From NCBI GenBank assembly GCA_905206805.1, contig CAJLIR010000006.1, forward strand, positions 2,999-66,998: DNA of 64,000 bases. The letters run 5' to 3'. Source of the stretch: an uncultured Bacillales bacterium. Lineage in GTDB: Bacteria > Bacillota_I > Bacilli_A > RF39 > UBA660. The notes beneath the pieces are model-generated. The model did not search any database, had not been told where the DNA came from, and saw only the letters and a list, made by a program, of their open reading frames with translations. Shown here in pieces: positions 1 through 64,000 of this stretch. How positions within the stretch are numbered: the first letter of the stretch is position 1; every line of letters starts with the position of its first letter. A program made the translations under genes and the position numbers.

Positions 1-95
1 ATTATGGCTAATTTTTTTAATAAAATAATAAAATTTGTTGATAATAATAATATATATTGTTTACATTAAATTGTGTAAAGTATATATCAATGTTA

Positions 96-125
96 TTGAC
101 AGTTTTTTTAGCAAAGATGTAAAAT
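96..125 (+). promoter_or_regulatory. sigma-A-like promoter (TTGACA, 18-nt spacer, TAAAAT) upstream of the first ORF
   Basis: TTGACA at 96-101 and TAAAAT at 120-125, followed by an AGGAGG RBS before the ATG at 149. Confidence 0.35.
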
Positions 126-148
126 AGTATTAAGCTAGGAGGAAGACT

Positions 149-373
149 ATGGATAGTTTAAGTATGCAAATTGAGGAATTAGAAAAACGCGTAAAAAGAA
201 TAACAAGATCAAAACAGAAAAAAAACATAAGTGAAGAGGTTATGCAACACTTTACTAATGTTTTAAAAGGTATTGATGAATTAAATAAGGAAATTTTGGA
301 TTATCAAGGTACTAATATCTTTTTATACGCCAAATTAAAAGATAATTTAGTTACTGATTATGTTCAATATTAA
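149..373 (+). CDS. hypothetical small coiled-coil protein (74 aa)
   Basis: ORF preceded by an AGGAGG RBS; I recognise no family. Confidence 0.45.
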   Translation: MDSLSMQIEELEKRVKRITRSKQKKNISEEVMQHFTNVLKGIDELNKEILDYQGTNIFLYAKLKDNLVTDYVQY

Positions 374-407
374 AGAATAAAAAAGGGAAATTACTTGAGG
401 TGAGTTT

Positions 408-842
408 ATGGAAAATAGTGTGATAATTAGTTCAATTAAGCCTAGAATCGATGTTTATGCTAATGCAGCTGGGGTTACTAATACTGCAATTAAAAAATAT
501 ATAAAAAATAGAATGACTAATTTAGAAACAAAAATAACTCACTTTGATTTATTAAATATAAAAAGGATGTTACAAGGTTTTGAACTAGCAATGGGAGAGA
601 AGAGAACCACAGAAAAAATGTATTTAGAAAGAGATTTAAAGTACATTGAAGATATGGATTCAAGTTTATTTTCTATTGATAAAAATAAGGGTAGAAATTT
701 TGTAAATACAATGCGACAAAGTTATGATTATTCATCAAATGGTGAATTAAATAATGTATCATCTAATAAATCAACTTACAAAACTTTAACTAAAGTAAAT
801 CATGATTCCAATGCTTATAAAATTTATTCTAACCCAAACTAA
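408..842 (+). CDS. hypothetical protein (144 aa)
   Basis: ORF with a GAGGTG RBS; ends at a bidirectional terminator hairpin. Confidence 0.5.
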   Translation: MENSVIISSIKPRIDVYANAAGVTNTAIKKYIKNRMTNLETKITHFDLLNIKRMLQGFELAMGEKRTTEKMYLERDLKYIEDMDSSLFSIDKNKGRNFVNTMRQSYDYSSNGELNNVSSNKSTYKTLTKVNHDSNAYKIYSNPN

Positions 843-872
843 AAAATACTAAGATTAATTCTTAGTATTTTT
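841..872. terminator. bidirectional rho-independent terminator between convergent genes
   Basis: Perfect 9-bp inverted repeat ATACTAAGA / TCTTAGTAT with a 5-nt loop, flanked by an A-run on one side and a T-run on the other; overlaps the rnj stop codon. Confidence 0.5.
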
Positions 873-2552
873 CTTTATATCCATAATAACGGGTAATATA
901 ATTGGTTTGCGGCCTGTTTTATCAAATATATAACTTGATAATTCAGTAATTATTTCATTTTTTATATCAGCATAATTAATTTGTTCAGTTAATTTTGAAT
1001 TAATTGCAGTTTTACTTATTTCTTCTAATTTCTTTAAAAGTTCTTCATTTTCATTAACTAAAACAAAACCTCTTGTTGTTATATTTGGTGTTCCAAGTAA
1101 TTTATTGTTTATTGTATCAATATTTGATATTACTACTACAATTCCATCATTAGACATTATTTTTCTATCACGAATAACAGCACTGCTAACATCACCAATT
1201 CTATTTCCATCAACGTAAATATCGTTGGCCTGAATGGAACCTGCTAATTTAGCAACACCATTTTTAATAGAAACAATATCACCATTTCCTAAAACAAATG
1301 TATTTTCTTTTGGAATATCGCAATCAATTGCAATATCAGCATGACTTTTTAACATTCTATATTCGCCGTGAAAAGGCATAAAATATTTTGGGTTAATAAG
1401 TCTTAACATCAGTTTTAATTCTTCTTTATTACCGTGACCAGATGTATGAATATCACTTAATGAAGTGTTAGTATAAACTGATACTCCTTTTAAGTAAAGC
1501 TTATTAATTGTTCTTGAAATACTTAAAGCATTACCTGGTATAGCAGAAGATGAGAATACTACAACATCATCATCTTGTAATTTTATTTGTTTATGTGTAC
1601 CGTTTGCAATTCTAGTTAAAGCTGCAAGTGGTTCTCCTTGACTACCTGTACATAAAATACAAACTTTATTTGCTGGTAATTTTTTACTTTCCTCTGGTGT
1701 TATAAAAATTTCTTTATGTTTTATATATCCACCTTGAATAGATATCTCAATATTTGTTTCCATACTTCTTCCAAAAGTAACTATTTTTCTACCATTTCTT
1801 TTACATGTATCAACAATATGTTTTAATCTATAAATATTTGAAGCAAATGTCGCAATTATAATACGACCACTATGTCTTTCAAAAATTTCACTCAAAGCTT
1901 CATCTACTTTTGATTCACTAACACTCATTCCCTCATTTAAGGCATTTGTACTATCACTTAATAACATTGTAACTCCACGTGAACCAATTTCAGCCATTTT
2001 GTGTAAATTAGCAACAGGTCCAATTGGTGTAAAGTCAAATTTGAAATCTCCGGTTGCAACAATTATTCCGTTTGGCGTTGTAACACAGAAACCATGTGAA
2101 TCAGGAATAGAGTGAGTTGTTCTAAAAAATTCAACTTGTATATTTTTAAATTTTACAATAGTTTTTTCCGTATAAATAAATAAATTTTTGTACCCAATAT
2201 TTTTATCTTCAAGTTTTTTTCTAATTAATCCAACAGCTTGGTTTGGAGCATATATTGCTGGAATATTAACGGTTTGTAAAAGATATGGAATTCCACCAAT
2301 ATGATCCTCGTGACCGTGTGTAATAAATAAAGCTTTAATTTTACTTTCGTTTTTCTTTAAAAATGAGAAATCTGGGATTACATAATCAACTCCCATTAAA
2401 TCTCCTTCTGGAAAAGTAATACCCGCATCAATAATTATAATTTCGTTATTATGCATTATACAATACATATTTTTACCGACTTCACCAAGTCCGCCAAGAG
2501 CAAATACTTTAGTGTCATCGCTATTAAAAAATTTCATATTAACTCCTTTCAT
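855..2552 (-). CDS. rnj: ribonuclease J (metallo-beta-lactamase / beta-CASP family RNase)
   Basis: 565 aa; HGHEDHIGG (HxHxDH) metallo-beta-lactamase motif; overall layout of Firmicutes RNase J1/J2. Confidence 0.9.
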   Translation of the reverse strand: MKGVNMKFFNSDDTKVFALGGLGEVGKNMYCIMHNNEIIIIDAGITFPEGDLMGVDYVIPDFSFLKKNESKIKALFITHGHEDHIGGIPYLLQTVNIPAIYAPNQAVGLIRKKLEDKNIGYKNLFIYTEKTIVKFKNIQVEFFRTTHSIPDSHGFCVTTPNGIIVATGDFKFDFTPIGPVANLHKMAEIGSRGVTMLLSDSTNALNEGMSVSESKVDEALSEIFERHSGRIIIATFASNIYRLKHIVDTCKRNGRKIVTFGRSMETNIEISIQGGYIKHKEIFITPEESKKLPANKVCILCTGSQGEPLAALTRIANGTHKQIKLQDDDVVVFSSSAIPGNALSISRTINKLYLKGVSVYTNTSLSDIHTSGHGNKEELKLMLRLINPKYFMPFHGEYRMLKSHADIAIDCDIPKENTFVLGNGDIVSIKNGVAKLAGSIQANDIYVDGNRIGDVSSAVIRDRKIMSNDGIVVVISNIDTINNKLLGTPNITTRGFVLVNENEELLKKLEEISKTAINSKLTEQINYADIKNEIITELSSYIFDKTGRKPIILPVIMDIKKNTKN

Positions 2553-2706
2553 TTCTGCAATCTAACTACATAATTATAACTGTTTTTTTTTACTTTGTCT
2601 AGTATTTTGATTTTAAACTAAAAATAATAACTTTTAAAATTGTAAAATCTTATATAAATACTAGAATTTTATTAATTAATAGTGTAAAATTAATAATGGT
2701 GATAGA

Positions 2707-3324
2707 ATGAAAAATATATTATCGATATTTAAGAGATTTTTTTCATATAAATGGAGTCTTAATTTTATTTCGACAATATTTAAAAATGAAAAAATGGAAA
2801 CTATATCAGATGATGGTTTTAATAAAATTGATTATGGATGTTTGACACTATCGAATTCATTTTTTGTTAAATTATGTTGCACAGTTATAATTATAATATT
2901 TGCTAATATTAATTTGGTTGATATTAAAGGTTTTAATTTGGTAGTTGAAGTGTTAAAACAAAACTTTTTTGTGCCAGTACTTTATTTATTGATTGGAATT
3001 GTTCCAAGTTTTATTATTTATACAACTAAAAAAAATAGATATGTTAAAAGATATCCACGACTTTATTATAATATGTTAATAATAGTTTTAATCTCTTTAA
3101 TTGAAGTTATATTTTCGACTATTTATTTTATTTCTAGTTTTGGTAGTTCAAAAGTTTTAATTATTGCTTCTATAATTGGTTTAATCGCTAATATAGCAAC
3201 ATTTATAGGATATTTATCTATAAGTGTTGGAATTATTGACTTTTGTATTTTTACAAATAGAGTAGCATTAGATAAAAAAGTAAGCGCTAAAACCGATTTT
3301 GGTGATTATGTTGATTATTTTTAA
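2707..3324 (+). CDS. hypothetical polytopic membrane protein
   Basis: 205 aa with several long hydrophobic segments. Confidence 0.45.
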   Translation: MKNILSIFKRFFSYKWSLNFISTIFKNEKMETISDDGFNKIDYGCLTLSNSFFVKLCCTVIIIIFANINLVDIKGFNLVVEVLKQNFFVPVLYLLIGIVPSFIIYTTKKNRYVKRYPRLYYNMLIIVLISLIEVIFSTIYFISSFGSSKVLIIASIIGLIANIATFIGYLSISVGIIDFCIFTNRVALDKKVSAKTDFGDYVDYF

Positions 3325-3337
3325 ATAGGGAGGTTAT

Positions 3338-4315
3338 ATGGGTTTTTTTGATAAATTAAAAAATGTCTTTAAAGGGCAAAGTGTAGAAGAAAAAAAAGTA
3401 ACTGATTTATATGAATCAGGATTAGAAAAAACTAGGGAAGACTTTATATTTAAGTTAAATAGTTTGAACAAAAAGTATAAAAAAGTTAGTAATGAATATT
3501 TTGAAGAATTAGAAGAAATATTAATAATGGCTGATATTGGTGTAAATACGGTTATGAATTTTGTTGATAAATTGAAAAAAAGAGTTAAATCAGAAAATAT
3601 TTTAAATGTAGAAGATTTAAAAGAAATAATTGTCGATGAAATGTTTATAATATATGTTAACAATGAAGTTATTGTTAATAAGATTAAATACGCTAAAGAA
3701 GGCCCTACAGTAATATTATTTGTAGGTGTAAACGGTGTTGGAAAGACAACTACTATTGGTAAATTAGCAAGTAAATTAAAAAATAGTGGGAAAAGTGTTT
3801 TAATGATTGCAGGTGATACCTTTAGAGCAGGTGCGGTAGAACAAATAGAAGAGTGGTCAAGCCGTGTCGGTTGTGAGGTCGTTTTTAAGGAAAATGCAGA
3901 TCCTGCCAGTGTTATTTATGACGGAGTAACGAAAGCAAAAATGGAAAATATTGATGTTGTATTAGTGGATACTGCAGGAAGGCTTCAAAATAAAACAAAC
4001 CTTATGAATGAACTTAGTAAAATTAATAAAGTAATAGGTAATATTATTCCTGATGCTCCTCATGAAACGTTACTTGTTATCGATGCTACTACAGGTCAAA
4101 ATGGAATTAGTCAGGCTAAGAGTTTTAAAGAAATTACTAATATAACTGGTATAGTACTTACAAAACTTGATGGAACTGCTAAGGGCGGAATTGTTTTGGC
4201 TATAAAAGACGAGGTAAATTTACCAGTAAAATATGTTGGTCTTGGTGAAGGCGTTAACGACTTACAGGTTTTTGATATTGAAAAATATATATATGGATTA
4301 TTTAGAGATTGGTAG
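3338..4315 (+). CDS. ftsY: signal recognition particle receptor FtsY
   Basis: GVNGVGKTTTIGKLA P-loop, DTAGR, TKLDGTAKGG SRP-GTPase motifs; NG-domain-only form of about 325 aa as in Bacillus. Confidence 0.92.
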   Translation: MGFFDKLKNVFKGQSVEEKKVTDLYESGLEKTREDFIFKLNSLNKKYKKVSNEYFEELEEILIMADIGVNTVMNFVDKLKKRVKSENILNVEDLKEIIVDEMFIIYVNNEVIVNKIKYAKEGPTVILFVGVNGVGKTTTIGKLASKLKNSGKSVLMIAGDTFRAGAVEQIEEWSSRVGCEVVFKENADPASVIYDGVTKAKMENIDVVLVDTAGRLQNKTNLMNELSKINKVIGNIIPDAPHETLLVIDATTGQNGISQAKSFKEITNITGIVLTKLDGTAKGGIVLAIKDEVNLPVKYVGLGEGVNDLQVFDIEKYIYGLFRDW

Positions 4316-4322
4316 TGATAGT

Positions 4323-4619
4323 ATGAATAGTAATTTAGAACCTTTAAAAAATAATAAAAAAGATGAACAAAAAATTAGCTTAAAACGTGTTCAAGAAATA
4401 GCACTTTTAGGACAGGCAATAACTATATTAGCAATAATTGCGTCCTTTATAATGTCTAGATATGTTGCTGAATTAACAATTTTAGTAAACATTTATTTGG
4501 TAATTTTATCATTTGTTATGGCTTATACTAGTTATTCAGTTTACAAAAGAAAAGGTATGAGTATTGTTTATATCGTATTTGGAATTATGATTTTACTAAG
4601 TATATTAGTGGGTATTTAA
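4323..4619 (+). CDS. small hydrophobic membrane protein; start uncertain (track ORF begins at 4233, overlapping ftsY)
   Basis: Two predicted TM helices. The first ATG after the ftsY stop is at 4323. No such gene is expected between ftsY and ylxM. Confidence 0.3.
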   Translation: MNSNLEPLKNNKKDEQKISLKRVQEIALLGQAITILAIIASFIMSRYVAELTILVNIYLVILSFVMAYTSYSVYKRKGMSIVYIVFGIMILLSILVGI

Positions 4620-4909
4620 TGGAAGAACAAATTTTATTAACAAACTTATATGATTATTATAAAGAATTATTAACTAATAAACAGCAAAATTATTTTGAAG
4701 AATATTATTTTAATAATTTGTCATTATCAGAAATTAGTGAAAATTATAATGTAAGTCGTAATGCAGTCCATAAACAATTAAAAGAAATATCTTCTAAATT
4801 GTTAGAATATGAAGAAAAATTAAAATTATTGAATAAATCAAAAAAAATAAAAAAATTAATAGAAAATATTGATGAAAAATTAAAAAAAGAAATAGAAAGT
4901 TTAATATAA
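4619..4909 (+). CDS. ylxM: YlxM (UPF0122) putative HTH protein of the ffh operon
   Basis: 96 aa; close resemblance to B. subtilis YlxM (LTNLYDYYKELLTNKQQNYFEEYYFNNLSLSEISENYNVSRNAVHKQLKE... versus [42 protein letters not shown]...). Confidence 0.85.
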   Translation: MEEQILLTNLYDYYKELLTNKQQNYFEEYYFNNLSLSEISENYNVSRNAVHKQLKEISSKLLEYEEKLKLLNKSKKIKKLIENIDEKLKKEIESLI

Positions 4910-4922
4910 AAAGGGTGTTAAA

Positions 4923-6677
4923 ATGTTTGGAAAAATTATATATATAAGTGATAATGTAGCGCATATTGAAATTCCAGAAGGAACTCCAATTGCTGAAAAT
5001 TTAATGAATATGCATGTTATTTTCGAAGATGAAAAAAAGAAAATATTAGGTGAAATTGAGGATATAAGCGAAAAAATCATTAAAGTAGGATTTTTGGGTG
5101 AAATAGTAAATGGTAGATTTGTTGGTGGTGTCATTAGAAAACCAACTTTATCGGCAAGAATTAGAATTATAACAAAGGAAGAATTAGCTTTAATTATTGG
5201 TGAAGATACCCCAGGAAGTATGATATTAGGTAATTCTCCATTATATGATGACTGTCAAATAAGAGTTGATATTAACGATTTATTTAGTAATCATATGGCA
5301 ATATTCGGAAATACTGGTAGTGGTAAATCTTGTGGTGTTGCAAGACTTTTACAAAATGTATTTAATAATCCTAATTTTTTGCCATATAAATCTAATTTCT
5401 TTATTTTTGATGCATATGGAGAATATCATAATGCATTTAAAGATATTAATAAAATAAATCCTAATTTACATTTTAAATATTATACAACTAATAAAACAGA
5501 AGCTGGAGAACAAAAATTAAAAATACCTTTATGGCTTTTAAATGTGGATGACTTAGCTTTATTACTTGAAGCAAGTAGTCACTCACAACTAACAATTATT
5601 GAAAAAATGTTAAAATTAGTTAAAATATTTTCACAATCAGACGAACAGTCTATTAAGTATCGTAATCATTTAATTGCAAAAGCTATTATGAATATTTTAT
5701 ATACAAATCAAACTTCTCCAAGTAAGAGAAATGACATTTTTTCTATATTAGCAACTTGTTCAACAGAACAATTTAACTTAGAAGCTCCAGTTCAAGGTAT
5801 AGGTTATGTTAGAAAATTTCGTGAATGTTTTACAATGAATAAAGATGGACAATTTACTGAAAGTATATTAGTAACAGAATATATTAGTAGTTTTATTGAT
5901 GAAGAACTTGAAAAATATGAACCAGTTAAACCTACATTCTATACATTAGAAGATATGGAAAAAGCTATGAATTTTACGCTTATTTCAGAAGGCCTTTTAA
6001 AGAATGAAAAAATGTATGATGAAGCAATTATGTTAAAGGTTAGATTACACGCTTTAGTTATAGGAGAGAATTCTGAGTATTTCAAAATGGATAGATATAT
6101 GACAGTGGAACAATACATTTCTTCGCTAGTTGCTTGTCCAGATGGAAGAAAGGCTCAAATAATTAACTTTAACTTAGAAGATATTGATGATTCTTTTGCA
6201 AAAAGTGTTACAAAAATCTATACAAGAATGTTATTTGATTTTACGAAAAGATTGAATGTCAGAGCTTCAATACCATTTCATATATTCCTAGAAGAAGCTC
6301 ATAGATATGTTCAAAATGATAATGATAAATTTTTACTTGGTTATAATATTTTTGATCGTGTTGCAAAAGAAGGAAGAAAATATGGTCTTATATTTAATTT
6401 AATTTCACAAAGACCAGTAGAAATTTCTGAAACTGTTATTTCACAATGCTCTAATTTTATAATCTTCAAAATGAACCATCCTCGTGATTTGGAGTATATT
6501 AAAAAAATGTTACCAAATATTAGTGCAGAGGTTGTTGAAAAACAAAAGAGTTTACAACCAGGTACATGTGTAGCATTTGGAAAAGCATTTAAAATTCCAA
6601 TGATTATAAAAATGCAGATGCCAAATCCTGAACCACATAGTTCAAACTGTGATGTTGTTGCAAGATGGGTTAATTAA
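4923..6677 (+). CDS. HerA-like ATPase (FtsK/HerA superfamily, DUF87-type) with an N-terminal HAS-barrel-like domain
   Basis: 584 aa; Walker A IFGNTGSGKS; Walker B / catalytic FLEEAHRY; C-terminal ISQRP...QCSNFIIFKMNHPRD, characteristic of HerA/DUF87; N-terminal beta-rich region consistent with a HAS barrel. Confidence 0.75.
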   Translation: MFGKIIYISDNVAHIEIPEGTPIAENLMNMHVIFEDEKKKILGEIEDISEKIIKVGFLGEIVNGRFVGGVIRKPTLSARIRIITKEELALIIGEDTPGSMILGNSPLYDDCQIRVDINDLFSNHMAIFGNTGSGKSCGVARLLQNVFNNPNFLPYKSNFFIFDAYGEYHNAFKDINKINPNLHFKYYTTNKTEAGEQKLKIPLWLLNVDDLALLLEASSHSQLTIIEKMLKLVKIFSQSDEQSIKYRNHLIAKAIMNILYTNQTSPSKRNDIFSILATCSTEQFNLEAPVQGIGYVRKFRECFTMNKDGQFTESILVTEYISSFIDEELEKYEPVKPTFYTLEDMEKAMNFTLISEGLLKNEKMYDEAIMLKVRLHALVIGENSEYFKMDRYMTVEQYISSLVACPDGRKAQIINFNLEDIDDSFAKSVTKIYTRMLFDFTKRLNVRASIPFHIFLEEAHRYVQNDNDKFLLGYNIFDRVAKEGRKYGLIFNLISQRPVEISETVISQCSNFIIFKMNHPRDLEYIKKMLPNISAEVVEKQKSLQPGTCVAFGKAFKIPMIIKMQMPNPEPHSSNCDVVARWVN

Positions 6678-7438
6678 TGAACGATAAATTATTGATACAT
6701 ATTCCTCATTCTAGTTTAAATTTTCCTAAGTTATTTTTGACTCGTGTTAATGATTTAGAAAAAGTTAACTCTGAAAATATTTTTATATCAGATTATTTGA
6801 TTGACCAATTTATACCAAATGATGATGTAAATATTATTAAATTTAATTATTCTAGATTATTTTGTGATGTAGAAAGATTTAAAAATGATTCAGATGAACC
6901 TATGTCAAAATATGGCATGGGTTCTGTTTATTACTTAGATTCTAATGGTTATAAGTTTATTGATTATGATGAAGTTTATAAAAGAGAGGTTATTTGTAAC
7001 TATTATGATAATCATCATAAAAAATTAGATAGTATGGTTACTGATATTTTAAATAAAAATAATATTTGCTATATTTTGGATTTACATAGTTTTTCTGATT
7101 TGTTTGTTAATAAAATGTTTAATTATAATGATACTCCAGATATATGTATTGGTGTTGAGGATGGAAAAACTGATTTAGAATTACTTAATATAACTATTAA
7201 TCACTTTAAGGAATTCAATTATTCGGTTAAAATTAATTTTCCATATAAAGGTAGCATAATACCTAATAAATATTATTCAGCGAATGATAATAGAATAAAA
7301 ACAATGATGATAGAGATAAATAAAAGAATATATTTAGAAAATAATTGTGTACCTGATAAGAAAAAATATAAAAAATTAAAAAAATGTATGAATTTATATT
7401 ATATAAAATTAAATGATTATTTACAAAAAAATAAATAG
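6677..7438 (+). CDS. N-formylglutamate amidohydrolase (FGase)-family zinc hydrolase-like protein
   Basis: 253 aa; N-terminal HIPHSS, SRLFCDVERF (compare the family SR..D.NR motif), YILDLHSF (compare the DLHS motif), NFPYKG; translationally coupled to the HerA-like gene (TAATG overlap). Confidence 0.55.
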   Translation: MNDKLLIHIPHSSLNFPKLFLTRVNDLEKVNSENIFISDYLIDQFIPNDDVNIIKFNYSRLFCDVERFKNDSDEPMSKYGMGSVYYLDSNGYKFIDYDEVYKREVICNYYDNHHKKLDSMVTDILNKNNICYILDLHSFSDLFVNKMFNYNDTPDICIGVEDGKTDLELLNITINHFKEFNYSVKINFPYKGSIIPNKYYSANDNRIKTMMIEINKRIYLENNCVPDKKKYKKLKKCMNLYYIKLNDYLQKNK

Positions 7439-7482
7439 TTCAAAATTCTATATTGTTTCATATACTATATACGAGGTGTTAT

Positions 7483-7929
7483 ATGAAATACAGAGAAATT
7501 TTAAATAAAATATATTCTAATTATAAAAAAAATGATAAGTTTGATTTAAATAGTTTTATAAAATTTTACAAAGAAAATAATACTAAAATTGTTAAGTTTA
7601 AAATGTTTGACAATATAGATGGTATTATTGTTGACCAAAATCATTTAATATTTATATATTTTAAAGATAAAGAGTCGATGGTTTTTAGTAAAGCACATAT
7701 TGTATTTGATAGTAGAGCTATAATATATAATTGTGTATTAAATAATGGTGATATTGAATATCAAGAAACTATTGGAAGAGATTTTAGAAAAAGAGAGGAT
7801 ATTTATAACTTTAATGATATAGATATTGTAATTAATGATAATTTGCTTGATGAAGAATTTGAACATACAATAGAGAATATTGAATACTTAAGTTATCAAA
7901 AAAATAAACAAAAAAGGCTTAAAATATAG
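7483..7929 (+). CDS. hypothetical protein (148 aa), third gene of the inserted cassette
   Basis: ORF with a GAGGTG RBS and start at 7483 (track ORF starts at 7453); no recognisable domain. Confidence 0.5.
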   Translation: MKYREILNKIYSNYKKNDKFDLNSFIKFYKENNTKIVKFKMFDNIDGIIVDQNHLIFIYFKDKESMVFSKAHIVFDSRAIIYNCVLNNGDIEYQETIGRDFRKREDIYNFNDIDIVINDNLLDEEFEHTIENIEYLSYQKNKQKRLKI

Positions 7930-7973
7930 TCTTTTTTTTAATTTTATTATATAATTTAAAAAGGTGATTATAA

Positions 7974-9281
7974 ATGTTTGAAAATTTAGGAGATAGATTA
8001 CAAAACGCTATTAATAAAATAAAGGGTTATGGGAAAATAACTGAAGAAAATATTAGTGAAGTTACAAGAGAAATAAGACTTGCATTATTAGAGGCTGATG
8101 TTAATTATAAAGTTGTAAAAGAATTTATAAATAATGTTAAAGAAAAAGCATTAGGTGAAGAAGTTCAGAAAAGTTTAAGACCTAGTGAATTATTTGTTAA
8201 AATTGTAAAAGATGAATTAGTTGATTTATTAGGTGGTAATTCAGAACCAATTAATACTACTGGTAATCCCGCTATATTAATGCTTGTGGGATTACAAGGA
8301 AGTGGTAAAACTACTACTATAGCAAAATTAGCCAATTTTTTAAGAAAAAAATACAATAAAAAACCATTACTTGTAGCATGTGATGTATATAGACCTGCCG
8401 CAATTGATCAATTAAAGCAACTTGGTAGAGAACTTAATATTGAAGTATATTCAGAAGGAAAGGAAGATCCCGTAAAAATTTCGAGTAATGCTGTTAACTA
8501 TGCTAAAGAAAATGGTTTTAATTATGTTTTAGTAGATACTGCAGGTAGATTACATATTGATGAATTGTTAATGCAAGAACTTGAAAATATTACAAATAGT
8601 ATTAATCCTCAAGAAACAATTTTAGTAATTGATAGTATGATGGGACAAGATGCTATAAATGTAATTGAAGGTTTTAATTCAAAATTAAAATTAACAGGAG
8701 CAATTTTAACAAAATTAGATGGAGATACTAGGGGTGGGGTTGCCTTATCGGTAAGACACTTGACTAATGTTCCAATTAAATTTATTGGTATTAGTGAAAA
8801 AATGGATGGATTAGAAGAATTTCATCCTGATAGAATGGCTACTCGTATTCTTGGTATGGGCGATTTAATGACTATGATTGAAAAGGCTGAATCTGTTATT
8901 GATCAAGACGAAGTTATGAATACAGCTAAAAAAATGCAAAAGGGAAATTTTGATTTAGAAGATTTCTTAAGTCAATTAAAACAAATAAAAAAAATGGGCC
9001 CACTTGAAAATTTAATAAAGTTAATTCCTGGTGCTAAAAAAATGGGATTAAATAATGTTCAAATTAATCCTAAGGATATGGCTCATTTAGAAGCAATAAT
9101 TTTATCTATGACACCTAAGGAAAGAAAGCATCCTGAAATAATTAAGGCAAGTAGAAAAATTAGAATTGCTAAAGGTTCAGGTAGAAGTGTTGAGGAAGTA
9201 AATAGGCTTTTAAAGCAATTTGAACAAATGAAAACTATGATGAAACAATTTAAAAATGGAAATTTTAAAATGCCATTTTAG
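7974..9281 (+). CDS. ffh: signal recognition particle protein Ffh
   Basis: GLQGSGKTTT P-loop, DTAGR, TKLDGDTRGG; C-terminal Met-rich M domain (MKTMMKQF). Confidence 0.93.
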   Translation: MFENLGDRLQNAINKIKGYGKITEENISEVTREIRLALLEADVNYKVVKEFINNVKEKALGEEVQKSLRPSELFVKIVKDELVDLLGGNSEPINTTGNPAILMLVGLQGSGKTTTIAKLANFLRKKYNKKPLLVACDVYRPAAIDQLKQLGRELNIEVYSEGKEDPVKISSNAVNYAKENGFNYVLVDTAGRLHIDELLMQELENITNSINPQETILVIDSMMGQDAINVIEGFNSKLKLTGAILTKLDGDTRGGVALSVRHLTNVPIKFIGISEKMDGLEEFHPDRMATRILGMGDLMTMIEKAESVIDQDEVMNTAKKMQKGNFDLEDFLSQLKQIKKMGPLENLIKLIPGAKKMGLNNVQINPKDMAHLEAIILSMTPKERKHPEIIKASRKIRIAKGSGRSVEEVNRLLKQFEQMKTMMKQFKNGNFKMPF

Positions 9282-9285
9282 AAAA

Positions 9286-9320
9286 AGATTAAATGAAAAT
9301 TTCATTTAATCTTTTTATTT
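9286..9320 (+). terminator. rho-independent terminator after ffh
   Basis: Perfect 13-bp stem AGATTAAATGAAA / TTTCATTTAATCT followed by TTTTATTT. Confidence 0.7.
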
Positions 9321-9500
9321 ATATTGATTACTTATTGATTTATAAACATCGGTTATATTAGTAATGTGTTTATATCATTTATGTAATTTTTTATAAAATT
9401 AATGCTTTTTATATATTTTTTATAATAAATAAAATTAACAAGGCAAATCACATATTCAAAAAAATTCAATCGACATATCATAAAGTAGATAAGGGGGAAT

Positions 9501-9854
9501 ATGTTCATGTTATTTAATAAAAGATGTTGTGGAGCAATGCCACAATTTGGTTGTGCACCAATAATGCCACAAGATAACTGTTGTGACGGAGGTAATTTTG
9601 CTCAAGGAGCAATGCCACAATCAGATAGATGTTGTCAAAATATGAACCAAACAAGAGAACAATGTATAGTAGAACCAACTATTAATAAATGTATTGAAAA
9701 AGAATTTTATCATGAAGTACCACATGTATGTCCAATACATACACATGTAATAAATCGTCATATATATAATCATAGCTATACACCACAATACACTTGTTCA
9801 GAAGAAAACCAAGTTTGCAATATTGACAACGGACCATGTTGCAAATTTGTCTAA
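9501..9854 (+). CDS. cysteine/histidine-rich small protein, possibly a CotD-like inner spore coat protein
   Basis: 117 aa with 16 Cys; the segment HEVPHVCPIHTHVINRHIYNHSYTPQY resembles the H/P/T-rich repeats of CotD-type coat proteins; AGGGGG RBS. Confidence 0.4.
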   Translation: MFMLFNKRCCGAMPQFGCAPIMPQDNCCDGGNFAQGAMPQSDRCCQNMNQTREQCIVEPTINKCIEKEFYHEVPHVCPIHTHVINRHIYNHSYTPQYTCSEENQVCNIDNGPCCKFV

Positions 9855-9925
9855 AGAATAGTCTACTATTCTTTTTTTTCTTGCTAAAAATAAATAATTT
9901 GATTATACTAGTAACAGGTGATGTT

Positions 9926-10555
9926 ATGAAAAAAGTATTATTAAAATGTATTTTTATAATAATAATTTTGGTTGGTTATATTATTTTGAATGAAAATATA
10001 CATGAAAAAAACTATGTCAATGAAATTGTATTAGAAAGTGATTCTATTACTAGTTATGATTGGGAATGTATAGTTAATGATGAATTTTTGAATATTTCAA
10101 AAGAAGAAAAAAATGGAAAATATATATTTAAACTATCTGCTAAAAAGAGTGGAATAACAGAAGTTCAATGTGTATATAGTTCTTCATTAAATAATAATGA
10201 TAGTGATGTTGTAAAAGTATATAGTGTTCAGATTGATTCAAGAAAAAAAATTACTATTAATGATCCAAAGGACTATAAAGAATTCAAATTTGATACAGCA
10301 TATGGCAATGTAAAAATTGTTGCTAATAATGCGTTAACTGCTACAGGATTTGCTGGTTCTAGTAATACTATTTTTTATTTAAAGGATAATAATTTATATT
10401 TATATGTCAATAATGGTGATGATGATTTATTGGCAGTTGGTGTAGATAAAATGTATTATGAAAATAACAATTCTCAAGTAATTACTGTGAAATTAAATAA
10501 AAATTCAAATATTATTAAGAATTTGCCTTACATAAATTATGTATATGATAATTAA
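9926..10555 (+). CDS. hypothetical secreted / membrane-anchored protein
   Basis: N-terminal hydrophobic signal-anchor (MKKVLLKCIFIIIILVGYIIL); start chosen at the ATG following an AGGTGATG RBS. Confidence 0.5.
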   Translation: MKKVLLKCIFIIIILVGYIILNENIHEKNYVNEIVLESDSITSYDWECIVNDEFLNISKEEKNGKYIFKLSAKKSGITEVQCVYSSSLNNNDSDVVKVYSVQIDSRKKITINDPKDYKEFKFDTAYGNVKIVANNALTATGFAGSSNTIFYLKDNNLYLYVNNGDDDLLAVGVDKMYYENNNSQVITVKLNKNSNIIKNLPYINYVYDN

Positions 10556-10578
10556 TAAAAAAATAGAATATTAAAATT

Positions 10579-11013
10579 TTATTCTATTCTGCCACATAAC
10601 CAATCTAGTGAAATTTCAAATTTTGTTGCTATACTATAAGCAAAAACAGTTAATATTAAAGTTTTTCCATTTTCATAAGCACTAATAGTAGAGTGAGATG
10701 TATTTAATAATTTTGCCAAATCATTTTGGCTTAAATTAAATTTTTTTCTTAAATACAAAATTCTTTCACCTATTATTTTTTTATTTATTTTGTCGTTTAT
10801 TTTTGGATAATTTTTGTCTTTAGATAAATTTACTATATAATCCATAGATAAATTATAAAAATTGCACAAGTCATTTAAGTGTTCTAAAGGAATGAATGTT
10901 TCACCTGTTTCCCATCTATTATATGTTGACTTACTAACATTTAGTTTTAAGGCAATTTGTCTTTGTGTAAGTTCACTATTTTCTCTTAAACTTTTTAATT
11001 TTTCAAAAATCAT
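10579..11013 (-). CDS. XRE-family transcriptional regulator with two tandem HTH domains
   Basis: Two HTH_XRE-like segments (LTQRQIALKLNVSKSTYNRWETG and LSQNDLAKLLNTSHSTISAYENG). Confidence 0.75.
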   Translation of the reverse strand: MIFEKLKSLRENSELTQRQIALKLNVSKSTYNRWETGETFIPLEHLNDLCNFYNLSMDYIVNLSKDKNYPKINDKINKKIIGERILYLRKKFNLSQNDLAKLLNTSHSTISAYENGKTLILTVFAYSIATKFEISLDWLCGRIE

Positions 11014-11117
11014 ATACTACTTCACCTATATATAATTTTCTCATTAAATAAAATTTTATTAATTTTTGTCCCCTATATGCGACCGAATGTGTTATAATAA
11101 ATACGAGGAGGAATATT

Positions 11118-11318
11118 ATGAATTATTTTATAAGACAATATCATAAAATTTTAACGCAGTTAGAAAATTATAAAAAAAATTTAGTTTTGAGACAAACCAA
11201 ATTTATTAATGATCAAGATATATATCTTAAATATTTTGATGAAATAGATAATTTATTATTGGATAAATATATAAAAATAGAAGAAATGTTAAATGAATTT
11301 AATGAACAAAATTATTAA
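11118..11318 (+). CDS. hypothetical small protein (66 aa)
   Basis: ORF with a GAGGAGG RBS; no recognisable domain. Confidence 0.3.
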   Translation: MNYFIRQYHKILTQLENYKKNLVLRQTKFINDQDIYLKYFDEIDNLLLDKYIKIEEMLNEFNEQNY

Positions 11319-12156
11319 AGTAAGATGGTTTATTAATTTCAAATGTAAGAATTTTTTTACTATTTGGATCTAGAATAATAAGTTTATTTGCATGTAAGCA
11401 AAAATAATTTGATTTGAAGTTTTTATCTCCATATTTTTTGTCACCAACAATACTATTACCAATACTTTGCATAGCAACACGAATTTGATTTTTTCTGCCT
11501 GTTTTAATTTCGATATCTAAAAGTGAATAATTTTGATTTGATTTGATAACTTTGTAGCAAGTTATAGCTTTTTTCCCTGTATTATTTTTTGTTGCAAAAA
11601 CATATAAATTGTCAGTTTCTTTTAAATACTGAATAATTGTGTCACTGCTTTTTTTAGGAATACCTTCTACAATAGCTTGATATCCTCTATATTTAACTAA
11701 TGAGTCCCAATTATTTTGGTATATACTTTGAATTTTTGTACTTTTAGCAAACATTACTATTCCAGATGTTTCCCTATCAAGTCTATGAATAACAAAAACT
11801 TTAGAATTTTTGTTATTTTTTTTTAAATATTCACTAACTAAATGATATAGTGTTTTTTCCTTTTCTTTATTTGTACTAATTGTAAGTAAATTAGATGGTT
11901 TATTAACTACGATTATGTTTTTATCTTCGTAAATTATTTCTATATTGTCATTTATTTTTGAATTAAAATTATTAATTGTAATAGAATCATTACATTTTAA
12001 ATTGTAATTATATTGTGTTATCTTTTTATTATTAACAAGTATTTGATTATTTGCTAATTTCTTTTTAGCTTCTTTATGAGAATATTTTAATTCTTCTATT
12101 AAGTAATTTATTAAAATTGTATCTTTATTTACTATATAATTTTTCATATTTAACAC
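11299..12156 (-). CDS. RluA-family 23S rRNA pseudouridine synthase (RluC/RluD-like, with N-terminal S4 domain)
   Basis: HRLDRETSGIVMFAKS catalytic motif (HRLDxxTSG); N-terminal S4-like region. Confidence 0.85.
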   Translation of the reverse strand: MLNMKNYIVNKDTILINYLIEELKYSHKEAKKKLANNQILVNNKKITQYNYNLKCNDSITINNFNSKINDNIEIIYEDKNIIVVNKPSNLLTISTNKEKEKTLYHLVSEYLKKNNKNSKVFVIHRLDRETSGIVMFAKSTKIQSIYQNNWDSLVKYRGYQAIVEGIPKKSSDTIIQYLKETDNLYVFATKNNTGKKAITCYKVIKSNQNYSLLDIEIKTGRKNQIRVAMQSIGNSIVGDKKYGDKNFKSNYFCLHANKLIILDPNSKKILTFEINKPSYFNNFVH

Positions 12157-12188
12157 CCAAAATAATAATACACTATAATTTAAAAATT

Positions 12189-12773
12189 TTAAATATTATT
12201 TTCTAAATATTCTTCTAAAGTTAAATTATTTTTAGTTATTTCTAAAGCAATTTTTCCTACATATCTATAATGCCATGGTTCATATTTAAATCCAGTTATA
12301 TTTTGTTTATCAGAGGGATATCTTAATATAAAACCATAATTAGGAGCATTTTTTATCATCCAAGAAAATTCCTTTGTATTACTAAAATTATTGTAGTCGC
12401 CCTCTGAACCTCTTACATCAACTGCAAGTCCTGTTTGATGTTCAGAGTGTCCTGGTTTAGCAGAACAGGCGTTAGCATATTCACTACCATATTTTAATAC
12501 ATAATTGTCGTATAATTTTTTTTGATATTCAAAACTTCTATATGTTGATTCTGCTTTTATACTTAAATTTAATTTTTTAGCATTCTTACATAATTTTTCA
12601 AAGCATTCTTTAGCTTCATTTCTTAAATATTTAGTATCAACAGAATATAATTCATTAATTTTTTCTAAATTGCTAGGTATAAATTTTTGATACAACATAT
12701 TATTTTTATTTACAAGTACTAATAAATCATCAGGATTTTCAATTAATTTTATATTTTTATAAAAATCATTCAT
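12189..12773 (-). CDS. D-alanyl-D-alanine carboxypeptidase, peptidase M15B (VanY-like)
   Basis: SEHQTGLAVDV (SxHxxGxAxD) and EPWHYRYVG motifs typical of VanY / M15 zinc D,D-carboxypeptidases. Confidence 0.8.
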   Translation of the reverse strand: MNDFYKNIKLIENPDDLLVLVNKNNMLYQKFIPSNLEKINELYSVDTKYLRNEAKECFEKLCKNAKKLNLSIKAESTYRSFEYQKKLYDNYVLKYGSEYANACSAKPGHSEHQTGLAVDVRGSEGDYNNFSNTKEFSWMIKNAPNYGFILRYPSDKQNITGFKYEPWHYRYVGKIALEITKNNLTLEEYLENNI

Positions 12774-12878
12774 TTAATCACCACTTAATTTTATGCGATT
12801 AATAAATTGGACATACTCATTATTTTTATTAAACCATATATTATGATAGAAGTTTTTACTTCTTTAAGGAGGAATTAT

Positions 12879-13127
12879 ATGAATAATAATACTATAAGCC
12901 TCGATTTACTTAAAATAGGAGATAGCGCTAATGTTGTAAAAATTAATTCAAACGATGATATAAAAAGAAGATTACTTGATATGGGAATAACTGAAAATAG
13001 CGTAATTAAATGTATTTTAGAAAGTCCTTTTAAAGATCCTAGAGCTTATTTAGTTAAGGGTGCCACTATAGCAATAAGAAATTGTGATGCGAAAGATATA
13101 ACGGTAAGGTGTTGTAATAATGAATGA
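12879..13127 (+). CDS. feoA: ferrous iron transport protein FeoA
   Basis: Small SH3-like FeoA domain; AAGGAGG RBS at 12866; overlaps the feoB start. Confidence 0.75.
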   Translation: MNNNTISLDLLKIGDSANVVKINSNDDIKRRLLDMGITENSVIKCILESPFKDPRAYLVKGATIAIRNCDAKDITVRCCNNE

Positions 13128-15174
13128 GTATGCGAAAATAATAGCTTTAGCTGGTAATCCAAATGTTGGAAAAAGTACTATATTTAATGCTTTAACTGGT
13201 TTAAAACAACATACTGGTAATTGGCCTGGAAAAACTGTAAGTAATGCAGTAGGAGAATATAAATATAATGATTCTTTATATAAAATTTATGATTTACCAG
13301 GTACTTATTCATTAGTATCACATTCTGAAGAAGAAGAAATAGCTAGAGATTTTATTTGTTTTGGTAATTCTTCTATAACTGTTATTGTTTGTGATGCGGT
13401 TTGTTTAGAAAGAAATTTGAATTTAGCTCTTCAAACTATAGAAATTAATGATAATGTAATTATTTGTGTAAATTTACTAGATGAAGCAAAAAGAAAAAAT
13501 ATTAATGTTGATTTAGATAAATTAAGTTCTATTTTAGGAGTACCTGTAATAGGAACTAGTGCTCGTAATAATAAAGGTTTAGACGATTTAATGTATGCGA
13601 TAGAAAATTATGAGAATAAAAAGCATTATCGCATAAAGTATGAAAAATGTATTGAAGATGCGATTGATATTATTTATCCTTATATTCATATTAATAATAG
13701 GATAAACAAAAGATGGCTTGCTCTTAAATTAATTGATGATGATAAGAACTTTTTAAAATCATTAAAGAAAAATTTAGATTTTAATTTAGATAATGAATTG
13801 GAAGATAGAATTTTATATGCAAGGTGTTTTTTATCCGATAATGGTATAGAAATAACGGAGTTAAAAAATCATATCGTTGGAAATATTGTTTCAATCGCGC
13901 AAGAAATAAGTAGTAAGGTTGTAACTTATAATGATAAAAATTATAACGAAAAAGAAATGAAAATTGATAAGTGGGTTACTAATAAATGGACTGGAATACC
14001 ACTTATGATTTTGTTATTGATGATTGTTTTTTGGATTACAATAGTTGGGGCAAATTATCCATCAGGATTACTTTATGATTTTTTGTTTTGGATAGAGGGA
14101 TATTTGTACAAATTTTTTGATCTTTTAATGGCACCAAGTTGGTTAAGCGGAATTTTAGTAGGTGGAGTGTATCGTGTTTTAGCTTGGGTAGTATCTGTTA
14201 TGTTGCCACCAATGGCTATATTTTTTCCATTATTTACAATTTTAGAAGATTTAGGCTATTTACCTAGAATTGCCTTTAATTTAGATAGATGTTTTAAAAA
14301 ATGTGCAGCTTGTGGGAAACAAGCGTTAACAATGGTAATGGGATTTGGTTGTAATGCAGTAGGGGTAACAGGAGCTAGAATTATTGATTCAAAAAGAGAG
14401 CGATTACTAGCAATTATAACTAATTGTTTTGTACCTTGTAATGGAAGATTTCCGGCAATTATCTCAATTATAACAATGTTTTTTATAGGTTTTTCAGGAG
14501 GATTTTTATCTTCAGTATTTAGTGTTTTAATTTTAACACTAGTAATTTTAAGTGGAATATTTATGACATTTTTAGTTTCTAAAATATTATCTAAAACCTT
14601 ACTAAAAGGTATTCCATCTTCATTTACTTTAGAATTACCACCTTATAGAAAACCACAATTTTTTAAAGTAATTGTTAGATCTATTTTTGATAGAACATTA
14701 CTTGTTTTGGGAAGAGCTATTTCTATTGCAGCACCAGCAGGTTTAATTATTTGGATTCTAGCTAATGTGAATATAAATGATATTAGTATTTTGAAATATT
14801 GTACTGACTTTTTAAATCCTTTTGCGCAATTGATAGGTTTAGATGGTGTAATTTTAATGGCTTTTATTTTAGGATTTCCGGCAAATGAAATAGTAGTACC
14901 AATTGTGATAATGGGTTATATGGCAACAGGTAATTTAACAGATTTTGATTCTTTAGTTCAATTAAAAACATTATTAGTTGATAATGGTTGGACAATTCAA
15001 ACTGCGATTTGTTTTATTACTTTTTCACTTTTTCATTTTCCATGTTCTACAACTTGTTTAACTATAAAAAAAGAAACTGGCAGTTTTAAGTGGACTTTAG
15101 TTTCTATATTGATTCCTACTATAATTGGTTTTATTTTATGTTTTACAATAAATTTTATTTTTAATCTTTTCTAA
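13120..15174 (+). CDS. feoB: ferrous iron transporter FeoB
   Basis: N-terminal G domain IALAGNPNVGKSTIFNALTG; long polytopic C-terminal permease; 684 aa. Confidence 0.9.
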   Translation: MNEYAKIIALAGNPNVGKSTIFNALTGLKQHTGNWPGKTVSNAVGEYKYNDSLYKIYDLPGTYSLVSHSEEEEIARDFICFGNSSITVIVCDAVCLERNLNLALQTIEINDNVIICVNLLDEAKRKNINVDLDKLSSILGVPVIGTSARNNKGLDDLMYAIENYENKKHYRIKYEKCIEDAIDIIYPYIHINNRINKRWLALKLIDDDKNFLKSLKKNLDFNLDNELEDRILYARCFLSDNGIEITELKNHIVGNIVSIAQEISSKVVTYNDKNYNEKEMKIDKWVTNKWTGIPLMILLLMIVFWITIVGANYPSGLLYDFLFWIEGYLYKFFDLLMAPSWLSGILVGGVYRVLAWVVSVMLPPMAIFFPLFTILEDLGYLPRIAFNLDRCFKKCAACGKQALTMVMGFGCNAVGVTGARIIDSKRERLLAIITNCFVPCNGRFPAIISIITMFFIGFSGGFLSSVFSVLILTLVILSGIFMTFLVSKILSKTLLKGIPSSFTLELPPYRKPQFFKVIVRSIFDRTLLVLGRAISIAAPAGLIIWILANVNINDISILKYCTDFLNPFAQLIGLDGVILMAFILGFPANEIVVPIVIMGYMATGNLTDFDSLVQLKTLLVDNGWTIQTAICFITFSLFHFPCSTTCLTIKKETGSFKWTLVSILIPTIIGFILCFTINFIFNLF

Positions 15175-15227
15175 TTAAAATAATATATGTTTATATTAAA
15201 TAAAGAACAAACTTAAAAATTTGTTCT

Positions 15228-16919
15228 TTATTCTTTTACTGTTGGATTAAAATTTTCAATTGCTTCTACTAATTTAGGATGTCTTATAATAAAATGTATA
15301 ATAGGGTTAGAACTTTTTGATAGAATAACATAATTATCTTTTAAAATAGTTATATTTATATTATTAAATATTTTATAGTCGTTAATAGTAATATTATAGT
15401 TTTTTAAATTTTTTGCGTATTTTTTTGTACTATTTAAGTGTTCTAAATATTCTTCATAATTATATTTTATTTTTTTTGTATAAAACATATTTTCTAGTTG
15501 AAGATATACATCATTAAAATCATTTTTATTTAATGAATAAATAATATCATTTATTTCATTATTTTTAAGAATTAATTTTATATTTTTTTCTTCTTCATTT
15601 TTATATAATAATATATTATTAATATCATGTTTTGGAATATTATTTCTTTTTAAGATTTTAATAAGTAGTTCATCATTTATAGTAAATAGAGGTAATGAAG
15701 AAAATATTCTTTTTCTATTACCTTTAATATTTGTATCATTTAGTAAAAATAATTTATATTCTTCTTTTTGTTCCTCTCTATAAATATTCATAAGAGAATT
15801 TGCTTTCTTTAGTAATAATTCTGATTTTTCTTTATAATATTCAACTTCTTTATTATTAGCTGTTAAATAATATTTTCCTCTTTCGTGAGATCCGTTAATA
15901 CATTCACCCATTAAAGCAACACTACCAGATACATAATTTAAGTGGTTATATATATTTGTTTTATTATTTTTTAAATAGTAGGGTGTTATTTGACCTGTCA
16001 TATAAATTGGAATCCAACTTTCAAGTCCTAACATCATTTCATTAAAAGGTCTATCTAAATTATGGATTATATTTAAGTGTAATCCTTTTTTTAGACACAT
16101 CGCAATTCCAAACATCCAATTTTTACCAAATTTAATATCACTTGCCATATCTTCCATAGGCATATCACTGCACATAAACATATTTTCCATAGATTTTGAC
16201 AAAACTGTACCTTTAAGAAAATCAAGTTCTCCTTTTTTCATTTCTTCTATGCCATAGTATGATTTGGTTTTTGCTTTATAAAATGGAATATAGGGTACCT
16301 TTAATTCATCAAATTTAATTGCTTTTATATAATCATTTAGATTAAAATTATCTAAATTTTTTAAAAACTTATCTATTTGATTATCATTAATTATTTTATT
16401 ATTTAATATCCAATTTTTAATTTTTTCTTCATTTATTTCATTAATATTACAATTAAATAAAATACTTAAACTTTTTTTGGCGTCATCACTACTATATTTT
16501 TTTACTATATAACTAGTTAATTCATTTATAAATCCTTGTTTATTAGAAGGAATTCTATTACCGTTTCTAATTCTTGAAAGATATGATGCATCAAAATTTA
16601 AAAATTTAGCTAATTCACTAGCATTTATATCAAGACATATAATTAGTTTATTTAAGTTACATCTTATAATTTCAAAATCTATTTCTGTATTATTAATAGT
16701 TTTATTAAATTCAGTAAAAATGTCTTCTTTTTTATATTTTTCTTCTGAAAGTATAGATAAGGATTCACTAATTTTTTTTAAATTTTCATTATTAGGAATT
16801 CTATTACCACTTTTGTATCTACTTATTATTGATTCAGAAAGATTAGAGTATTTAGCGATATCTTTAGAACTACATCCAATTAAATTTATATACTTATTTA
16901 AAATATCATTAAACTTCAT
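15228..16919 (-). CDS. large protein with two N-terminal XRE-type HTH modules and an uncharacterised C-terminal domain
   Basis: Segments DIAKYSNLSESIISRYKSGNRIP and ASELAKFLNFDASYLSRIRNGNRIP look like HTH DNA-binding motifs; the remaining roughly 400 aa has no recognisable family. Confidence 0.55.
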   Translation of the reverse strand: MKFNDILNKYINLIGCSSKDIAKYSNLSESIISRYKSGNRIPNNENLKKISESLSILSEEKYKKEDIFTEFNKTINNTEIDFEIIRCNLNKLIICLDINASELAKFLNFDASYLSRIRNGNRIPSNKQGFINELTSYIVKKYSSDDAKKSLSILFNCNINEINEEKIKNWILNNKIINDNQIDKFLKNLDNFNLNDYIKAIKFDELKVPYIPFYKAKTKSYYGIEEMKKGELDFLKGTVLSKSMENMFMCSDMPMEDMASDIKFGKNWMFGIAMCLKKGLHLNIIHNLDRPFNEMMLGLESWIPIYMTGQITPYYLKNNKTNIYNHLNYVSGSVALMGECINGSHERGKYYLTANNKEVEYYKEKSELLLKKANSLMNIYREEQKEEYKLFLLNDTNIKGNRKRIFSSLPLFTINDELLIKILKRNNIPKHDINNILLYKNEEEKNIKLILKNNEINDIIYSLNKNDFNDVYLQLENMFYTKKIKYNYEEYLEHLNSTKKYAKNLKNYNITINDYKIFNNINITILKDNYVILSKSSNPIIHFIIRHPKLVEAIENFNPTVKE

Positions 16920-17111
16920 ATTTAATCACCGTTTATAATATATCAAAAAAATCTGTTAAAAAAAATATTTTTTATAAATTAAATAAAAATTTACTAAATA
17001 GTCAATGACATTTTGACAATAATTCTTTGTAACTGTGTTTATTTATAATATACTAAATGTAACAAATTATGTAATTTTTGTTATTTTTATAATAAGTAGA
17101 GGAGTGATATT

Positions 17112-17822
17112 ATGGCATTAATTAAATGTCCAGAATGTAAAAAAGATATCAGTGATAAGGCTTTGGTTTGTCCAAAATGTGGATATGAACTTAAAAGCGA
17201 AGGTACTTTAAATCAGGTTAAGAATAGTGTTGATTCTATTAAATCAGGAATTTTTAAATTTGATTATAAATTTATTCTTATAATTGCGGTATTAATTATT
17301 GGTGCATATTTTATTTTTAATCAAAATAAACAATCTAATTCTGGTGGTACTAGTACACCATCTAGTAATTCAGGATATTCAGTTTTTAATAGTTCTTATA
17401 TGGGAATATCGTTTGAATACCCAACTGGCTATAAGGTTGCGACTGATAAAGATGGATTTATCTATGTAGCTAAAAATATAGATAATGAAGGGGCTTTGAT
17501 TCCTTACATAATTATTGGAAGATATGATAATTATTATGACTCGGTTGCATTTTTAACTGATTTTACAAGTCATATGAGTCAACAATATAGTGATTTAATT
17601 TTGACTATTGATTTAGTTTCTGGAGTGCGTGCAGGTAGAACAGTATATGGTCTTGCATATAATTATACAAGTGGTGGTCATCTAGTAGTTGATAATAGAT
17701 ACGCAGTTACTATAAATAACAAGGTATATATGATTGGAAGCAAGGAAGAAAATGTAAATTCTGCCGAGATTAATGATGTAGTAGGACATATTCTAGATAC
17801 AATAACAGAAGGAGGTAAGTAG
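17112..17822 (+). CDS. zinc-ribbon membrane protein (N-terminal CxxC...CxxC, single TM, extracellular domain)
   Basis: MALIKCPECKKD...CPKCGY zinc ribbon; TM helix LIIAVLIIGAYFIF. Confidence 0.6.
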   Translation: MALIKCPECKKDISDKALVCPKCGYELKSEGTLNQVKNSVDSIKSGIFKFDYKFILIIAVLIIGAYFIFNQNKQSNSGGTSTPSSNSGYSVFNSSYMGISFEYPTGYKVATDKDGFIYVAKNIDNEGALIPYIIIGRYDNYYDSVAFLTDFTSHMSQQYSDLILTIDLVSGVRAGRTVYGLAYNYTSGGHLVVDNRYAVTINNKVYMIGSKEENVNSAEINDVVGHILDTITEGGK

Positions 17823-17823
17823 T

Positions 17824-18969
17824 ATGGCTTTAATTAAATGTAGTGAGTGTGGAAATGAAATTTCATCGAGTGCGAAATTTTGTCCTCAATGTGGAGCTAG
17901 TGTTGAACAACATTTTTGTCCAGAATGTGGTGTAAAATTAAAAGGAAATGAGATTAATTGTCCAGAATGTGGATTTCCTCTTACTAAAAAAACAGCGTCA
18001 AATATAATTACTGAGAATTTGGATAAAATAACAGGCGCAAAATCAGAAAATTATGTAACTTTTAAAGACTTATTTAAAGATACATTTAAAAAACATAGCG
18101 AAGAAGACTTAGATAATGTGTTTGTTTGTGGAAGCTCTAGTACGACTCCTAACGTAAAAGATGTTAATCCTAAAAAAGCAAGTGCTTGGGTATATTTTAA
18201 AATTTTTATATTTTTTATAATAGCTTACATTCCTACTAGAATTGGCTATATTAATTATGGTAATCTTAACTTTTTACCAGCAATGATTATGTTGGGTGCA
18301 TTTGCTGTACCAGTTACAGTTTTAATTTTTTTCTATGAAATAAATCTATTTAGAAACATTCCATTCTATAAAGTAATAAAGTACTTTATTCTAGGTGGTG
18401 CACTTAGTCTAATTCTAGCAATATTATTTTTCTCATTAAACCTTAATACTGATATAAGTACATATTCTGGTGCTTTAATGGTTGGATTAATTGAGGAGGC
18501 AGCAAAAGCTGTCATAGTAGCATTTTTTCTGTTTAAAAGTAAAAAGAGTAATTATATTTTAAATGGTTTATTAATCGGTGCAGCAGTAGGAGCTGGATTT
18601 GCTGCATTTGAAACAGCTGGTTATATATTAAGATATGGTTTGACTGGTGGCGATGCCGCTATGTTACAAATTATAAAACTTCGTGGTTTCTTAGCTCCAG
18701 GTGGACATGTTGCGTGGGCCGCTATTGAAGGTGCCGCACTTATGTATGTTAAAGGATTTGAAAAATTAGATAAAAAACATTTAAATGATAAAAGATTTTT
18801 ACTTATTTGTCTTATTTCAGTTGTTGAACACGGTATTTGGGATATGCCAATAGAAGCTCCATATTATTTAGTACCAATTGGACTTACGGTAGCTGCGTGG
18901 TTAGTTATAATATATTTTATTAATTTGGGTTTAAAACAAATTGATGATGCGAAAAAATTAAAAAATTAG
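17824..18969 (+). CDS. PrsW-family intramembrane metalloprotease with an N-terminal double zinc-ribbon
   Basis: N-terminus paralogous to the upstream gene (MALIKCSECGNE...CPQCG, CPECG...CPECG). Multi-TM core with GLIEEAAKA (EExxK), FETAGY (FxxxE) and a conserved His region, as in PrsW/YpdC. Confidence 0.7.
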   Translation: MALIKCSECGNEISSSAKFCPQCGASVEQHFCPECGVKLKGNEINCPECGFPLTKKTASNIITENLDKITGAKSENYVTFKDLFKDTFKKHSEEDLDNVFVCGSSSTTPNVKDVNPKKASAWVYFKIFIFFIIAYIPTRIGYINYGNLNFLPAMIMLGAFAVPVTVLIFFYEINLFRNIPFYKVIKYFILGGALSLILAILFFSLNLNTDISTYSGALMVGLIEEAAKAVIVAFFLFKSKKSNYILNGLLIGAAVGAGFAAFETAGYILRYGLTGGDAAMLQIIKLRGFLAPGGHVAWAAIEGAALMYVKGFEKLDKKHLNDKRFLLICLISVVEHGIWDMPIEAPYYLVPIGLTVAAWLVIIYFINLGLKQIDDAKKLKN

Positions 18970-19007
18970 AATTTAATTATTTTTGAATAAAGAAGGAGGA
19001 ATTTATT

Positions 19008-20108
19008 TTGAAAAATAAAACAAGTGTTATAATCATAACTATTTTTTTAGTAGTAGTTATATCTTTAGTTATCTTTAATTTTACTAAGAAAAACAATAAT
19101 AATTCTATAGATATTCCTAGTAAAAGTTTGGATGTTAAAATTGTAAAAAATGAGGTCTCAAATTTAACTCTTGAAGAATATACAAATGATGCACTTACAA
19201 TGAAAAAACCTAAGGGTTGGGTTGTAGAAACAGGTGGAAGTGGTATATATTATGCGATAAGAGTATATGACCCTAGTGATAGTAGAAATCAAGTATTTTT
19301 AATGTTAAAAGTTCAACCGCTTTTAAAAAGTGATGCATCAAAATCATTTTGGCAAAATTATTATAATATGAGTGGATATAATTCCCAATATAAATTATTT
19401 GCGGATGCGATAGTTTTAGATAGTCCTAAAGTAGAAACATTTTATCAAAAATTTAATGAAATTTTCTCATTTGTAAAATCGATTGATCCAAGTTTTTCTA
19501 CAATAAATTTTCCAACAATTAATAATTTTAAAACATTAGAAGAATTTGAATCAACAGCTTCAATGAAAAGTGTTGCTTTAGATAGTAAGGTTTTAAGAGC
19601 TACTTATAGTGATCAAGATAATAAAGAAGCAGAGGGTATGTTTTTAGCTTCTATTGTAAACTTTGGTAATAGTAATATGAATGGAGTAGATACCCTTTAT
19701 TATATGGTGTATGACATAATGGCTATTACAACAGCTAAAGATGAATTTATAGATTATAAAGATATATTATTAGAGTCAATTAATTCAATAGATTTTAATA
19801 GTTCTTATGTACAAAAAACTATAGATGATGGTAATGCTCAAACAAAACAAGCTCTAGAATTAAGTGCTAGTATGCAAAAAGCCTTTGATTCATATATGAG
19901 TGCTTGGGAAAATAGAAGTAAATCATACGATATAATGAGTCAAAAACAAAGTGATGCAACTTTAGGTTATGAAAGAGTTTATGATACTGAAACAGGAGAT
20001 ATATATAAAGCATATAATGGTTTCACCGATGACTATGATGGTGAAAGATACAAATCAATAACTGATAATATGTACACTGAAAAAACTAGTGGATATATTG
20101 AAAAATAG
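19008..20108 (+). CDS. hypothetical secreted protein
   Basis: N-terminal signal/anchor; 366 aa; no recognisable domain. Confidence 0.5.
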   Translation: MKNKTSVIIITIFLVVVISLVIFNFTKKNNNNSIDIPSKSLDVKIVKNEVSNLTLEEYTNDALTMKKPKGWVVETGGSGIYYAIRVYDPSDSRNQVFLMLKVQPLLKSDASKSFWQNYYNMSGYNSQYKLFADAIVLDSPKVETFYQKFNEIFSFVKSIDPSFSTINFPTINNFKTLEEFESTASMKSVALDSKVLRATYSDQDNKEAEGMFLASIVNFGNSNMNGVDTLYYMVYDIMAITTAKDEFIDYKDILLESINSIDFNSSYVQKTIDDGNAQTKQALELSASMQKAFDSYMSAWENRSKSYDIMSQKQSDATLGYERVYDTETGDIYKAYNGFTDDYDGERYKSITDNMYTEKTSGYIEK

Positions 20109-20115
20109 GTGAATT

Positions 20116-21084
20116 ATGAAAAATAAAAAAATTATTTTTATAGGTTCTATTTTATTTATTATTTTATTAGTATTTGTTTTATATTTAATAAATAATAAAG
20201 AAGGCTCTTCAAAAATATATAATGAAGATAAATTTGATAGTAAAACAGATACGGAACCAGTTAATTTACTTGAAGCTGTTTTGAAAAAAAATGGAAAAAA
20301 CAAAATTGAAGCAGGTTATTCTACTTTTGCAGGTGGAGAAGTTTTAACAGAAGGAACATTTTTTATAGATTATGCATTTATTGTTAATAATAAAGCTTAT
20401 ATTTATGATCCTGAAAAATTAAAAACAGATGAACTTAGTTATAAAAAGGTATATGATATACCAGATAATATAAATGTAACTAATATAGGAATTCCGTTTG
20501 GAGCTGATATATATTTTTATGATGATATAGGAAATCAATACATTTTAAAGGATACTAATATAGATAATGATATAAAAAGTGGATATTTAAAATATGAAAA
20601 AGCTAATTATGAATTAAAAAATTATACTACTGAATTATATAAAATAACTGATAATATAAAAGAAAACTATGATATTAGATGTAACTTATTTTACGCAAAA
20701 GATAATATTTTGTATAAAATAAATTATGGTTATTATAATTTTATAGAAAAAAGGGATGTTCCTGATTCGTTAGAAAAAGTATCAGGTAATTATGAAAATC
20801 AAAAGATATTGCACATTTATAATGATAGAATAGTTAAAACTGATAAAGGTTTTTATGAATTGATTGAATATTCAGATAATGGAAATGTATATACAACAAC
20901 TATGAAAATTGACCTGTTAACAAAATATTATGATGATGTTTTAACATTTACTTATGACTATGTAATTTTAAAAGATTATACATTAATACCAATAAATGAT
21001 GTAATGACAAATAGAAGTCAAAAATATTTAAATGGATTTTATTTAGGTAGATTAGATGAAAAACCAGTAGAATTTGTAGAATAA
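20116..21084 (+). CDS. hypothetical membrane-anchored protein; its 3' 760 bp is duplicated at 26094-26880
   Basis: N-terminal TM; ORF 26477-26851 encodes an identical C-terminus. Confidence 0.55.
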   Translation: MKNKKIIFIGSILFIILLVFVLYLINNKEGSSKIYNEDKFDSKTDTEPVNLLEAVLKKNGKNKIEAGYSTFAGGEVLTEGTFFIDYAFIVNNKAYIYDPEKLKTDELSYKKVYDIPDNINVTNIGIPFGADIYFYDDIGNQYILKDTNIDNDIKSGYLKYEKANYELKNYTTELYKITDNIKENYDIRCNLFYAKDNILYKINYGYYNFIEKRDVPDSLEKVSGNYENQKILHIYNDRIVKTDKGFYELIEYSDNGNVYTTTMKIDLLTKYYDDVLTFTYDYVILKDYTLIPINDVMTNRSQKYLNGFYLGRLDEKPVEFVE

Positions 21085-21112
21085 ATAAATTCTACTTTTT
21101 TATATCTATAAT
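20322..21112. repeat. about 790-bp direct repeat, copy 1 (3' part of gene 20116-21084 plus 28 bp downstream)
   Basis: Near-identical sequence at 26094-26880. Confidence 0.85.
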
Positions 21113-21132
21113 CATTTTATTTTTAGTAGAGA

Positions 21133-22394
21133 GAGTGTAAAAAAATTTGTGTAAAGTTACCAATCCATGGTAATAAAGATATTTGAGGTTGATTAGTATC
21201 AATCTCTTTTTGTTACTTAAATAATAACATAAATTAAATAATTTTCAAAGATCAATTTAATCGTTCAGGATATAATATATTTAATTCATTATAAATCATA
21301 TCCCAATCAGGGCATCTAGTAGTCCATTTTTTCTCTACATTTTTAGTAGCTAAAAATAAGCATTTCATTAAAGAATTATCACTAGTAAATACTCCTTTTG
21401 TTTTAGTATGTTTACGATATGAACGATTTAAACTTTCTATCGCATTTGTTGTATACATTATTTTTCTTAATTCTTTTGAATAGTTAAATAATGTACAAAT
21501 TGCTTCCCAGTTATCTTCCCAAACTTTTAAACTTGTTGGATAAATAGAACACCATTTGTTTTTTACTTTTTCTAAATTTTCTCTTGCTTCCTTTTCAGTA
21601 TTTGATTTATATATAGTTCTTAAATCATTACAAAATTCTTTTAAATATTTATAAGAAACAAATTTAACCGAATTTTTGATTAAATGAACAATACATCTTT
21701 GTTGCATAGCTTTTGGATAAACAGCTTTAATTGCCTCGTTTATTCCATTTAATACATCAGAACATATAATTAAAATATCTTTAACACCACGATTTTTAAT
21801 TCATTTAAAGTTTCTAACCAATATTTAGCTGACTCATTTTCTTCAATCCATATTCCAAGTACCTCTTTAAAACCATCAGCATTAACACCTAACATTACAT
21901 AAGTTGCTTTTTTTACTATAACATTTTCTTGTTTAACATTAAAATGTATAGCATCAATAAATACAATTGGGTATACTTCTTTTAATGGTCTTTTTTGTCA
22001 TTCATCTATCTCTTCTAAAACTGCATCTGTTATATTACTAATTATCATAGCAGAGAGTTGTATATCATAAATATCTTCAATAGAATCACTTATTTCTCTT
22101 GTAGATAATCCTTTACAATAAAGATTTATAACTTTTTCTTCAATTCCAGAAATGTCTCTTTTATTTTTAGGAACAATTTGAGGCTCAAATTCAGCATTCA
22201 TCATAGTTTAAATAGTATCTTTAAACATATCTTTTATGCATAAGCAATATCATTTGCATCTTTAATATCATAATTTTTTAATAAATATTTAACAACTTCA
22301 TTATTTTTATTTTCTTTCATACAAAAATCCTTTCTTGGTTCTATATTTCTATATTACCATAGAAAGGATTTTATCTTTACACAAAATTATTTAC
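21133..22394 (-). mobile_element. degenerate IS256-family insertion sequence (about 1.26 kb) with terminal inverted repeats
   Basis: Transposase fragments on the minus strand. Left end gtaaaaaaatttgtgtaaagttacc and right end (reverse complement) gtaaataattttgtgtaaagataaaatcc form imperfect IRs sharing the AATTTTGTGTAAAG core. Confidence 0.6.
21252..22330 (-). pseudogene. IS256-family transposase, disrupted by several frameshifts
   Basis: C-terminal fragment (21252-21707) carries QRCIVHLIKNS and other IS256 (mutator-type) motifs. N-terminal fragments sit in other frames (21998-22204, about 22205-22330). No single intact reading frame. Confidence 0.65.
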
Positions 22395-24128
22395 AGACTC
22401 ATCAATATTTTTAATTTCTGTATCATATAACTCTTTATATTGTTTACAATTTTGTAGAAGTTGCTTATGATTTCCTTCTGCAATAATTTGACCATTTTCT
22501 AACATTAAAATTCTGTCTGCATTTTGTATTGTAGACAATCTGTGAGCAATAATTAAAATTGTGTATTCTTTTTGTAAATTATCTATTGCTTTTTGTATTT
22601 TTGATTGCGTTTCGTTGTCTAATGCACTTGTTGCTTCATCAAATAATATAATTTCAGTTTTTTGAACAAATGCTCTTGCTATTGCCAATCTTTGTTTTTG
22701 ACCACCTGATAATGTGATTCCACCTTCACCAACAATAGTGTCATATTTATTAGGTAATGATTCTATATAATCATCTAAGCAGGCCATTTTACATGCATCT
22801 TTCATTTCTATATCGGTTAAATCCTGTTTTACAAGTTTTAAATTGTCTTTAATACTCATATTAAAAATATATGGATTTTGACTTACAATTGTTATATTTC
22901 CTCTAATCGAATTCTTGTCTAATTCTTTAATATCAATATCATCAATTGTTATTGTTCCTTCATAATTATCATACATTTTACATAAAAGATTAAAAATCGT
23001 TGTTTTACCAGATCCACTTTTTCCTACAAAAGCAACAGTTTCATTCGCTTTTACTTTCAAGTTACAGTTTTTAAGTACATTGTTTTTGTTATATTTAAAT
23101 GATACATTTTTGAATTCAAAATCACCTTTTATATTGTTTAAATGTTTTTCTCCAAATACTTCTTTTTCATATTTTTTATCTTCAAAAATATCAAATATTC
23201 TTGTCGCAGATAAATTAAATTTTTTTATTAATTCGTGAAAACCAGTAACATTTTCAACAAAATTATTATATCTATTTCCAAAATTATAAATTATTAATCC
23301 AACTGCAACAGACATTGAACCAGAGTTAATAGATAGACCAATTATTAAAATCATTAAAAAAAACGAAATATCAGCCCAATACCATCTAACTATTAAATAT
23401 GATAAATTGGTGTTTTCTATTTTATATCGTTCTATATTTAATTTTTCAAACTTATTTCTTAATTCTTTTAAGAAACTTTCTTCACCGTTTAACATTTTAA
23501 TATCTTCTGCACCACGTACTATTTCTCCAGTAAAACCTGTTATACTATCATTGATTTTTCTATATTCTTTATCATTTTTATTATAAGCATTAATTCTTAT
23601 TATTTCAATTATTAATCTAATTGTAAAAGCAATTAGTACAAAGATAAACATTGTTTTACTTAAAATAAAATATGTAACAATTACGCCAATGTTTGAAATA
23701 ATTCCATTTATATATTTATTTAAATCAGTAAATATTGAAGAGATGTTTCTTGTATCTCCAACTAATCTTTGAATAAACATACCAGAACCATTTTCTTCTA
23801 ATGTTTTATTATTTAACTTTAGTATTTCTGCTCCTAAATTTGATTGAACATTTATATATATTTGTTTAAATATTTTTTCATACAATTTACTTTTAAAATA
23901 ATTTATTGTATCCCCAATTAAATGTGCAGATATTAAGATTACTCCAACATATATAAATTGTTCAATATTATTGTCAGTTAAATTAACTATAATACTTGCT
24001 GAAATAAAAGGATAAATTATACTTGCAATAATATTAAATAAACTAAGTATGAAATATAAAATTATTCTTTTTTTCTCACTTTTTGCATATTTCCATACAA
24101 ATTTAATATTTTTTTTAAATTCTTTCAC
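22377..24128 (-). CDS. ABC exporter, fused transmembrane domain plus ATPase (type I exporter)
   Basis: Six N-terminal TM segments; Walker A GKSGSGKTT; signature LSGGQKQRLAIARA; no C39 peptidase domain. The stop codon lies inside the IS256 right inverted repeat. Confidence 0.85.
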   Translation of the reverse strand: MKEFKKNIKFVWKYAKSEKKRIILYFILSLFNIIASIIYPFISASIIVNLTDNNIEQFIYVGVILISAHLIGDTINYFKSKLYEKIFKQIYINVQSNLGAEILKLNNKTLEENGSGMFIQRLVGDTRNISSIFTDLNKYINGIISNIGVIVTYFILSKTMFIFVLIAFTIRLIIEIIRINAYNKNDKEYRKINDSITGFTGEIVRGAEDIKMLNGEESFLKELRNKFEKLNIERYKIENTNLSYLIVRWYWADISFFLMILIIGLSINSGSMSVAVGLIIYNFGNRYNNFVENVTGFHELIKKFNLSATRIFDIFEDKKYEKEVFGEKHLNNIKGDFEFKNVSFKYNKNNVLKNCNLKVKANETVAFVGKSGSGKTTIFNLLCKMYDNYEGTITIDDIDIKELDKNSIRGNITIVSQNPYIFNMSIKDNLKLVKQDLTDIEMKDACKMACLDDYIESLPNKYDTIVGEGGITLSGGQKQRLAIARAFVQKTEIILFDEATSALDNETQSKIQKAIDNLQKEYTILIIAHRLSTIQNADRILMLENGQIIAEGNHKQLLQNCKQYKELYDTEIKNIDESVNNFV

Positions 24129-24353
24129 AAAACCACCTCAACTTAGTATATTTTAGCAATTGCAATAATAAAATTCTAGCCTTGAATTTTATGAAAAAAT
24201 ATGATATAATTTTTTAGACATTGTAATATGAAAAATGATGAAATTATGGAATCTTTAAATTAAAAAGAAAATTCAATTTAGCGATAAATATTAAAATTAT
24301 CTAGTTAAAATGTTTCAATATGATATAATACTGTTATATGGGGTGTGATTTTT

Positions 24354-24815
24354 ATGGAAAATCTAGATGAATATTTAAACCAAGATATTTTTAATCCAAA
24401 ATATTTATTTCATGGTAGTTCTAAATTATTAGAAAAATTAGAGCCGAGACAATCAAAAGATAAATATAATGCAGAAAATGAAGATTGTGCTATTTTTTTA
24501 AGTAGTTGGTTTATTAATGCTGCTGCATATGCTTTTAGAAGTAAATTAAAAGAAATAAATGAATATTATAGCTTTAGGATGAATAATAATGGAACTTTAC
24601 CTGCTATGGAATATGAAGTTGAAAATATCCCAGAAAATTTATTTGAGTATATTTATGTATTAAAAAAGAAGAGGATATTATTAAAGATAGTTATGAATAT
24701 ACTACTCAATATAGATGTTATCATGAATTAGAACCAATAAAAGTTATTAAAGTCAATTTTGATTATTTTGAAAAATATTTTCAAAGAGTAGAACAGAAAC
24801 AAAGAAAAAAATAAG
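24354..24815 (+). pseudogene. hypothetical gene apparently frameshifted in a poly-A run
   Basis: The ORF 24345-24731 ends with a low-complexity tail. A protein-like continuation (EEDIIKDSYEYTTQYRCYHELEPIKVIKVNFDYFEKYFQRVEQKQRKK) sits in a different frame after the A6 run near 24662. Confidence 0.3.
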
Positions 24816-25267
24816 ATTATGTATATAAATAAAAAAGATCTTTATATTCAACTAAAATTTTTTGTAATGTAGAAGAATTTATAAAAAAATATATAAACAA
24901 GTACGTAAAAACAAGTACGTAAAAAAATATAATTAATCTACAAAATACTATTTATTTTTTGTATGTTTTCAAAAATCATGTATGATGGAGAGTTGTTTGC
25001 ATAGCCAGTAAATAATTTTGTTAAAGATAATGCTTTTATATGTAAAACAGTTGTTCTATGCATCATCAAGTATAGAAAATAGTTCTAAATTACTAGAAGA
25101 AATGACTAAAAGATGAATTCGTTGAAATTTAAAAAAAGTTATGATAAAATGAAGGAAGCTAATTTTAAATAGGTGTGAATAATTATTAAAATATTGTAAA
25201 AACAAAACAAAAATAATTTATATAATTTTTGATTATAATTATGCTATAGTTTAGGAGGCTAATTTAT

Positions 25268-25933
25268 ATGAAATATGAGAATGACTTATTTATAATTAAT
25301 TATAATGAATGTGATAAAGAATATATTGATGAATTAATTTCTTATTTAAATAAAGAAGCATATAAAATAATGAATTTTTTTAATTTAAAAAAATTAGATA
25401 AAAAATGTATTATAAAATTTTATTCTACAAAGAAAGACTTTGACTATAATGCTTATTATAAAGTATATAATGAACAATCACCGGATTTTGCGATTGGATT
25501 TGCAAATAAAGGAATTATTTATTATGTTTCTTATAGCGATTATAAAAATATAGAAAAGCATAAAAATGATTCATTTGATTATTTTAAAAAAACACTTGTT
25601 CATGAATTTGTTCATCATTGCAATTATTTATATACTAATATATGGAATAGACCATTATGTGAAGGGCTAGCAGTATATTTAAGTGGTCAACAGGAAAATA
25701 ATATGTATGAATTTAATATATCAAAAGAAAATCTTTTCTTTGGTAGAATTAATTATAGGCAGTATTACATGTTTGTTAAATATATAATTGAAAATTACTC
25801 AAACGATTATTTTTTAAAATTATTAAGTGATGAAAATTTTCAAAATAAAAATTTAGATATTCTTTATGATGAGGCAAATGAATATTATAGAAATTATTTT
25901 AATGAATTAAACACAAAATGTATAAAAAAATGA
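25268..25933 (+). CDS. putative zincin-like metallopeptidase (HEXXH)
   Basis: HEFVHH motif with a downstream Glu (CEGLAVY); good AGGAGG RBS; 221 aa. Confidence 0.45.
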   Translation: MKYENDLFIINYNECDKEYIDELISYLNKEAYKIMNFFNLKKLDKKCIIKFYSTKKDFDYNAYYKVYNEQSPDFAIGFANKGIIYYVSYSDYKNIEKHKNDSFDYFKKTLVHEFVHHCNYLYTNIWNRPLCEGLAVYLSGQQENNMYEFNISKENLFFGRINYRQYYMFVKYIIENYSNDYFLKLLSDENFQNKNLDILYDEANEYYRNYFNELNTKCIKK

Positions 25934-26093
25934 TTAAACTGTTCAATCATTTTTTTGTAATAAGAAATTTATAGATAAAATTACAAAAAAAGTTTTAAAG
26001 ATTATTGATATATTAAAGAATTTATTATTGTAATAATTTGAATTATGTAGAAAATTTATATAAAAATATTATGTAAAATATAAACTCAAACTT

Positions 26094-26880
26094 TTGTAGG
26101 TGGAGAAGTTTTAACAGAAGGAACATTTTTTATAGATTATGCATTTATTGTTAATAATAAAGCTTATATTTATGATCCTGAAAAATTAAAAACAGATGAA
26201 CTTAGTTATAAAAAGGTATATGATATACCAGATAATATAAATGTAACTAATATAGGAATTCCGTTTGGAGCTGATATATATTTTTATGATGATATAGGAA
26301 ATCAATACATTTTAAAGGATACTAATATAGATAATGATATAAAAAGTGGATATTTAAAATATGAAAAAGCTAATTATGAATTAAAAAATTATACTACTGA
26401 ATTATATAAAATAACTGATAATATAAAAGAAAACTATGATATTAGATGTAACTTATTTTACGCAAAAGATAATATTTTGTATAAAATAAATTATGGTTAT
26501 TATAATTTTATAGAAAAAAGGGATGTTCCTGATTCGTTAGAAAAAGTATCAGGTAATTATGAAAATCAAAAGATATTGCACATTTATAATGATAGAATAG
26601 TTAAAACTGATAAAGGTTTTTATGAATTGATTGAATATTCAGATAATGGAAATGTATATACAACAACTATGAAAATTGACCTGTTAACAAAATATTATGA
26701 TGATGTTTTAACATTTACTTATGACTATGTAATTTTAAAAGATTATACATTAATACCAATAAATGATGTAATGACAAATAGAAGTCAAAAATATTTAAAT
26801 GGATTTTATTTAGGTAGATTAGATGAAAAACCAGTAGAATTTGTAGAATAAATAAATTTTACTTTTTTTATATCTATATT
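26094..26880. repeat. about 790-bp direct repeat, copy 2
   Basis: Near-identical to 20322-21112. Confidence 0.85.
26097..26851 (+). pseudogene. 5'-truncated duplicate of gene 20116-21084
   Basis: The reading frame is open from the repeat boundary with no upstream start or RBS; the encoded C-terminus is identical to that of 20116-21084. Confidence 0.6.
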
Positions 26881-26932
26881 TAGAAAAAGTATGATATAAT
26901 TCTTTTGTAAGTAATGTTAGTGAGAGGTAAGT

Positions 26933-27355
26933 ATGAAAATAACTTTAAAAAAAATAATTTTTATGATATTAATATTTATAATTGTTGGAGTTTTGTTTTT
27001 TATATTAAAAAATAATATTAATAATCAAGAAAAAAATCTTAGAAATCTTCTAAAACAAATGGGTAGTGATTTTTATGAAAATTATTATTATGATGCTTTA
27101 GATGATGATGTTTCTATAAGACAAACTTTCTTAAAAAAGTATGAAACAATTGGAATTAAAATTAACTTAGATAATTTATCTAGATATAGTGCTTTAAATA
27201 ATAGGGATAATTTAGAAAAATTTGTTAATAACAAGACTAATCAGGAGTGTGATAAGATAGATACAAAAGCTATTATATATCCGAAGTATCCGTTTGAAAA
27301 AAAATCGTATGAAATAGATGTAGAGTTATCTTGTGGTTTTGATGAAAGTAAATAA
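26933..27355 (+). CDS. small secreted / membrane-anchored protein with two conserved Cys; diverged paralogue of 46333-46779
   Basis: N-terminal TM; about 50% identity to the 46333 product (SDFYENYYYD...KYETIGIKINLDNLSRY...TKAIIYP...). Confidence 0.55.
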   Translation: MKITLKKIIFMILIFIIVGVLFFILKNNINNQEKNLRNLLKQMGSDFYENYYYDALDDDVSIRQTFLKKYETIGIKINLDNLSRYSALNNRDNLEKFVNNKTNQECDKIDTKAIIYPKYPFEKKSYEIDVELSCGFDESK

Positions 27356-27367
27356 TTACTTTCTTTT

Positions 27368-27397
27368 TTTGAAAATTTTTAAAAAGTGTGGTATAAT
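27368..27397 (+). promoter_or_regulatory. putative promoter of the 3101-aa gene (TTGAAA -35, extended -10 TGgTATAAT)
   Basis: TTGAAA at 27368-27373, 18-nt spacer, TGGTATAAT at 27389-27397; AGGAAGG RBS before the ATG at 27428. Confidence 0.4.
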
Positions 27398-27427
27398 TAA
27401 AAATAGTAGGAAGGTATTGATAGTTGT

Positions 27428-30400
27428 ATGTATAAGAATAAAAATTTGATTATATTAATATTTAGTTTAGTTTTGTTTTTTGTATTTTATCCTGATGTTT
27501 TTGCTCAGGAGATATCAGAATTTTCTTGTACAGATGATTATCAAGAATTTATTGCGCCAACTTATGGAAATTATAAAATAGAATTATGGGGAGCTGCTGG
27601 TGGTAGAAACTTAGTTGATAACGCATATACTAATACAACATATGCAAAACTAGGTGGTAAAGGTGCTTATACTAGTGGTGTTATTACTCTTAAGAAAAAC
27701 GAAAAAATTTATGTTTATGTTGGATGCAAAGGGCGAGATGCTAAGAAAGCTACTATTGTCGCTGGCGGATATAATGGTGGAGGTAGAGGAGATCACGATC
27801 ACTCTGATGATGAAGCTTCTGGTGCTGGTGGAGGTGCTACAGATGTTCGTTTAGTAAAAGGTGATAATTGGGATGATTTTACTTCTTTAAAAAGCCGTAT
27901 TATGATTGCTGGTGGAGGCGGAGGAGCTTCTTACGAACTTCGTGGTGGAAATGCTGGTACGCTTTCTGGTGAGGACACTCTTTATAGTAAAGGTGGAACT
28001 CAAACCACTGGATATAAATTTGGAATTGGACAAGATGGAGTTTATGTAAATTCTAATGTCGATGTTGCCGGAGGTGGAGGCGGATATTTTGGGGGATTTG
28101 CCAAATCTTCAGGAGCTTCTAATTCTTATAAAACAGCTGGTGCTGGTGGTAGTTCGTTTGTGTCAGGGTGTACAGGTTGTACTGCTATTTCTGGAAATTC
28201 TACTGAAGATAATATATATTTCTTAAATAGTAATATTCATTATAGTAATTATAAATTTAGTGATATTGTTATGAAATCTGGTAGTGAAGAGATGCCAAAC
28301 TATTTAGACAATAGTGTTATTACTGGTAATAGCTCTGATGGACATGCGAGAATAACTCTTATAAATGGGATTTCTCATTTTACTAAATTAGATATTGAAA
28401 ATGCTACTATTGTTCAAAAATTAGAAGATTCTGTTTTTGAATATGATGTAATTATTCCAAATGATAATTTTTCGACAACTATTAATTATGAAACATCAGT
28501 AAAAAATGTAACTGTATTTGGAGCTGGAAAGGTTACATTAAAAGATGGAAAAGTACATATGGTAAGTATTATAGACAATGATACTGGTGATATTACAATA
28601 TATAATATTACGCCATCTTTAAAGAAATCTACTTTAAAATCGATTTCATTTAGTGAAAAACAATTTGATTTTAATCCTGATCAATATGAATATACAATAG
28701 AAGTACCTTATAATATTTTTGACTTAACGCCTATTATAGAGACTTATGATAATACTACTTATACTATAGAAAAATCTACTTTAAAAATTGGAAATAATTT
28801 AGTAAAAATAAATGTAAGTACTCAAGGTATGGAAAATTCTACTTATAAATTTTATGTAAAAAGACAAGAAAGCAATAATCTTAAAACTATATATGAATCA
28901 ACAGGCTCTTCCGAAGAATACGTTGTACCTTATTCTGGTTATTATGAAATAGAGTTATGGGGAGCTGCTGGTGGCCGAGGTAGAACTAATTATGTATTAG
29001 ATAAATATGGTGGTAAAGGTGGGTATACAAAAGGTACTATCTATCTTGAAAAGGGTACTATTCTTTATTTTTATGTAGGTGGTAAAGGCCTTAATGCTGC
29101 AAGTGTATCTAGATGTGTAGGTGGACTTGGAGGATATAATGGTGGAGCTCAAGGTGGAATTGATGGAAACTGTGATTCTAATCCTGAACCTGGTGCCGGA
29201 GGTGGTGGAGCCACTGATGTTCGTTTGGTAGGAGGAGATTGGAATAATATTGATTCACTAAAAAGCCGTATAATGGTTGCCGGAGGCGGAGGAGGAGGAA
29301 CATATTCTTATGTTGGTTCTTCAGCCGGTGGACTTAATGGGTATGCTGGAGGAGCGGCTAAAACTTTCGCAACTCAAATATCTGGTAATGCATTTGGATA
29401 TGCAACTATGGTTTCTAATTCAGATTATACTGGAGGACCAGGAGGTTCTGGAAGTGGATATTATGGTGGTATAACTAATAAAAGTGATTCTGCATCTGGT
29501 GGAGGAGGTTCCAGTTTTATTTCTGGACATGCTGGAAGTATAGCTATAAATGAAGATGGAATTCCAAAGACAAATGTATATACTGTACTTGATAATTCTA
29601 TTCATTATTCAAATTATAAATTTGAAGATACAGTTATGATAGATGGAAATGGATATGAATGGACAACTAAGAAGGAAACTCAAATTGGAATGCCTACATT
29701 TGATGGAAAATCAAAAATGAATGGTAATGAAAATTCTGGTTATGCCAAAATAACTTTTTTAGGACGAGGAAAAGAAGATACGTTAGATTTCATTGCTTTG
29801 AGTAGTGGTACATTAGATCCAGTATTTGATCCTGATACAAAAGAATATAATGTTACTCTTGATTCATCTGTTTCACAGTTGACTGTTGACGCTACATCTT
29901 CTAATCCGGATATAGCGATATATGGTTTAGGAGAATATGATATTCCGTCAGGAAAAACTGATATAAATATTCAGCTTACTTCTGTAAATGGAAATGTTAA
30001 TTTATATACAATTCATGTAACAAGAGACGCAAATAGTAACAAGTATTTATCTAATGTACTTATCAATGGTATAAAATATGATTTATTTTCACCTAGTAAA
30101 TTCGAATATAATATTGAACTTCCTACAAGTATTAATTATATTGATTTAGAAGTAATTAAAGGTTCTACAAGTCAAGAGGTAACTGGAACAGGTAAGTTTG
30201 AATTTAGTAATAATTCTATTTCTAAAACAATTTTAGTTGTATCTGAAGATAAAAATGAAAGTCAACATTACATATTTAATTTTACAAGAAAAAAGAGTAC
30301 TAAATTAAAAAGTATTGATCTTGGTAATGAACTAATAAAAAATTTTGATTTTGGTTCTGATATATATGAATACAATATAGAAATTCCTAATAATATATTA

Positions 30401-33400
30401 GAGTTGAATATTAATACCATTGCTTATTATAATGGTGCATCTATTGAGATAATAGGCGGCCACTATTTGGAAAAAAGTGGTGTTATAACTGTAACTTCTA
30501 AATTAGAAGGTCTAGAAGATTCTGTTTATAAAATTAATTATACAAAAACTTCTGATATTGATGTTCCCGAAAATTTATATGAGTATACTGGTGATGTTCA
30601 AACATTTACGGCATTATATGGTGGAAAATATAAAATAGAATTATGGGGAGCTGCTGGTGGACGTGGAAGAACTAATTATGTATTAGATAAATATGGTGGT
30701 TCTGGAGGTTACACAAGTGGTGAAATAGTACTTAATCAAAACCAAGTTTTGTATGTTTATGTTGGAGGTAAAGGAAAAGATTCAGCAAGTGTATCTAGAT
30801 GTGTAGGTGGACTTGGAGGATATAATGGTGGAGCCAAAGGTGGTATTGATGGAAACTGTGATTCTAATCCTGAACCTGGAGCTGGTGGCGGAGGAGCTAC
30901 AGACATTCGTTTAGTTGGTGGTATTTGGAATGATACTGATTCATTAAAAAGCCGTATTATGGTTGCTGGAGGTGGTGGAGGAGCCACTTATAATGTTACC
31001 GGTTCATCCGCTGGTGGATTAGAAGGATATATTGGAAATAAAGGAAAATCGGCTGCAACTCAAATATCTGGTAATGCATTTGGATATGGCACTATTGTTT
31101 CTGATTCGGATTATACTGTTGGCCCAGGAGGAGCTGGAAGTGGATATTATGCTGGTACAACTAGTAGAAGTGATGGTTCATCTGGTGGAGGTGGATCAAG
31201 CTTTATTTCTGGACATGCCGGAAGTATAGCCATAAATGAAGATGGTAATCCTAAAACCACACTTTTTACAACTTTAAGTGATTCATATCATTATTCTAAT
31301 TTTGTTTTTACTAATACTGTTATGATAGATGGAAAAGGGTATAATTGGACTACTAAAAAAGAAGGTGTAACTTCTATGCCAGATCCTTATGGGGGATATT
31401 ATAAAGATGGTACTGGAAATTCTAAAGATGGCTATGCTAGAATAACTTTATTATCTACTTTAAGTAGTAATAATTTCTTAGATTCTCTTACAATTAACGA
31501 TGGTGATATTTCGATTGCATTTGAGCCTTGGATTACAGAATATGATTTAAATCTTGAAGAAGATGATAAATATATAAAAATTTCTGCTAAAGCGAAAGAT
31601 GAAGATGCTGTTATTAGCGGTTTAGGTACTGTCACTGTGCCACCTGGCAATAGTAAACAAACAATCTCTGTTACAGCAAGTGATGGAAGTGTTAGAAATT
31701 ATGTATTAAATATAAATCGTAAGGGTTCGAGTGACCCATATCCTTTAGACATACAAATAAATAAAATGAATCCTTATTTATGTCAAAAAGATTCTCATTA
31801 TTGTAATTATACTTTTAATAAAGATACAACTAATTATGAAATTACTTTACCTTTTATGCTTAATGAAGTTGAGGTAAAACCTATTTTAAAATCAGAATAT
31901 CAAAGTGTTATTTATAGAAAAGTAGAAGCTGATAATACAACTGAACTAGAAAATGGTACTTTTAGTTTAACAAATGATATAAATACTTATCAAGTAGAAG
32001 TTACTAGTGAGGATGGAACTCAAAATATTGTTTATACATATGTATTTAAAAGAGATATGACGGGTAATAATAATTTAACTAGTTTAAAAATTGTTAATCC
32101 AGATATTGAAATTGATTTTGATCCATATAAATATGAGTATTATGGAACAATTACTTCAGCTTATACAAATTATGATATTGAAGCAATTCCTGAAAGTAGT
32201 GATGCAAAAGTTTCTATTACAGGAAATACTAATTTGGTTTTAGGAATTAATGATGCTATGGTAATTGTTACTGCTTCTAATGGTGATACTAAAACTTATT
32301 TACTTCATATTTATAAAGAGCAAGATAGTAATGTGTTTTTGAAAGAATTAGAAGTTGTTGGAAATGGAAGTTCTTTAGAGTTATCACCACAATTTAATAA
32401 ATTGTTAAATGATTATGTTATAAGTGCTCCTTCAAATGTGAAATCTGTTACTATAAATGCAACTCCCGAAAGTGGCAGTGCATCTGTTACTGGATTAGGT
32501 AATAAAGTTTTAAAATCTGGTATAAATAATTTTAGTGTTCAAGTAACTAGTGAAAGTGGAGATGTTAATGTTTATAATTTGACAATTAATAAAGATAAGA
32601 ATTTTAATCCACTACTTTCTAATATTGAAATAGATGGATATACTTTTGAAGAAGAATTTAGTCCTACAAATTATGAATATTATTTAAAAATACCAAAGGA
32701 TGTTACTTCGCTTGATTTAAATGTTACTCCACAGGAATCTACTACAAATTATAGAATTAGTGGGAATCGTAATTTAGTAAAAGTAAATAATACTATTACA
32801 ATTCATAGTGTTGCTGAGAATCAAACCTCAAAAGATTACTATATATATGTATCAAAACCTCTTTCATCAAATAATTATTTGAAAGATATTAAGTTAAGTA
32901 CAGGCACCTTAAATGAAGAATTTAATAAAGAAACACTTGAATATACTATGGATATTTCAAGTGATGTTGAGAGTATAGATGTTACCGGAATTTTGGATGA
33001 TTCAAGTTCAATTATAAAGGGTAATGGTACATATTATTTATCCACAGGTGTAAATGTAATTAAACTTGTTGTTCAAAGTGAAACAGAAGAGGAACGTATA
33101 TATACTATAACAATAAATAGGGATAAAAATGATGATGCTGGTTTAAAAAAGGTAAATAATAGCGCAGGTAGTAGTGTTATACTAAATGATACAGAAGAAT
33201 ACCAATATTTGATTAATGTTCAATATGAGGTAAATCAAATAGAGATAAATGGTATTCCAAATGTATCAACATCAACAGTAAATGGTAATGGTACGTATTC
33301 ATTAAAGGTTGGAAATAATGATATTGTTTTAAGCGTTCAAAGTGAGAAAGGAACAGTAAAGACATATATTGTTAGGGTCGTAAGAGATTTATCCTTAAAT

Positions 33401-36400
33401 GATGATTTGAAATATTTATTTGTTAAAGAAGGCGCTCTTTCTCCTAGATTTCAAGATACAACTATTTTATATGATGTTAAAATTCCTTCTAATGTTGATA
33501 AATTAACTATTGATGCTATTACGGAAGATGAAAATGCTACGTATGAAATTATTGGTAATCAAGATTTTGTTGAGGAAACTGAAAAGGAAGTAATAGTTAG
33601 AGTTACTGCTCAACGTGGAAATACTAAAGATTATAAATTGCGAGTTGTTAAACAAAAAGTAATAACTGAAGAATTTTATTTAGATTCTTTATCTATAGAT
33701 TCTGGTATCTTAAATCCTACTTTTGATCCTAAAACTCAACTATATTATGCGTCTGTTGATTATAATGTTAATGAGATTACTTTAACTGGTGGCACTAATG
33801 ATCCAAACGTTAGAGTATATGGAAATGGTACATATTCTTTAAATGTTGGGAAAAATCCACTTGCTATTTCTATAATAAATAGTGAGGGTCTTCAAAAAGA
33901 TTATCAAGTTATCGTGACAAGAAAGGAATCTGATGATGCTACATTATCTTCACTTGTAGTAAAGGGTAATAAATTAAACCCTAAGTTTAATAAGAATATT
34001 GATAATTATACTTTAACTACAAGCAAATCTTTTCTAGAGTTTACTACAATTAAAACAACAGAAAATGATGCCACATATGAAGTAATTGGTAATAAAAATT
34101 TTACAACTGGTATAAATACTGTAACTATAAGAGTTACTGCTCCTGATAAAACAAAAACTCATGATTATGTACTTTCTGTAAATAAAAGTGCAGATACAAA
34201 CAATAATTTAGCATCTTTGAGTGTTCTTGGTAATACTTTAATACCTAATTTTCATAAAGGTGTAACAACATATACCATCAATGTTTCAAATGAAATAAAC
34301 AATGTTGTTATTGAAGCTACACCAGAAGAGAAAACATCTACGGTAACAGGAACAGGGTCACAACAAATTAATGTTGGTACTAATAAAATTGATGTTGTTG
34401 TAACAAGTGAAGCAGGAACTCAAAAAAAATATACAATTATTGTTACAAAAGATGAATCAGATAACAACTTTTTGGCAAATCTTTATACAAGTGAAGGAAT
34501 TTTAACTCCAAATTTTGATAAAGAAATATTAGAATATAATATAAATGTTCCTAATGAAGTTGATGAGATAGAAATAGATGGTAAATTAGAAGATTTATCT
34601 GCATCTACAAATGACTTTAAATTATATTCTTTAAATGAAGGCGATAATTCAATTTATATTACTGTAACAAGTCAGGCTGGAAGTGTACGTATATATAAAA
34701 TAAATGTCAATAGAGAAGAAAAAGTAAGTTCTTATTTAAAGAATTTAGAAATAGAAAATTATGATTTAGATCCCGAGTTTGATAAAGAAAATTTTGAATA
34801 TTTTATTAATGTTAATAATGAAACAACAAAATTAGATATTTCTTTAGAAACAGAAGATGAAAATGCTAATGTTGAAGTATCTGGAAATGAAAATTTTTCT
34901 GTAGGAATGAATATAGTTACAATTACAGTAACAACAACGGATTCGACAACTTCAACTTATGAAATTTATGTTAATAGGAATTTATCTACTAACAATTATT
35001 TAAGTAGTATTGAATTATCTAGTGGTACATTGAACCCAGAATTTAATCCAAATACAATGAATTATGTGGTAGATGTTGAAAATAATATTTCAAGCATAGA
35101 TATTAATGCAGTAGTGCAAGATTCACAATCAGTTGTAACAGTTGGTAATGGAACTCATACTTTAATTACAGGAGAAAATGAAATTGTTATTAAAGTTAAA
35201 TCGGCAATAGGAGTATATAGAGTATATACACTAAAAGTAAATAGAAAAAAATCTGATAATAATTATTTATCAAGTTTAATTGTTACTTCTAATAATAAAA
35301 ATATACCAATAAATTTTGAAAAAACTAATAATAATTATTCAATAAATGTTGATAGTTCAGTTGATTATATCAATATAAAGGCGTTTTCTGAGGAAAAAAG
35401 TTCTACTGTAAGTAATATAGGTACTAAAAAAATAAATTTAGGAATCAATAACTTTGAAATATTAGTTACTAGTGAGTCTGGTCTTGTAAATGTATATAAG
35501 TTAACTGTAGAAAGAAAAGCTAGTAGTAATAATAATGTTATTTTAATAAAACCAAGTGTTGGATTATTAAATGTTTCATTTGATCCAAAAATAAAAGAAT
35601 ATACATTAAATGTAGATAAAGATGATAATTTACTTTCCTTTGATGTTAACTTAGAAGATAGTAAAGCAATTGTTACTGGTTACGAAGAAAAAATTATTAC
35701 TGATGGAACAAGTGTAAGAACAATAACAGTAACAGCAGAAGATGGCAGTACAAATATATATACTTTTAATGTAATAAAAGAAAATCAAAGTGAAGCTAGA
35801 TTATCTAGTTTAAAAATAAAAGGTTATGAAATAAATTTTGATAAAGATAAATTTATTTATAATATAGAAGTAGCTGGTAAAAAAAGTAAATTACTAGAAA
35901 GTGAAATAGAAGCAATACCATTAGATAATGAAGCAAATGTAAATTTGATGGGTGATATAGAATTATTACGAGATATAAATAATAAATATATTATTGAAGT
36001 TATTGCTAAAGATGGTTATACGACACAAGAATATATATTAAATATAACTAGAGGTCCTATATTAGAAAATATTACTGTAAATAAAAATTTGTTTAAAATA
36101 GTAGAAGGTGAAACAGATACTATTTTAGTAACTACTGATCCTTTAGATTTTAAAACTGATATAAAATATGAAGTAGAAGATGATAGTATTGTAAGTGTTG
36201 ATGATGCTGGATTAATAACAGGTTTAAGTGTAGGGAAAACTACAATTAAAGTAATAGCAGTAGAAGATGAAAATATTACAAAAACATTAAATATAGAAGT
36301 AATACCAAAAGAGATAAAGAGTTCATATAGTATTAATAGAGATGAATATAAATATATAATTGGTATGGATGCTGGAATAACTGTTGATGATTTTTTAACA

Positions 36401-36733
36401 AGTATTGAAAATGATAAAGAGTATACAAAAATTTATAATGGAGAAGAATTTGCTGATAATTCTGAAATAATTAAAACAGGACAAATTATAAAACTAGAAA
36501 TAAATGATAAAGTATATGATGAATTGATAATAATTGTTAGAGGAGATATTAACGGTGATGGAAAAATAAACATATCTGATAGTGTTATATTGCAGGATTA
36601 TGTTTTGCTAAAAGAAAAAATAACTGATTATAGAGAATACTCAATGGAATTAACAAAGGATGGGAAAATAAATATATCTGATACTGTTAGACTTAATGAA
36701 TATATTTTAAAGAAAATTAAAACTTTAAACTGA
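27428..36733 (+). CDS. giant secreted surface protein (3101 aa): signal peptide, 3x glycine-rich (ALK/LTK-type Gly_rich-like) domains, about 25 cadherin-like beta-sandwich domains, a Big_2-like Ig domain, C-terminal dockerin
   Basis: Signal peptide. Three roughly 290-aa modules begin Y(G/S)xYKIELWGAAGG and carry multiple poly-Gly stretches (GAGGGATDVRLV, SRIMVAGGGGG, GGSSFISG). Dozens of roughly 90-aa repeats follow the L.SL.v..G.L.P.F......Y...V......V...A.......v.g.G......G.N.I.I.V.....t..Y.i.V.R pattern. C-terminal GDINGDGKINISDSVILQDYVL...KDGKINISDTVRLNEYIL is a dockerin duplicated Ca-binding segment. Confidence 0.9.
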   Translation: MYKNKNLIILIFSLVLFFVFYPDVFAQEISEFSCTDDYQEFIAPTYGNYKIELWGAAGGRNLVDNAYTNTTYAKLGGKGAYTSGVITLKKNEKIYVYVGCKGRDAKKATIVAGGYNGGGRGDHDHSDDEASGAGGGATDVRLVKGDNWDDFTSLKSRIMIAGGGGGASYELRGGNAGTLSGEDTLYSKGGTQTTGYKFGIGQDGVYVNSNVDVAGGGGGYFGGFAKSSGASNSYKTAGAGGSSFVSGCTGCTAISGNSTEDNIYFLNSNIHYSNYKFSDIVMKSGSEEMPNYLDNSVITGNSSDGHARITLINGISHFTKLDIENATIVQKLEDSVFEYDVIIPNDNFSTTINYETSVKNVTVFGAGKVTLKDGKVHMVSIIDNDTGDITIYNITPSLKKSTLKSISFSEKQFDFNPDQYEYTIEVPYNIFDLTPIIETYDNTTYTIEKSTLKIGNNLVKINVSTQGMENSTYKFYVKRQESNNLKTIYESTGSSEEYVVPYSGYYEIELWGAAGGRGRTNYVLDKYGGKGGYTKGTIYLEKGTILYFYVGGKGLNAASVSRCVGGLGGYNGGAQGGIDGNCDSNPEPGAGGGGATDVRLVGGDWNNIDSLKSRIMVAGGGGGGTYSYVGSSAGGLNGYAGGAAKTFATQISGNAFGYATMVSNSDYTGGPGGSGSGYYGGITNKSDSASGGGGSSFISGHAGSIAINEDGIPKTNVYTVLDNSIHYSNYKFEDTVMIDGNGYEWTTKKETQIGMPTFDGKSKMNGNENSGYAKITFLGRGKEDTLDFIALSSGTLDPVFDPDTKEYNVTLDSSVSQLTVDATSSNPDIAIYGLGEYDIPSGKTDINIQLTSVNGNVNLYTIHVTRDANSNKYLSNVLINGIKYDLFSPSKFEYNIELPTSINYIDLEVIKGSTSQEVTGTGKFEFSNNSISKTILVVSEDKNESQHYIFNFTRKKSTKLKSIDLGNELIKNFDFGSDIYEYNIEIPNNILELNINTIAYYNGASIEIIGGHYLEKSGVITVTSKLEGLEDSVYKINYTKTSDIDVPENLYEYTGDVQTFTALYGGKYKIELWGAAGGRGRTNYVLDKYGGSGGYTSGEIVLNQNQVLYVYVGGKGKDSASVSRCVGGLGGYNGGAKGGIDGNCDSNPEPGAGGGGATDIRLVGGIWNDTDSLKSRIMVAGGGGGATYNVTGSSAGGLEGYIGNKGKSAATQISGNAFGYGTIVSDSDYTVGPGGAGSGYYAGTTSRSDGSSGGGGSSFISGHAGSIAINEDGNPKTTLFTTLSDSYHYSNFVFTNTVMIDGKGYNWTTKKEGVTSMPDPYGGYYKDGTGNSKDGYARITLLSTLSSNNFLDSLTINDGDISIAFEPWITEYDLNLEEDDKYIKISAKAKDEDAVISGLGTVTVPPGNSKQTISVTASDGSVRNYVLNINRKGSSDPYPLDIQINKMNPYLCQKDSHYCNYTFNKDTTNYEITLPFMLNEVEVKPILKSEYQSVIYRKVEADNTTELENGTFSLTNDINTYQVEVTSEDGTQNIVYTYVFKRDMTGNNNLTSLKIVNPDIEIDFDPYKYEYYGTITSAYTNYDIEAIPESSDAKVSITGNTNLVLGINDAMVIVTASNGDTKTYLLHIYKEQDSNVFLKELEVVGNGSSLELSPQFNKLLNDYVISAPSNVKSVTINATPESGSASVTGLGNKVLKSGINNFSVQVTSESGDVNVYNLTINKDKNFNPLLSNIEIDGYTFEEEFSPTNYEYYLKIPKDVTSLDLNVTPQESTTNYRISGNRNLVKVNNTITIHSVAENQTSKDYYIYVSKPLSSNNYLKDIKLSTGTLNEEFNKETLEYTMDISSDVESIDVTGILDDSSSIIKGNGTYYLSTGVNVIKLVVQSETEEERIYTITINRDKNDDAGLKKVNNSAGSSVILNDTEEYQYLINVQYEVNQIEINGIPNVSTSTVNGNGTYSLKVGNNDIVLSVQSEKGTVKTYIVRVVRDLSLNDDLKYLFVKEGALSPRFQDTTILYDVKIPSNVDKLTIDAITEDENATYEIIGNQDFVEETEKEVIVRVTAQRGNTKDYKLRVVKQKVITEEFYLDSLSIDSGILNPTFDPKTQLYYASVDYNVNEITLTGGTNDPNVRVYGNGTYSLNVGKNPLAISIINSEGLQKDYQVIVTRKESDDATLSSLVVKGNKLNPKFNKNIDNYTLTTSKSFLEFTTIKTTENDATYEVIGNKNFTTGINTVTIRVTAPDKTKTHDYVLSVNKSADTNNNLASLSVLGNTLIPNFHKGVTTYTINVSNEINNVVIEATPEEKTSTVTGTGSQQINVGTNKIDVVVTSEAGTQKKYTIIVTKDESDNNFLANLYTSEGILTPNFDKEILEYNINVPNEVDEIEIDGKLEDLSASTNDFKLYSLNEGDNSIYITVTSQAGSVRIYKINVNREEKVSSYLKNLEIENYDLDPEFDKENFEYFINVNNETTKLDISLETEDENANVEVSGNENFSVGMNIVTITVTTTDSTTSTYEIYVNRNLSTNNYLSSIELSSGTLNPEFNPNTMNYVVDVENNISSIDINAVVQDSQSVVTVGNGTHTLITGENEIVIKVKSAIGVYRVYTLKVNRKKSDNNYLSSLIVTSNNKNIPINFEKTNNNYSINVDSSVDYINIKAFSEEKSSTVSNIGTKKINLGINNFEILVTSESGLVNVYKLTVERKASSNNNVILIKPSVGLLNVSFDPKIKEYTLNVDKDDNLLSFDVNLEDSKAIVTGYEEKIITDGTSVRTITVTAEDGSTNIYTFNVIKENQSEARLSSLKIKGYEINFDKDKFIYNIEVAGKKSKLLESEIEAIPLDNEANVNLMGDIELLRDINNKYIIEVIAKDGYTTQEYILNITRGPILENITVNKNLFKIVEGETDTILVTTDPLDFKTDIKYEVEDDSIVSVDDAGLITGLSVGKTTIKVIAVEDENITKTLNIEVIPKEIKSSYSINRDEYKYIIGMDAGITVDDFLTSIENDKEYTKIYNGEEFADNSEIIKTGQIIKLEINDKVYDELIIIVRGDINGDGKINISDSVILQDYVLLKEKITDYREYSMELTKDGKINISDTVRLNEYILKKIKTLN

Positions 36734-36750
36734 ATTTGTTAAATAGAAAA

Positions 36751-36778
36751 GCACTAAAATTTTATTAGTGTTTTTTTT
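36751..36778 (+). terminator. rho-independent terminator after the 3101-aa gene
   Basis: GCACTAA-aatttta-TTAGTG(T) hairpin followed by T8. Confidence 0.6.
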
Positions 36779-36800
36779 GTCGATTTTTGTAATATTTCGG

Positions 36801-36829
36801 TTTACAAATAATATACATTTTGTTATAAT
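36801..36829 (+). promoter_or_regulatory. putative promoter of the 1851-aa gene operon (TTTACA, 17 nt, TATAAT with TGT extension)
   Basis: TTTACA at 36801-36806, 17-nt spacer, TATAAT at 36824-36829 preceded by TGT; GGGAGAG RBS before 36871. Confidence 0.4.
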
Positions 36830-36870
36830 ATAATTATAATAAGTAAAGTATAGTTAGAAGTTGGGAGAGC

Positions 36871-39800
36871 TTGAAAATGAAATTAGTAAAAAAAAATAAT
36901 TTTTTTCTGTTATTTATTATAATGTTATTTTCTTTTGGATTTAATGTTATATCTGTAAATGCAGAAGGTGAACATCAATTTTCATTAAAGGTTTATGATT
37001 GGAATGCTTTTGATAATGATTGGGAAGGTTCTGGTACGGGAGAAGAAATTTCTAATAATGGTACTATAGAACCTGGTAAAGTATATAAATTATCTATTTA
37101 TTATATTCCAGGAACAATTACAGAAGTAGGTATGCAAATGGGGATTAAGTATAATAATCTTTTAATTGAACCGATGTATGCAGATGGTGAATTGTATACA
37201 GAAACTGATATGTCAACAACATACCAAGGTGGTATATGGCCTGCATCAGGTACAACACCATCCGCAAAAAAGAAAACAAATTGGCAAGTATTGTCAAATG
37301 ATGCAAGTGATGAAAGTATGTTTACATTTATGGCTACGGATACAACAACTTCAAATGCTCTTGAAACAGAAGGAGAAATTGCAAGTGTGTATTTTAAAGT
37401 AAAAGATACAGTGACATCAGGAACAAATATAATTTTTGAATATGATGATGAATATACAGCACTTAATAACGATAGACCTAAAGTAACATCAGGAATAAAT
37501 TTAACAGTTCAAACAGCTTTAAGTTCTAATTCGGCACTTCATACATTAAGTGTCACAAATAGCGAAACAACTTATAATTTAACCCCAACTTTTACAGCAG
37601 ATGATAATACAATTAAAGAATATAGTACAGTTGTACCTTCATCAGTAACAAGTGTTGATTTAAGTGCAACAGCAACAGATTCTAATGCCAGCGTGTTAAG
37701 TGGCGGATTGGGTATAAAAGAATTAAATATTGGAAATAATGATTTTAATATAGTTGTAACCGCTGGGGATGGTTCAATTACTACTTATAAGGTGTCAGTT
37801 TATAGATTAAATGATGATGCTACATTAAAATCATTAGATTTAACAAATAATGTTAATATTGGAGAATTTAATAGTGCAACTACTGAATATGAGGCAAGCG
37901 TACCATACGCAACTAAAAATACAGTTGTAAGTGCAACAACAACAGATCAAAATGCAAGTATTAAATCTGGAACTGGAAGTTTTGAATTTACTAATTGTGG
38001 TACTACTCCTAATACTAAGGAAATAATAGTAAATGCTGAAAACTGTAAGGAAGAATATGCAAGTGTTCCAAATAATGCTTGTACTACAAAAACATATACA
38101 GTAACAGTAAATAGAGAAAATCCTTCTAATAATAATTATTTAAGTAATTTAAAAGTAAATGGACAAACAGTAACTGATTTTAATAAAGAAAAATTAGAAT
38201 ATACATTGGATGATGTAAAAGGTGATGTTTCAAGTATAGAAGTTTCAGCTACAGCCGAAGATACAAAAGCAAGTGTAGTAGGAACTGAAAATAAATCACT
38301 AAGTATTGGTGATAATAGTATAGAAGTAGTTGTAACAGCAGAAGATGGATCAACTAAAATTTATACAATAAAAGTTAAGAAGTTATCAAATGATATAGCA
38401 CTTAAATCATTAACTGTAACAAGTAACCCTATGGGAACATTAACTCCAAGTTTTGCAAGTACAACTTATGCTTATACATATAATTATGATGCAACAGTAA
38501 CAAGTTTAAATGTTACAGCAACAACAAATAATACAAATGCAAAAGTAGGAATTATTGATAGTGATTCAAGTGATATTATGACAAGTACAATCGGAAGTGC
38601 AGCAAAAACATTTAATTCATCTACAAAAAATGTAAAAGTAACGGTAACAGCTGAAGATGGTACAACAAAAGATTATACAATTGTTTTATCAAGAGATAAA
38701 TCAACAGATGCAACATTAGATAGTTTAACAGTAAGTGAAGGAACATTAACTCCAACATTTAATAAAAATACATTAAATTATACAGTAAATGTTGATAATG
38801 ATGTTACCAGCATTGATGTAAATGCAACATCAACAGATTCAAATGCTACAGTAACTGGTACAGGAACTAAACAATTAAATACAGGAAATAATTTAATTAA
38901 TATTGTAGTTAAAAGTGAATCTGGAACCGAAAACACTTATACAATAAATGTAATAAGAGCAAAGAGTTCTAATAATTACTTAAGTGATTTAAAAGTAAAT
39001 GGGCAAACAGTAACTGATTTTAATAAAGAAAAATTAGAATATACATTGGATGATGTAAAAGGTGATGTTTCAAGTATAGAAGTTTCAGCTACAGCCGAAG
39101 ATACAAAAGCAAGTGTAGTAGGAACTGAAAATAAATCACTAAGTATTGGTGATAATAGTATAGAAGTAGTTGTAACAGCAGAAGATGGATCAACTAAAAT
39201 TTATACAATAAAAGTTAAGAAGTTATCAAATGATATAGCACTTAAATCATTAACTGTAACAAGTAACCCTATGGGAACATTAACTCCAAGTTTTGCAAGT
39301 ACAACTTATGCTTATACATATAATTATGATGCAACAGTAACAAGTTTAAATGTTACAGCAACAACAAATAATACAAATGCAAAAGTAGGAATTATTGATA
39401 GTGATTCAAGTGATATTATGACAAGTACAATCGGAAGTGCAGCAAAAACATTTAATTCATCTACAAAAAATGTAAAAGTAACGGTAACAGCTGAAGATGG
39501 TACAACAAAAGACTATACAATCGTTTTATCAAGAGCTTTATCAAATAATAGTTATTTAAAAGATATAAGTATTGATGGAACTAATATTGATGGATTTAAT
39601 AAAGAAAATTTTGAATATAATATAAAAGTTTCAAGAGAAACAGATAGTATTAATATATCTGCAATTTTAGATGATGAAAAGGCAACTTTAACTACAGATT
39701 TATCTAATAAATTTAGTTTAAATCTAGGAACTAATAAAATAAATATTGTAGTAACGGCAGAAAATGGTGATACAAGCACTTATGTATTAAATATTGAAAG

Positions 39801-42426
39801 AGAAAAGAATAATGATGCAACATTAGATAGTCTAACAGTTAGTAAAGGAACATTAACTCCAGCATTTAACAAAAACACATTAAATTATACAGTAAATGTA
39901 GAAAATGATGTTACAAGTATAGAGGTTTCAGCTACAGCAACAGATTCAAATGCTACAGTAACTGGTACAGGAACTAAACAATTAAATACAGGAGATAATA
40001 CAGTTACAATAAAAGTAACAAGTGAATCTGGATCAGAAAATACTTACACAATAAATGTAATAAGAGCAAAGAGTTCTAATAATTACTTAAGCGATTTAAA
40101 AGTAAATGGGCAAACAGTAATTGATTTTAATAAAGAAAAATTAGAATATACATTGGATGATGTAAAAGGTGATGTTTCAAGTATAGAAGTTTCAGCTACA
40201 GCCGAAGATACAAAAGCAAGTGTAGTAGGAACTGAAAATAAATCACTAAGTATTGGTGATAATAGTATAGAAGTAGTTGTAACAGCAGAAGATGGATCAA
40301 CTAAAATTTATACAATAAAAGTTAAGAAGTTATCAAATGATATAGCACTTAAATCATTAACTGTAACAAGTAACCCTATGGGAACATTAACTCCAAGTTT
40401 TGCAAGTACAACTTATGCTTATACATATAATTATGATGCAACAGTAACAAGTTTAAATGTTACAGCAACAACAAATAATACAAATGCAAAAGTAGGAATT
40501 ATTGATAGTGATTCAAGTGATATTATGACAAGTACAATCGGAAGTGCAGCAAAAACATTTAATTCATCTACAAAAAATGTAAAAGTAACGGTAACAGCTG
40601 AAGATGGTACAACAAAAGACTATACAATCGTTTTATCAAGAGCTTTATCAAATAATAGTTATTTAAAAGATATAAGTATTGATGGAACTAATATTGATGG
40701 ATTTAATAAAGAAAATTTTGAATATAATATAAAAGTTTCAAGAGAAACAGATAGTATTAATATATCTGCAATTTTAGATGATGAAAAGGCAACTTTAACT
40801 ACAGATTTATCTAATAAATTTAGTTTAAATCTAGGAACTAATAAAATAAATATTGTAGTAACGGCAGAAAATGGTGATACAAGCACTTATGTATTAAATA
40901 TTGAAAGAGAAAAGAATAATGATGCAACATTAGATAGTCTAACAGTTAGTAAAGGAACATTAACTCCAGCATTTAACAAAAACACATTAAATTATACAGT
41001 AAATGTAGAAAATGATGTTACAAGTATAGAGGTTTCAGCTACAGCAACAGATTCAAATGCTACAGTAACTGGTACAGGAACTAAACAATTAAATACAGGA
41101 GATAATACAGTTACAATAAAAGTAACAAGTGAATCTGGATCAGAAAATACTTACACAATAAATGTAATAAGAGCAAAGAGTTCTAATAATAATTTAACAG
41201 ATATTAAAGTAGATGGTAATAGTATTGAAAACTTTAGTTCAAATACTTTAAAATATAATTTACCAAAGGTAAGCTATAATAGAACAAGTATAAATGTAGA
41301 AGCTATATTATCAGATTCAAAAGCTAGCGTAACCGGGGTTGGTAATGTTTCATTAAATACTGGTGATAACAAAATAGAAATAATTGTAACTGCCGAAGAT
41401 GGAACCGCTAAAACTTATGAATTAAATATTGAAAGAAAAAAAAATAATAATGCTAAATTACAAAGTTTAAGTATTGGCAATTATACATTAACTCCAGCAT
41501 TTAATAAAGATACTTTAGAATATACTGTAACAGTAGGTGAAGATGTAAATATTTTAAATCAAGATGATGTAATTGCAATCCCAGAAGATAATAATGCAAC
41601 AGTTGTAAAACAAGGTAATTTAGAGTTATCTACAACATCTGATAATTATTATAGAGTAACAGTAACAGCTGAAAATGGTGTTGATAAAAATGTTTATGCT
41701 ATTAAAGTAATTCGTCCAAAATCAAGTGATGCTACTTTAAAATCATTAGAAATAATTGGTGGAAAATTGACTCCAACATTTAATAAAGATACTTTAGAAT
41801 ATAATGTTACAATGGGTAAAGATGTTACTAAATTTAATAAAGATAATATAAAAGTATCAATAAATAATGGTAATGCTAAAATTAGTTATAACAATGAAAT
41901 AATAATTAATAGTGATACATTTACTAAGTATATAATTACAGTAACAGCTGAAAATGGTTCTAAAAAGGAATATATCTTAAATGTAAAAGTTGATACAGAA
42001 TTGGATAAAATCACATCTAGCAGTCATACAATTAATGATGAATATATTAAAACAGTAAGATTATATGAAACAGGTAGAGAATTAAAGGATGAGTTGGATA
42101 ATGATAATGCTTATCTTGAAATTTGGACATCTGATGAATCAAGAAAAGTTGAAGATGATGAAAAATTATCAACTGGAATGATTGTAAAATTAGTTATTAA
42201 TGGTGTTTTAAAAGATAGAAAAATCATTGTTATTAGGGGAGATACATCTGGTGATGGTGAAATAGATTTGTTAGATGCTGTTAAAATATTAAATAATGCA
42301 TTGCAAAAAGCAATGTTAGATGGAGCTTATAAAGAAGCAGCATTTGTAAATAATGATGATGAAATTGACTTATTGGATGCAGTTATGATTTTAAATCATT
42401 GTTTACAAAAACAACCTTTATATTAG
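36871..42426 (+). CDS. giant secreted surface protein (1851 aa): signal peptide, N-terminal cohesin-like domain, about 16 cadherin-like beta-sandwich domains, C-terminal dockerin-like module
   Basis: N-terminal region (aa about 35-215) shows the cohesin-like pattern (KVYKLSIYYIPG..EVGMQMGIKYNNLLIEP ... GEIASVYFKVKDTVTSGTNIIFEYDD). Repeated cadherin-like domains. C-terminal GDTSGDGEIDLLDAVKILN...NNDDEIDLLDAVMILNHCL is a dockerin-like duplicated segment. Confidence 0.85.
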   Translation: MKMKLVKKNNFFLLFIIMLFSFGFNVISVNAEGEHQFSLKVYDWNAFDNDWEGSGTGEEISNNGTIEPGKVYKLSIYYIPGTITEVGMQMGIKYNNLLIEPMYADGELYTETDMSTTYQGGIWPASGTTPSAKKKTNWQVLSNDASDESMFTFMATDTTTSNALETEGEIASVYFKVKDTVTSGTNIIFEYDDEYTALNNDRPKVTSGINLTVQTALSSNSALHTLSVTNSETTYNLTPTFTADDNTIKEYSTVVPSSVTSVDLSATATDSNASVLSGGLGIKELNIGNNDFNIVVTAGDGSITTYKVSVYRLNDDATLKSLDLTNNVNIGEFNSATTEYEASVPYATKNTVVSATTTDQNASIKSGTGSFEFTNCGTTPNTKEIIVNAENCKEEYASVPNNACTTKTYTVTVNRENPSNNNYLSNLKVNGQTVTDFNKEKLEYTLDDVKGDVSSIEVSATAEDTKASVVGTENKSLSIGDNSIEVVVTAEDGSTKIYTIKVKKLSNDIALKSLTVTSNPMGTLTPSFASTTYAYTYNYDATVTSLNVTATTNNTNAKVGIIDSDSSDIMTSTIGSAAKTFNSSTKNVKVTVTAEDGTTKDYTIVLSRDKSTDATLDSLTVSEGTLTPTFNKNTLNYTVNVDNDVTSIDVNATSTDSNATVTGTGTKQLNTGNNLINIVVKSESGTENTYTINVIRAKSSNNYLSDLKVNGQTVTDFNKEKLEYTLDDVKGDVSSIEVSATAEDTKASVVGTENKSLSIGDNSIEVVVTAEDGSTKIYTIKVKKLSNDIALKSLTVTSNPMGTLTPSFASTTYAYTYNYDATVTSLNVTATTNNTNAKVGIIDSDSSDIMTSTIGSAAKTFNSSTKNVKVTVTAEDGTTKDYTIVLSRALSNNSYLKDISIDGTNIDGFNKENFEYNIKVSRETDSINISAILDDEKATLTTDLSNKFSLNLGTNKINIVVTAENGDTSTYVLNIEREKNNDATLDSLTVSKGTLTPAFNKNTLNYTVNVENDVTSIEVSATATDSNATVTGTGTKQLNTGDNTVTIKVTSESGSENTYTINVIRAKSSNNYLSDLKVNGQTVIDFNKEKLEYTLDDVKGDVSSIEVSATAEDTKASVVGTENKSLSIGDNSIEVVVTAEDGSTKIYTIKVKKLSNDIALKSLTVTSNPMGTLTPSFASTTYAYTYNYDATVTSLNVTATTNNTNAKVGIIDSDSSDIMTSTIGSAAKTFNSSTKNVKVTVTAEDGTTKDYTIVLSRALSNNSYLKDISIDGTNIDGFNKENFEYNIKVSRETDSINISAILDDEKATLTTDLSNKFSLNLGTNKINIVVTAENGDTSTYVLNIEREKNNDATLDSLTVSKGTLTPAFNKNTLNYTVNVENDVTSIEVSATATDSNATVTGTGTKQLNTGDNTVTIKVTSESGSENTYTINVIRAKSSNNNLTDIKVDGNSIENFSSNTLKYNLPKVSYNRTSINVEAILSDSKASVTGVGNVSLNTGDNKIEIIVTAEDGTAKTYELNIERKKNNNAKLQSLSIGNYTLTPAFNKDTLEYTVTVGEDVNILNQDDVIAIPEDNNATVVKQGNLELSTTSDNYYRVTVTAENGVDKNVYAIKVIRPKSSDATLKSLEIIGGKLTPTFNKDTLEYNVTMGKDVTKFNKDNIKVSINNGNAKISYNNEIIINSDTFTKYIITVTAENGSKKEYILNVKVDTELDKITSSSHTINDEYIKTVRLYETGRELKDELDNDNAYLEIWTSDESRKVEDDEKLSTGMIVKLVINGVLKDRKIIVIRGDTSGDGEIDLLDAVKILNNALQKAMLDGAYKEAAFVNNDDEIDLLDAVMILNHCLQKQPLY
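38135..38975. repeat. first, partial copy of the intragenic tandem repeat (A+B units, about 840 bp)
   Basis: The 560-bp A unit (aataattatttaagtaatttaaaagtaaatggacaaacag...ttatcaagag) recurs almost identically at 38975 and 40082. Confidence 0.8.
38975..41188. repeat. two near-identical 1107-bp tandem repeat units inside the 1851-aa gene (each encodes about 4 cadherin-like domains)
   Basis: Identical 228-bp stretches, shown by identical reverse-strand ORFs at 39552-39779 and 40659-40886 (offset 1107 bp); only a few SNPs between units. Confidence 0.85.
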
Positions 42427-42435
42427 GAGGCAATT

Positions 42436-44550
42436 ATGAAAAAATTTAAAAATTTAAACTTGTTTATAGTATCTGGCTTTATATTTCTATTTTCTATCTT
42501 TTTTATAACTCCAGTATATGCTTTAGGAAGTGCTACAGTAGGTTTTAGTGGCAATTCTACTGTTAGTGTAGGTAGTAATATAACAGTACAATTATATGTA
42601 TCAAATGTTAATGATGCAAATGGTGGTGTTGCAAGTTTTGAAGGAAATCTTTCTTTTGATTCTGATTATTTGGAATATGTATCAGGATCTGGTGCAACAA
42701 CTCCTTATTTGTTTCAAATAAATACAGCTGCAAATTATAAAATTGCAGCTCTTGATACATCTTTAAGTAATGGCATTAAAAGTAGTAGTTCGACTAACGT
42801 TTTTACCTTTGTATTTAAAGCAAAAAAAGAAGGCTCAACAACTGTTAGTATTACAAATTTAAAATTGACTAATAGCAGTGAGAGAATGACTGGTAATGTT
42901 AGCCCAAAAACAATTACGATAAATACTCCTGCACCAGTTACAAAATCAAGTGATGCAACACTTAAAAGTTTATCAGCAACAGGCTATACATTAAGTCCTG
43001 AATTTAATAAAGATATTACATCTTATAAGATTAAAGTTCCAGCAACTGCTACAACAGTTAGTTTACAAGGAAGTGCTAATCATAGTAAGGCAACAGTATC
43101 AGGACTTGGTAATATAAATTTAACTGGTGATACAACTGTTGCAACAATAAAAGTAACAGCCGAAGATGGAACGGTAAAAAATTATACAGTAACAATTGAA
43201 AAAGAAAAAACTACTCCTGTTACAAAGAGTAATGATGCAACACTTAAAAGTTTGGATGTTAGTGGATTTACTTTAAATCCAACTTTTAAAAGTAATGTAA
43301 ATACTTATTCTATTAGGGTTAATAATAATATAACTGGTTTAAAAGTTACTGCTATTGCTAATAGTGATAAAGCTAGTGTTTCTATATCTGGAAATAGTGA
43401 TTGGGAAGAAGGAAACAATATAATTACAATAAAAGTAACAGCAGAAGATGGAACAGTTAATAATTATATTGTTAATGTTAATAGAGCTTCACTAAATACA
43501 ACAAAAGCTATAAATAAATCGAGTGACAATTATTTAAAGAGTTTAATCATTCAATCATCACACGAAATGAAACCTATTTTTGATAAGAATTTAACTAATT
43601 ATAATATTACAGTACCTTATGAGGTTAGCAAACTTGATTTAACTGCTACTAGTAATGACTCTAAAGCAAAAGTTGAAATAATAGGTAATAGTAGTTTTAG
43701 TGTTGAAAAAGTAAATCTTGTTGAAGTTAAAGTAACTGCTGAGGATGGAAGTATTCGTATTTATTCTTTAAACGTTACTCGTAGTACAACTTCTAGTAAA
43801 ACTGATTTAAAAGATTTAGTAATAGATAATGTTAATTTAAGTCCAAAATTTGATTCAAATATTTTAGATTATACTGCTAATGTTGATGCTAAAACTGATA
43901 AATTAAATATTAGATATACAACTAGTAATAGTGATAGTAAAGTCGAAATAATTGGTAATGATAATTTAAAAGAAGGAAATAATACTGTTTTAATAAAAGT
44001 AACTGATAAGGAAGGCTTTACTAAGTATTATTCGATAAATGTTGTAAAAGAAAAATCAGGTAGTACTATTTTAGGTCTTAAACCACTTCATTTTGTACTT
44101 CTATTCTTTATAATACTTCTTTTAATTGCGATAATTATTATTTTATTAATAAAAAGAAAAAAAGATGAGAACAAAAAATTGGAAGAAAAGAAGTTAATGC
44201 AAACGCAACCAATAATTGAAGTAAAACCAGAATTTAATTTTAATTCAAAGAATTCTTCTGATGATGATGTTGTACACGGAAATATGAGTCAAAATAGTGG
44301 TACTATAGGGACAAATCCAGAAAAGAAACAAATTTTTGATGCTAGTTATGAAAATAAAATTCCTTATGACCCTTATGATGAAACAGTTACTAAACAAGAA
44401 TTAATTGATGCAATTCACGAAGCATCAGAAAAAAAGGATGTGTCTAAACTTCAAATGTTGTTGAGGCAAGAAGAGTTAAATAAGATGAAAAAAGAATTAA
44501 AGGAAAAAGAGGATTTAGAACAAAAAGAGGAAGATGAAAAATGGTGGTAA
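42436..44550 (+). CDS. membrane-anchored cohesin protein (704 aa): signal peptide, cohesin domain, 4 cadherin-like domains, TM helix, charged cytoplasmic tail of about 130 aa
   Basis: N-terminal SATVGFSGNSTVSVGSNITVQLYVSNVNDANGGVASFEGNLSFDSDYLEYVSGSG...VFTFVFKAKKEGSTTVSITNLKLTN matches the cohesin fold pattern. TM LHFVLLFFIILLLIAIIIILLI followed by a KRKK stop-transfer. RBS TAGGAGG 10 nt after the upstream gene's stop. Confidence 0.8.
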   Translation: MKKFKNLNLFIVSGFIFLFSIFFITPVYALGSATVGFSGNSTVSVGSNITVQLYVSNVNDANGGVASFEGNLSFDSDYLEYVSGSGATTPYLFQINTAANYKIAALDTSLSNGIKSSSSTNVFTFVFKAKKEGSTTVSITNLKLTNSSERMTGNVSPKTITINTPAPVTKSSDATLKSLSATGYTLSPEFNKDITSYKIKVPATATTVSLQGSANHSKATVSGLGNINLTGDTTVATIKVTAEDGTVKNYTVTIEKEKTTPVTKSNDATLKSLDVSGFTLNPTFKSNVNTYSIRVNNNITGLKVTAIANSDKASVSISGNSDWEEGNNIITIKVTAEDGTVNNYIVNVNRASLNTTKAINKSSDNYLKSLIIQSSHEMKPIFDKNLTNYNITVPYEVSKLDLTATSNDSKAKVEIIGNSSFSVEKVNLVEVKVTAEDGSIRIYSLNVTRSTTSSKTDLKDLVIDNVNLSPKFDSNILDYTANVDAKTDKLNIRYTTSNSDSKVEIIGNDNLKEGNNTVLIKVTDKEGFTKYYSINVVKEKSGSTILGLKPLHFVLLFFIILLLIAIIIILLIKRKKDENKKLEEKKLMQTQPIIEVKPEFNFNSKNSSDDDVVHGNMSQNSGTIGTNPEKKQIFDASYENKIPYDPYDETVTKQELIDAIHEASEKKDVSKLQMLLRQEELNKMKKELKEKEDLEQKEEDEKWW

Positions 44551-46241
44551 AAAATATATTAAATAAGAATATTAAATTATTTCTATTTTCTATTCTTTCT
44601 TTTTGTTTTCTTTTATTTCCATTTATAGCTAAAGCTGATGGAAGTGTGTCATCTGGCTTTAGTGGAAATGATAGTGTTTATGTCGGAAATACTATTGATG
44701 TAACTCTTTATGTAAATGAAAGTGGTAGTGCTTCAGGTATTATGGCAATACAAGGAAGTTTGTCGTATGATAGTAGTAAATTAACGCTTTTAAATTCAGT
44801 TTCATTAGCGCCATATCAAATTCAAATAAATGGTAATAGTATTGCCGGGATGGATACTAGTGGTTCCAGAACAATCAGAGGTTATTCAAATATAATGAAA
44901 TTTACATTTAAAGCAAATTCACTAGGAAGTGCTACAGTAAGTTTTAATGGAGCTAAATATATTGATGGCAACAATTCTTATATTAACGGTGGTGGATGTA
45001 GTAGAACAATAAATATTGTAAATCCTCCTAGTTCAAATAATAATTTAAGTAGTTTGACAGTTAGTAGTGGAAATATCAATTTTGATAAAAATAATACTAA
45101 CTATAATATAAGTGTTGATTCAAATGTAACAAGTATAAATATTGGTGCAACTGCAGAAGATGGGGGAGCTAGTGTATCAGGAACTGGAACTAAAAATTTA
45201 GGATACGGTAATAATTCTTTTGGTATTACTGTAACAGCTCCAAGTGGTGCTACAAAAACATATACAGTAAATGTTAATCGTAAAGATGATAGAAGTAGTA
45301 ATAATAAACTTTCTAGTTTAAGTGTAAATGATGGTGAAATTAATCCTAGTTTTAATGCAGATAATGAGTCTTATGATGTATCAGTTCCATTTAGTGTAGA
45401 TAATTTAAGAATAAATGCTAAAGCACAAGATGGTAAATCAAGAATTGATATTTCTGATACTTCTTTAATTGCTGAGGAAACAAAGGATATATATATAACG
45501 GTAACAGCAGAAAATGGAGCTAAAAAAATCTATACAATTCATGCTACCCGTGGTAAAGATCCGAATAAAGTTCTTTCAACGAATAATTTTTTAGAAAGTT
45601 TAACTGTAAGTTCAGGTGTACTTAGTCCAATTTTTAATAAAGAACAGGATAAATATATCATTTATCTTCCTTATGAAGTTGATTCAATTGATATAACAGG
45701 TATTGTAGAGGATAAAAGGTATGCAACTATAAAAAAAGATGGACCAGAAAAATTAAGTGTTGGAAATAATACTTATACTTTATCTGTAACATCAGAAGAT
45801 AACTCAGTTAGAACATATACAATAATTGTATCAAGAGGAATAAGTATGACTGAGGAAACATTGAGTTCTAATATTTATTTAAAAAGTATTAAATTAAAAA
45901 AAGGTTCATTAAAAGAATCATTTGACAAAGAAATATTTGATTATACTTATACTGGTAGTGAAGTAGAAGCAATTCCTGAAGATGAAAATAGTACGGTGAC
46001 GGTTATAAATCGTAATAATAAAATAATTATTATGGTAAAATCTCCTTCAGGAAGTATTGGTATTTATACATTAACTCCATATAAGTCAAATTTAATTAAT
46101 ATTATTATTTATATAATTTTATCTTTAACAAATATAGTAGGTGGAGTAGGATTTTATATAATATATAAAAAAAATAAAAAGAACAATTCTAAAGTAAAAA
46201 AACAAGATAAAGAGAGAATAACAGTAGATAATAAAAACTAG
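44541..46241 (+). CDS. membrane-anchored cohesin protein (566 aa): signal peptide, cohesin domain, about 4 cadherin-like domains, C-terminal TM anchor
   Basis: SVSSGFSGNDSVYVGNTIDVTLYVNESGSASGIMAIQGSLSYDSSKLTLLNSVS...IMKFTFKANSLGSATVSFNG matches the cohesin pattern. C-terminal TM IIIYIILSLTNIVGGVGFYIIY followed by KKNKKNN. Overlaps the upstream gene by 10 nt (operon). Confidence 0.8.
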   Translation: MVVKNILNKNIKLFLFSILSFCFLLFPFIAKADGSVSSGFSGNDSVYVGNTIDVTLYVNESGSASGIMAIQGSLSYDSSKLTLLNSVSLAPYQIQINGNSIAGMDTSGSRTIRGYSNIMKFTFKANSLGSATVSFNGAKYIDGNNSYINGGGCSRTINIVNPPSSNNNLSSLTVSSGNINFDKNNTNYNISVDSNVTSINIGATAEDGGASVSGTGTKNLGYGNNSFGITVTAPSGATKTYTVNVNRKDDRSSNNKLSSLSVNDGEINPSFNADNESYDVSVPFSVDNLRINAKAQDGKSRIDISDTSLIAEETKDIYITVTAENGAKKIYTIHATRGKDPNKVLSTNNFLESLTVSSGVLSPIFNKEQDKYIIYLPYEVDSIDITGIVEDKRYATIKKDGPEKLSVGNNTYTLSVTSEDNSVRTYTIIVSRGISMTEETLSSNIYLKSIKLKKGSLKESFDKEIFDYTYTGSEVEAIPEDENSTVTVINRNNKIIIMVKSPSGSIGIYTLTPYKSNLINIIIYIILSLTNIVGGVGFYIIYKKNKKNNSKVKKQDKERITVDNKN

Positions 46242-46332
46242 TTAAAGTAGATTATTCTACTTTTTTCTTTAATCAATAGATTGATATATATTTAAATGTT
46301 ATGATACAATGTAAGTGTGAGGTAAATAAAGT

Positions 46333-46779
46333 ATGGGTAGTGTTTTGAAAAAATTAGATAAAAAGGTTTATATTTTAATATTTGCTATTATTTTAATATT
46401 GGTTATTGCCTTTTTTATAATAAAAAATATTAATAGAAAAGAAATAAGTGAAGAAGAAAGATTATCAAATTTATTAATAAAAATGAGTAGTGAATTTTAT
46501 GAAAATTTTTATTATGATCAAATAGGCAGTACAGAAGAAGATAGAATTAATTTTGTAAAAAAATACGAAACTATTGGTATAAAGTTTAATCTTGATAATT
46601 TATCAAGATATAATTTTGATGAAAATAATGAATTAATTAAAGAGTTTATTAATTCAAATACTAATCTAGAATGTAATAGAGTTAATACAAAAGCAATTAT
46701 TTATCCAGTAGAACCATATTCAAAGAAATCATATAATATAAAAATAGAATTAGATTGTAGTCTTGATAATAATAAATAA
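46333..46779 (+). CDS. small secreted / membrane-anchored protein; paralogue of 26933-27355
   Basis: N-terminal TM; conserved core SEFYENFYYD...KYETIGIKFNLDNLSRY...TKAIIYP...C...C. Confidence 0.55.
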   Translation: MGSVLKKLDKKVYILIFAIILILVIAFFIIKNINRKEISEEERLSNLLIKMSSEFYENFYYDQIGSTEEDRINFVKKYETIGIKFNLDNLSRYNFDENNELIKEFINSNTNLECNRVNTKAIIYPVEPYSKKSYNIKIELDCSLDNNK

Positions 46780-46845
46780 TTATAATTTTTGACAAATATA
46801 TTCATATATATACAAATTTTTCATAATTTTTAATAGAGGTGGATT

Positions 46846-47268
46846 ATGAAAAAAATATTATGTATTATATTATGCTTTTGTATGTTTTTACCATTTTCAA
46901 TAAAGGCTGATGAAGTTGATTTAGCACCTAATGCAGGAAGTGCAGTTTTAATGGAATTTGAAACAGGTGAAATAATTTTTGAAAAAAATTCTCACGAGAA
47001 ATTGCACCCAGCATCAATGACAAAAATTATGTCTATGTTAATAATTATGGAACATATTGATAAAGGTTTAATTGGTTGGGATGATGTAGTAACAGCAAGT
47101 GAGAATGCATCTGGTATGGGAGGCTCACAAATTTTACTTGAAACTGGCGAAAAAATGAAAGTTAGTGATTTATTTAAGGGAATTGCGGTTGCAAGCGGAA
47201 ATGATGTGGTGGTAGCCAAAAAGCAGTCGCTAGTTATAGGAGAAGAAATAATAATAGAACAACATTAA
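46846..47268 (+). pseudogene. truncated 5' duplicate of the D-Ala-D-Ala carboxypeptidase gene (first about 116 codons), ending in unrelated junction sequence
   Basis: 46795-47196 is about 99% identical to 48978-49388 (promoter, RBS and 5' coding region of the gene at 49028). It diverges after GIAVASGND into a short tail that recurs at 57473-57545. Confidence 0.65.
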
Positions 47269-47300
47269 GACCTTATATTTTAAAGTATTACTATAATTTG
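47183..47300. repeat. imperfect direct repeat, about 118 bp, copy 1 (dacF-derived 20 bp plus junction tail)
   Basis: About 88% identical to 57473-57590 (ttgcaag(c/t)ggaaatgatgtgg(t/c)ggta(g/a)ccaaaaagcagtcgctagtta...aataataata...accttat.ttttaaagtatta). Confidence 0.7.
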
Positions 47301-47343
47301 TATATATAGGCAAATTATTTGACTTTTTTTTGGAGGTGGTAAA

Positions 47344-48069
47344 ATGTCAGTGTTTAAGATTGAAAAGACAAAAGATTATACCGTTATGTCAAATTATCAT
47401 TTAAGAGATAAAAATTTAAGTTATAAAGCAAAAGGTTTATTGTCGTTTATGTTATCATTACCAGATGACTGGGATTATTCTTTAAATGGTTTATGTTCGA
47501 TTAGCAAAGAAAGTAGGGATGGAATAAGATCCATACTTAGAGAGTTGCAAGAACATCATTATGTAGAAATAGAAAAAGTAAGAGGAGATAAAGGATATTT
47601 TGAATATAACTATTTAATATATGAAATGCCACATTGGATTTGTTTGGAAAATGAGAAAAATAATCCAGATATGGAAATTCCACACCTGGATATTCCAAAT
47701 GTGGAAAATACTACACAAATAAATACTAATAAACAAATAGAAAAAGATGATAAAACAAAAATATCATCTTTTTTTGTTGCAGAAGAACACAATCTATTAA
47801 CATTGGAGTTAATAGATAGAGGTTACTTAACTGAAAATGATATGCAAATTTTTTATTATGATAATTTATTTGAACAATTATTAAAGGGAGAAAATTCATA
47901 TAAAGACTTAATTCAAATAATACACTATATAGTTCCAAGAGTGATTAATCGAAATTTTAAAGATGAAGATGGGAATGTTATTGTTAATAAATTTGGATAT
48001 TTCAAAAATGCTATTATAGATAATATAAATAAGTTAAATAAAAGAAATGAAAGCTTATGGGAATTATAA
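47344..48069 (+). CDS. RepA_N-like replication initiator / replisome-organizer protein of plasmid or phage origin
   Basis: N-terminal region YTVMSNYHLRDKNLSYKAKGLLSFMLSLPDDWDYSLNGLCSISKESRDGIRSILRELQEHHYVEIEKVRGDKGYFEYNYLIYEMP matches the Firmicutes RepA_N winged-helix pattern. Confidence 0.55.
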   Translation: MSVFKIEKTKDYTVMSNYHLRDKNLSYKAKGLLSFMLSLPDDWDYSLNGLCSISKESRDGIRSILRELQEHHYVEIEKVRGDKGYFEYNYLIYEMPHWICLENEKNNPDMEIPHLDIPNVENTTQINTNKQIEKDDKTKISSFFVAEEHNLLTLELIDRGYLTENDMQIFYYDNLFEQLLKGENSYKDLIQIIHYIVPRVINRNFKDEDGNVIVNKFGYFKNAIIDNINKLNKRNESLWEL

Positions 48070-48152
48070 ACTTAAAGCAAATTTAGAAAAAGTTTATTAT
48101 AAATTCATATTATATATGATATAATTATATTGAATTGTTATGGAGGATATAA

Positions 48153-48929
48153 ATGAAAAAAATTATTTTTGCAGTATGTTGTTTAATTATTTTTATCATT
48201 TTAATTTTAAAAAATGTTTCATTTGGAATAACTGATTTTATTGACAAAAAAAATGACTTAATTATAAAAATTCCTAAAACATATATAAATAAAATTGAGA
48301 ATAAAGAAGGTGTAATTGTACTTAAAACAATTAAGAGTAAAAGAATTTTGAAGAATGATATGGATAAAATTATTGAAAGTTTAGAAAAAAAGATGTGTAA
48401 TCAAAAAGATGTATATTATGATATAGCAAACAATATAAAAATAACTGGTTATGAAATTAAGTCAAAAAATTTAATCAATTATTTGTATATTAATTATTCT
48501 AAAGAAGATTATGATGCATATAACTGTCAGAAAATAACATATCCAGAATTAATAAAGTATGTAGTACGTTCTCAGGCAAATAATCAATGCGTATTAGTTA
48601 ATGGATATAAGTATAAAAATGAAGATGGAAATTTATATAATGTTTATCTTGATTGTATTGGTAGTATTTTAATACAAAATGGTGCAGGTTATATGACTCA
48701 TTTACAATCTTTACTTTATTCTAATTTAATTGATATGAATGATATTTTAAATTTTTTTGAATATCAGTTTGAGATAAATAATGGTACTAAAGAAACAATA
48801 GATAATAATGGTACCGTTTTATATAAAACAAATTATTTTTCATTACTTAAATGTAATACACTTGATGGTAATAAGGATATATATATGGGTAATGAAAATT
48901 TTGTTTATAAAAGTGATTATTGTAAATAG
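48153..48929 (+). CDS. hypothetical secreted protein (258 aa)
   Basis: N-terminal signal/anchor; no recognisable domain. Confidence 0.45.
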   Translation: MKKIIFAVCCLIIFIILILKNVSFGITDFIDKKNDLIIKIPKTYINKIENKEGVIVLKTIKSKRILKNDMDKIIESLEKKMCNQKDVYYDIANNIKITGYEIKSKNLINYLYINYSKEDYDAYNCQKITYPELIKYVVRSQANNQCVLVNGYKYKNEDGNLYNVYLDCIGSILIQNGAGYMTHLQSLLYSNLIDMNDILNFFEYQFEINNGTKETIDNNGTVLYKTNYFSLLKCNTLDGNKDIYMGNENFVYKSDYCK

Positions 48930-49027
48930 TTTTATATTAATGTATCAGATGAAATAAAAAATTCTATAAATTTACAAATATATTCATATATATACAATTT
49001 TTTCATAATTTTTAATAGAGGTGGATT

Positions 49028-50182
49028 ATGAAAAAAATATTATGTATTATATTATGCTTTTGTATGTTTTTACCATTTTCAATAAAGGCTGATGAAGTTG
49101 ATTTAGCACCTAATGCAGGAAGTGCAGTTTTAATGGAATTTGAAACAGGTGAAATAATTTTTGAAAAAAATTCTCACGAGAAATTGCACCCAGCATCAAT
49201 GACAAAAATTATGTCTATGTTAATAATTATGGAACATATTGATAAAGGTTTAATTGGTTGGGATGATGTAGTAACAGCAAGTGAGAATGCATCTGGTATG
49301 GGAGGCTCACAAATTTTACTTGAAACTGGCGAAAAAATGAAAGTTAGTGATTTATTTAAGGGAATTGCGGTTGCAAGCGGAAATGACGCTGTTGTAGCGA
49401 TGTCGGAGTATATAGCAGGTACTGAAGAAGCATTTGTTAAAATGATGAATGAAAAAGTTAAAGAACTAGGTTTAAACGATACAAACTTTAAAAATGTACA
49501 CGGATTAGATGATGCTAATCACTATTCGAGTGCTTATGATATGGCTATGATGGCTAGAGAATTAATAAAACATAAAACTGTTTTAAAATATACATCTATT
49601 TATGAAGATTATTTAAGAAAAGGAACTGATAAAGAATTTTGGCTTGTTAATACAAATAAATTAGTAAGATTTTATGATGGAGCGGATGGACTTAAAACAG
49701 GATATACAAAAGAGGCTGGATATTGTCTTACTGCAACAGCAACAAAAAATAATATGCGACTTATTGCAGTAGCAATGAATGAACCAGATAGTAAAACAAG
49801 AAATGCAGAAGTAACATCTATGCTCGATTATGGATTTGCTCAATATTCAACAGAAACTTTATTATCTACTGAAAGTGTTTTAGATAAAGCTTTAGTTGAT
49901 AAAGGCAAAAAAGAATATGTAGAAATAATACCAACAGAAAATATTACTTTCTTAAATAAAAAAACAGAAGAAAAAAAGAATGCCTCATACGAAATTAAGT
50001 TAAATAAATTATCTGCACCATTAAAAAAAGGTGATGTAGTAGGGACATTAATTGTAAAATTTGATGATAATAATCAAAAGTGTGTAGATATAACAATAAA
50101 AGAAGATGTAGACAAATGCAATATTTTTGAATTATTTATTAGATATTTATGTGATGTATTAAGTGGGAATATAAAATTCTAA
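49028..50182 (+). CDS. dacF: serine-type D-alanyl-D-alanine carboxypeptidase (peptidase S11, PBP5/DacF-like)
   Basis: Signal peptide; SMTKIM (SxxK) active-site motif, SGN motif, KTG motif (LKTGYT); 384 aa. The dacF assignment rests on the spore-former context and is tentative. Confidence 0.85.
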   Translation: MKKILCIILCFCMFLPFSIKADEVDLAPNAGSAVLMEFETGEIIFEKNSHEKLHPASMTKIMSMLIIMEHIDKGLIGWDDVVTASENASGMGGSQILLETGEKMKVSDLFKGIAVASGNDAVVAMSEYIAGTEEAFVKMMNEKVKELGLNDTNFKNVHGLDDANHYSSAYDMAMMARELIKHKTVLKYTSIYEDYLRKGTDKEFWLVNTNKLVRFYDGADGLKTGYTKEAGYCLTATATKNNMRLIAVAMNEPDSKTRNAEVTSMLDYGFAQYSTETLLSTESVLDKALVDKGKKEYVEIIPTENITFLNKKTEEKKNASYEIKLNKLSAPLKKGDVVGTLIVKFDDNNQKCVDITIKEDVDKCNIFELFIRYLCDVLSGNIKF

Positions 50183-50212
50183 GGATTATCACAATTGGTA
50201 ATTCTTTTTTAT
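50183..50212 (+). terminator. terminator-like hairpin plus T-run after dacF; variant of the repeated intergenic element
   Basis: GGATTATCAC-aatt-GGTAATTC followed by TTTTTT; related to the elements at 55634, 56928 and 58468. Confidence 0.35.
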
Positions 50213-50288
50213 TATTAAAATTTTATAAATTTCACCCAATAGTTAATTCTATTTTATAAATGCATAATATAAGATAGGAGGGTAAAAT

Positions 50289-51416
50289 ATGTATAATAAT
50301 TGTAACTGTAATGATGATTATGAAAGAATAAAAAAACGTATAGATGAGGAAAGCAAAAAATATAAACAATGTTATATACAAGGTCCACCTGGACCAAAAG
50401 GAGAACAGGGAATTAAAGGAGATCCAGGTCCAGCTACTATCAGAGTAGGTAGTACAGAAACTGTAGAATCTAGTGAACCCGCTTTAGTAATAAATACTGG
50501 TACGAAAGAAGACGTAATTTTAGATTTTAAAATACCAAAAGGTGATAAAGGAGATAAAGGAGAACAAGGTATTCAAGGAATGCAGGGACCAAAAGGAGAA
50601 CAGGGGGATAAAGGTGATATTGGTTTAAAAGGTGATAAGGGTGAAAAGGGAGAACCAGGACCAACTACTATCAGAGTAGGTAGTACGGAAACAGTGGAAT
50701 CTGGTGAATCCGCTTTAGTAATAAATGCTGGTACAAAAGATGACATAATTTTAAATTTTAAAATACCAAAAGGTGATAAAGGAGATAAGGGAGATTCAGG
50801 TCCTAGAGGACTTCCTGGAGAAATAGGCAGAACTGAACATATAGCAATAGACGAAACTGAAACTCTTGAACCAGGTGAACCTGCTCAAGTTATGGATACT
50901 TTTGAAAATTGGGTTCATCACTTATCATTTCTTATACCAAAAGGAGAAAAAGGTGATTTAGGTCCTGTAGGACCTCAGGGACCTACGGGGCAATCATTTG
51001 TATCTTCGTATGGAATTAGATATTCAATGACTGATACTCAGCTCAATTTACCACAGGCAACTGATACTGTAATTCCTTTACCAGAAAAGGGCATTTCATT
51101 TTTTACAGAGTATCCTGATGATAATTCAATCAAGATAAAAGAAAGTGGAGTTTATTTGGTATCATATTTATTATGTGCTGCAACTAATGAAGAATGTTCT
51201 ATAACAATGTCGGTTAGAGCAAATGATATACTTCAACCTGCAACAAGTGCTACTAGTGAGTTTCAAGCACAGTTGATAAATAATATAAGTGGGTCAACAA
51301 TTATATCATTACAAACAAATGATCTTATAACACTGAATGTAAAATCTTCTAAGAATGTTAACATGAAGTTTAATGGTAGTACTAATGCAATGTTGAGTAT
51401 TATTAAAATTCATTAA
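50289..51416 (+). CDS. BclA-like collagen-repeat exosporium/surface glycoprotein (interrupted Gly-X-Y triple-helix region plus C-terminal TNF/C1q-like domain)
   Basis: Cys-rich N-terminus (NCNCNDDYERIKKRIDEESKKYKQCYIQ). Multiple GxxGxx runs (GPPGPKGEQGIKGDPGP) interrupted by repeated roughly 45-aa non-collagen modules (TIRVGSTETVESxEPALVINxGTKxDxILxFKIPKGDKGDKG). C-terminal roughly 130 aa follows the BclA C-domain pattern (ESGVYLVSY...NAMLSIIKI). Confidence 0.75.
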   Translation: MYNNCNCNDDYERIKKRIDEESKKYKQCYIQGPPGPKGEQGIKGDPGPATIRVGSTETVESSEPALVINTGTKEDVILDFKIPKGDKGDKGEQGIQGMQGPKGEQGDKGDIGLKGDKGEKGEPGPTTIRVGSTETVESGESALVINAGTKDDIILNFKIPKGDKGDKGDSGPRGLPGEIGRTEHIAIDETETLEPGEPAQVMDTFENWVHHLSFLIPKGEKGDLGPVGPQGPTGQSFVSSYGIRYSMTDTQLNLPQATDTVIPLPEKGISFFTEYPDDNSIKIKESGVYLVSYLLCAATNEECSITMSVRANDILQPATSATSEFQAQLINNISGSTIISLQTNDLITLNVKSSKNVNMKFNGSTNAMLSIIKIH

Positions 51417-51516
51417 TAAATTTTAATCAAGTAATTGTTACTTGATTTTTTTTGTTATATATTAATTAAGTCCTTTTTTATGTATTTAATATATTATAAT
51501 AAAGGAAAGTGAAAAT

Positions 51517-53376
51517 ATGAAAATAATAGATAATAAAACAGTAGTTGTAACCAATAGTGAAGAATTAAAAACTGCTTTAAGTGGAGATAATGAATATGTT
51601 TATATTTATTTTGGTAATGATATAACACTTGAAAGTGGTTTTGTAATTAATTCTAATAAAGAAAAAGTAATTATAGATGGAACATACCAAAATCATAAAT
51701 ATACATATTATAATTATTTATCAGAAAATAATGATGTTATAATAGCAAATTCTGATAATAAAGTAATAACAGTAAAAAATTTAGTTATAAAATCTTCACA
51801 TACTCTAGGTGTTATTTATGTTTCTGATAATGAAATTTATGAAAATGTTAAAGTTGTATATAGTAATATTCAATTTAATGGTATAAAGTTATCAAATAAT
51901 TTATATGGTACTACTAAGATTTTAGACAGTAGCATAACTATAGAAGATATAAATAATATCAAAGCTCAAAGTGTATGTGATTGCAATAAAATTGAAATAG
52001 GTGGTCAGACTACTTTTGATACTCCTAACACTGCCTTTTTATATCAACATACTATAGAACCATCTAAGTTTACTATACTTACAAATAGTAAGGTAAATTT
52101 AAATACATTGAATGCTTTTTTCAATGGTACACCAAGATTAGATTTTAAAATATTACATAATTCGGAATTTAATTTGACTACTGGTAATGGATTTGCACAA
52201 ACAATTAATAATGGTTGCAAAAACGTTTTAATAGATGAATATTCTACATTTAATTTTATTGAAAATAATCATCAAAGAATACCAATGTGGAATGTATATG
52301 GTGATTTTATTGTTAATAATTATGCTAGTTTATTCATAATAAATAGTTTTGATTCTACTCCTGCAGATAATTATAATATATATTTTAAGGGTACTAATCA
52401 AAATTTAGTTTTAAATAATCCTAAGAGTATCATTATTTATACAAAAAATGCAAATATTCTATATACTGAAAATCCAGTAAATTTTTCATTTGAATTCAAT
52501 AGATTAAATATGTGGATTAATTCTAAGAATATTACAACAGCTGGTAGTATTGATAATTTACCTGATTATTCTTGGTATAAAGTTGATACACTATCACAAG
52601 TTAAAGGTGTATTTTATAAAACTACAACAACAATAACAGAAACAAATTATACTGAACAAGAAAAAAATAAATTACCTGATTTATCTAATTTTATCTTTCA
52701 AAATAGAAAACAATTTTCAATTGGAATGATAAAAAATAATATTCATCCAATTGACAGTAATTCTACTAAAATATCAGGACATACAATGCCACATACTGAT
52801 GTTTTAATCTCTTATGATAGTATATATGAAATAGTAACTTCGGATGTTGATGGATTATTTGAATATATTTTGTTAGACGATATTCAGGATGGAACTAATA
52901 TAACAATTGTTTTTTGTAAACCAACAAGTTTTGTTTATGATACTAGGTTAATTGTAACACCATTTGAAGGAGAAATTACACTTTTAAATTCAACTGAAGT
53001 AGTGACATTTGATAAAATTCCAATATCAACTAATCCTATTATTTTAGGAAAGAAAAAAAATACTACAATTACAGTTATTGATAGTAGAAAAAATGGTACG
53101 GAATTTAATTTATATCTTAATTATGTAAATCCTATGATGACAATAGATGGAAAAGTATTAATTGATTCTTTAATATTTAAAAAATTTGATGACGAAATAA
53201 TTACGTTAAGAAATGAACCTAAATTAATTTATCAAGGAAAAAAAACAAATAATCAAGTAAACATAGAAAATATTACATTTTCAACTGATAAAGGTTTATT
53301 ATTAAGATTAGACGATGATAAGTATAATTTAAAAGATGAATTTGTAACTAAATTTATATGGACAATAGAATTATAA
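51517..53376 (+). CDS. hypothetical Asn-rich protein, possibly a right-handed beta-helix fold
   Basis: 619 aa; N-terminal TVVVTNSEELKTAL...YIYFGNDITL...IIDGT, then many short V.I.N-type beta-strand repeats; weak assignment. Confidence 0.4.
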   Translation: MKIIDNKTVVVTNSEELKTALSGDNEYVYIYFGNDITLESGFVINSNKEKVIIDGTYQNHKYTYYNYLSENNDVIIANSDNKVITVKNLVIKSSHTLGVIYVSDNEIYENVKVVYSNIQFNGIKLSNNLYGTTKILDSSITIEDINNIKAQSVCDCNKIEIGGQTTFDTPNTAFLYQHTIEPSKFTILTNSKVNLNTLNAFFNGTPRLDFKILHNSEFNLTTGNGFAQTINNGCKNVLIDEYSTFNFIENNHQRIPMWNVYGDFIVNNYASLFIINSFDSTPADNYNIYFKGTNQNLVLNNPKSIIIYTKNANILYTENPVNFSFEFNRLNMWINSKNITTAGSIDNLPDYSWYKVDTLSQVKGVFYKTTTTITETNYTEQEKNKLPDLSNFIFQNRKQFSIGMIKNNIHPIDSNSTKISGHTMPHTDVLISYDSIYEIVTSDVDGLFEYILLDDIQDGTNITIVFCKPTSFVYDTRLIVTPFEGEITLLNSTEVVTFDKIPISTNPIILGKKKNTTITVIDSRKNGTEFNLYLNYVNPMMTIDGKVLIDSLIFKKFDDEIITLRNEPKLIYQGKKTNNQVNIENITFSTDKGLLLRLDDDKYNLKDEFVTKFIWTIEL

Positions 53377-53439
53377 AAACTGCATATATTTTTAATATAT
53401 TAAATTTATACATATAAATATATCATAATGAGGTGATTT

Positions 53440-53787
53440 ATGGATAAAGATTATATTTATGTGAAATTAATGTCTAGTAACAATGTTTGTATTAATAAAA
53501 TACAGTTTGTATTAAAAGATGTTTATAATAATATAGTTTTTAATGGAATAACTGATAATTATGGAGGTATTGAATTACCTATAAATAATAAAAATATTTA
53601 TAAATTATTAATATATTCTGGAGTTGGATTAATTCAAATACCAATATATGCTTTAAAAAATGCAAGATATTGTATATGTATTAATGAAGAAAAAAATAAT
53701 AAGAAGAAAAATAATAAAATGTTATTATTTGATTCTAATTATCCAGAAATTAAAATAAAGAAAGGAGAGATAATTTTATGGCAATAA
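53440..53787 (+). CDS. hypothetical protein (115 aa)
   Basis: ORF with a GAGGTG RBS; no recognisable domain. Confidence 0.35.
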   Translation: MDKDYIYVKLMSSNNVCINKIQFVLKDVYNNIVFNGITDNYGGIELPINNKNIYKLLIYSGVGLIQIPIYALKNARYCICINEEKNNKKKNNKMLLFDSNYPEIKIKKGEIILWQ

Positions 53788-54329
53788 AACATAGAATTCC
53801 AATAACTAATGGACTTGGAAGTTTAGAGGTTGTTAATGGACGATATAATGTAACGGCTGAAGTACCTGGATATGACAATTCAACTTTAACTCCTAAAAGC
53901 ATAGAAATAGTAGATGGTGTTGAAACGTATGCTTTTACAATTTCTGCTACTGGAACTCTTACAATTAATGTAACAGATACAGGAAGTTCAACTACTGGTG
54001 TACAAATAGTTGGAGCTAAATTTGTAAGAACTGATTATCAAGGAAATGAAATAGGTGTTGAAGCTATAACTGATTCAGATGGTAATGCGAAATTTTTGAA
54101 TGTGCCATTTTCTGCAAATAATAGTTTAAAAATATATTTTAAGCAAGTAACTAGTGATGGGAAACATACGTTTAGTGAAGAAGTGAGAAATATAGAAATG
54201 AAAATGAATGAAGAAACTATTGAAATCGCAAATCCATTAGCTCCACTTAAAAAATTTACATTATCAGATTCAAATTTTGTAAATATACTTATTGATGATG
54301 GCGATTTATATATTGAAGAAAACGGTTAG
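53778..54329 (+). CDS. hypothetical beta-rich protein (183 aa)
   Basis: Overlaps the upstream ORF by 10 nt (coupled); Thr/Gly/Val-rich Ig-like composition. Confidence 0.4.
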   Translation: MAIKHRIPITNGLGSLEVVNGRYNVTAEVPGYDNSTLTPKSIEIVDGVETYAFTISATGTLTINVTDTGSSTTGVQIVGAKFVRTDYQGNEIGVEAITDSDGNAKFLNVPFSANNSLKIYFKQVTSDGKHTFSEEVRNIEMKMNEETIEIANPLAPLKKFTLSDSNFVNILIDDGDLYIEENG

Positions 54330-54415
54330 AAAAAACCTAATTTAATAAATTTTTATGAATAAAAAAATTATATATATTTTATTGTTATATAAATTTAATT
54401 AGGAAGGAGAATGTT

Positions 54416-55525
54416 ATGAATAATAATTCCTGTAATTGTAATTATAATGATAATTATGAGAAAATAAAAAAACGAATAGAAGAAGAAAGTAAAAAATATA
54501 AAATGTGTTATATACAAGGACCGACTGGTCCTAGAGGTGATATTGGACCAACTGGACCAAAAGGAGAAGATGGTCCAACAACAATTGAAGTTGGTACAAC
54601 AGAAACAGGTGAACCTAATACTGAGGCTATCGTAAAAAATGTTGGCACAAATAAAAATGTTATTTTAAATTTTGTAATACCTAAAGGAGTTACTGGTGAT
54701 AATGGTGATAAAATTATTATTGGCAAAACGGAAACATTAGATGCTAATGCTAAAGCAAAAGTTATTGATACTTTAGTTGGAAATGTTCATACACTAGATT
54801 TTTATATACCACAAGGGTTTGATGGTATAAATGGCGCTGTAGGTCCTAAAGGAGAAACTGGGAAAAGTGAAGGGATTAAAGTTATTAATACAAAAACAAT
54901 TTCCCCAGGCACAGAAGCAGAAGTTACTGATGATTTTGATGGTGATACACATTATTTGACATTTTCTATTCCAAAAGGAGAAAAAGGTGAACAAGGAGTT
55001 GCTGGTGAAAGGGGAGAAAGAGGAATAGCAGGCCCAGTTGGACCAGCCGGTTTGCAGGGAGAAGTAGGTCCAACAGGTCCAATGGGTCCAGCAGGGACTT
55101 CTTCACTTGATGCATTTGCATTTCTTTATGAAGATAATGGAAATTCTTATTCTTTAACACCAAATACACCAAATCAAATTGATTTAGGTCAAACTTCTCA
55201 AATTAAAAATGTTGATACAACTTTTACAAATACAATTAAAATACAAAATACAGGAGTATATAAAATTGATTATTTTTTTGAGGCCAAAGCTTCTGCTAAT
55301 GCAAATGTATCATTAGAAGTTAGAAAAGAAAATATCACAGTAAATGGTACAAAAATAACAAAAGAAGTAAATAATCAAAATTATGTTAGTTTTACTGGAA
55401 GTATAATTACAGTGTTAAATAAAAATGATAAAATTGATTTAGCATTATCATCGACAGTAAGTGTTACATTAACTCCAAATGATGATACTAGTTCTTACCT
55501 AAGTGTTATAAAGATAGATAATTAA
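54416..55525 (+). CDS. BclA-like collagen-repeat protein, paralogue of 50289-51416
   Basis: Same Cys-rich N-terminus ([51 protein letters not shown]); interrupted Gly-X-Y runs with non-collagen inserts; [22 protein letters not shown] block; C-terminal beta-rich domain. Confidence 0.75.
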
Positions 55526-55633
55526 TTTTCTTTTAAATTATTAAAATAATTAATAAAAAATAAGATATATAAAAAATTGTTAGAATAAACATAAAAATTA
55601 ATGATTGATAGTAAAATTAAATATTATTTAGAT

Positions 55634-55668
55634 TTTAAGGGTTATCGAATGATAATTCTTTTTGTATA
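55634..55668 (+). terminator. repeated terminator-like element, copy A (TTTTAAGGGTTATCGAATGATAATTCTTTTT)
   Basis: GGGTTATC / GATAATTC stem (two G-U wobbles), GAAT loop and T-run; downstream of the collagen-like gene. Confidence 0.45.
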
Positions 55669-55726
55669 GTTAAATGTTAAATTTTACTATATATAATTTT
55701 TAGTGTATAATTATATTGGTGATAGT

Positions 55727-56908
55727 ATGGAAAAGTATCTTGAAGATTTGAATTATTTAATTAAAATGTTAGAATGTAATCATTTAGATATTTATTTTAA
55801 TGTATCTAAATCTGATTTGAATAATTATATTAATTATATAAAAGAAAATATTTTAATTAATAATGATTATCAATTTATGTATATTATAAAAAAAGTTATT
55901 AAAAAATTAAGTGGAATATATGACTCTCATACTAGGGCTATGTTTCAAAATAATAAATTATTACCAATAAAAATCAAAGTAATTAAAGATAAGGTATATA
56001 TAATAAAAACATTAGATGAATATAAAAATATTTGTTATAGTGAAATTACTCATATTAATGGAATAAGTATGAATAACCTAATTAGTGAATTGGAAGAAAC
56101 AATTTCTTATTCTACTAGGGAATGGTTAATAAAAAATATTCAGGATGATTTAATTAAAATTAATAGTTTAAAGATGTTACCAAGTATTGGTGATGCTTAT
56201 TCTATTGATTTGACAATCAAAAAAAATAATAATATTAATAGTATTAAATTCGATTGTAATAAAGATTATCAAAAAATAACAAATGATGATAAAAACTATA
56301 CATTTGAAATAATAGATGATGTTTTAAAAATAAATTATACAAGTTGTATTGAAAAGAAAAAAAATCAAATGTTAGATTTTATTAATGATATAAATACGAA
56401 TGTAAATAATAGAATTATTAATGATGTTGTTGTTGATTTACGTGGTAATGTGGGTGGTAATGATACTATAATAAAACCCTTACTTGAATATTTAAAAAAT
56501 AATTTTACTAATATTTATTTGTTACAAGATGGTGGTATATTTTCTGGTGGCAGATTTGCTTTGTTTGATTTAAAAAATATTGGAAGTTGTACAATAGGCA
56601 CAAATATAGGAACTCAGGCAAATTGTTTTGGAAATTTAAAAAAGTTTAATGATAAAAGTTATTTTGAACTTCCAAATACAAAATTTAAAATTACTTGTTC
56701 AACTAAATTTTATTATTTAGATAATGGTTTAATAAAGTTTACTTCTGATAAAAAAGAACTATCGATTTTAAAGAGAAATAAAAAAATTTTAGAACCAATA
56801 TATTTTGAACCTGATTATTATGTAGAAGAGGATATAAATGATTATGAACAGGGTATTGATTCGTATATGGAACAGTTTAAAGAAATAAAAAATTTAAAAA
56901 TTAAATAA
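55727..56908 (+). CDS. hypothetical protein with a possible S41 (C-terminal processing peptidase)-like domain
   Basis: VVVDLRGNVGGN resembles the S41 DLRxNxGG motif; weak, single-motif assignment; start chosen at the ATG at 55727 after GGTGATAG. Confidence 0.4.
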   Translation: MEKYLEDLNYLIKMLECNHLDIYFNVSKSDLNNYINYIKENILINNDYQFMYIIKKVIKKLSGIYDSHTRAMFQNNKLLPIKIKVIKDKVYIIKTLDEYKNICYSEITHINGISMNNLISELEETISYSTREWLIKNIQDDLIKINSLKMLPSIGDAYSIDLTIKKNNNINSIKFDCNKDYQKITNDDKNYTFEIIDDVLKINYTSCIEKKKNQMLDFINDINTNVNNRIINDVVVDLRGNVGGNDTIIKPLLEYLKNNFTNIYLLQDGGIFSGGRFALFDLKNIGSCTIGTNIGTQANCFGNLKKFNDKSYFELPNTKFKITCSTKFYYLDNGLIKFTSDKKELSILKRNKKILEPIYFEPDYYVEEDINDYEQGIDSYMEQFKEIKNLKIK

Positions 56909-56927
56909 AAGATTATTAAAAAGTTAA

Positions 56928-56994
56928 AATCAAATAATTAAAATGTTTATTTAAAATTTTAAGGGTTATCGAATGATAATTCTTTTTTGTATAC
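56928..56994 (+). terminator. repeated intergenic element, copy B (conserved 35-nt leader plus terminator hairpin and T-run)
   Basis: AATCAAATAATTAAAATGTTTATTTAAAATTTTAAGGGTTATCGAATGATAATTCTTTTTT; about 90% identical to 58468-58530. Confidence 0.5.
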
Positions 56995-57155
56995 AAATGA
57001 TGTAATATTTAGTATTTGAGATCATTATTTTTTGATAGAATTATTTCATATCGTTTGTAATATTAAATTATTTATAAATATTTGATTTTTAATTAGAAAA
57101 AATATAAAATATAATAGATACGATTTATAAATTTTTATTTAGGGAGGTAGAAAAA

Positions 57156-57455
57156 ATGAATATGCAAGAAATGCAAAAAGAAATATGGCAAAATAAAATA
57201 AATAAGGGATTTAATACAACAGATGTTAATAAAGAATTTTGTTTATTATATGGAGAAGTGGCAGAGGCTTATGATGCTTATAGGAAAAAGAAAGATGATT
57301 TAAATGAGGAACTTGCTGATATTGCTATATATTTAATGGGGCTTTCTCAAATGCTAGGTTATGATTTAGAAACTGAAATAATAAAAAAAGTAAAAAAGAA
57401 TAAAACTAGAGTATATAAAAATATTGATGGGGTAAACACGAGAATTAGTGATTAA
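57156..57455 (+). CDS. MazG-like nucleotide pyrophosphohydrolase (small all-alpha NTP-PPase)
   Basis: EFCLLYGEVAEAYDAYRKKKDDLNEELADIAIYLMGLSQMLGYDLE matches the MazG/NTP-PPase EExxE...ELxD signature; GGGAGG RBS. Confidence 0.65.
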   Translation: MNMQEMQKEIWQNKINKGFNTTDVNKEFCLLYGEVAEAYDAYRKKKDDLNEELADIAIYLMGLSQMLGYDLETEIIKKVKKNKTRVYKNIDGVNTRISD

Positions 57456-57472
57456 TAAATTTAATTGATTTG

Positions 57473-57590
57473 CTATTGCAAGTGGAAATGATGTGGCGGT
57501 AACCAAAAAGCAGTCGCTAGTTACAGGAGAGGAAATAATAATATAATTACATATAAACCTTATGTTTTAAAGTATTATTGTAATTCTTTC
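57473..57590. repeat. imperfect direct repeat, about 118 bp, copy 2
   Basis: About 88% identical to 47183-47300, including the short dacF-derived GNDV codons and the shared tail. Confidence 0.7.
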
Positions 57591-57672
57591 ATTGATTGAA
57601 TAGTTAGCTAATTTATGAATTTAAAAAATGGAAAAATGCATAGGTAACTAAAAATAAAGGAAATGAAATTAA

Positions 57673-58467
57673 GTGAAAATTTTAAGTTACAATATATATG
57701 GTGTTAAAAACACAACATATCCAATACCTAAGTGGGAAATAAGGCAAAAAAATATAAAAAGGATCTTAAATAATCTACTAAAAGATATTGAAATAAAGGT
57801 ATGTTGTTTTCAAGAGGTAAATGAAAATAACATAGAATCATTACATGAAATATTAAATCATAATAATTTTAAAATGTTAGAAAAATTTCCAATGAAAACA
57901 GAATCATATAATCAATACAATATAGTTGCAATTAGAAATGAAGATTCAATAAAGGTGAATTTTGTATATTGTTTGCCACATGGAAAAGACATAGAATATA
58001 AAAAAGTCGAAGAACAAAAAATTGATTATAATATGAGTGATTATAGAACAACCATATTTGTAAATTTTGAATATAATAATAAAAACTATCTTGTAGGAGA
58101 TATTCATACAGATTATATATCTACAAATGGAAAAATAAAAGGAACTGTTAAATCACTAAATTACATGGATACAATAAAATGTGATTATAAATTAATTATT
58201 GGAGATATGAATATGGTTTCACATATGTCCGAAGTCTATAATATTTTAAAACAAAATAATAACTATACTACTATTTCGAGAAATAATATTTTTCACATAT
58301 CTGATAATTCATGGCAAGGATATGGAACAAAGGAACAAGTTAATGTTGATTTTGCCTTTATAGAAAAAAAGATGATAAAAAATTACAATTATGAAATTAT
58401 AAAACAAGATAATATGATGAATGAGGGATCAGATCATAGGCCCGTTGTATTAACTATTAAAGAATAA
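57673..58467 (+). CDS. endonuclease/exonuclease/phosphatase (EEP)-family protein; GTG start
   Basis: N-terminal ILSYNIYG, CFQEV, C-terminal GSDHRPVVL, the typical EEP catalytic motifs; AAAGGAAAT RBS 7 nt before the GTG. Confidence 0.7.
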   Translation: MKILSYNIYGVKNTTYPIPKWEIRQKNIKRILNNLLKDIEIKVCCFQEVNENNIESLHEILNHNNFKMLEKFPMKTESYNQYNIVAIRNEDSIKVNFVYCLPHGKDIEYKKVEEQKIDYNMSDYRTTIFVNFEYNNKNYLVGDIHTDYISTNGKIKGTVKSLNYMDTIKCDYKLIIGDMNMVSHMSEVYNILKQNNNYTTISRNNIFHISDNSWQGYGTKEQVNVDFAFIEKKMIKNYNYEIIKQDNMMNEGSDHRPVVLTIKE

Positions 58468-58530
58468 AATCAAATAAGTAAAATGTTTATTTAAAATTTT
58501 AAAGATTATCGAATGATAATTCTTTTTTTA
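58468..58530 (+). terminator. repeated intergenic element, copy C
   Basis: AATCAAATAAGTAAAATGTTTATTTAAAATTTTAAAGATTATCGAATGATAATTCTTTTTTT immediately after the EEP gene stop. Confidence 0.5.
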
Positions 58531-58622
58531 TTAGGAATGTTGATCTAATATTAATTATGTGATAAAATATTTAGTAGGGTAAATTTAGTCAAAATTATTA
58601 TTTAAAAATAAAAGAGGTTATT

Positions 58623-59317
58623 ATGAAATGTAATAATTATAATAGTGAGCGTGTTATAGATTGTTTATATAATAGAGGATATACTAATTTTTTAAATAGA
58701 AAAGAATTTCAAATAATAAAAAGCAATTAAAATCATGTGAATACAATGTATATGAATTATATAAAGAATCTTCAAAAATTATACTTTATAATAAAAAAAT
58801 TCCGGATATTGCTATTTTAAAAATAGATTGTAATAATAAACTAAAGCATCAAAGTATTATGGGAACAATATATTCACTAGGTTTAAATGATGATGTTTTT
58901 GGAGATATCATTTATTATGAAGATTCATTTTATATTTTTGTTTTACCTATTATAAAAAATTATTTAATTCAAAATATGTTTATAGTAGAAAAAAATAAAG
59001 TAAATTTAAGAGAAGTTGATTTAAGTATTAGTTTAAATTTTAAAATCAATTATGAAGTAAAAAATTATATAGTGTCTTAACTTAGAATCGATAATATTAT
59101 AAGTAGTATAATAGGTGATAGTAGAAATGGTGTACTTGATAAATTTAAAAATAAAGAAATTATAATAAATTATAATGAAAATATAAAACCATCTTATACA
59201 TTAAAAGAAAATGACATATTTAGTATAAGAAAATATGGTAAATATAAATTTAAGGGCATTGTTAAAACAACTAAAAAGAGTAGTTTAATTATAGAAGTTT
59301 TAAAATATATTTAAAGG
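58623..59317 (+). pseudogene. YlmH-like S4-domain RNA-binding protein gene, disrupted by one frameshift (near 58700-58730) and one in-frame TAA (59078-59080)
   Basis: Three consecutive ORF pieces together give roughly 230 aa resembling B. subtilis YlmH (GTIYSLGLNDDVFGDII versus GTLMSAGLKREKFGDII; C-terminal S4 domain RIDNIISSIIGDSRNGVLDKFKNKEIIINYNENIKPSYTLKENDIFSIRKYGKYKF). Confidence 0.5.
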
Positions 59318-59326
59318 GGTTAGATT

Positions 59327-59824
59327 ATGGAATATTTACAAGTTTTTGATGATGATAAGAATTTATTAGATGAAAAAGTTGAAAGAAGTAATAAGCTAAA
59401 TTTAAAAGATGGAAAAAGATTTATGATTGTTTTAGTATTTATAGAAAATAGTGAACATAAATTTTTAGTTCAAAAAACATCTAAAGAAAGAAATAGCGAG
59501 TATGCAATAACTGGTGGTCATGTTACTTATAAAGATACTAGCCTGAAAACTGTTATAAAAGAACTTAAAGAAGAATTAGGTGTAATTATTAATGAGTCTC
59601 AAATTAATTATTTTGATACAATAAAATATCCTAAAGCTTATGCAGATTTATATTATATAAAAAAAGATTTGAATATTAATAAATTAAATATTCAAAAAGA
59701 AGAAGTAGATAGTATAATCTGGTTATCTAAAGATGAAATAATTGAATTAATAAATAAAAATGAATTTAGAAAAAGTAATATAGAACCATTAAATAAATTT
59801 TTTGAATATATAAAAAATAGATAA
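59327..59824 (+). CDS. NUDIX hydrolase
   Basis: Degenerate Nudix box GGHVTYKDTSLKTVIKELKEELGV (G-x5-D-x7-KEUxEExGU). Confidence 0.6.
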   Translation: MEYLQVFDDDKNLLDEKVERSNKLNLKDGKRFMIVLVFIENSEHKFLVQKTSKERNSEYAITGGHVTYKDTSLKTVIKELKEELGVIINESQINYFDTIKYPKAYADLYYIKKDLNINKLNIQKEEVDSIIWLSKDEIIELINKNEFRKSNIEPLNKFFEYIKNR

Positions 59825-59845
59825 ATTAAAATTGTGAGGAATTGT

Positions 59846-62338
59846 ATGATTGAATTAAAGAATGTTACGAAAGTTTATAAGTCTAAAAAAGGTAATTCTA
59901 CTAAGGCACTTAATAATGTAAATTTAAAGTTTGAAAATAAAGGTATGGTATTTATTGTTGGAAAAAGTGGAAGTGGTAAATCAACTTTACTTAATTTATT
60001 AGGTGGTCTTGATAGTGCTACTAGTGGTGAAATTCTAGTAAATAATCAAAATATAAATGAATTTAGTGCTTCAAATTATGATGCATATCGTAATACTTAT
60101 ATAGGATTTATTTTTCAAGAATTTAACGTACTTGAACAATATAATGTATATGAAAATATAGAATTATCCTTAAAATTACAAGGTAAGAGTCCTTCTAAAT
60201 TAGAGATTGAAGATATTTTAAAAAAATTAGGATTAGAAAATTTAGAAAATAGAAGAATAAATGAATTATCAGGTGGACAAAAACAAAGAGTTGCAATCGC
60301 GCGTGCTATAATAAAAAATCCCAAAATAATTTTAGCAGATGAGCCAACTGGTAATTTAGATAAAAACTCAAGTGAACAAATATTTAATATTTTAAAAGAT
60401 ATAAGTAAAGATCACTTAGTAATTGTTGTATCTCACGATAATGAAGCTGCAAATATTTATGCTGATAGAATTATAAAAATAGAGGATGGATGTGTTTTAA
60501 CTGATCCTATAGATTGCAATATGGAATTAGAAGAACTTAAATTAAAACGTGCAAAATTACCTTTTTCTTATGCTTTAAAAATGGCTTTTAATAGTTTTAA
60601 ATCAAAACCTATTAAACTATTAATGACAATAATACTAACTACTATATCTTTTATTTTTATGTTTTTTACAGTTAATTGTTCTCTGTTTAATAAAGAACAA
60701 TTAATAATAAATACAATGCGAGATAATAATGACTATATATATTATGTAAAAAATTCCTATTATGGATATATGGGTAGTATTACTAATAAAGTTTTAAATC
60801 AAACAGATTTAGATTATATTTCTAGTGTAACTAATTCAAAATTAAATTTAGTATATAATTTGTATGATAATGGTAATATGTTAAATTTTGAATTTGGTTT
60901 AAAAAATAATAATTTAAAAAGATTTCAACACGATATATATGGTTTAAAATTTATAGAAGTAGTGGATGATAATATTTTAAAAAATATTATTGGTAGAATG
61001 CCTAGTGAAAAGTATGAAATTGTAATTCATAAATATTTAGCGGACTATATGATTGAATATGGGGTAATTGATATAAATGGTAATTTATACTTTCCTAATA
61101 GTTATGAAGATTTAGTATCACAAAATAAATTATTAAAAATGGGTAGTAATAGTGTAATGGTTGTTGGAATTATAGATGATGATACAACATTATTTAAAAA
61201 TATAATAGAAAATGACAAATTTGAAAGTGATGAATTGGAAAATTATTATTTTTATAAATATGTTAGTAAAGCATCTAATATTTATGTAAAAGGTTTTACA
61301 AAAGATGTAATTTTAGAAAACAATAAAAATTCTATTTTAGATAACCTTTATATTACTAATAAAAAAGAAAATGAATTTTCTAAAACTATTCATAATTATA
61401 TAAAATCTTTAGATTCAAATATTAATATAATTACAAGTGATGGTATAAAAAATATTAATTATTTAAAAAAAGATGAAGCTATTTTATCACTTGATGCTTT
61501 AAAACAATTTTATCCAAATTTTGATACTAATTTTATGAATTATTTTAGTATAAATAAAAACAAAAGTTATGATGAATCTCTAGAGAGTTTTATTTCTAAT
61601 TTTTTAAGTGAGAATTTGGTAGATTTAAGTTTAAAATTTAATGATGTTGATGGTAGTAATTTCCAAAATGACATAAAAATTATTGGAATATCTCTTGATC
61701 AAAATAATTATATAAGTAATATTTATGTAGAGGAATATAAACCAATTGATAAAATAATTTATTCTGTTATGATTTATGATGATAATTTAAATAATTTAAA
61801 AAAATCTTTTAATAATTTATTATTTAATGATACTTTTGAATTAGATGAAAATTTATATGGAGATTATTATAATTATTCATTAGATATAAGTAATTCAAAT
61901 GAAATTTCTAATATTATCGGTGTATATAAATATCTAACTATATATATATTAATAGTAAGTTTAGTTTTTATGTTATTTGCATTTTTATTATTTTCTAATT
62001 TTATAGCGGTTTCTATATCCTACTTTAAAAAAGAAATTGGTATATTAAGAGCTATTGGGGCAACGAGTGCTGATATTACTAAAATTTTCTTAATAGAATC
62101 TATAATAATTGCGCTTATTTCTTTTGTTTTATCAGTATTTGGTTTTTACTTTGTATGTGATATATTGAATAATTCTTTATTTAAAGATTCATTTATTTTA
62201 ATTAATGGTTTTGTAATAAATCCATACACAATAATATTGTTATTTATTTATGTAATTATAATTTCTGTTTTAGTTACAACTAGTTTGATAGGTAGAATTA
62301 GTAAAATAAAACCAATTGATGTGATTTTAAATAAATAG
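59846..62338 (+). CDS. fused ABC ATPase / FtsX-family permease (MacB-like) transporter
   Basis: N-terminal Walker A GKSGSGKSTLLNLLGG, signature LSGGQKQRVAIARAI, Walker B ILADEPTGNLD. Large periplasmic-type domain. C-terminal FtsX region (GILRAIGATSADITKIFLIESIIIALISF). Start at 59846 after GAGGAA. Confidence 0.85.
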   Translation: MIELKNVTKVYKSKKGNSTKALNNVNLKFENKGMVFIVGKSGSGKSTLLNLLGGLDSATSGEILVNNQNINEFSASNYDAYRNTYIGFIFQEFNVLEQYNVYENIELSLKLQGKSPSKLEIEDILKKLGLENLENRRINELSGGQKQRVAIARAIIKNPKIILADEPTGNLDKNSSEQIFNILKDISKDHLVIVVSHDNEAANIYADRIIKIEDGCVLTDPIDCNMELEELKLKRAKLPFSYALKMAFNSFKSKPIKLLMTIILTTISFIFMFFTVNCSLFNKEQLIINTMRDNNDYIYYVKNSYYGYMGSITNKVLNQTDLDYISSVTNSKLNLVYNLYDNGNMLNFEFGLKNNNLKRFQHDIYGLKFIEVVDDNILKNIIGRMPSEKYEIVIHKYLADYMIEYGVIDINGNLYFPNSYEDLVSQNKLLKMGSNSVMVVGIIDDDTTLFKNIIENDKFESDELENYYFYKYVSKASNIYVKGFTKDVILENNKNSILDNLYITNKKENEFSKTIHNYIKSLDSNINIITSDGIKNINYLKKDEAILSLDALKQFYPNFDTNFMNYFSINKNKSYDESLESFISNFLSENLVDLSLKFNDVDGSNFQNDIKIIGISLDQNNYISNIYVEEYKPIDKIIYSVMIYDDNLNNLKKSFNNLLFNDTFELDENLYGDYYNYSLDISNSNEISNIIGVYKYLTIYILIVSLVFMLFAFLLFSNFIAVSISYFKKEIGILRAIGATSADITKIFLIESIIIALISFVLSVFGFYFVCDILNNSLFKDSFILINGFVINPYTIILLFIYVIIISVLVTTSLIGRISKIKPIDVILNK

Positions 62339-62403
62339 TTTTTCTTGATTTTTTTGTAATTTTTGTTATTATAGTATAAAATTTATATTTAATGGGGGAA
62401 AAT

Positions 62404-63225
62404 ATGAATAATAATTATGATGAAAAATTATCAAATTTATATAATGTATATAAAAAATTTGAAGAAGAAGAAAAAAATATAAATTGGTCTTTGGCATTAG
62501 GTTTAAATAGTGTTGACGGATTAAAACCATCTTCTTATTTAGAAAATTTAATTGGACAATATATAAATGGTAATATAAATATAGAAGATTTAGAATTGAT
62601 ATTAGAACGTTACTATTTAAAATTAGGTGTTTTAGCGAACTCTAAAGAAAAGGAATGCGATATTGTAAGTAGTAGAATTATTGATTTATTAAATAAAGAT
62701 AAAGATGATTTTTTTCTAGATTATGAGATGCTTCTTTATATACATAAATACTTATTTAACAATATATATGATTTTGCTGGAAATTTTCGTATATGTAATT
62801 TAACAAAAAAAGAAGTTGTTTTAAATAATGATACAGTTAGGTATGCGAATTTTAATGAAATAAAAGATTTGTTAATTTATGATTTTAATGAAGAAAGAAA
62901 TTTTAATTATAGAAAAATAACTATAGATAAACAAGCTAAGCATTTTGCTTCATTTTCATCAAATATATGGCAAATACATCCATTTAGAGAAGGCAATACT
63001 AGAACAGTAGCAGTATTTATGATTAAATATTTACGCCATCTTGGTTATGATGTTAATAATGATATATTTAAAAATAATTCAACATATTTTAGAAATTCCT
63101 TAGCTTTAAGTAATTATTCAAATTATAAGAAAAATATAAATCCTAACTTTATTTATCTAACAGAATTTTATAATAATTTACTTTATTGTAATAATGAATT
63201 ACCTAAAATTAAAGTCTATAAATAG
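62404..63225 (+). CDS. Fic-family protein (probable AMPylator/toxin-like)
   Basis: HPFREGNTRT matches the Fic motif HPFx(D/E)GNxR; start at 62404 after GGGGGA. Confidence 0.75.
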   Translation: MNNNYDEKLSNLYNVYKKFEEEEKNINWSLALGLNSVDGLKPSSYLENLIGQYINGNINIEDLELILERYYLKLGVLANSKEKECDIVSSRIIDLLNKDKDDFFLDYEMLLYIHKYLFNNIYDFAGNFRICNLTKKEVVLNNDTVRYANFNEIKDLLIYDFNEERNFNYRKITIDKQAKHFASFSSNIWQIHPFREGNTRTVAVFMIKYLRHLGYDVNNDIFKNNSTYFRNSLALSNYSNYKKNINPNFIYLTEFYNNLLYCNNELPKIKVYK

Positions 63226-63324
63226 ATTTTAATTTTTTTATTGTTTTTTTCTTTGTTTACTTATATTGACATTACATATTTATAATGCTATTATTACAAT
63301 AGATATGATAGGAAGGTATTATAT

Positions 63325-64000
63325 ATGGCTAAGCGACGTATAAAGAAAAGTGTTAAAATAGGTTTGATTATTTTTGCTATTTTAGTAGTTGTTATAATTA
63401 TAGTTATAATAGGTGTAGGAAACTATAAAAAACATCAAGAATATCTTGCAAGTTATGAATATAAGTTAAGTGAACTTGGTTATGAAAATGATAATTTAAG
63501 TTACTTATTAGAACAAAGTGATGAAATAAAGAATAAAATTTTGAATATGGATTATGATGATCATATTGTTGATTTTTTGAAACAAAAATATTTTATATTA
63601 GACAATTTAAATGATTATTTAGAATATTTAAAGAAGAATAGTAGTGATTCACTAGAACATATCGTAAGTATTGTAAATGTTAAAGCTAACAATGATTTTT
63701 ATGATAATTCTATAGAAACTAATATAAATGATGGTAATCTTATGCTTGTTAATAAATATCATTACTTACCAGAAAATTATAATCCAAATGATATTGTTGA
63801 TGTAAAAAATTGGTATTGTTATGGTGAAAATAAAATTAAAGAAGAAGTTTATCAAAAATTTATTGAAATGTTTAATGCAGCAAAGGAACAGGATAAGAAG
63901 TTAATAATTTCATCAGGATATAGAACTTATGAAGATCAAAAAGAAACTTATGATAATTATGTTGATAGATATGGCGTAAAAAAGGCCGATGGACTTGCCG
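63325..64000 (+). CDS. VanY-like M15B D-alanyl-D-alanine carboxypeptidase, 3'-partial (runs off the window end)
   Basis: N-terminal TM anchor. LMLVNKYHYLPENYNP and SGYRTYEDQ motifs typical of the N-terminal half of VanY-type carboxypeptidases. Frame stays open to position 64000. GGAAGG RBS. Confidence 0.65.
   Translation, partial: MAKRRIKKSVKIGLIIFAILVVVIIIVIIGVGNYKKHQEYLASYEYKLSELGYENDNLSYLLEQSDEIKNKILNMDYDDHIVDFLKQKYFILDNLNDYLEYLKKNSSDSLEHIVSIVNVKANNDFYDNSIETNINDGNLMLVNKYHYLPENYNPNDIVDVKNWYCYGENKIKEEVYQKFIEMFNAAKEQDKKLIISSGYRTYEDQKETYDNYVDRYGVKKADGLA

Follow-up and report, generated by a model that had tools for sequence, protein, structure and literature searches.

In Bacillus subtilis, ylxM lies directly 5' of ffh. 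The FtsK-HerA superfamily takes in ATPases of protein export, EssC and VirB4/VirD4 among them. All characterised HerA proteins have DNA as their substrate (PMC11291478). In known HerA defence systems the effector gene is found 5' of herA, and plasmid homologues adjoin SIR2. In the window (the whole stretch of DNA analysed, 64,000 nucleotides), the three genes that separate ylxM from ffh probably form a composite of differing ages and not a single acquired cassette, and the first of them, herA, is a long-standing gene of vertical descent. The features of the locus are as follows:

3338-4315, + strand: ftsY (signal recognition particle, SRP, receptor), first in the putative operon; PF00448 (E=6.5e-77) and PF02881; 62-84% identical in relatives
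4293-4619, + strand: small membrane ORF of 108 aa, containing three hydrophobic stretches; overlaps the 3' end of ftsY and the start of ylxM
4619-4909, + strand: ylxM (UPF0122 helix-turn-helix protein); PF04297 over its whole length (E=4.2e-26)
4923-6677, + strand: herA, HerA-family (FtsK-HerA superfamily) ATPase, 584 aa; PF01935 (E=5.9e-23) and PADLOC HerA profile PDLC04102 (E=5e-116)
6677-7438, + strand: FGase-family amidohydrolase, 253 aa; PF05013 over its whole length (E=3.1e-34); TAATG overlap with the herA stop codon
6678-7416, no strand: variable slot, a segment with no homologous counterpart in the sister species (in blastn, the window and L096 share only the blocks 4004-6677 and 7417-9280)
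7483-7929, + strand: orf148, orphan small protein directly 5' of ffh, genus-restricted and fast-evolving
7974-9281, + strand: ffh (SRP54 homologue), last in the putative operon; PF02881 (SRP54_N), PF00448 (SRP54) and PF02978 (SRP_SPB); 76-89% identical in relatives

The ORF layout agrees with the initial annotation in that three tightly packed genes, encoding the 584-aa HerA-family ATPase, the 253-aa FGase-family amidohydrolase and a 148-aa orphan protein, separate ylxM from ffh. The herA ORF starts 13 nt past the ylxM stop codon, and the TAATG stop/start overlap is real, the ATG of the FGase gene at 6677 overlapping the TAA of herA (GTTAATTAATGAAC). A fourth non-canonical gene, the 108-aa ORF between ftsY and ylxM, had been overlooked. 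The third gene of the interval most likely starts at the ATG at 7483 (148 aa), which has a GAGGTG ribosome-binding site 7 nt upstream and was chosen by independent gene callers on 10 conspecific contigs; TTG at 7453 is a less likely start. No intrinsic-terminator-like site was found on the + strand between any of the seven genes, the sole + strand hairpin of the interval (6896-6924) lying within the FGase coding sequence, and promoter-like matches were at chance level (69 observed versus 58.8 +/- 7.9 expected). The layout is thus compatible with a single transcription unit, and co-transcription of the whole gene string is plausible. The gene past ffh is a 117-aa Cys/His-rich ORF.

HerA carries Walker A (residues 129-136), Walker B (EExHR, 457-461), KEGRK (482-486) and QRP (496-498) motifs, all invariant in an alignment over 34 species in which 126 of the 584 residues do not vary. 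Its closest sequence in the PDB is the HerA of HerA-DUF4297 (9c1m, E=2.9e-47), and Foldseek with the AlphaFold2 model (pLDDT 83) gives full-length matches to SIR2/HerA, DUF4297-HerA and HerA-NurA structures (TM 0.58-0.73). The protein is a complete HerA-fold ATPase, with a HAS barrel, a RecA-like core and a helical bundle, and has no transmembrane segment or secretion-related domain. Every score against the NCBIfam HerA equivalogs is far under the cut-off, and genes for SIR2, DUF4297 and NurA are absent near herA in all of ~60 contexts; HerA, having no such partner, therefore does not belong to any HerA system known from defence or repair.

Among 62 informative loci of related species, herA is found 5' of ffh in 37, of which 35 have the order ylxM-herA-...-ffh; ffh is dissociated in 24, and ylxM abuts ffh in only one (L059). 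Because 16 apparent gaps between herA and ffh are low-complexity C-terminal tails of HerA, herA abuts ffh (<~130 bp) in ~28 of the 37 species. The string of ftsY, membrane ORF, ylxM and herA was confirmed to be intact despite relocation of ffh in three of the 24 ffh-dissociated species (L097, L098 and L066), and the spacing from ylxM to herA is 11-31 nt in many species. The divergence of HerA tracks that of FtsY (Mantel r=0.71 between distance matrices, with 0 of 2000 permutations as high; r=0.75 for the comparison pair FtsY and Ffh), and HerA is thus inherited vertically. Identity to the sister species L096 is 95% for HerA, 94% for RNase J, 89% for Ffh, 84% for FtsY and 76% for YlxM. The corresponding dN/dS values, which are approximate because dS between the two species is ~1, near saturation, are 0.036 for HerA, the lowest in the neighbourhood, 0.042 for RNase J, 0.051 for YlxM, 0.058 for FtsY and 0.067 for Ffh; judged from these substitution rates, purifying selection acts more strongly on HerA than on the SRP genes. 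Because the 10 conspecific contigs were selected by an exact match to the HerA sequence, they are uninformative on within-species HerA polymorphism. Distant members of the HerA subfamily (38-45% identity) are encoded in a rotamase(-)/herA/rpmB(-)/dnaE string in eight loci and, in L115, 3.6 kb from rnj-ftsY-ylxM; such remote relatives, found in other Bacilli, are likewise solitary chromosomal genes amid housekeeping genes. The herA gene is an old, lineage-typical operon member in uncultured gut Bacilli with very low GC and small genomes.

The FGase gene has a different history. Homology to L096 breaks off precisely at the herA stop codon and returns ~65 nt 5' of orf148; in L096 the space from this stop codon to the orf148 leader contains a hairpin and T-run followed by a PD-(D/E)XK_2 gene, and a gene of this family is also the occupant of the slot in L023. 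Elsewhere the slot holds ldh, GDPD with a DUF5698-like ORF, fmt, an AAA_14/DUF4143 ATPase or a glycosyltransferase, and FGase is absent from the post-herA position in all other species compared. Its homologues at 50-58% identity are stand-alone genes in unrelated contexts, none of them adjoining DUF87. In 5 of the 10 conspecific contigs, FGase is a deletion pseudogene (internal loss of ~6934-7255 in window coordinates, with a frameshift) beside an intact HerA, and it is therefore dispensable. The stop-start overlap of herA and FGase would suit a functional pair. FGase behaves as a species-specific recent arrival that is already decaying, the only recent gain of the three genes. It has in common with the HutG N-formylglutamate amidohydrolase (PF05013/TIGR02017) the full-length PF05013 match and a weak match to PDB 2q7s, but it scores only 37 bits on TIGR02017 HutG against a cut-off of 279, and of the genes with a Pfam annotation in a span reaching ~5 kb upstream and 17 kb downstream, none is a hut gene.

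The remaining gene, orf148, has no match in Pfam, NCBIfam, PADLOC or PHROGs, and its AlphaFold2 single-sequence model is unusable (pLDDT 44). An ortholog only 42% identical occupies the same position in L096, and dN/dS is 0.59 between species and 0.44 within species; orf148 is a genus-level resident, a rapidly diverging small protein. The 108-aa membrane ORF, called on the 10 conspecific contigs, is 64% identical in L096 and 43% in L097, and has a weak match to DUF6442 (E=1.3e-3, under the cut-off).

The initial annotation had read the three genes as an acquired accessory cassette inserted into a constitutively expressed SRP operon. Taken as a recent and mobile insertion, this reading is consistent with their tight packing, with the direct succession of ylxM and ffh in B. 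subtilis and L059, and with the seemingly recent gain of FGase, but it is very improbable as an account of all three: 35 species carry herA between ylxM and ffh, co-diverging with FtsY, which refutes its insertion, and the sister species, which lacks FGase there, has orf148 at the corresponding position. The att-like repeats suggested at 4909-4923 and 7929-7974 are absent, with only short imperfect AT-rich matches there; no integrase or transposase was found in the interval and no mobility gene in the window, and no compositional anomaly was detected, GC3 being uniform over the seven genes (0.07-0.17). With herA lineage-typical, orf148 genus-level and FGase recent, the three genes make up neither a cassette nor an accessory module. 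An anti-phage defence locus, with HerA as motor or sensor and the slot gene as exchangeable effector (FGase here, in L096 a PD-(D/E)XK nuclease) in parallel to SIR2-HerA and DUF4297-HerA, would account for the variability of the slot, for the PD-(D/E)XK_2 genes of L096 and L023 and for the herA/FGase overlap, and draws on the strong PADLOC match, the SIR2-adjoining plasmid homologues and the origin of all the closest characterised HerA relatives, by sequence and fold, in anti-phage systems. It is nevertheless improbable, as ~28 of 37 species have no gene separating herA from ffh, some slot occupants are plainly housekeeping (ldh, fmt, GDPD with the DUF5698-like ORF), and the gene 5' of herA, where known systems have the effector, is ylxM. 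These genomes carry PD-(D/E)XK_2 genes in multiple copies, and in L096 the hairpin, T-run and a separate promoter-like site divide herA from the PD-(D/E)XK_2 gene of the slot; FGase homologues elsewhere never adjoin DUF87, and in half of the conspecific contigs a deletion has disrupted FGase and left HerA intact. Vertical inheritance with so low a dN/dS is also atypical for defence genes, and the anti-phage equivalog cut-offs are widely missed.

HerA might instead be an accessory ATPase of the SRP/YlxM targeting or secretion pathway, kept in place by selection for co-expression and not by inherited synteny. Its persistence with ftsY, the membrane ORF and ylxM when ffh has relocated would fit such a role, as would the PrsA-like rotamase gene beside herA in the eight loci of the distant clade, the location of ffh or ftsY-ylxM within 4-5 kb of herA in L103 and L115, and the protein-export ATPases within the superfamily. 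This role is improbable, however, for a protein with neither transmembrane segment nor secretion-related domain, from a family whose characterised members all act on DNA. The distant clade also has herA beside dnaE, recX and rpmB, so the neighbourhood may be mere conserved core synteny, and herA is found in other contexts in L100 and L102.

The preferred explanation remains the composite interval, in which herA is a vertically inherited member of an ftsY-small membrane ORF-ylxM-herA-ffh string. Conservation and context suggest a housekeeping role for HerA, probably as a hexameric ATP-driven translocase whose substrate, by analogy with characterised HerA proteins, is most probably nucleic acid, and its location in the operon of the SRP genes suggests that it is expressed alongside them. 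The point directly 3' of the herA stop codon is a recurrent breakpoint at which unrelated genes have landed in different species; FGase, which probably originated in another part of the genome or in a related Bacilli lineage, was joined there to the herA stop as TAATG.

Compared with SIR2-HerA (Nezha) and DUF4297-HerA, the HerA of this locus has the full-length fold (Foldseek E ~1e-26, TM 0.6-0.7), intact Walker A, Walker B and Arg-finger-type motifs, its best PDB match (9c1m) and a strong PADLOC HerA match in common with those proteins, but is only ~20-30% identical to them, scores 180 bits against a cut-off of 850 and 171 against 800 on the anti-phage equivalogs, lacks a SIR2 or DUF4297 gene upstream or nearby, and is chromosomally fixed in a housekeeping operon with vertical inheritance and very low dN/dS. 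With HerA-NurA of archaeal and Deinococcus end resection it shares the fold and motifs (PDB 4d2i and 9x1l-9x1p) and the housekeeping, non-defence role proposed here; however, no NurA, Mre11 or Rad50 gene adjoins herA in any locus, and the HerA repair equivalogs score 118 bits against a cut-off of 800 and 94 against 970. The SRP genes (ftsY ... ylxM ... ffh) have the order and orientation seen in B. subtilis, where ftsY is near ylxM-ffh; they are closely spaced and probably share a transcript. Unlike B. subtilis, this genome has the small membrane ORF between ftsY and ylxM, herA, FGase and orf148 between ylxM and ffh, and, past ffh, the Cys/His-rich ORF in place of rpsP.

The SRP gene string consists of seven head-to-tail genes on the + strand, from ftsY through ffh, in a window of very low GC content (24.9% overall):

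3338-4315 (+), ftsY
4293-4619 (+), 108-aa membrane ORF with three hydrophobic stretches, overlapping ftsY and ylxM
4619-4909 (+), ylxM (PF04297, E=4e-26)
4923-6677 (+), herA, encoding a HerA-family ATPase of 584 aa (PF01935)
6677-7438 (+), FGase, encoding an FGase-family amidohydrolase of 253 aa (PF05013, E=3e-34), its ATG overlapping the herA TAA
7483-7929 (+), orf148, an orphan gene of 148 aa with the ribosome-binding site GAGGTG at its ATG
7974-9281 (+), ffh

The initial annotation had taken herA, FGase and orf148 for an acquired three-gene cassette interrupting ftsY-ylxM-ffh. ORF and domain calls bear out the coordinates, spacing and TAATG overlap on which it relied; its gene list had left out the small membrane ORF that precedes ylxM, and had begun the third gene ~30 nt too early. 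No terminator-like sites were found between the seven genes, and promoter-like matches across the interval are no more frequent than expected by chance. Kept in close relatives (64% identity in the sister species GCA_022800535.1, locus L096; 43% in locus L097), the 108-aa ORF adds a second non-canonical gene to the SRP string; it gives only a weak match to DUF6442. Across a 220-nt gap after ffh, where rpsP would be, lies a 117-aa Cys/His-rich ORF (9501-9854, +) with homologues near ffh in many relatives; its match to the CotD spore-coat family is sub-threshold (E=4e-4, 21.2 versus 22 bits), SpoVS and SpoVIF domains are encoded on related contigs, a hint of spore formation. An Rfam scan of all 64 kb of the window brought no family to its gathering score, be it tRNA, riboswitch, SRP RNA or any other, so no RNA element appears to be involved. 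No paralogues of the cassette genes were found elsewhere in the window.

To compare this arrangement among relatives, 80 species-level loci were fetched with Ffh as the query (76-84% identity) and the window proteins were mapped onto them; the closest appear to come from uncultured gut Bacilli or Mycoplasmatota-like MAGs with genomes of ~1.2-1.5 Mb. Among the 62 loci with enough upstream sequence to be informative, 37 have herA upstream of ffh, 35 of them in the order ylxM-herA-...-ffh and the remaining two on contigs too short to reach ylxM; 24 of the 62 have unrelated genes upstream of ffh, and ylxM abuts ffh in only one (L059). The apparent gap between herA and ffh ranges from 31 bp to 7.5 kb, and in 16 species it is a low-complexity C-terminal tail of HerA (85-386 aa), so that HerA directly precedes ffh in roughly 28 of the 37 species. 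Where ffh has been relocated, the block of ftsY, membrane ORF, ylxM and herA is intact (L097, with HerA 88% identical; L098, 79%; and L066). Over 34 species the divergence of HerA correlates with that of FtsY (r=0.71; 0 of 2000 Mantel permutations as high), about as tightly as FtsY does with Ffh (r=0.75). The synteny and the co-divergence argue that herA is typical of the lineage and has been inherited vertically as part of the gene string. By the criterion that the initial annotation had set against its own proposal, herA is not an acquired insert: 35 related species carry it between ylxM and ffh. Presence/absence polymorphism among close relatives was seen for FGase alone, which is missing from the sister species and deleted in 5 of 10 conspecific contigs (chosen by their exact HerA sequence), and not for herA.

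Signs of mobility are scarce. The window genes include no integrase, transposase or recombinase within or beside the insert; a PD-(D/E)XK_2 transposase-like gene stands behind herA in the sister species, not in the window. The att-like or target-site repeats that the initial annotation suggested seeking at the borders proved to be AT-rich noise: in place of flanking direct repeats, att sites or terminal inverted repeats, there are only short imperfect AT-rich matches (e.g., I2, 28 nt, 75%). A foreign origin judged by composition was also rejected, as herA, FGase and orf148 do not deviate (GC3 0.12-0.13).

Comparison of the window with the sister species, in which dS is ~1 and dN/dS values are therefore approximate, gave the lowest dN/dS of twelve genes to herA (95% amino acid identity, dN/dS 0.036), followed among the neighbouring genes by rnj, encoding RNase J (94%, 0.042), ylxM (76%, 0.051), ftsY (84%, 0.058) and ffh (89%, 0.067), with orf148 far apart (42%, 0.585). 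Over 34 species 126 of the 584 HerA residues are invariant, including Walker A GNTGSGKS (G129-S136), Walker B EEAHR (E457, E458, H460, R461), KEGRK (482-486) and QRP (496-498). This conservation profile is consistent with an active enzyme under strong purifying selection.

Immediately behind herA is a slot (6678-7416) of a different character. Homology to the sister species extends exactly as far as the stop codon of herA (6677) and is found again from 7417, just before orf148; the sister species lacks FGase and has in its place a hairpin and T-run, then a PD-(D/E)XK_2 (Rpn/transposase-like) gene that a separate promoter-like site accompanies. Other species have ldh, GDPD with a DUF5698-like ORF, fmt, an AAA_14/DUF4143 ATPase, a glycosyltransferase or orphan genes in this position. 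Genes of the PD-(D/E)XK_2 / HTH_Rpn_C type (Rpn-like, transposase-like) are multi-copy in these genomes (6756-7776 in L096, 7076-7891 in L023 and 1460-2350 in L001, a conspecific contig); since two other species have such a gene directly after herA, they may drive local rearrangements.

FGase belongs to the wider family (PF05013, 119.5 bits versus a cut-off of 28.9), and homologues 50-58% identical are common in related MAGs, alone in unrelated contexts. Of ten conspecific contigs retrieved by the exact HerA sequence, five (L001, at 11755-12233, L005, L007, L008 and L009) carry an FGase pseudogene with a ~322-bp internal deletion (~6934-7255) at short TTAC/ATAC microhomology and a 1-nt frameshift, flanked by intact genes. 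A hairpin with a 12-bp stem inside the FGase coding sequence (6896-6924) is found just 5' of the left breakpoint. HutG, the N-formylglutamate amidohydrolase of histidine utilisation, is associated with hutH, hutU and hutI; the window protein scores 37 bits against the HutG equivalog TIGR02017, which has a cut-off of 278.75, and no hut-family domains occur in the annotated genes from ~5 kb upstream to 17 kb downstream or beside three FGase homologues. The stand-alone homologues, the pseudogene in half of the contigs, the low HutG score and the lack of hut neighbours indicate that FGase is probably a recent, dispensable passenger and not an effector of HerA. Its GC3 (0.13) equals that of its neighbours, and it most likely came from this genome or a related one. 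HerA and FGase as a recurrent two-gene module were considered and rejected, there being no DUF87 neighbour in three FGase homologue contexts; a literature search found no paper on HerA with formylglutamate amidohydrolase.

The small gene orf148 has no match in Pfam, NCBIfam, PADLOC or PHROGs, its single-sequence AF2 model (pLDDT 44) is too poor for a fold search, and no relationship links it to the small ORFs that follow other FGase genes or that occupy the L023 slot. It is the most variable gene within the species (dN/dS 0.44). A 31-nt direct repeat (6980-7010 and 7789-7819, 27/31 identical) common to the FGase and orf148 coding sequences may be due to chance in AT-rich DNA.

HerA matches PF01935 (82.6 bits versus a cut-off of 23.2) and, strongly, the PADLOC HerA profile (E=5e-116), and its closest solved relative is 9c1m, the HerA of a HerA-DUF4297 system (E=2.9e-47). 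It has the central DUF87/HerA domain of a P-loop ATPase of the FtsK-HerA superfamily, with Walker A, Walker B and an arginine-finger region, and an AlphaFold2 monomer model built on 50 homologues (pLDDT 83, pTM 0.80) predicts a HAS barrel (beta-rich residues 1-116), a RecA-like core and a helical-bundle insertion (helices ~208-403); Foldseek aligned the whole model with structures of SIR2/HerA, DUF4297-HerA and HerA-NurA (TM 0.58-0.73). By analogy with DUF4297-HerA, described as an ATP-driven ring translocase (PMC11291478), the window protein is predicted to work in the same way, probably as a hexamer acting on nucleic acid.

Only about a dozen full-length clusters in a library of 50%-identity representatives are >38% identical to this HerA. 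Plasmid homologues reach only ~30%, and the best-matching one (L099) has a SIR2 gene immediately upstream. In two more distant clades (38-45% identity) herA is a solitary chromosomal gene. Eight loci (L101, L103, L107-L112) have the string PrsA-like rotamase (-), herA (+), rpmB (-) and dnaE (+), with ~370-440 nt of non-coding DNA upstream of herA; in L103 ffh comes 4 kb after herA, and in L115 herA is 3.6 kb from rnj-ftsY-ylxM. A metagenome scan with the query P0499 found 15 loci, and one with P0252 none. SIR2, DUF4297 and NurA genes are absent from the window interval and from ~60 related contexts; this and the solitary distant members suggest a partner-less, chromosomally stable subfamily of low-GC Bacilli. 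The idea that this HerA stands in for a missing FtsK was not supported: at least one genome with a related HerA, that of L102, also encodes FtsK nearby.

Several relatives carry variant forms. One clade (L060, L070, L072, L079, L082, L087 and 10 more loci; also proteins P0241, P0242 and P0248) has the C-terminal tail that the window HerA lacks, with the repeated short motifs P-x-L-[VI]-x-[FIL] and NPALDFG; its end is acidic in seven loci (e.g., LDDDxDD..DF), in loose resemblance to acidic partner-binding tails. Locus L065 has two tandem herA genes (6405-8156 and 8179-9927) between ylxM and ffh. In the representative P0248 both Walker A (GNDGFGKS) and Walker B (IDNAH) are degenerate, which suggests an inactivated paralogue.

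In terms of evolutionary anatomy, the interval is probably a composite of three genes: an ancient core HerA translocase that belongs to the SRP gene string, a decaying FGase gene in the recombination-prone slot that follows it, and a fast-evolving, genus-specific small ORF, orf148. That HerA has a housekeeping function is put forward with less confidence. A single acquired cassette is very improbable, being refuted for herA. A defence system in which HerA is served by exchangeable downstream effectors would account for the family resemblance and for the PD-(D/E)XK_2 gene in the sister species slot, but is quite unlikely given the empty slots of relatives, the housekeeping genes among slot occupants, the loss of FGase while HerA is intact, and the vertical inheritance and very low dN/dS of HerA.

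That HerA is functionally tied to SRP, YlxM or secretion is about as unlikely as the defence reading: the ylxM-herA link persists and another clade has a PrsA-like neighbour, but inherited core synteny could yield the same pattern. A literature search found no paper on HerA together with ylxM. There is a slim chance either that the partner-less HerA motor is an indispensable core gene of a large lineage of uncultured reduced-genome gut Bacilli, kept in the SRP operon by work with YlxM/FtsY, or that it is a domesticated defence motor turned housekeeping factor; the former would give co-translational targeting, or the biogenesis of membrane proteins, a new accessory step driven by ATP. On the composite reading, the accessory module inserted in the SRP operon is largely explained away, and the value for the original claim is corrective: most of the "insertion" is an ancestral arrangement, and what stands is FGase alone, a passenger of recent arrival, already in decay, at a site prone to rearrangement.

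A solitary, highly conserved HerA in a putative SRP operon should be moderately surprising to specialists and is a useful caution for defence annotation: a PADLOC-type HerA profile match without a partner gene should not be read as a defence system. In dozens of species from a gut lineage that is abundant but uncultured, the subfamily has a fixed place in this operon, and it is a conserved gene worth testing in reduced-genome Bacilli.

In the anti-phage SIR2-HerA and DUF4297-HerA systems, a SIR2 or DUF4297 (Cap4-like nuclease) effector is adjacent and co-oriented, normally directly upstream of herA, as in the canonical SIR2-then-HerA pair of plasmid locus L099; the upstream gene here, in contrast, is ylxM. 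The HerA-NurA module of double-strand-break repair has nurA adjacent, often with mre11 and rad50, whereas none of these neighbours HerA in any context surveyed. The window protein falls far short of every curated NCBIfam HerA equivalog, both anti-phage (NF042944, 180 versus 850 bits; NF042943, 171 versus 800) and HerA-NurA (NF040937, 118 versus 800; NF040819, 94 versus 970). This HerA lacks the partner genes that define the known defence and repair systems. To our knowledge, current discussion of HerA ATPases in bacteria treats them almost exclusively as the motor subunit in two-gene anti-phage systems; the subfamily in the window behaves in the opposite way, being solitary, vertically inherited and more conserved than Ffh and FtsY.

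Follow-up and report, generated by a model that had tools for sequence, protein, structure and literature searches.

Organization of the locus

The window, a 64,000-nt stretch of DNA from an uncultured Bacillales bacterium, contains an intact gene encoding a 322-aa protein (gene322), followed by an insert of about 5 kb and then by a second, incomplete copy of gene322 in the same orientation (Table 1). Based on the ORF and on alignments, the 322-aa protein consists of a hydrophobic N-terminal segment, a hypervariable linker, and a conserved domain. Scans against Pfam and NCBIfam assigned it to no family, and 2571 homologues, the closest at 99%, were found in gut Bacilli metagenomes. No tRNA genes or Rfam families were detected in the window, and a promoter scan, which returned 75 sites versus 81 expected by chance, was uninformative.

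Table 1. Coordinates of features at the gene322 locus, counted from the first base of the window.
Feature	Position	Strand	Basis or remark
gene322, intact, 322 aa	20116-21084	+	ORF; bordering core gene of the variable island
Repeat copy 1 (R c1)	20323-21110	+	gene322 codons 70-322, stop codon, terminator-like hairpin, and 9 nt (ATATCTATA)
Terminator-like hairpin, GTAGAAT-AAATAA-ATTCTAC then T6	21076-21101	+	Read from the sequence
x, 20 nt of alternative (haplotype II) intergenic sequence	21111-21130	+	18/20 nt identical to L014 at the same position
Non-autonomous IS256-family element, 1270 bp	21131-22400	-	PF00872 on two ORF fragments; exactly at left junction J1
ABC exporter, fused permease and ATPase, 583 aa	22377-24128	-	Pfam, NCBIfam
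Pseudogene of a 153-aa protein, no assigned function	24354-24814	+	1-nt deletion at about 24657 versus the intact gene of relatives
221-aa protein with HEFVH motif, intact	25268-25933	+	ORF; weak Peptidase_MA_2 match
Right junction J2	26089-26090		Last base of insert joined to first base of gene322 codon 70
Repeat copy 2 (R c2)	26090-26878	+	gene322 lacking its 5' part and start, plus terminator
140-aa gene (D), first gene of haplotype-I island	26933-27355	+	Followed by 3101-aa and 1851-aa surface proteins

The repeat and its two copies

Self-BLAST, base-by-base comparison at an offset of 5767, and reading of the sequence gave direct repeats of 789 nt with 99.6% identity (two mismatches and one gap), separated by a unique spacer (21111-26089). 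The duplication of roughly 790 bp around a 5-kb insert described in the sequence-only reading was borne out, its coordinates being right to about 4 nt. The complete list of differences between the copies comprises a mismatch at 20330, a mismatch at 21092 within the terminator-like hairpin, and a 1-nt indel in the following T-run (T6 versus T7), while the 761-bp core (20331-21091) is 100% identical. A 789-nt match at 99.6% cannot be a product of chance.

Copy 1 comprises the final 762 nt of the gene322 ORF and 26 nt 3' of it. Copy 2 lacks gene322 codons 1-69 and is 5'-truncated, as had been proposed, its frame being open only after a stop at 26081-26083 with no gene322 head, and its earliest in-frame start being a TTG at 26477. 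The A+T content of the terminator-like hairpin, read from the sequence, is too high for the scanner; its counterpart in copy 2 (26843-26869) contains a G-U wobble in the stem and a T-run of seven. In one related contig (L004), a group II intron starts directly after the T-run of the hairpin.

Gene content of the insert

All four components that had been read from the sequence alone (a degenerate IS256 element, an ABC exporter, a frameshifted ORF, and a HEXXH protein) were confirmed. Neighbours of the ABC gene vary among all related species examined, and homologues at 87-90% have other neighbours again. The 153-aa gene carries an independent 5-nt deletion at the same spot in other strains, and intact ORFs are present in L003, L005, L017, L018, L019, L011, L012, and L030. 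Only 10 homologues of the 221-aa protein were found, those at 50-55% being chromosomal in other Bacilli, between spoVA and dxs. With two independent frameshifts in the 153-aa gene, a truncated ABC gene, and a dead IS, the cargo is in decay.

Scans of all insert ORFs (Pfam, NCBIfam, PADLOC) revealed no integrase, recombinase, excisionase, replication, or mobilisation genes. The insert as a unit matched no plasmid or phage and was seen only in chromosomal contexts. A native locus for the cargo was also sought through a transglutaminase-like neighbour in GTDB genomes and JGI metagenomes; the homologues recovered come from a different species, Candidatus Coprovivens sp. (82-85% protein identity), and are unlinked to the ABC gene, and this candidate was rejected.

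The left and right junctions

The element at J1 encodes a Mutator-type DDE transposase (PF00872) in two ORFs (21252-21707 and 21998-22204; E = 1.7e-30 and 8.3e-15) and is bounded by 26-nt inverted repeats, GAGAGTGTAAAAAAATTTGTGTAAAG and GAGTCTGTAAATAATTTTGTGTAAAG, matching at 21 of 26 positions. It resembles IS256-family elements (ISCpe3-like, ~66% nucleotide identity) in its transposase and in terminal inverted repeats of ~26 bp that start with GAG. IS256-type insertion generates target duplications of 8-9 bp. Unlike typical members of the family, the element at J1 has no such duplication (its flanks are TTAGTAGA and ATCAATAT), its transposase is broken in at least four places (it has two frameshifts, is stopped by a TAA and by an in-frame TGA, and has lost ~45 internal codons), and it sits on a rearrangement joint. 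Its ends are set by an independent flank in L018, which places the left end at GAGAGTG, by native ABC sequence from 22401 onward in L030, and by backbone up to 21130 in L014. The element is multi-copy, given that L018 holds another flank, and it occurs once in the whole window.

Across J1 the order is backbone x, IS, and the ABC gene minus six codons. The native part of the ABC gene spans 22401-24128, and its last six codons (IKETVL) have been swapped for seven IS-encoded codons (ESVNNFV). The native C-terminus EIKNIDIKETVL is present in P0148 and in homologues at 80-90%, where the window has the IS-encoded tail instead; the native 3' end was also seen in L030. Native-type ABC (P0148) was found in only 3 contigs, versus ~59 with the IS-fused type. 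In L030 and L031 the cargo ABC gene has another left context, on contigs of at most 4.5 kb that are too short to link it to the gene322 locus. J1 is a secondary, IS-mediated junction. Since the IS lacks a target-site duplication and parts the backbone from a clipped ABC gene, the 5-kb insert seen today is what trimming has left of some other structure.

Forms without the IS correspond to the window minus GTAGA-IS-ATCAATATTTTTA, that is, to a deletion between two ATTTTTA 7-mers, and are therefore derived. The nucleotides between the IS ends and these 7-mers are native (GTAGA is backbone in L014, ATCAAT is ABC sequence in L030). A simple IS insertion (IS at 21126-22405, 8-bp duplication TATTTTTA, the IS-less L011 form being ancestral) is ruled out by the right-flank sequence. 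In annotation, the stretch 26090-26878 is best marked as a gene fragment, and the ABC gene as truncated by the IS.

J2 lies 156 nt past the 221-aa gene. No IS end or remnant and no similarity upstream of 26090 were found there, and possible microhomology is limited to at most 2 nt (AC). The joint is identical in all loci reaching it; the L030 unitig ends at 26091 and the other unitigs at 26119.

These junctions bear on whether IS256-family transposition, or recombination between IS copies, itself made the 790-bp duplication, as the sequence-only reading had offered. An IS located exactly at J1 without a target-site duplication is the signature of an IS-associated rearrangement, and the element is known from another flank. 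Yet the IS stands at one junction only, J2 being free of it, in which the locus also differs from a composite transposon or IS-bounded duplication; the transposase is dead, duplications of the IS256 type measure 8-9 bp rather than 789 bp, and unequal exchange between IS copies would place an IS between copies of a contiguous segment, an order that differs from the one present. IS-mediated duplication was not borne out and is, in our estimate, quite improbable.

Related loci and downstream haplotypes

The relatives compared are metagenome contigs of the same uncultured human-gut Bacilli species. The empty site, suggested as a check on related strains, was found in six loci (L001, L002, L006, L007, L008, and L009), in which the 322-aa gene runs straight into sequence corresponding to window position 26879 onward. 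The insert was found in at least eight independent assemblies from varied cohorts and assemblers (L003, L005, L011, L012, L015, L016, L017, and L018). Copy 2 follows the 221-aa gene and is spanned in L003, L011, L012, L016, and L017, and it is entered for 55-231 nt in L005, L015, and L018; both junctions together with copy 2 are spanned in six of the assemblies with the insert. This recurrence in independent assemblies excludes a one-off assembly error.

Two haplotypes were distinguished 3' of gene322. In haplotype I, gene322 is followed by the 140-aa gene, its immediate neighbour in the empty-site strains, and then by giant proteins; in haplotype II, it is followed by an x-y continuation to a 258-aa gene, common to L004 and L014. 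Copy 1 leads into haplotype II, with x and a right-end allele (C at 21092, T6) that is the allele of the haplotype-II loci L014, L004, and L010. Copy 2 leads into haplotype I, its right end and the DNA beyond being as in L001. Two copies with different haplotype-specific right ends are what homologous exchange predicts. Among the carriers, the right end of copy 2 has the allele of the local insert-free haplotype: the T/T7 form of L001 or, in L011 and L012, that of L008. The insert occurs on two diverged downstream backgrounds with an identical J2 on both. Carriers share 99.2-100% identity in the cargo, against differences of 1-2.6% in the flanks and of 25% in the giant gene, which argues that the joint arose once and was then spread by recombination.

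Both copies are assembled in five genomes, and in each of these the cores match perfectly and the two copies have strain-private SNPs in common, so that the mismatch count, put forward earlier as a measure of the age of the event, is invalid. Identity of the copies within genomes probably reflects gene conversion and/or collapse of repeats in short-read assembly graphs, and repeat identity in short-read MAGs is unusable as a clock. L011 and L012 display 15 differences from the window in 20218-20314 and none after 20323; this drop in divergence at the left edge of the repeat was considered as proof of repeat-bounded conversion and was downgraded, since the tract coincides with the naturally hypervariable linker. 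Silent-cassette antigenic variation was ruled out, the two copies being identical. The event is fairly old, and the difference between strains is real.

It is extremely unlikely that copy 2 exists in no single chromosome and stems from the resolution of a collapsed-repeat loop or from strain mixture. J1 and J2 are both covered by unique sequence in over 10 independent assemblies of varied cohorts and assemblers, among them 23-82 kb scaffolds running all the way through A-R-insert-R-D, and at J2 the insert meets the interior of gene322, a joint that no mixture of known haplotypes can make. What such an artefact would have in its favour is that the assemblies appear to be short-read metagenome assemblies, that the core is identical in every genome and all differences fall within ~20 nt of the ends of the repeat (exactly the part that phasing in a de Bruijn graph can reach), that contigs from MEGAHIT and Logan stop at the edges of the repeat, and that the L010 contig passes through R unbroken. 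A circular form of the insert is the only alternative with the same graph.

Proposed history of the locus

On balance, the locus is probably a structural polymorphism of the chromosome, located at the left edge of a hypervariable island of surface proteins, in which haplotypes II and I have been joined in series through an illegitimate joint and homologous exchange. We infer the following order of events. DNA with an intact gene322, haplotype-II downstream sequence, and the cargo (ABC, 153-aa, and 221-aa genes) would first have been joined to a haplotype-I chromosome, which would have taken one illegitimate joint (J2, 26089 to codon 70) plus one homologous exchange, the headless duplicate being the gene tail, resident or incoming, that was left behind. 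A copy of the IS256-family element may then have removed, by deletion or recombination, all sequence that separated x from the ABC gene's 3' end, generating J1 without a target-site duplication. Some strains may later have lost the IS by the 7-nt microhomology deletion, and in some a 1-kb deletion would also have taken the 5' part of the ABC gene (its N-terminal half) and the region upstream. No strain was found with the cargo adjoining gene322-x and lacking copy 2, nor one with the transglutaminase-like gene and ABC 3' of x; the intermediate states are consequently hypothetical. A large-segment tandem duplication followed by deletion was considered and rejected; it would require two cargo copies per genome, and native-type ABC is restricted to the few contigs noted above.

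The exchange itself may have been linear homology-facilitated illegitimate recombination (HFIR, 'displacement') or, with the same topology, Campbell integration of a piece of chromosome that had circularised; the products of the two would be indistinguishable here. Of the Campbell-type single crossover suggested by the sequence-only reading, the formal architecture, the empty site, and the haplotype-specific right ends are upheld, but no free-standing circular element was found. As in insertion-duplication mutagenesis with non-replicating plasmids, an intact gene, an insert, and a truncated copy follow one another, the repeats represent the homology segment, and the event is reversible through repeat recombination, which yields the observed empty site. 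Unlike in such mutagenesis, the locus yielded no vector-like circle, no replicon, and no selectable function, and the 'circle' would here be a piece of another chromosome of the same species whose ends were closed through an illegitimate joint.

A self-standing circle of ~4.5-5.8 kb, plasmid-like or excised, that carries a 790-bp gene322 fragment, integrates by single crossover, and can excise and re-integrate into empty-site strains would fit the architecture exactly. Empty sites exist, repeated Campbell integration predicts both the same J2 on two diverged backgrounds and a copy 2 right end that equals the local allele, and unitigs consisting of the insert plus repeat ends (L015, L018-L022) are also expected from a circle, bearing in mind that in short-read assembly graphs the integrated form and an empty chromosome plus circle look alike. 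We nevertheless consider such an element unlikely. The insert is without replication, mobilisation, or recombinase genes and without a plasmid or phage match as a unit, its cargo is pseudogenising, and ordinary double crossover in the flanks explains the spread between backgrounds equally well. Moreover, the DNA next to copy 1 is chromosomal backbone of haplotype II, and no target-site duplication is present at the IS junction; a circle, if there was one, would accordingly be a piece of chromosome rather than an element.

An old tandem paralogy, in which two full gene322 copies flanked the cargo, the second lost its head, gene conversion keeps the tails identical, and empty sites are secondary pop-outs, appears very unlikely. 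Long-term concerted evolution is compatible with the strain-private SNPs common to both copies in all five genomes, and inter-repeat recombination would recreate the exact empty site with the right end of copy 2. However, two full-length copies were seen at none of the ~40 loci, more steps are required, and beyond each copy lies a different allele of one and the same intergenic region, a pointer to haplotype fusion rather than in-situ duplication.

Comparison with known systems

The same process has been proposed for T6SS effector-immunity arrays and Rhs loci, in which incoming DNA is anchored by a conserved bordering gene while its other end is joined illegitimately, and the resident 3' part is pushed downstream, start-less, beside its old neighbour (PMC5361080). 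The haplotype fusion favoured here resembles this displacement, as seen in Vibrio cholerae T6SS effector-immunity arrays and in orphan 3' fragments of Rhs/CDI loci, in that copy 2 with the 140-aa gene would be the displaced remnant that kept its old neighbour, and in that homology (gene322 and its upstream region) underlies one junction and J2 lies outside it. Displacement would call for a host that takes up linear DNA, by natural competence or otherwise; no competence genes were recognised in the window. It differs in that displaced tails in those arrays are dissimilar (alternative toxin domains with immunity genes), whereas here they are identical, and in that there is no sign of gene322 and the 140-aa gene forming a toxin-immunity pair. 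As with integrase-borne islands and prophages in the 3' ends of genes, a gene tail is duplicated on either side of an insert and relatives possess the empty site; unlike these, the block has no integrase or excisionase, its repeat measures 789 bp versus tens of bp for att repeats, and its limits are an IS joint on one side and an illegitimate joint on the other.

Neither a new mechanism nor a new type of mobile element emerges from the locus; it is a known kind of difference, produced by ordinary recombination and later reshaped by a dead IS. It is a clean natural example of variable-island growth, in which empty, fused, IS-trimmed, IS-deleted, and further-deleted states are kept in the population, and it illustrates that a 'Campbell signature' in a single genome can conceal a multi-step history. 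It is conceivable, if rather improbable, that the repeat-flanked block acts as a recombinase-free mobile cassette, in which a circle pops out between the 789-bp copies and re-enters empty-site strains by single crossover, and that the same homology-hitchhiking builds the island from both edges, given the truncated duplicate on its other side; if true, islands in this uncultured gut lineage would generally grow by such a route.

The other edge of the island

On the far side of the island, another bordering gene is likewise accompanied by a truncated duplicate (46771-47216 and 48953-49398). Insertion of a single linear fragment, 26090-47216, truncated within gene322 at one end and within the S11 peptidase gene at the other, into an island of a second type was considered and is unsupported. 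Adjacency of the 221-aa and 241-aa genes was not found among the contigs, and the 241-aa gene has a truncated S11 copy upstream in every context, including a sample with an empty gene322 site.

The duplicated gene tail

Two direct repeats of 788 and 789 nt (copies 1 and 2 of repeat R) were identified by base-by-base comparison at an offset of 5767, in the raw sequence, and by self-BLAST. These comparisons bear out the duplication described in the sequence-only reading, whose coordinates were correct within about 4 nt, and all four of the elements it had listed between the copies are present. The 761-nt core contains no differences; the copies are distinguished by mismatches at 20330 and 21092 and by a T6/T7 indel. 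The hairpin of copy 1, which follows the intact 322-aa ORF (gene322), is terminator-like (GTAGAAT-AAATAA-ATTCTAC, then a T-run). Copy 2 is preceded by a stop codon (26081-26083), has its earliest in-frame start (TTG) at 26477, and is a headless gene fragment. Coordinates are summarized in the table below.

Features of the gene322 region and the adjoining island (window coordinates)
Feature	Position	Size	Content
gene322	20116-21084	322 aa	intact ORF
R, copy 1	20323-21110	788 nt	final 762 nt of gene322, terminator-like hairpin, 9 nt
R core, in copy 1	20331-21091	761 nt	identical in copy 2
Spacer	21111-26089		IS256-family remnant, ABC exporter, frameshifted ORF, 221-aa HEFVH protein
IS256-family remnant	21131-22400		begins GAGAGTGTAAAA..., ends ...TTTACAGACTC
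R, copy 2	26090-26878	789 nt	headless gene322 fragment
Giant surface proteins	27428-46241	3101 aa, 1851 aa	ALK_LTK glycine-rich, cadherin-like, Big_2, weak dockerin
Other island proteins	27428-46241	704 aa, 566 aa	cohesin domain (704 aa)
Long internal repeats	38088-41426	~1.1-kb units	80-93%
S11 repeat, first copy	46771-47216		promoter and first ~370 nt of S11 gene
Truncated ORF	46846-47268	140 aa	formed by first copy of S11 repeat
S11 repeat, second copy	48953-49398
S11 gene	49028-50182		intact D-Ala-D-Ala carboxypeptidase
Collagen-like proteins	50289-51416, 54416-55525		BclA C-terminal domain (exosporium-type), short internal repeats
Short internal repeats	50396-50563, 50627-50794		collagen-like region

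States of the locus in the population

Approximately 45 same-species loci from independent metagenome assemblies were retrieved by exact-protein look-ups. The empty site that the sequence-only reading had proposed seeking in related strains is present in six of these (L001, L002, L006, L007, L008, and L009), where gene322 and its terminator are followed by the sequence from 26879 onward. Eight loci, from various cohorts and assemblers and on contigs of up to 82 kb, carry the insert; copy 2 is fully spanned after the 221-aa gene in L003, L011, L012, L016, and L017, while L005, L015, and L018 end 55-231 nt into it. The 100%-identical protein clusters of the IS-fused ABC exporter alone represent ~59 contigs. 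Two further forms share an arrangement, referred to as haplotype II, in which gene322 is followed by 88 intergenic nt and the 258-aa gene found at 48108 in the window; L014 shows it uninterrupted, and in L004 a group II intron is inserted into it along with two other ABC genes. Because independent assemblies display empty, insert-bearing, and further haplotypes, the structure is real, widespread, and not recent.

The intron of L004 (10987-11620, just past the equivalent of 21101; Rfam RF02001, 111 bits; RF01998, 48 bits) begins directly behind the terminator T-run of gene322, and the two ABC genes come after it. Class C group II introns habitually insert after intrinsic terminators, a habit that this site fits. 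L010, a MEGAHIT k141 contig equivalent to ~10100-21125, passes the whole of R unbroken and stops after GATTTTTA, which is where the forms with the IS, with the IS deleted, and of haplotype II part ways; it may come from a strain possessing the haplotype-II sequence 21111-21130 without a second repeat copy.

The two joints of the insert

At the right joint (26089|26090), DNA located 156 nt downstream of the 221-aa gene meets the first base of gene322 codon 70. The upstream sides of the two copies share no similarity, no IS end is present at this joint, and the joint is the same in all loci that reach it. Four window-type Logan unitigs end at 26119, 30 nt inside R, as expected for k = 31. L030, in which the ABC gene has its native end and is accompanied by a transglutaminase-like neighbour missing from the window, stops at 26091; this suggests that the sequence branches precisely where the joint lies, which would imply a copy of the cargo (the ABC, 153-aa, and 221-aa genes) with a different native continuation.

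The left joint is formed by the IS256-family remnant, whose ends were set by three independent references: L018, in which the same IS adjoins unrelated DNA; L030, in which the native ABC 3' end runs from 22401 onward; and L014, in which the haplotype-II backbone after gene322 extends to 21130. No target-site duplication was found, the flanking 8-mers (TTAGTAGA vs ATCAATAT) being unlike; therefore, before the IS came in, its two flanks did not adjoin each other. With two frameshifts, a TAA stop, an internal deletion, and an in-frame TGA, the element is a dead derivative. The native ABC C-terminus (...EIKNIDIKETVL) is found in protein P0148 and in 80-90% homologues, and in the window its final 6 codons are swapped for 7 IS-encoded codons.

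Removing GTAGA-IS-ATCAATATTTTTA from the window gives the seemingly IS-less forms (P0149-P0152, L011, and L012), with two ATTTTTA 7-mers bounding the deletion. Such forms are ruled out as ancestors, since 11 native nucleotides missing from them are still present in the IS-bearing form. L011 and L012 bear an additional 1,024-bp deletion of the ABC 5' part (N-terminal half) and its upstream region. The dead IS is multi-copy, the same broken copy lying in L018 (1-336) beside DNA encoding the C-terminus of another protein. Its TGA falls within EEIDE*QKRPL, where IS256-type transposases have a Trp; it could have arisen by nonsense mutation or be a vestige of descent from a code-4 organism.

Origin of the duplication

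The right ends of the two copies carry different alleles. Copy 1 has C at 21092, T6, and then the haplotype-II intergenic sequence, as in L014, L004, and L010, while copy 2 agrees with the insert-free haplotype found locally: T, T7, and TTTAG... in the window, L003, and L016 (the L001, L002, L006, and L007 type), and the L008/L009 type in L011 and L012. Therefore, both versions of the gene322 tail plus downstream region stand in series, with the cargo between them.

Such a product would require one illegitimate joint (the right one) and one homologous exchange between two haplotypes, and any path supplying these would suffice. In linear homology-facilitated illegitimate recombination, the anchor would lie in gene322 or upstream, and the free end would join within resident gene322, displacing the resident tail downstream; the mirror path would be anchored on the right; alternatively, a chromosomal fragment could have been circularised by the right joint and then integrated by a Campbell crossover. 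All three give one identical end product, and the upstream haplotype structure has been erased by recombination. A displacement of this kind was put forward in PMC5361080 for T6SS effector-immunity arrays and for Rhs loci. The left joint would be a later event, through IS-associated deletion or IS-by-IS exchange.

Of the origins offered by the sequence-only reading, Campbell-type integration accounts for the topology and predicted the empty site, but there is no evidence for its stand-alone circle. Duplication mediated by an IS is not supported, as only the left junction was shaped by one. At this island border, the event falls within a known class, either an insertion-duplication or a displacement.

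Among carriers, the cargo is 99.2-100% identical vs 97.4-99% for the flanks, and it occurs on two very different downstream backgrounds, between which the giant gene is 75% identical; therefore, the joint arose once and then spread by recombination, a spread that needs no more than ordinary double crossovers in the flanks.

The same reading had proposed counting mismatches between the copies to date the event. This measure is invalid: the cores are identical within each of the five genomes in which both copies are assembled, and seven strain-private SNPs are common to both copies. Such identity reflects either concerted evolution or a de Bruijn assembler holding the core once and traversing it twice; differences are confined to ~20 nt at the ends of R, the part that de Bruijn graphs can phase. 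In the gene322 linker (20218-20314), 15 of 97 nt differ in L011, L012, and L013, with essentially no differences from 20323 on; this tract stops 9 nt before the R boundary, and P0009 is mosaic in the linker. The pattern could reflect conversion bounded by R, or simply a hypervariable linker.

Cargo genes

The insert contains no integrase, replication, or mobilisation genes, and no plasmid or phage counterpart of it as a unit was found. Plasmid matches are distant (~65%) and limited to the IS and ABC genes. For the 221-aa gene, other Bacilli have homologues (50-55%) on their chromosomes, and the neighbours of the ABC gene vary across every related species examined. The 153-aa gene has been inactivated at the same spot (~24657) in two independent ways, by a 1-nt deletion (window, L015) and a 5-nt deletion (L016, L020, and L021); either a spot prone to slippage or recurrent loss of function could account for this. 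In L031, the ABC gene (99.5% identical) retains its native 3' end, and the sequence upstream of its promoter region differs (1-30, just beyond the equivalent of 24178); therefore, the ABC gene is not always linked to the 153/221 pair.

Organism and island setting

The window has a G+C content of ~20-30% and contains no tRNA genes or Rfam families. In gut metagenomes, 2571 homologues of the 322-aa protein were found, the named ones being "MAG: Bacilli bacterium", and Candidatus Coprovivens sp. is the closest named relative for one neighbouring gene. Downstream of core genes (feoAB, PrsW protease, and pseudouridine synthase), gene322 stands at the left border of a variable island. Giant proteins (glycine-rich, cadherin-like, Big_2, and dockerin domains) and a cohesin protein are encoded there, and the whole resembles a surface system of the cohesin-dockerin type, here in a lineage of gut Bacilli. 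Long internal repeats occur within this region, and alleles of the giant surface proteins are 25% apart between strains.

The opposite island edge holds a second direct repeat (448 nt, 97.5%), which mirrors the gene322 case. Downstream of its truncated S11 copy lie a 2.2-kb block, encoding a 241-aa HTH_36 protein and the 258-aa protein, and then the intact S11 gene; the truncated copy was found in all examined contexts of the 241-aa gene. Beyond it, two collagen-like proteins with BclA domains, together with the spoVA genes of relatives, suggest a spore-forming organism.

Follow-up and report, generated by a model that had tools for sequence, protein, structure and literature searches.

Within the window analysed here, a stretch of 64 kb of DNA, four co-directional genes span positions 27428-46241; these and all further features described below lie on the + strand. 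The genes encode an A-type giant, P1 (3101 aa, 27428-36733), a B-type giant or adaptor, P2 (1851 aa, 36871-42426), and two membrane anchors, P3 (anchor 1, 704 aa, 42436-44550) and P4 (anchor 2, 566 aa, 44541-46241). A signal peptide can be read directly from the sequence of all four proteins. With a custom HMM, 46 cadherin-like (Cad, PF12733) domains were counted, 22 in P1, 16 in P2 and four each in P3 and P4, the giants together holding 38 of them; Pfam also recognises Cadherin-like domains in P1 and P2, and four in P3. Three cohesins and two dockerins are present in the window, all inside this cassette; no additional cohesin or dockerin was found elsewhere in the 64 kb, and GH, CBM and SLH domains were found neither in P1-P4 nor in the neighbours scanned across it.

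The elements of P1 follow each other in the order signal peptide, glycine-rich domain (GRD) 1, two Cad domains, GRD2, three Cad domains, GRD3, 17 Cad domains, Big_2 domain, X module and dockerin, and over 10 independent assemblies give the protein an unchanged length of 3100-3101 aa. The three GRDs (27506..28378, 28880..29782 and 30563..31477) were assigned by Pfam to the ALK/LTK GRD family (ALK_LTK_GRD, PF12810; three stretches, 474 bits in total) and their copies were aligned; a profile built from them did not reach the ALK and LTK chains in the PDB. Besides the five cadherin-like domains that sit between the GRDs, 17 consecutive ones form a stalk (31478..36058, custom HMM), followed by the Big_2 domain (36065..36262; Pfam E 2.8e-8) and a small, beta-grasp-like X module (36263..36532) that is apparently packed against the dockerin. 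The dockerin (DocA, 36542..36709) contains the Ca loops DINGDGKINISD and ELTKDGKINISD, the second with E at position 1 and T at position 3, and its Pfam Dockerin_1 score is 29.4 bits (cut-off 22.9). The predicted structure of the X module and dockerin (X-Doc) has a pLDDT of 94.6 and a pTM for the dyad of 0.87, and its fold matches that of C. thermocellum type I dockerins (superposition at 0.9 A, TM 0.92, 38% identity).

P2 consists of a signal peptide, a cohesin, 16 Cad domains, an X module and a dockerin. Its true start is more likely to be the ATG at 36877 than position 36871, because an RBS (GGGAG) lies upstream of this ATG at 36861 and the P2 homologue P0015 begins MKLVKK. The N-terminal cohesin (CohB, 36964..37536), which a preliminary description of this DNA overlooked, was recognised from profiles, homologues and an AF2 model. 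Its Pfam Cohesin score of 21.4 bits (E 3e-4) is below the cut-off of 24.1; four of eight orthologues have a Pfam Cohesin match, PF00963 is present in the P2 homologue P0016, and all nine matches of a CohB profile in the PDB are cohesins. The top 45 Foldseek matches of the AF2 model, which is of moderate confidence (pLDDT 69.9), are likewise all cohesins, and the structure matches include PDB 2jh2, from the cohesin-dockerin toxin complexes of C. perfringens. Bearing both a cohesin and a dockerin, P2 therefore has the appearance of an adaptor.

The X module of P2 (42007..42225) aligns with that of P1 and is found in all B-type orthologues; that such a module precedes the dockerin in both giants had also escaped notice. 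The P2 dockerin (DocB, 42238..42396) has the Ca loops DTSGDGEIDLLD and FVNNDDEIDLLD, the residue at position 1 of the second loop not being acidic. It scores 19.4 bits with Dockerin_1 in the whole-protein scan and 23.5 bits, just over the cut-off, when the C-terminus is scanned alone. Seven of eight orthologues match Dockerin_1, the best PDB matches of a profile of P2-type C-termini are dockerins only, and DocB is 29% identical to DocA (E 6e-9). The halves of each dockerin are near-identical, with positions 10-11 reading I-S/I-S in P1 and L-L/L-L in P2, features that hint at a dual mode of binding and at different specificities of the two. P2 also holds 1107-nt repeats, and because they are 98-99% identical their number may be an artefact of assembly.

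The anchors P3 and P4 have the topology of type I membrane proteins and carry a single cohesin each, on a spacer made up of four cadherin-like domains. The P3 gene has a strong RBS (AGGAGG), and its product runs from the signal peptide through a cohesin (CohA, 42523..42945; Pfam 37.5 bits, cut-off 24.1) and the Cad domains to a TM helix read from the sequence (residues 551-572, 44086..44151) and a conserved, charged cytoplasmic tail of 132 aa (44152..44547). This tail, 41% charged over its last 129 residues and with the conserved motif IPYDPYD..VTK.E.IDAIHEA, is kept in the related loci L001 and L004-L009, and 27 of the 44 representatives of the anchor type have it; a family search with the tail gave no match. 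P4 has the same order of signal peptide, cohesin (CohA', 44637..45035), four Cad domains and TM helix (residues 518-542, 46092..46166; also read from the sequence), and it ends in a short basic tail. A Pfam scan of the whole P4 protein gave no cohesin match; scanned alone, the domain scores 28.4 bits. CohA' and CohA share 39% identity (E 2e-19), and the L001 orthologue of P4 has PF00963. Among long single-cohesin representatives, the dominant architecture is a signal peptide, a cohesin, two to six Cad domains (mode four) and a TM helix.

Profile or fold evidence supports the two dockerins and the two anchor cohesins as genuine. The preliminary description had named beforehand two points at which it might fail, the N-termini of the 704- and 566-aa proteins and the C-termini of the giants; both were examined, and they are cohesins and dockerins as it had claimed. 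Generic EF-hand repeats, a candidate for the C-terminal segments, are excluded by the superposition of the P1 X-Doc model and by the P2-type profile, which finds dockerins. Its four consecutive ORFs lie exactly where it had placed them, the approximately 40 cadherin-like domains that it had estimated correspond to the 38 of the giants, and Pfam confirms in P1 the Big_2 domain and three glycine-rich domains. The anchoring by TM helices, one with a charged tail of about 130 aa, and the non-cellulosomal character of the locus agree with the data given above.

The conserved unit is wider than these four genes and extends over 26933-46779, with two small membrane proteins at its ends that the first reading had missed. 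Upstream, the product of the conserved accessory gene up140 (26933..27355) has an N-terminal TM helix and an ectodomain of ~110 aa with two invariant Cys, and no relative of it was found in Pfam, NCBIfam or PDB; its paralogue dn148 (46333..46779) lies downstream. The family is found upstream of related cassettes: in L001, L007, L013-16, L040, L048 and L050, an orthologue of up140 lies immediately 5' of the gene for the A-type giant. Promoter-like sites with a TG extension lie 5' of P1 (27369..27397, TTGAAA-17-TATAAT) and 5' of P2 (36801..36829, TTTACA-17-TATAAT). Within 20 kb no other site matches as well as these two (11/12), which both lie in intergenic gaps; they are consensus matches only, the total match count being equal to chance expectation. 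Behind the stop codon of P1, an AT-rich hairpin and then a T-run (36749..36780), read by eye, form a possible terminator; this element was not reported by a terminator scanner that demands at least three GC pairs. Since promoter-like sites occur in both gaps, and P2 and P3 are separated by 9 nt and P3 and P4 overlap by 10 nt, P1 appears to be a transcription unit of its own and P2-P3-P4 a coupled one.

Homologous loci in related taxa, which the preliminary description had proposed to look for, do exist: the same gene order recurs in ~10 lineages from gut metagenomes or MAGs that carry the label Bacilli or Tenericutes, as (up140), A giant (ending in X-DocA), B giant (CohB to X-DocB), anchor 1 (Coh-4Cad-TM-tail) and anchor 2 (Coh-4Cad-TM). 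Giants and anchors are in this order in L001, L004, L005, L006 and L008, the B-type giant and anchor 1 occur together in 7/7 loci, and in L013, L015 and L048 (45-91% identity) a CohB giant comes next after the A giant with its GRDs. This synteny in other genomes supports the view of a functional unit. L009 comprises only the C-terminus of a B giant and both anchors, its contig ending short of any A-type gene; the variant L007 lacks the A-type giant. In a minimal version from an Oscillospiraceae MAG (L010), a dockerin protein adjoins a Coh-Cad-TM protein and the cargo is different, that of L007 and L010 being Big_2-only proteins and an SH3_3-containing protein. Cargo varies across the family, since the A-type giant of L001 has a CohB-like head in place of the GRDs; both giants of L001 bear a cohesin and a dockerin. 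The L001 cassette sits between infB and rbfA, and the cassette moves as a unit among genomic contexts.

DocA and CohB evolve faster than the other modules, with mean pairwise identities of 0.33 and 0.25. Candidate partners were assigned from co-occurrence and from a mirror-tree comparison of six taxa, giving 15 non-independent pairs, in which the distance matrices of DocA and CohB show the best correlation (Spearman 0.74) and the anchor cohesins (0.61 and 0.42) correlate with DocB (0.64). The matrices of DocA and the anchor-2 cohesin anticorrelate (-0.50), and those of DocB and CohB are uncorrelated (-0.08).

We infer, with a probability of about 0.62, that P1-P4 of an uncultured low-GC gut Firmicute (a Bacilli-class MAG lineage) form a cohesin-dockerin assembly at the cell surface that is self-contained and non-enzymatic. 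DocB of P2 would bind the cohesin of one or both anchors, P3 and P4, and DocA of P1 that of P2. The four-domain spacer of the anchor (~16-18 nm) could bring its cohesin as far as the cell wall or across it, and the chain of anchor, P2 and P1 would be a Ca-dependent fibre with non-covalent joints, roughly 200 nm or more in length if ~4-4.5 nm is assumed for each beta-sandwich domain. On its outer third or tip, the three GRDs may serve as heads that bind, multivalently, a ligand on the host, on dietary particles or on bacteria, and the up140-type membrane proteins and conserved P3 tail may also belong to the system. If true, modules of the cellulosome are used to display giant repeat proteins, not enzymes, as a long adhesive surface fibre.

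Given the N-terminal cohesin of P2, we infer that a serial chain of anchor, adaptor and cargo is as likely as, or likelier than, a simple parallel display, in which P1 and P2 would each dock on an anchor of their own, one on P3 and the other on P4, as a brush of separate fibres. The P2 cohesin would then recruit a further P1 or P2 molecule, or else a dockerin protein from a different locus. Two anchors do match two dockerins with different recognition residues (I-S vs L-L), and of the loci that show both an A-type giant and a distinct anchor 2, all four (L001, L004, L005, L006) have P4-type anchors. However, L008 has an A-type giant and yet P3-like cohesins on both anchors, two P3-like anchors are also seen in the truncated L009, and the matrices of DocA follow those of CohB and run counter to those of the anchor-2 cohesin; we consider the parallel arrangement rather unlikely.

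It is improbable that the cohesins mainly take dockerin proteins from other loci into a complex resembling a cellulosome or amylosome, in which the cadherin-like repeat proteins would serve as carbohydrate-binding scaffolds. Our analysis covers 64 kb of the genome, the Pfam entry for PF12733 reportedly suggests carbohydrate binding, and L007 and L010 show the same dockerin/cohesin pair with other cargo. Each protein has a single cohesin, however, and there is therefore no multi-cohesin scaffoldin; cohesins and dockerins are nearly balanced in number inside the cassette, which changes its genomic context as a unit, and GH, CE, PL and CBM are absent from the window and the inspected flanks of related loci. 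The presence of cohesin and dockerin together on P2 would also allow its head-to-tail polymerisation, or the binding of P1 and P2 dockerins to cohesins of neighbouring cells, to give cell-cell bridges or a biofilm mesh in place of an adhesin for host or particles, and chain extension or polymerisation is possible with the two such giants of L001. The uncorrelated matrices of DocB and CohB lend no support to their recognition, and the three conserved glycine-rich heads of P1 point to an external ligand; we consider an intercellular matrix very improbable.

The closest functional analogue of the proposed P1-P4 fibre is CttA-ScaE adhesion. CttA of Ruminococcus flavefaciens is a non-catalytic binding protein, part of the cellulosome, that has two CBMs and ends in an X-module-dockerin dyad, and it is held by a single surface-anchored cohesin, ScaE, in a complex for adhesion, not catalysis (PMC4266597). 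In P1 too, the X module lies directly upstream of the dockerin. In contrast, the cargo of P1/P2 consists of 22-38 cadherin-like domains and glycine-rich domains instead of CBMs, there is a P2-type adaptor with cohesin and dockerin, and the P3/P4 anchors are TM proteins. ScaE is fixed to the cell wall by sortase. The amylosome of Ruminococcus bromii, a human gut Firmicute, is a non-cellulosomal cohesin-dockerin assembly with a core of GH13 amylases and CBMs, in which some proteins bear both modules and the Sas binding proteins are non-catalytic and dockerin-bearing (PMC4611034, PMC9112005). P2 similarly bears both modules and the cassette includes non-enzymatic proteins, but no enzymes or CBMs were found in P1-P4, and the anchoring and stalk architecture are unlike.

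As in classical cellulosomes, the cargo dockerin is proposed to bind the adaptor cohesin and the adaptor dockerin the anchoring cohesin, and the best structural matches of the cassette modules are ScaB and ScaC of Acetivibrio cellulolyticus and OlpA and OlpC of C. thermocellum. The cassette differs in having no enzymes or SLH, one cohesin per cohesin-bearing protein, stalks of cadherin-like repeats, and TM anchors, of which one has a cytoplasmic tail that is conserved. Bacteria that do not degrade cellulose also possess cohesins and dockerins, frequently in single copy within surface proteins. The non-cellulosomal cases surveyed, together with the cohesin-dockerin toxin complexes of C. perfringens, are mostly isolated modules or glycosidase complexes; a genome survey by Peer et al. 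(2009, in FEMS Microbiol Lett) reportedly catalogues them. The preliminary description did not recognise the architecture of the cassette, and this is new; the principle has precedents in CttA-ScaE and the Sas proteins, as cohesin-dockerin pairs were already known in adhesion and non-enzyme display. In the literature searched, none of these cases is known to be a conserved set of four to six genes in which giant repeat proteins come with TM anchors of their own. Among Gram-positive bacteria, giant repeat adhesins of the Ebh, SasG, Rib or Big type also project binding heads on stalks of tandem beta-sandwich domains and resemble P2 in their near-identical internal repeats. They are single polypeptides linked covalently to the wall by sortase, whereas the P1-P4 fibre would join separate proteins through non-covalent cohesin-dockerin contacts.

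Four consecutive genes on the + strand make up the cassette, encoding the A-type giant P1 (27428-36733, 3101 aa), the B-type giant P2 (36871-42426, 1851 aa) and two anchor proteins, P3 (42436-44550, 704 aa) and P4 (44541-46241, 566 aa). All four open reading frames lie exactly where the preliminary description placed them, and each begins with a signal-peptide-like segment. The start codon of P2 is probably the ATG at 36877. The gap between P2 and P3 is 9 nt, a strong ribosome-binding site precedes P3, and P3 and P4 overlap by 10 nt. P1 and P2 are each preceded, in the intergenic gap, by a sigma-70-like site (11/12 with TG), and these two sites are the best matches in 20 kb; an AT-rich hairpin with a T-run lies 3' of P1. 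P3 and P4, as read from their sequences, each have one C-terminal transmembrane (TM) helix followed by basic residues, and in P3 a strongly charged tail of 132 aa extends beyond the helix, in agreement with the membrane anchoring and long charged tail described earlier. The window has a G + C content of ∼25% and its genes include those for RNase J (rnj), FtsY, YlxM, Ffh, FeoB, PrsW and D-Ala-D-Ala carboxypeptidases. An origin from a mobile element or phage was considered and rejected, as the window is chromosomal (rnj, ftsY, ylxM, ffh, feoB) and searches across it found no tRNA or Rfam features. A search of NCBIfam with the six cassette proteins matched no model.

The N-terminal domains of both anchors are cohesins, as had been proposed. 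The domain of P3 scores 37.5 bits against the Pfam Cohesin family (PF00963, gathering score 24.1 bits). When the whole of P4 is scanned against Pfam, only Cadherin-like is matched, and its N-terminal domain scanned alone reaches 28.4 bits for Cohesin, above the cut-off. The P4 cohesin is 39% identical to that of P3 (E 2e-19), and an orthologue of P4 on a metagenome contig, L001, carries PF00963. Single-sequence searches of the PDB with the anchor cohesins gave chance matches only, for example to ABCB1 and a collagen adhesin.

A third cohesin, CohB, is located at the N-terminus of P2. Its Pfam Cohesin score of 21.4 bits (E 3e-4) is below the cut-off of 24.1, and the family is matched in four of eight P2 orthologues and in a 68%-identical homologue. 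Residues 32-222 have weak matches in the PDB, every one of them a cohesin, and a profile of the domain from eight orthologues found cohesins in 9/9 matches (best E 0.0016). Furthermore, an AF2 model of the domain (pLDDT 69.9, pTM 0.74) retrieved cohesins from the PDB as its top 45 Foldseek matches, the best being 6kgd_A (E 1.8e-7, TMt 0.69), so that the predicted fold is the cohesin β-sandwich (jelly-roll). With it, the window holds three cohesins and two dockerins, and P2, which carries one of each, is laid out like an adaptor scaffoldin. The earlier picture of dockerin-bearing giants facing cohesin-bearing anchors was correct as to these modules and had overlooked the cohesin of P2. In the rest of the window, custom HMMs detected neither cohesins nor dockerins, and no cadherin-like or glycine-rich domains.

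Both giants end in a dockerin (DocA in P1, DocB in P2), which upholds a further claim of the preliminary description. Against Dockerin type I (PF00404, gathering score 22.9 bits), P1 scores 29.4 bits; for P2 the score is 19.4 bits when the full-length protein is scanned and 23.5 bits for its C-terminus alone. The family is matched in 7/8 P2-type orthologues, and a profile of their C-termini has dockerins as its best PDB matches (4uyq_B, E 0.002). The two dockerins are 29% identical (E 6e-9), and the P1 dockerin is predicted to have the expected three-helix fold. A dockerin is recognized by two duplicated F-hand loops with oxygen donors at positions 1, 3, 5, 9, and 12 and a helix after each. 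The predicted calcium loops are DINGDGKINISD and ELTKDGKINISD in P1, and DTSGDGEIDLLD and FVNNDDEIDLLD in P2. The first putative loop of P1 is canonical (D-N-D-N-D) and that of P2 reads D-S-D-D-D; the second loops of both, E-T-D-N-D and F-N-D-D-D, are partly degenerate. At position 1 of this second loop, P2 of the window and 7/7 orthologues (Y, F, L, or Q) all lack an acidic residue. The recognition positions are near-identical between the dockerin halves, I-S/I-S in P1 and L-L/L-L in P2, and likeness to type I dockerins suggests a dual binding mode and two specificities. Each dockerin is preceded by a small X module, for which comparison with CttA and with type II/III X modules demonstrated no homology that would assign it to the CttA type.

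The remainder of the giants is built mainly from repeats. Pfam finds three stretches of the ALK/LTK-type glycine-rich domain (GRD; ALK_LTK_GRD, PF12810, gathering score 24.5 bits) in P1, with 474.5 bits in total, spread over the 1350 residues that would be distal in a serial chain, together with Cadherin-like and Big_2 domains. The solved GRDs of ALK and LTK consist of polyglycine-II helices on a TNF-like core; searches of the PDB with the P1 domains, using phmmer on a single sequence and a three-copy profile, matched no ALK or LTK chain. Scores for Cadherin-like (PF12733, gathering score 24.2 bits) are 357 bits in P1, 491 in P2, 126 in P3, and 97 in P4. Counted with an iteratively built HMM of the repeats, these domains number 22, 16, 4, and 4, respectively (46 in all), and the 22 and 16 in the giants are close to the 40 or so previously estimated for the cargo. 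Between 38130 and 41136, P2 contains tandem units of 1107 nt, each encoding four domains, with 98-99% DNA identity. This points to an expansion that was recent, and short-read assembly may leave the number of copies uncertain. The period exceeds the limit of TRF, which explains why the repeats were undetected by that program.

Whether homologous loci exist in related taxa had been posed as a check, and searches with the P3 cohesin led to metagenome contigs L001-L003 and to contigs L004-L010 from metagenome-assembled genomes (MAGs). The MAGs are from uncultured Bacilli (Hadza gut), uncultured Tenericutes UMGS484, uncultured Bacillales, water-deer caecum Bacilli, and one Oscillospiraceae. Custom HMMs mapped onto six-frame ORFs gave a recurrent order in which a small membrane protein, up140, may precede an A-type giant (cadherin-like, Big_2, X-DocA), a B-type giant (CohB, 11-20 cadherin-like, X-DocB), anchor 1 (cohesin, four cadherin-like, TM, conserved tail) and anchor 2 (cohesin, four cadherin-like, TM). 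This order of giants and anchors is seen in L001, L004, L005, L006, and L008; L009 has only the C-terminus of the B-type giant and both anchors. Among the L001-L010 cassettes mapped, up140 is visible in L001 and L007 only. The L001 cassette sits between infB and rbfA, a context unrelated to that in the window, indicating that the cassette, rather than its neighbourhood, is the unit.

A metagenome scan based on the GRD recovered the window architecture at three more loci, L013 (91% identity), L015 (76%), and L048 (45%), in the order up140, GRD/cadherin-like/X-DocA giant, CohB giant. The L048 giant (3853 aa) contains 4 GRDs and 26 cadherin-like domains; both types were confirmed by Pfam (four PF12810 stretches, 527 bits), and its dockerin was matched by custom HMM only. 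In the window, the cassette lies between two up140-family paralogues, at 26933-27355 and 46333-46779. At least nine other loci have an orthologue immediately before an A-type giant gene, and up140 genes directly precede GRD/cadherin-like giants in L013-16, L040, L048, and L050. No relative of the family was found in Pfam, NCBIfam, or the PDB. The same scan also revealed GRD/cadherin-like giants of more than 6,900 aa, for example an ORF of >6,985 aa with 16 GRDs and 25 cadherin-like domains that is open at both ends (L023). Other giant ORFs exceed 6,135 aa with 13 GRDs (L016) and 6,161 aa with 8 GRDs and 41 cadherin-like domains (L026).

A profile of the P3-type cohesin run against 1.84 billion representative proteins gave only 189 matches, 87 of them at E ≤ 1e-10. 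Among the best 150 of these 189 are 44 long single-cohesin proteins, whose dominant architecture is a signal peptide, a cohesin, 2-6 cadherin-like domains (mode 4) and a TM helix; the P3-type tail is present in 27 of the 44. The homologous-protein search returned short proteins or fragments only (≤250 or ≤286 aa) and missed the window clusters, and its counts are not family sizes. The proteins of the window belong to clusters of 26-71 members from NCBI, ENA, and Logan assemblies. P1 is 3100-3101 aa long in more than 10 assemblies, and this constancy indicates that the giant ORF is real and intact.

Variants of the cassette were also found. The Oscillospiraceae contig (L010, 60% G + C) encodes a minimal dockerin/cohesin pair at 7859-11596, in which an SH3_3/cadherin-like/X-dockerin protein (Dockerin_1, 41.9 bits) is followed by a cohesin/cadherin-like/TM protein. 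The principle of display on membrane cohesins thus reaches beyond low-GC Bacilli lineages. In L007 (3293-4096 and 12097-14199) there is a cassette without the A-type giant, which encodes mini-adaptors: proteins of 268 aa (cohesin only), 306 aa (cohesin-Big_2-dockerin), and 276 aa (Big_2-dockerin).

In the textbook view, cohesin-dockerin pairs serve to assemble enzyme complexes, and earlier surveys have already recorded cohesins and dockerins outside cellulosomes. To our knowledge, their role outside cellulosomes and amylosomes is largely obscure, and the modules are widespread. Within the 64-kb window, the cassette is not a cellulosome by the defining features tested. Whereas cellulosomes carry dockerin-bearing carbohydrate-active enzymes as cargo, no GH, CE, PL, or CBM family was found in P1-P4 or in the neighbours scanned across the window. 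In place of a multi-cohesin scaffoldin there is one cohesin each in P2, P3, and P4. Instead of SLH or sortase attachment, P3 and P4 have a TM helix with a basic or charged tail; the SLH domain was matched neither in P1-P4 nor in the neighbours scanned over the 64 kb, and reading of the P3 and P4 sequences revealed no LPXTG motif. The original statement that glycoside hydrolases, CBMs, and SLH domains are absent therefore holds for the four proteins and the neighbours scanned. The proposed mode of working resembles the anchoring and adaptor hierarchy of cellulosomes, and in its proposed function the cassette is closest to the CttA-ScaE X-Doc:Coh adhesion complex (PMC4266597) and to the non-catalytic, dockerin-bearing proteins of the R. 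bromii amylosome (PMC4611034, PMC9112005). Full-text literature searches found no description of the four-gene cohesin-dockerin/cadherin-like/GRD architecture, in line with the impression that it is unlike described systems. Overall, the initial observation is confirmed and its interpretation supported; the analysis adds to it the adaptor cohesin, both X modules, and the up140 genes.

Beyond the module identities, topology signals, gene order, and conservation that were observed directly, we infer that the dockerins of P1 and P2 bind the cohesins of their own cassette. In a serial arrangement, DocA of P1 would dock on CohB of P2, and DocB of P2 would dock on the cohesins of P3 and/or P4. The main rival is parallel display, with one giant on each anchor. 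The serial arrangement is favoured because P2 has the layout of an adaptor, because the B-type giant and anchor 1 co-occur in 7/7 loci, and because DocA and CohB evolve fastest and have the best-correlated distance matrices. Across six taxa, the mean pairwise identity is 0.33 for DocA and 0.25 for CohB, and their matrices correlate with a Spearman coefficient of 0.74; DocB (identity 0.64) correlates with the anchor cohesins at 0.61 and 0.42, and DocA anticorrelates with anchor 2 (−0.50). Resting on six taxa, this co-evolution argument is a weak one. In another reading, the cassette would be a scaffold for dockerin-bearing proteins whose genes lie outside the 64-kb window. Cell-cell bridging or head-to-tail polymerization is a further rival to the serial arrangement, in which P2 links P1 to the anchors.

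The most economical functional reading is that the cassette serves adhesion or forms a surface fibre. A cell wall is expected from the VanY and S11 carboxypeptidases encoded in the window, and β-sandwich domains are ∼4-4.5 nm long. The four-domain spacer of the anchors (∼16-18 nm) could plausibly carry the cohesin through a Gram-positive wall, and the complete serial chain would reach roughly 200 nm. At its most ambitious, our reading is that the main surface appendage of an uncultured gut Bacilli clade would be a jointed fibre of at least 0.2 µm, comprising anchor, adaptor, and cargo, with the giants joined by cohesin-dockerin plugs, and not a pilus or a sortase-linked adhesin. Its tips would be bacterial counterparts of the ALK/LTK GRDs that bind a host or dietary ligand, and the P3 tail and up140 would connect the fibre with the inside of the cell, serving mechanosensing or the control of assembly. 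We hold this full proposal tentatively, at a probability of about 0.3.

Adhesion mediated by cohesin and dockerin is not new as a principle. If the reading is true, the cassette would be the first case of a cohesin-dockerin system devoted to adhesion and unconnected with polysaccharide breakdown, and it would give bacterial ALK-type GRDs, members of the ALK/LTK family placed at the distal end of a surface stalk, their first functional context. It points to a colonization structure in uncultured low-GC gut lineages (human and ruminant gut metagenomes). For cellulosome specialists, a conserved, enzyme-free, TM-anchored cassette with ALK-type GRD heads is notable and readily testable: since it is compact and self-contained, with the two adjoining non-enzymatic repeat giants as the sole plausible clients of its cohesins, the modular adhesin assembly can be tested directly with six recombinant module pairs. 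The TM-anchored cohesins, the two apparently orthogonal X-dockerins, and the new small X module may also serve protein engineering.

Two BclA-like collagen-repeat proteins (Collagen + BclA_C) are encoded at 50289-51416 and 54416-55525, with unassigned ORFs between them, and a CotD-like ORF is present at 9501-9854. Together they suggest a spore-forming host. A spore-surface role for the cassette, raised by these nearby genes, was rejected because the BclA-like context is not conserved; elsewhere the cassette lies in unrelated contexts, such as infB-rbfA in L001.

Other features of the window are recorded here. Three genes are inserted at 4923-7929 between ylxM (4619-4909) and ffh (7974-9281): one encodes a HerA-type ATPase (PADLOC HerA, 386 bits; Pfam DUF87), and the others an N-formylglutamate-amidohydrolase-family protein (PF05013) and a 158-aa protein without assignment. 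The trio is a possible defence module in which HerA is partnered by an unusual effector. A direct repeat of 300 nt (46771-47070 and 48953-49252, 97% identity) duplicates the 5' end of a Peptidase_S11 (DacF-like) gene, present as a truncated copy at 46846-47268 and in full at 49028-50182. Between the two repeat copies lie an HTH_36 gene (47344-48069) and a 258-aa ORF, a segment that looks like an insertion that duplicated its target. Finally, a Fic/DOC family protein is encoded at 62392-63225, downstream of an ABC/FtsX fusion transporter.

Follow-up and report, generated by a model that had tools for sequence, protein, structure and literature searches.

In this work, we analyzed a window of 64,000 nucleotides, the whole of one stretch of DNA from an uncultured human-gut Bacilli bacterium, in which the ORF at 27428..36733 (+) encodes a secreted protein of 3101 amino acids (ORF listing and translation). 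Judged by profile comparison and structural modelling, the three glycine-rich domains (GRDs) of this protein genuinely belong to the glycine-rich-domain fold of ALK/LTK. The best overall explanation, to which we give a probability of roughly 0.6, is that these ALK-fold modules would serve as adhesin heads on a chain displayed by a dockerin-cohesin interaction.

Results

PF12810, now named ALK_LTK_GRD and earlier Gly_rich, is a profile of 243 positions with a gathering score of 24.5 bits, and it matched the 3101-aa protein in three stretches (E 1.2e-142 for the whole protein). With limits taken from Pfam and from AF2 models, GRD1 extends over 27521..28366 (+), aa ~32-313 (E 9.8e-56, 189.9 bits), GRD2 over 28883..29767 (+), aa ~486-780 (E 4.3e-46, 158.3 bits), and GRD3 over 30569..31462 (+), aa ~1048-1345 (E 5.9e-48, 164.4 bits), each match covering profile positions 4/7-243. 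The membership of the Gly_rich (ALK/LTK) family proposed in an earlier note on this DNA is borne out, with scores far above the gathering score for all three modules, and the span given there, 27540-31450, is right to within ~20 nt of the Pfam and AF2 limits. The opening motif described in that note, searched as Y.IELWGAAGG, occurs exactly three times in the protein (aa 49, 506 and 1068), once in each module, and the quoted strings GAGGGGATDVRLV, SRIMVAGGGGG and GGSSFISG are all present. Glycine makes up 18-22% of the three modules.

The modules are diverged copies, as had been proposed, and not recent repeats, with protein identities of 45% between GRD1 and GRD2, 47% between GRD1 and GRD3, and 69% between GRD2 and GRD3 (74% at the DNA level). 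GRD1 is the most divergent copy and is devoid of an 11-aa segment, 'IDGxGYxWTTK'. The three copies had been called tandem, but they are not contiguous: two cadherin-like beta-sandwich domains (28367..28876 (+), aa 314-483) lie between GRD1 and GRD2, and three (29768..30559 (+), aa 781-1044) between GRD2 and GRD3, both groups delimited with a repeat HMM. The identity between Cad2 and Cad5 (32%) exceeds the background (~20-25%) by little, and the GRD2/GRD3 duplication unit does not clearly take in the cadherin-like domains beside the modules. Conserved cysteine pairs, also claimed, were found in part, as GRD2 and GRD3 have one pair in common (SRC..GNC, rare in the family at 2% of aligned sequences) whereas the four cysteines of GRD1 are at other positions. 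Of the three modules, GRD1 alone retains the cysteine (motif GC.AI) that is nearly invariant among family members (96%).

From its N-terminus, the chain is made up of a signal peptide, GRD1, two cadherin-like domains, GRD2, three cadherin-like domains, GRD3, 17 cadherin-like domains, a Big_2 domain and a dockerin, its Pfam matches being PF12810, PF12733, PF02368 and PF00404; NCBIfam held no model matching the protein. The Sec-type signal peptide (27428..27505 (+), aa 1-26), read from the sequence, ends in DVFA and is followed by QE; aa 6-27 form the sole hydrophobic segment, and no transmembrane (TM) segment follows. The 17 cadherin-like beta-sandwich domains of the stalk (31463..36058 (+), aa 1346-2877; Pfam and repeat HMM) bring the cadherin-like units to 22 by our in-house repeat HMM, and are followed by the Ig-like Big_2 domain (36065..36262 (+), aa 2880-2945; PF02368, E 2.8e-8). 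The type I dockerin (36542..36709 (+), aa 3039-3094) scored 29.4 bits against PF00404 with the whole protein and 35.8 bits with a C-terminal fragment (cut-off 22.9), and its two Ca-loop repeats, DINGDGKINISD and LTKDGKINISD, are D.NGDGKINISD-like loops that constitute the duplicated Ca-binding segment. The modules had been placed at the tip of the protein, and they do lie at its N-terminal end, although this tip amounts to the N-terminal 43% of the chain. The genome has ~25% GC, and the 9.3-kb ORF is intact in it; metagenome contigs carry the exact protein. The best sigma-70-like site of the region (27369..27397 (+), 11/12 matches, extended -10) lies 30 nt 5' of the start codon, and a second site of equal quality is found at 36801-36829, upstream of the gene for the 1851-aa protein described below. 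As promoters, these sites are only suggestive, because the overall number of sites in the promoter and terminator scan was not above the shuffled expectation.

Single-sequence phmmer searches with GRD2 against PDB sequences returned no match, ALK included, and the link to ALK needs profile or structure comparison. A profile of 100 bacterial homologues matched SCD-2, ALK and LTK chains in the PDB (E 2e-8 to 1.3e-5) and no other chain at E<0.05, the sole further match at E<=1 being a phage Hoc protein (E 0.089). AF2 produced confidently folded models of GRD1 (pLDDT 94.1, pTM 0.93) and GRD2 (pLDDT 92.7, pTM 0.92), and both modules are thus predicted to be folded rather than disordered. In these models the N- and C-terminal strands form a TNF-like beta-sandwich with which a glycine-rich subdomain is interwoven; the glycine-rich core receives no alpha/beta assignment by DSSP, yet it is modelled at pLDDT >90. 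In GRD2, residues ~66-111 and 135-248, confidently modelled and without DSSP assignment, superpose on the ALK GRD with the Gly motifs aligned. The glycine bundle of ALK consists of 14 polyglycine-II helices in hexagonal packing (PMC13243192). The polar residues of ATD.R, SLKSR and HYS are invariant in 100 diverse bacterial homologues, but are absent from ALK and not conserved in SCD-2.

The PF12810 family comprises ~8,000 representative clusters at 50% identity from bacteria and phages, among them phage proteins, forms fused to pilin and many giants with several domains; the giants and the protein's own cluster were recovered by an exhaustive search and were absent from the initial homologue search. 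Bacterial proteins named 'glycine rich domain-containing protein' by NCBI have the same domain, 37-50% identical in near full-length matches, and are secreted or surface proteins from MAGs of gut Firmicutes and Bacteroidota, some of them fused to type IV pilin N-termini; unlike the 3101-aa protein, most have 330-520 aa and a single domain. The type IV pilin N-terminal methylation motif was detected in 10 of 55 multi-GRD proteins and in several single-GRD proteins, and other GRD relatives have Ig-like surface repeats. At least four other proteins (P0154, P0162, P0211 and the L003 ortholog) likewise combine three to four GRDs with 14-22 cadherin-like domains, with a C-terminal dockerin detected by Pfam in P0154, P0211 and L003 and none in P0162. 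A literature search on PF12810 and bacterial glycine-rich domains found no experimentally characterised bacterial member. The genomic contexts of two single-GRD relatives were uninformative: P0029, located downstream of an integrase, has small unknown proteins and DUF5305 as its neighbours, and P0097 adjoins sigma-factor genes.

The L003 ortholog, from an uncultured Bacilli bacterium of the Hadza gut, is 87% identical over aa 1-2897 (BLASTP) and retains the three GRDs, the dockerin and a dockerin-bearing neighbour. Relative to this ortholog, dN/dS was 0.26 for GRD1, 0.29 for GRD2 and 0.09 for GRD3; the modules are under purifying selection, and the dN/dS scan showed purifying selection everywhere, with no signal of positive or diversifying selection in the GRDs. 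Allelic variation in GRD1 clusters at aa 60-74 and 256-267, the sole polymorphism hot spots. Within the species, GRD1 holds 16 of the 74 variable sites (binomial p ~9e-4), a nominal enrichment that was rejected as a test, since nearly all these variants sit on two or three haplotypes in linkage and do not represent independent events.

Three further genes of the cluster lie downstream. The first encodes a secreted 1851-aa protein (36871..42426 (+)) with at least 15 cadherin-like domains, a C-terminal dockerin (Dockerin_1, 23.5 bits, above the cut-off) and a weak cohesin-like N-terminal domain, which scored 21 bits against Cohesin, below the Pfam cut-off, and showed no BLASTP similarity to the cohesin of the following gene product; its only hydrophobic segment is the N-terminal signal peptide. 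A role for it as an adaptor scaffoldin that lengthens the chain is correspondingly tentative. The second encodes a scaffoldin-like protein of 704 aa (42436..44550 (+)) with a signal peptide, a cohesin at aa 40-159 (PF00963, 37.5 bits with the whole protein and 41.7 bits with an N-terminal fragment; cut-off 24.1), four cadherin-like domains, and a TM helix at aa ~548-573 followed by a cytoplasmic tail. The third product, of 566 aa (44541..46241 (+)), is likewise membrane-anchored, with three cadherin-like domains, a C-terminal TM helix and an N-terminal domain paralogous to the 704-aa cohesin (38% identity, BLASTP E 9e-23). The dockerins of the 3101-aa and 1851-aa proteins differ at the recognition positions and represent different sequence types. 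Because of this difference, and because the cohesins are only 38% identical, an arrangement of the two dockerins and two cohesins as two specific pairs would fit the sequences. The wider context of the locus is chromosomal housekeeping (RNase J, FtsY, Ffh, FeoB and PBP5).

Discussion

Taken together, these results point towards a long adhesin, likely tethered through its dockerin to an adjoining membrane-anchored cohesin. The Sec signal peptide would export the 3101-aa protein, and its C-terminal dockerin would plug into the cohesin of one of the two membrane-anchored proteins whose genes are the second and third downstream, a pairing that gene adjacency makes the most likely one. As the cohesin proteins are membrane-anchored and the dockerin is C-terminal, the GRDs should lie at the cell-distal end, with GRD1 outermost and a stalk of 22 cadherin-like domains and one Big_2 domain keeping all three far from the cell. 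The distal position suggested in the earlier note thus gains indirect support, the dockerin being the sole anchoring device of the chain. By analogy, also with the tail-fibre proteins of phages, and from their context, the modules are most likely ligand-binding heads, whose targets may be structures in the gut: glycans or proteins of the host or its mucus, particles, or other microbes. Counting against this reading are the lack of a diversifying-selection signal and the bacterial family's own invariant polar residues, which ALK does not have.

The locus resembles cohesin-dockerin assemblies, both cellulosome scaffoldins and non-cellulosomal ones, in that its displayed protein bears a type I dockerin and the cluster also encodes anchoring proteins with cohesins. 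In contrast to them, this cluster has no enzymes or CBMs, anchoring is by TM helices at the C-terminus and not by SLH domains or sortase motifs, and two giant proteins of cadherin-like repeats make up the cargo. These differences bear on the view that the GRDs might be carbohydrate-binding modules targeting dietary or host polysaccharide in the manner of a cellulosome, a special case of binding for which the gut habitat of the organism and the cohesin-dockerin system encoded in the cluster speak. Pfam recognised no glycoside hydrolase, lyase, esterase or CBM in the four proteins, however, and we found no carbohydrate-binding PF12810 member documented in the literature, which leaves this option unlikely. 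Slightly less doubtful, though still an outside candidate, is a structural role in which the modules act as oligomerisation nodes: TNF-like sandwiches trimerise in TNF, C1q and the Pam3 fibre, and the GRDs might join three chains into one rigid fibre, or be rigid knobs of a protective surface coat, with no specific ligand. Against this stand the many relatives of 330-520 aa with a single GRD, the ALK/LTK module, which is not known to trimerise constitutively, and the fact that cadherin-like or Ig-like stalks are normally single chains.

A catalytic or cofactor-binding GRD is improbable. It would use the T, D and R of GGGATD.R, the S and R of SLKSR and the H and S of HYS, whose invariance in 100 diverse homologues and lack of conservation in ALK/SCD-2 speak for it; the module shows no similarity to any enzyme fold, however, and capping of the glycine bundle and hydrogen bonding to it could just as well be the role of these residues. 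That the gene might encode a prophage tail fibre, or the glycine-rich region (18-22% glycine) a disordered low-complexity linker, was considered because the fold occurs widely among the virion proteins of phages. Both variants are effectively refuted: the gene lies among chromosomal housekeeping genes and none nearby is a phage structural gene, its product bears a Sec signal peptide and a dockerin and is encoded beside cohesins, and the modules are confidently folded in AF2 models and under purifying selection. The fibre-like character ascribed to the protein in the earlier note is accordingly to be understood as that of a chromosomally encoded cell-surface protein rather than of a phage fibre.

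With the adhesin reading preferred, the 3101-aa protein adds to a large bacterial GRD family and reveals no new kind of system. Bacterial and phage GRDs are usually carried on appendages, be they giant Ig-repeat stalks, pilin fusions or phage fibres, and the present locus is a clean, conserved example with three diverged heads, a proximal dockerin anchor and candidate cohesin partners next door. It offers a practical system in which to ask what a bacterial glycine-rich domain binds, and could show how a gut Bacilli bacterium without cellulosomal enzymes in the cluster builds long surface fibres by means of cohesin-dockerin pairs.

PF12810 is known almost solely from ALK and LTK, and the TNF-like plus polyglycine-II architecture of these receptors was a structural surprise in 2021. 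[quoted passage not shown] The bacterial family further differs from ALK in its invariant D/R/S/H residues and in a longer C-terminal sandwich segment. ALK and LTK are activated by ALKAL cytokines, whereas no ALKAL-like gene was seen here. It is a far-fetched idea that the modules bind a host protein, so that they would sense ALKAL-type cytokines or another host factor or act as a surface decoy for them, and that the metazoan ALK/LTK ligand-binding domain descends from this bacterial and phage adhesin scaffold; if true, receptor binding by phages, adhesion by bacteria and the reception of cytokines in animals would all be served by a single evolvable fold built on a glycine bundle.

On the phage side, matches at E<=1e-3 extend to 73 viral models, virion structural and tail-fibre proteins among them, and three PHROG families match strongly. 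The TNF-like plus glycine-rich unit of the bacterial module is structurally similar to distal tail-fibre parts with a glycine-rich bundle, namely cyanophage Pam3 gp24 (7ypx) and the mycobacteriophage Bxb1 gp33 'tail wing brush' (9d93), and Salmonella phage S16 gp38 is a more distant likeness; those are virion parts, whereas the neighbours of the present gene are chromosomal and the cluster contains no phage structural genes. The automatic name 'receptor protein-tyrosine kinase' given by UniProt to phage homologues is a naming artefact.

Results

Three ALK/LTK-type modules on a cadherin-like stalk

The 3101-aa protein is encoded on the forward strand at 27428..36733 (ORF listing and translation), in an AT-rich window of about 25% GC in which the value climbs to 31-33% over 28-32 kb, the site of the glycine codons. 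From the N-terminus, it comprises a signal peptide (aa 1-26), a first glycine-rich module, GRD1 (aa ~32-313), two cadherin-like domains (aa 314-483), GRD2 (aa ~486-780), three cadherin-like domains (aa 781-1044), GRD3 (aa ~1048-1345), seventeen further cadherin-like domains (aa 1346-2877), a Big_2 domain (aa 2880-2945) and a type I dockerin (aa 3039-3094). A repeat HMM made from the protein's own sequence detected 22 cadherin-like beta-sandwich units, against 15 with Pfam. Exactly three copies of the motif Y.IELWGAAGG are present (aa 49, 506 and 1068), and every poly-Gly string listed in the earlier note was found. The coordinates proposed there for three tandem modules were accurate, but the modules are not contiguous, as cadherin-like domains are interspersed among them.

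Alignment of the modules (~290-300 aa each) gave protein identities of 45% for GRD1/GRD2, 47% for GRD1/GRD3 and 69% for GRD2/GRD3 (74% at the DNA level), values that bear out their description as diverged copies. GRD2 and GRD3 are the more recent pair, and they are the nearest kin of one another because the closest outside relatives of GRD2 in the homologue search reach just 48-50% identity, nearly full length; the distance of GRD1 from both is about that between unrelated family members. Conserved cysteine pairs had also been claimed, which holds for GRD2 and GRD3, as they have in common one pair seldom seen in the family, but not for GRD1, which lacks it, carries four cysteines at other positions and alone among the three retains the nearly invariant family cysteine (GC.AI).

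The assignment to the Gly_rich family was confirmed by an HMM search with PF12810, in which each module singly scored 158-190 bits (cut-off 24.5) over essentially the whole profile, and the whole protein gave an E value of 1.2e-142. A phmmer search with a single module did not find ALK; a profile of 100 bacterial homologues matched SCD-2, ALK and LTK chains (E 2e-8 to 1e-5), with the glycine motifs GGGGAT, AGGGGG, GGGGYxGG and GxSFIS aligned. The AlphaFold2 prediction for GRD2 was confident (pLDDT 92.7, pTM 0.92), in line with the folded domain expected, as was that for the divergent GRD1 (pLDDT 94.1, pTM 0.93). Both models have beta-strands at the two ends and a long central part with pLDDT >90 to which DSSP assigns neither alpha nor beta structure, the appearance expected of a polyglycine-II bundle, which we infer to be what is modelled. 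In ALK, the bundle counts 14 such helices. All tests performed place the modules in PF12810 and in the ALK/LTK TNF-like plus glycine-rich fold. Unlike the ALK/LTK receptor kinases, however, the protein has no EGF-like domain, transmembrane helix or kinase, and it therefore stands outside that family.

Conservation and allelic variation

Hadza gut samples gave the nearest genome match, a MAG assigned to an uncultured Bacilli bacterium, and the identical 3101-aa protein is also present on ENA and NCBI metagenome contigs. An ortholog of 3033 aa on a Hadza gut Bacilli contig (L003) is 87% identical over aa 1-2897 (BLASTP) and has the three GRDs in unchanged places and the dockerin; its locus also retains a dockerin-bearing neighbour and then a cadherin-like gene. 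Between these two orthologs, Nei-Gojobori dN/dS was 0.26, 0.29 and 0.09 for GRD1, GRD2 and GRD3 (each 94-95% identical in protein), 0.30 for the proximal stalk (cadherin-like domains 17-22; 69%) and 0.82 for the Big_2-dockerin region (35%). The GRD heads are constrained; divergence is seen at the anchoring end.

Ten metagenome variants, all full-length and near-identical (98.5-99.8% identity), differ at 74 sites, 16 of them in GRD1, where they are grouped in two short loops at aa 60-74 (27605-27649) and 256-267 (28193-28228) and include a one-residue indel. Since two or three haplotypes carry these GRD1 variants, we read the cluster as no more than a pointer to an allelic surface loop. At aa 60-74, the L003 ortholog shares the variant; this loop varies across the family, and nowhere else in the first two-thirds of the GRD1 model is the confidence as low.

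A cohesin-dockerin cluster

The gene is the first of four on one strand, followed by those for proteins of 1851 aa (36871..42426), 704 aa (42436..44550) and 566 aa (44541..46241). The 3101-aa and 1851-aa proteins each have a single hydrophobic segment, the signal peptide, and a C-terminal dockerin, that of the 1851-aa protein barely over the cut-off (23.5 bits); the latter also has at least 15 cadherin-like domains. The 704-aa protein consists of a signal peptide, a cohesin (37.5 bits when the whole protein is scanned and 41.7 for the N-terminal fragment), four cadherin-like domains, a C-terminal transmembrane helix and a charged tail, and the 566-aa protein of an N-terminal domain 38% identical to that cohesin, three cadherin-like domains and a C-terminal transmembrane helix. 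Helix positions that usually set dockerin specificity differ between the two dockerins (..KINISDSV.. in the 3101-aa and ..EIDLLDAV.. in the 1851-aa protein). The presence of two dockerins alongside two diverged cohesins with membrane anchors suggests, on these sequence features, two specific pairs.

With this layout, the C-terminus of the 3101-aa protein would therefore lie near the cell and the N-terminal GRDs distally, GRD1 outermost. If each Ig-like domain measures ~4 nm, the stalk would be on the order of 90 nm long. The N-terminus of the 1851-aa protein (36871-37530) is weakly cohesin-like (PF00963, E 4.2e-4; 21 bits, short of the 24.1 required) and showed no similarity by BLASTP to the 704-aa cohesin; if this match is real, the 1851-aa protein would act as an adaptor scaffoldin, and end-to-end docking of the two giants could yield an even longer fibre.

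Small single-pass membrane proteins of 140 aa (26933-27355) and 148 aa (46333-46779), 53% identical (E 9e-41), flank the four genes, and a 146-aa ORF of L003 (719-1159) is the equivalent in the same place ahead of the ortholog. A Pfam scan of the 140-aa protein gave no match; the flanking proteins may be accessory or assembly factors.

Related proteins in bacteria and phages

With the three modules as query, 1.84 billion representatives were searched exhaustively by profile, which gave 8,077 clusters at E <=1e-3, 4,380 at E <=1e-10 and 1,266 at E <=1e-30. Giants with several GRDs abound among the best-scoring clusters (up to 7,663 aa and ~10 matched stretches), and the 3101-aa protein is therefore one example among many. 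Three homologous giants, P0154, P0162 and P0211, share an architecture of three to four GRDs and 14-22 cadherin-like domains; Pfam places a C-terminal dockerin in P0154 and P0211 and none in P0162; of the three, P0211 alone has a Big_2 domain. Ten of 55 mid-size multi-GRD proteins carry the type IV pilin N-terminal methylation motif and others Flg_new or Ig-like surface repeats, and several single-GRD relatives are likewise pilin fusions with type IV pilin N-termini (PF07963), which suggests that the GRD is often built into filaments. Many other single-GRD relatives have signal sequences ending in motifs such as ..GVSYAYY.., ..FSYAIF.. or ..IGYASIN.., which we take to resemble SipW-type or other special signal peptides. 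Examples of single-GRD relatives with one or the other kind of N-terminus are P0010, P0045, P0097, P0023, P0038, P0070 and P0087.

Three PHROG families, none with an annotated function, match at E 1e-24 to 1e-37, as do 73 BFVD models at E<=1e-3, including a 'virion structural protein' and a 'putative short tail fibre'. The automatic UniProt name 'receptor protein-tyrosine kinase' on phage proteins of this fold (e.g. A0A8S5SE10, A0A8S5URB1) is an annotation artefact carried over from the ALK domain.

Discussion

The best-supported reading, by analogy, is that the protein would be exported by Sec and held at the cell by its predicted dockerin tether, its stalk presenting the three ALK-type heads as putative binding modules. 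In ALK/LTK, the GRD is the cytokine-binding region (PMC13490271). In Pam3 gp24, the distal fibre tip is a TNF-like plus glycine-rich unit proposed to recognise the host receptor, with a conserved glycine stem and variable distal loops (PMC9608196), and the tail 'wings' of Bxb1 carry gp33 at their outer end (PMC12646305). A binding role is proposed because of these parallels and of the bacterial grafts onto pilins and Ig-repeat stalks.

Trimerisation is frequent in TNF-like folds and Pam3 gp24 is a trimer, so that the GRDs might instead serve as oligomerisation or structural nodes, which we regard as unlikely. Carbohydrate targeting within a cellulosome-like complex seems a little less probable again, as Pfam detects no enzyme or CBM in the four cluster proteins. 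The bacterial GRDs also have family-invariant T/D/R, S/R and H/S residues that are missing from ALK, a difference in favour of a cryptic activity, which we nevertheless consider very improbable. A disordered linker is effectively excluded by the confident AlphaFold2 models. So is a prophage fibre, since the window, with genes for RNase J, FtsY, Ffh, FeoB, a PBP5-type carboxypeptidase and BclA-like collagen proteins, is bacterial chromosome and not phage DNA; the protein does not belong among the phage fibres either.

Seen in this company, the 3101-aa protein most resembles a fibre-tip adhesin shown via a non-cellulosomal cohesin-dockerin system. As giants are frequent and bacterial 'glycine rich domain-containing proteins' are already recognised by Pfam and NCBI, it joins a known, functionally uncharacterised kind; it will not surprise the specialist, and the locus lends itself well to experiments on the ligands of bacterial ALK-type domains.

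Other genes of the window deserve mention. Two collagen-repeat proteins (50289-51416 and 54416-55525) have BclA_C heads of the exosporium-filament type (TNF/C1q-like), which adds another type of surface protein with a TNF-like fold to the surroundings of the 3101-aa gene. A 140-aa N-terminal fragment of Peptidase_S11 (PBP5-type) is followed 1.8 kb downstream by a full-length copy, with an HTH_36 gene and a 258-aa gene in between (46846-47268, 47344-48069, 49028-50182), and looks like a partial duplication or insertion remnant. Between ftsY (3338-4315) and ffh (7974-9281), a gene for a HerA-like DUF87 ATPase overlaps by one base the FGase-family (N-formylglutamate amidohydrolase-like) gene that comes directly after it (4923-7438); the pairing is unusual and might represent a defence-type module. 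Finally, a Fic/DOC family gene (62392-63225) adjoins an ABC/FtsX transporter gene (59834-62338).
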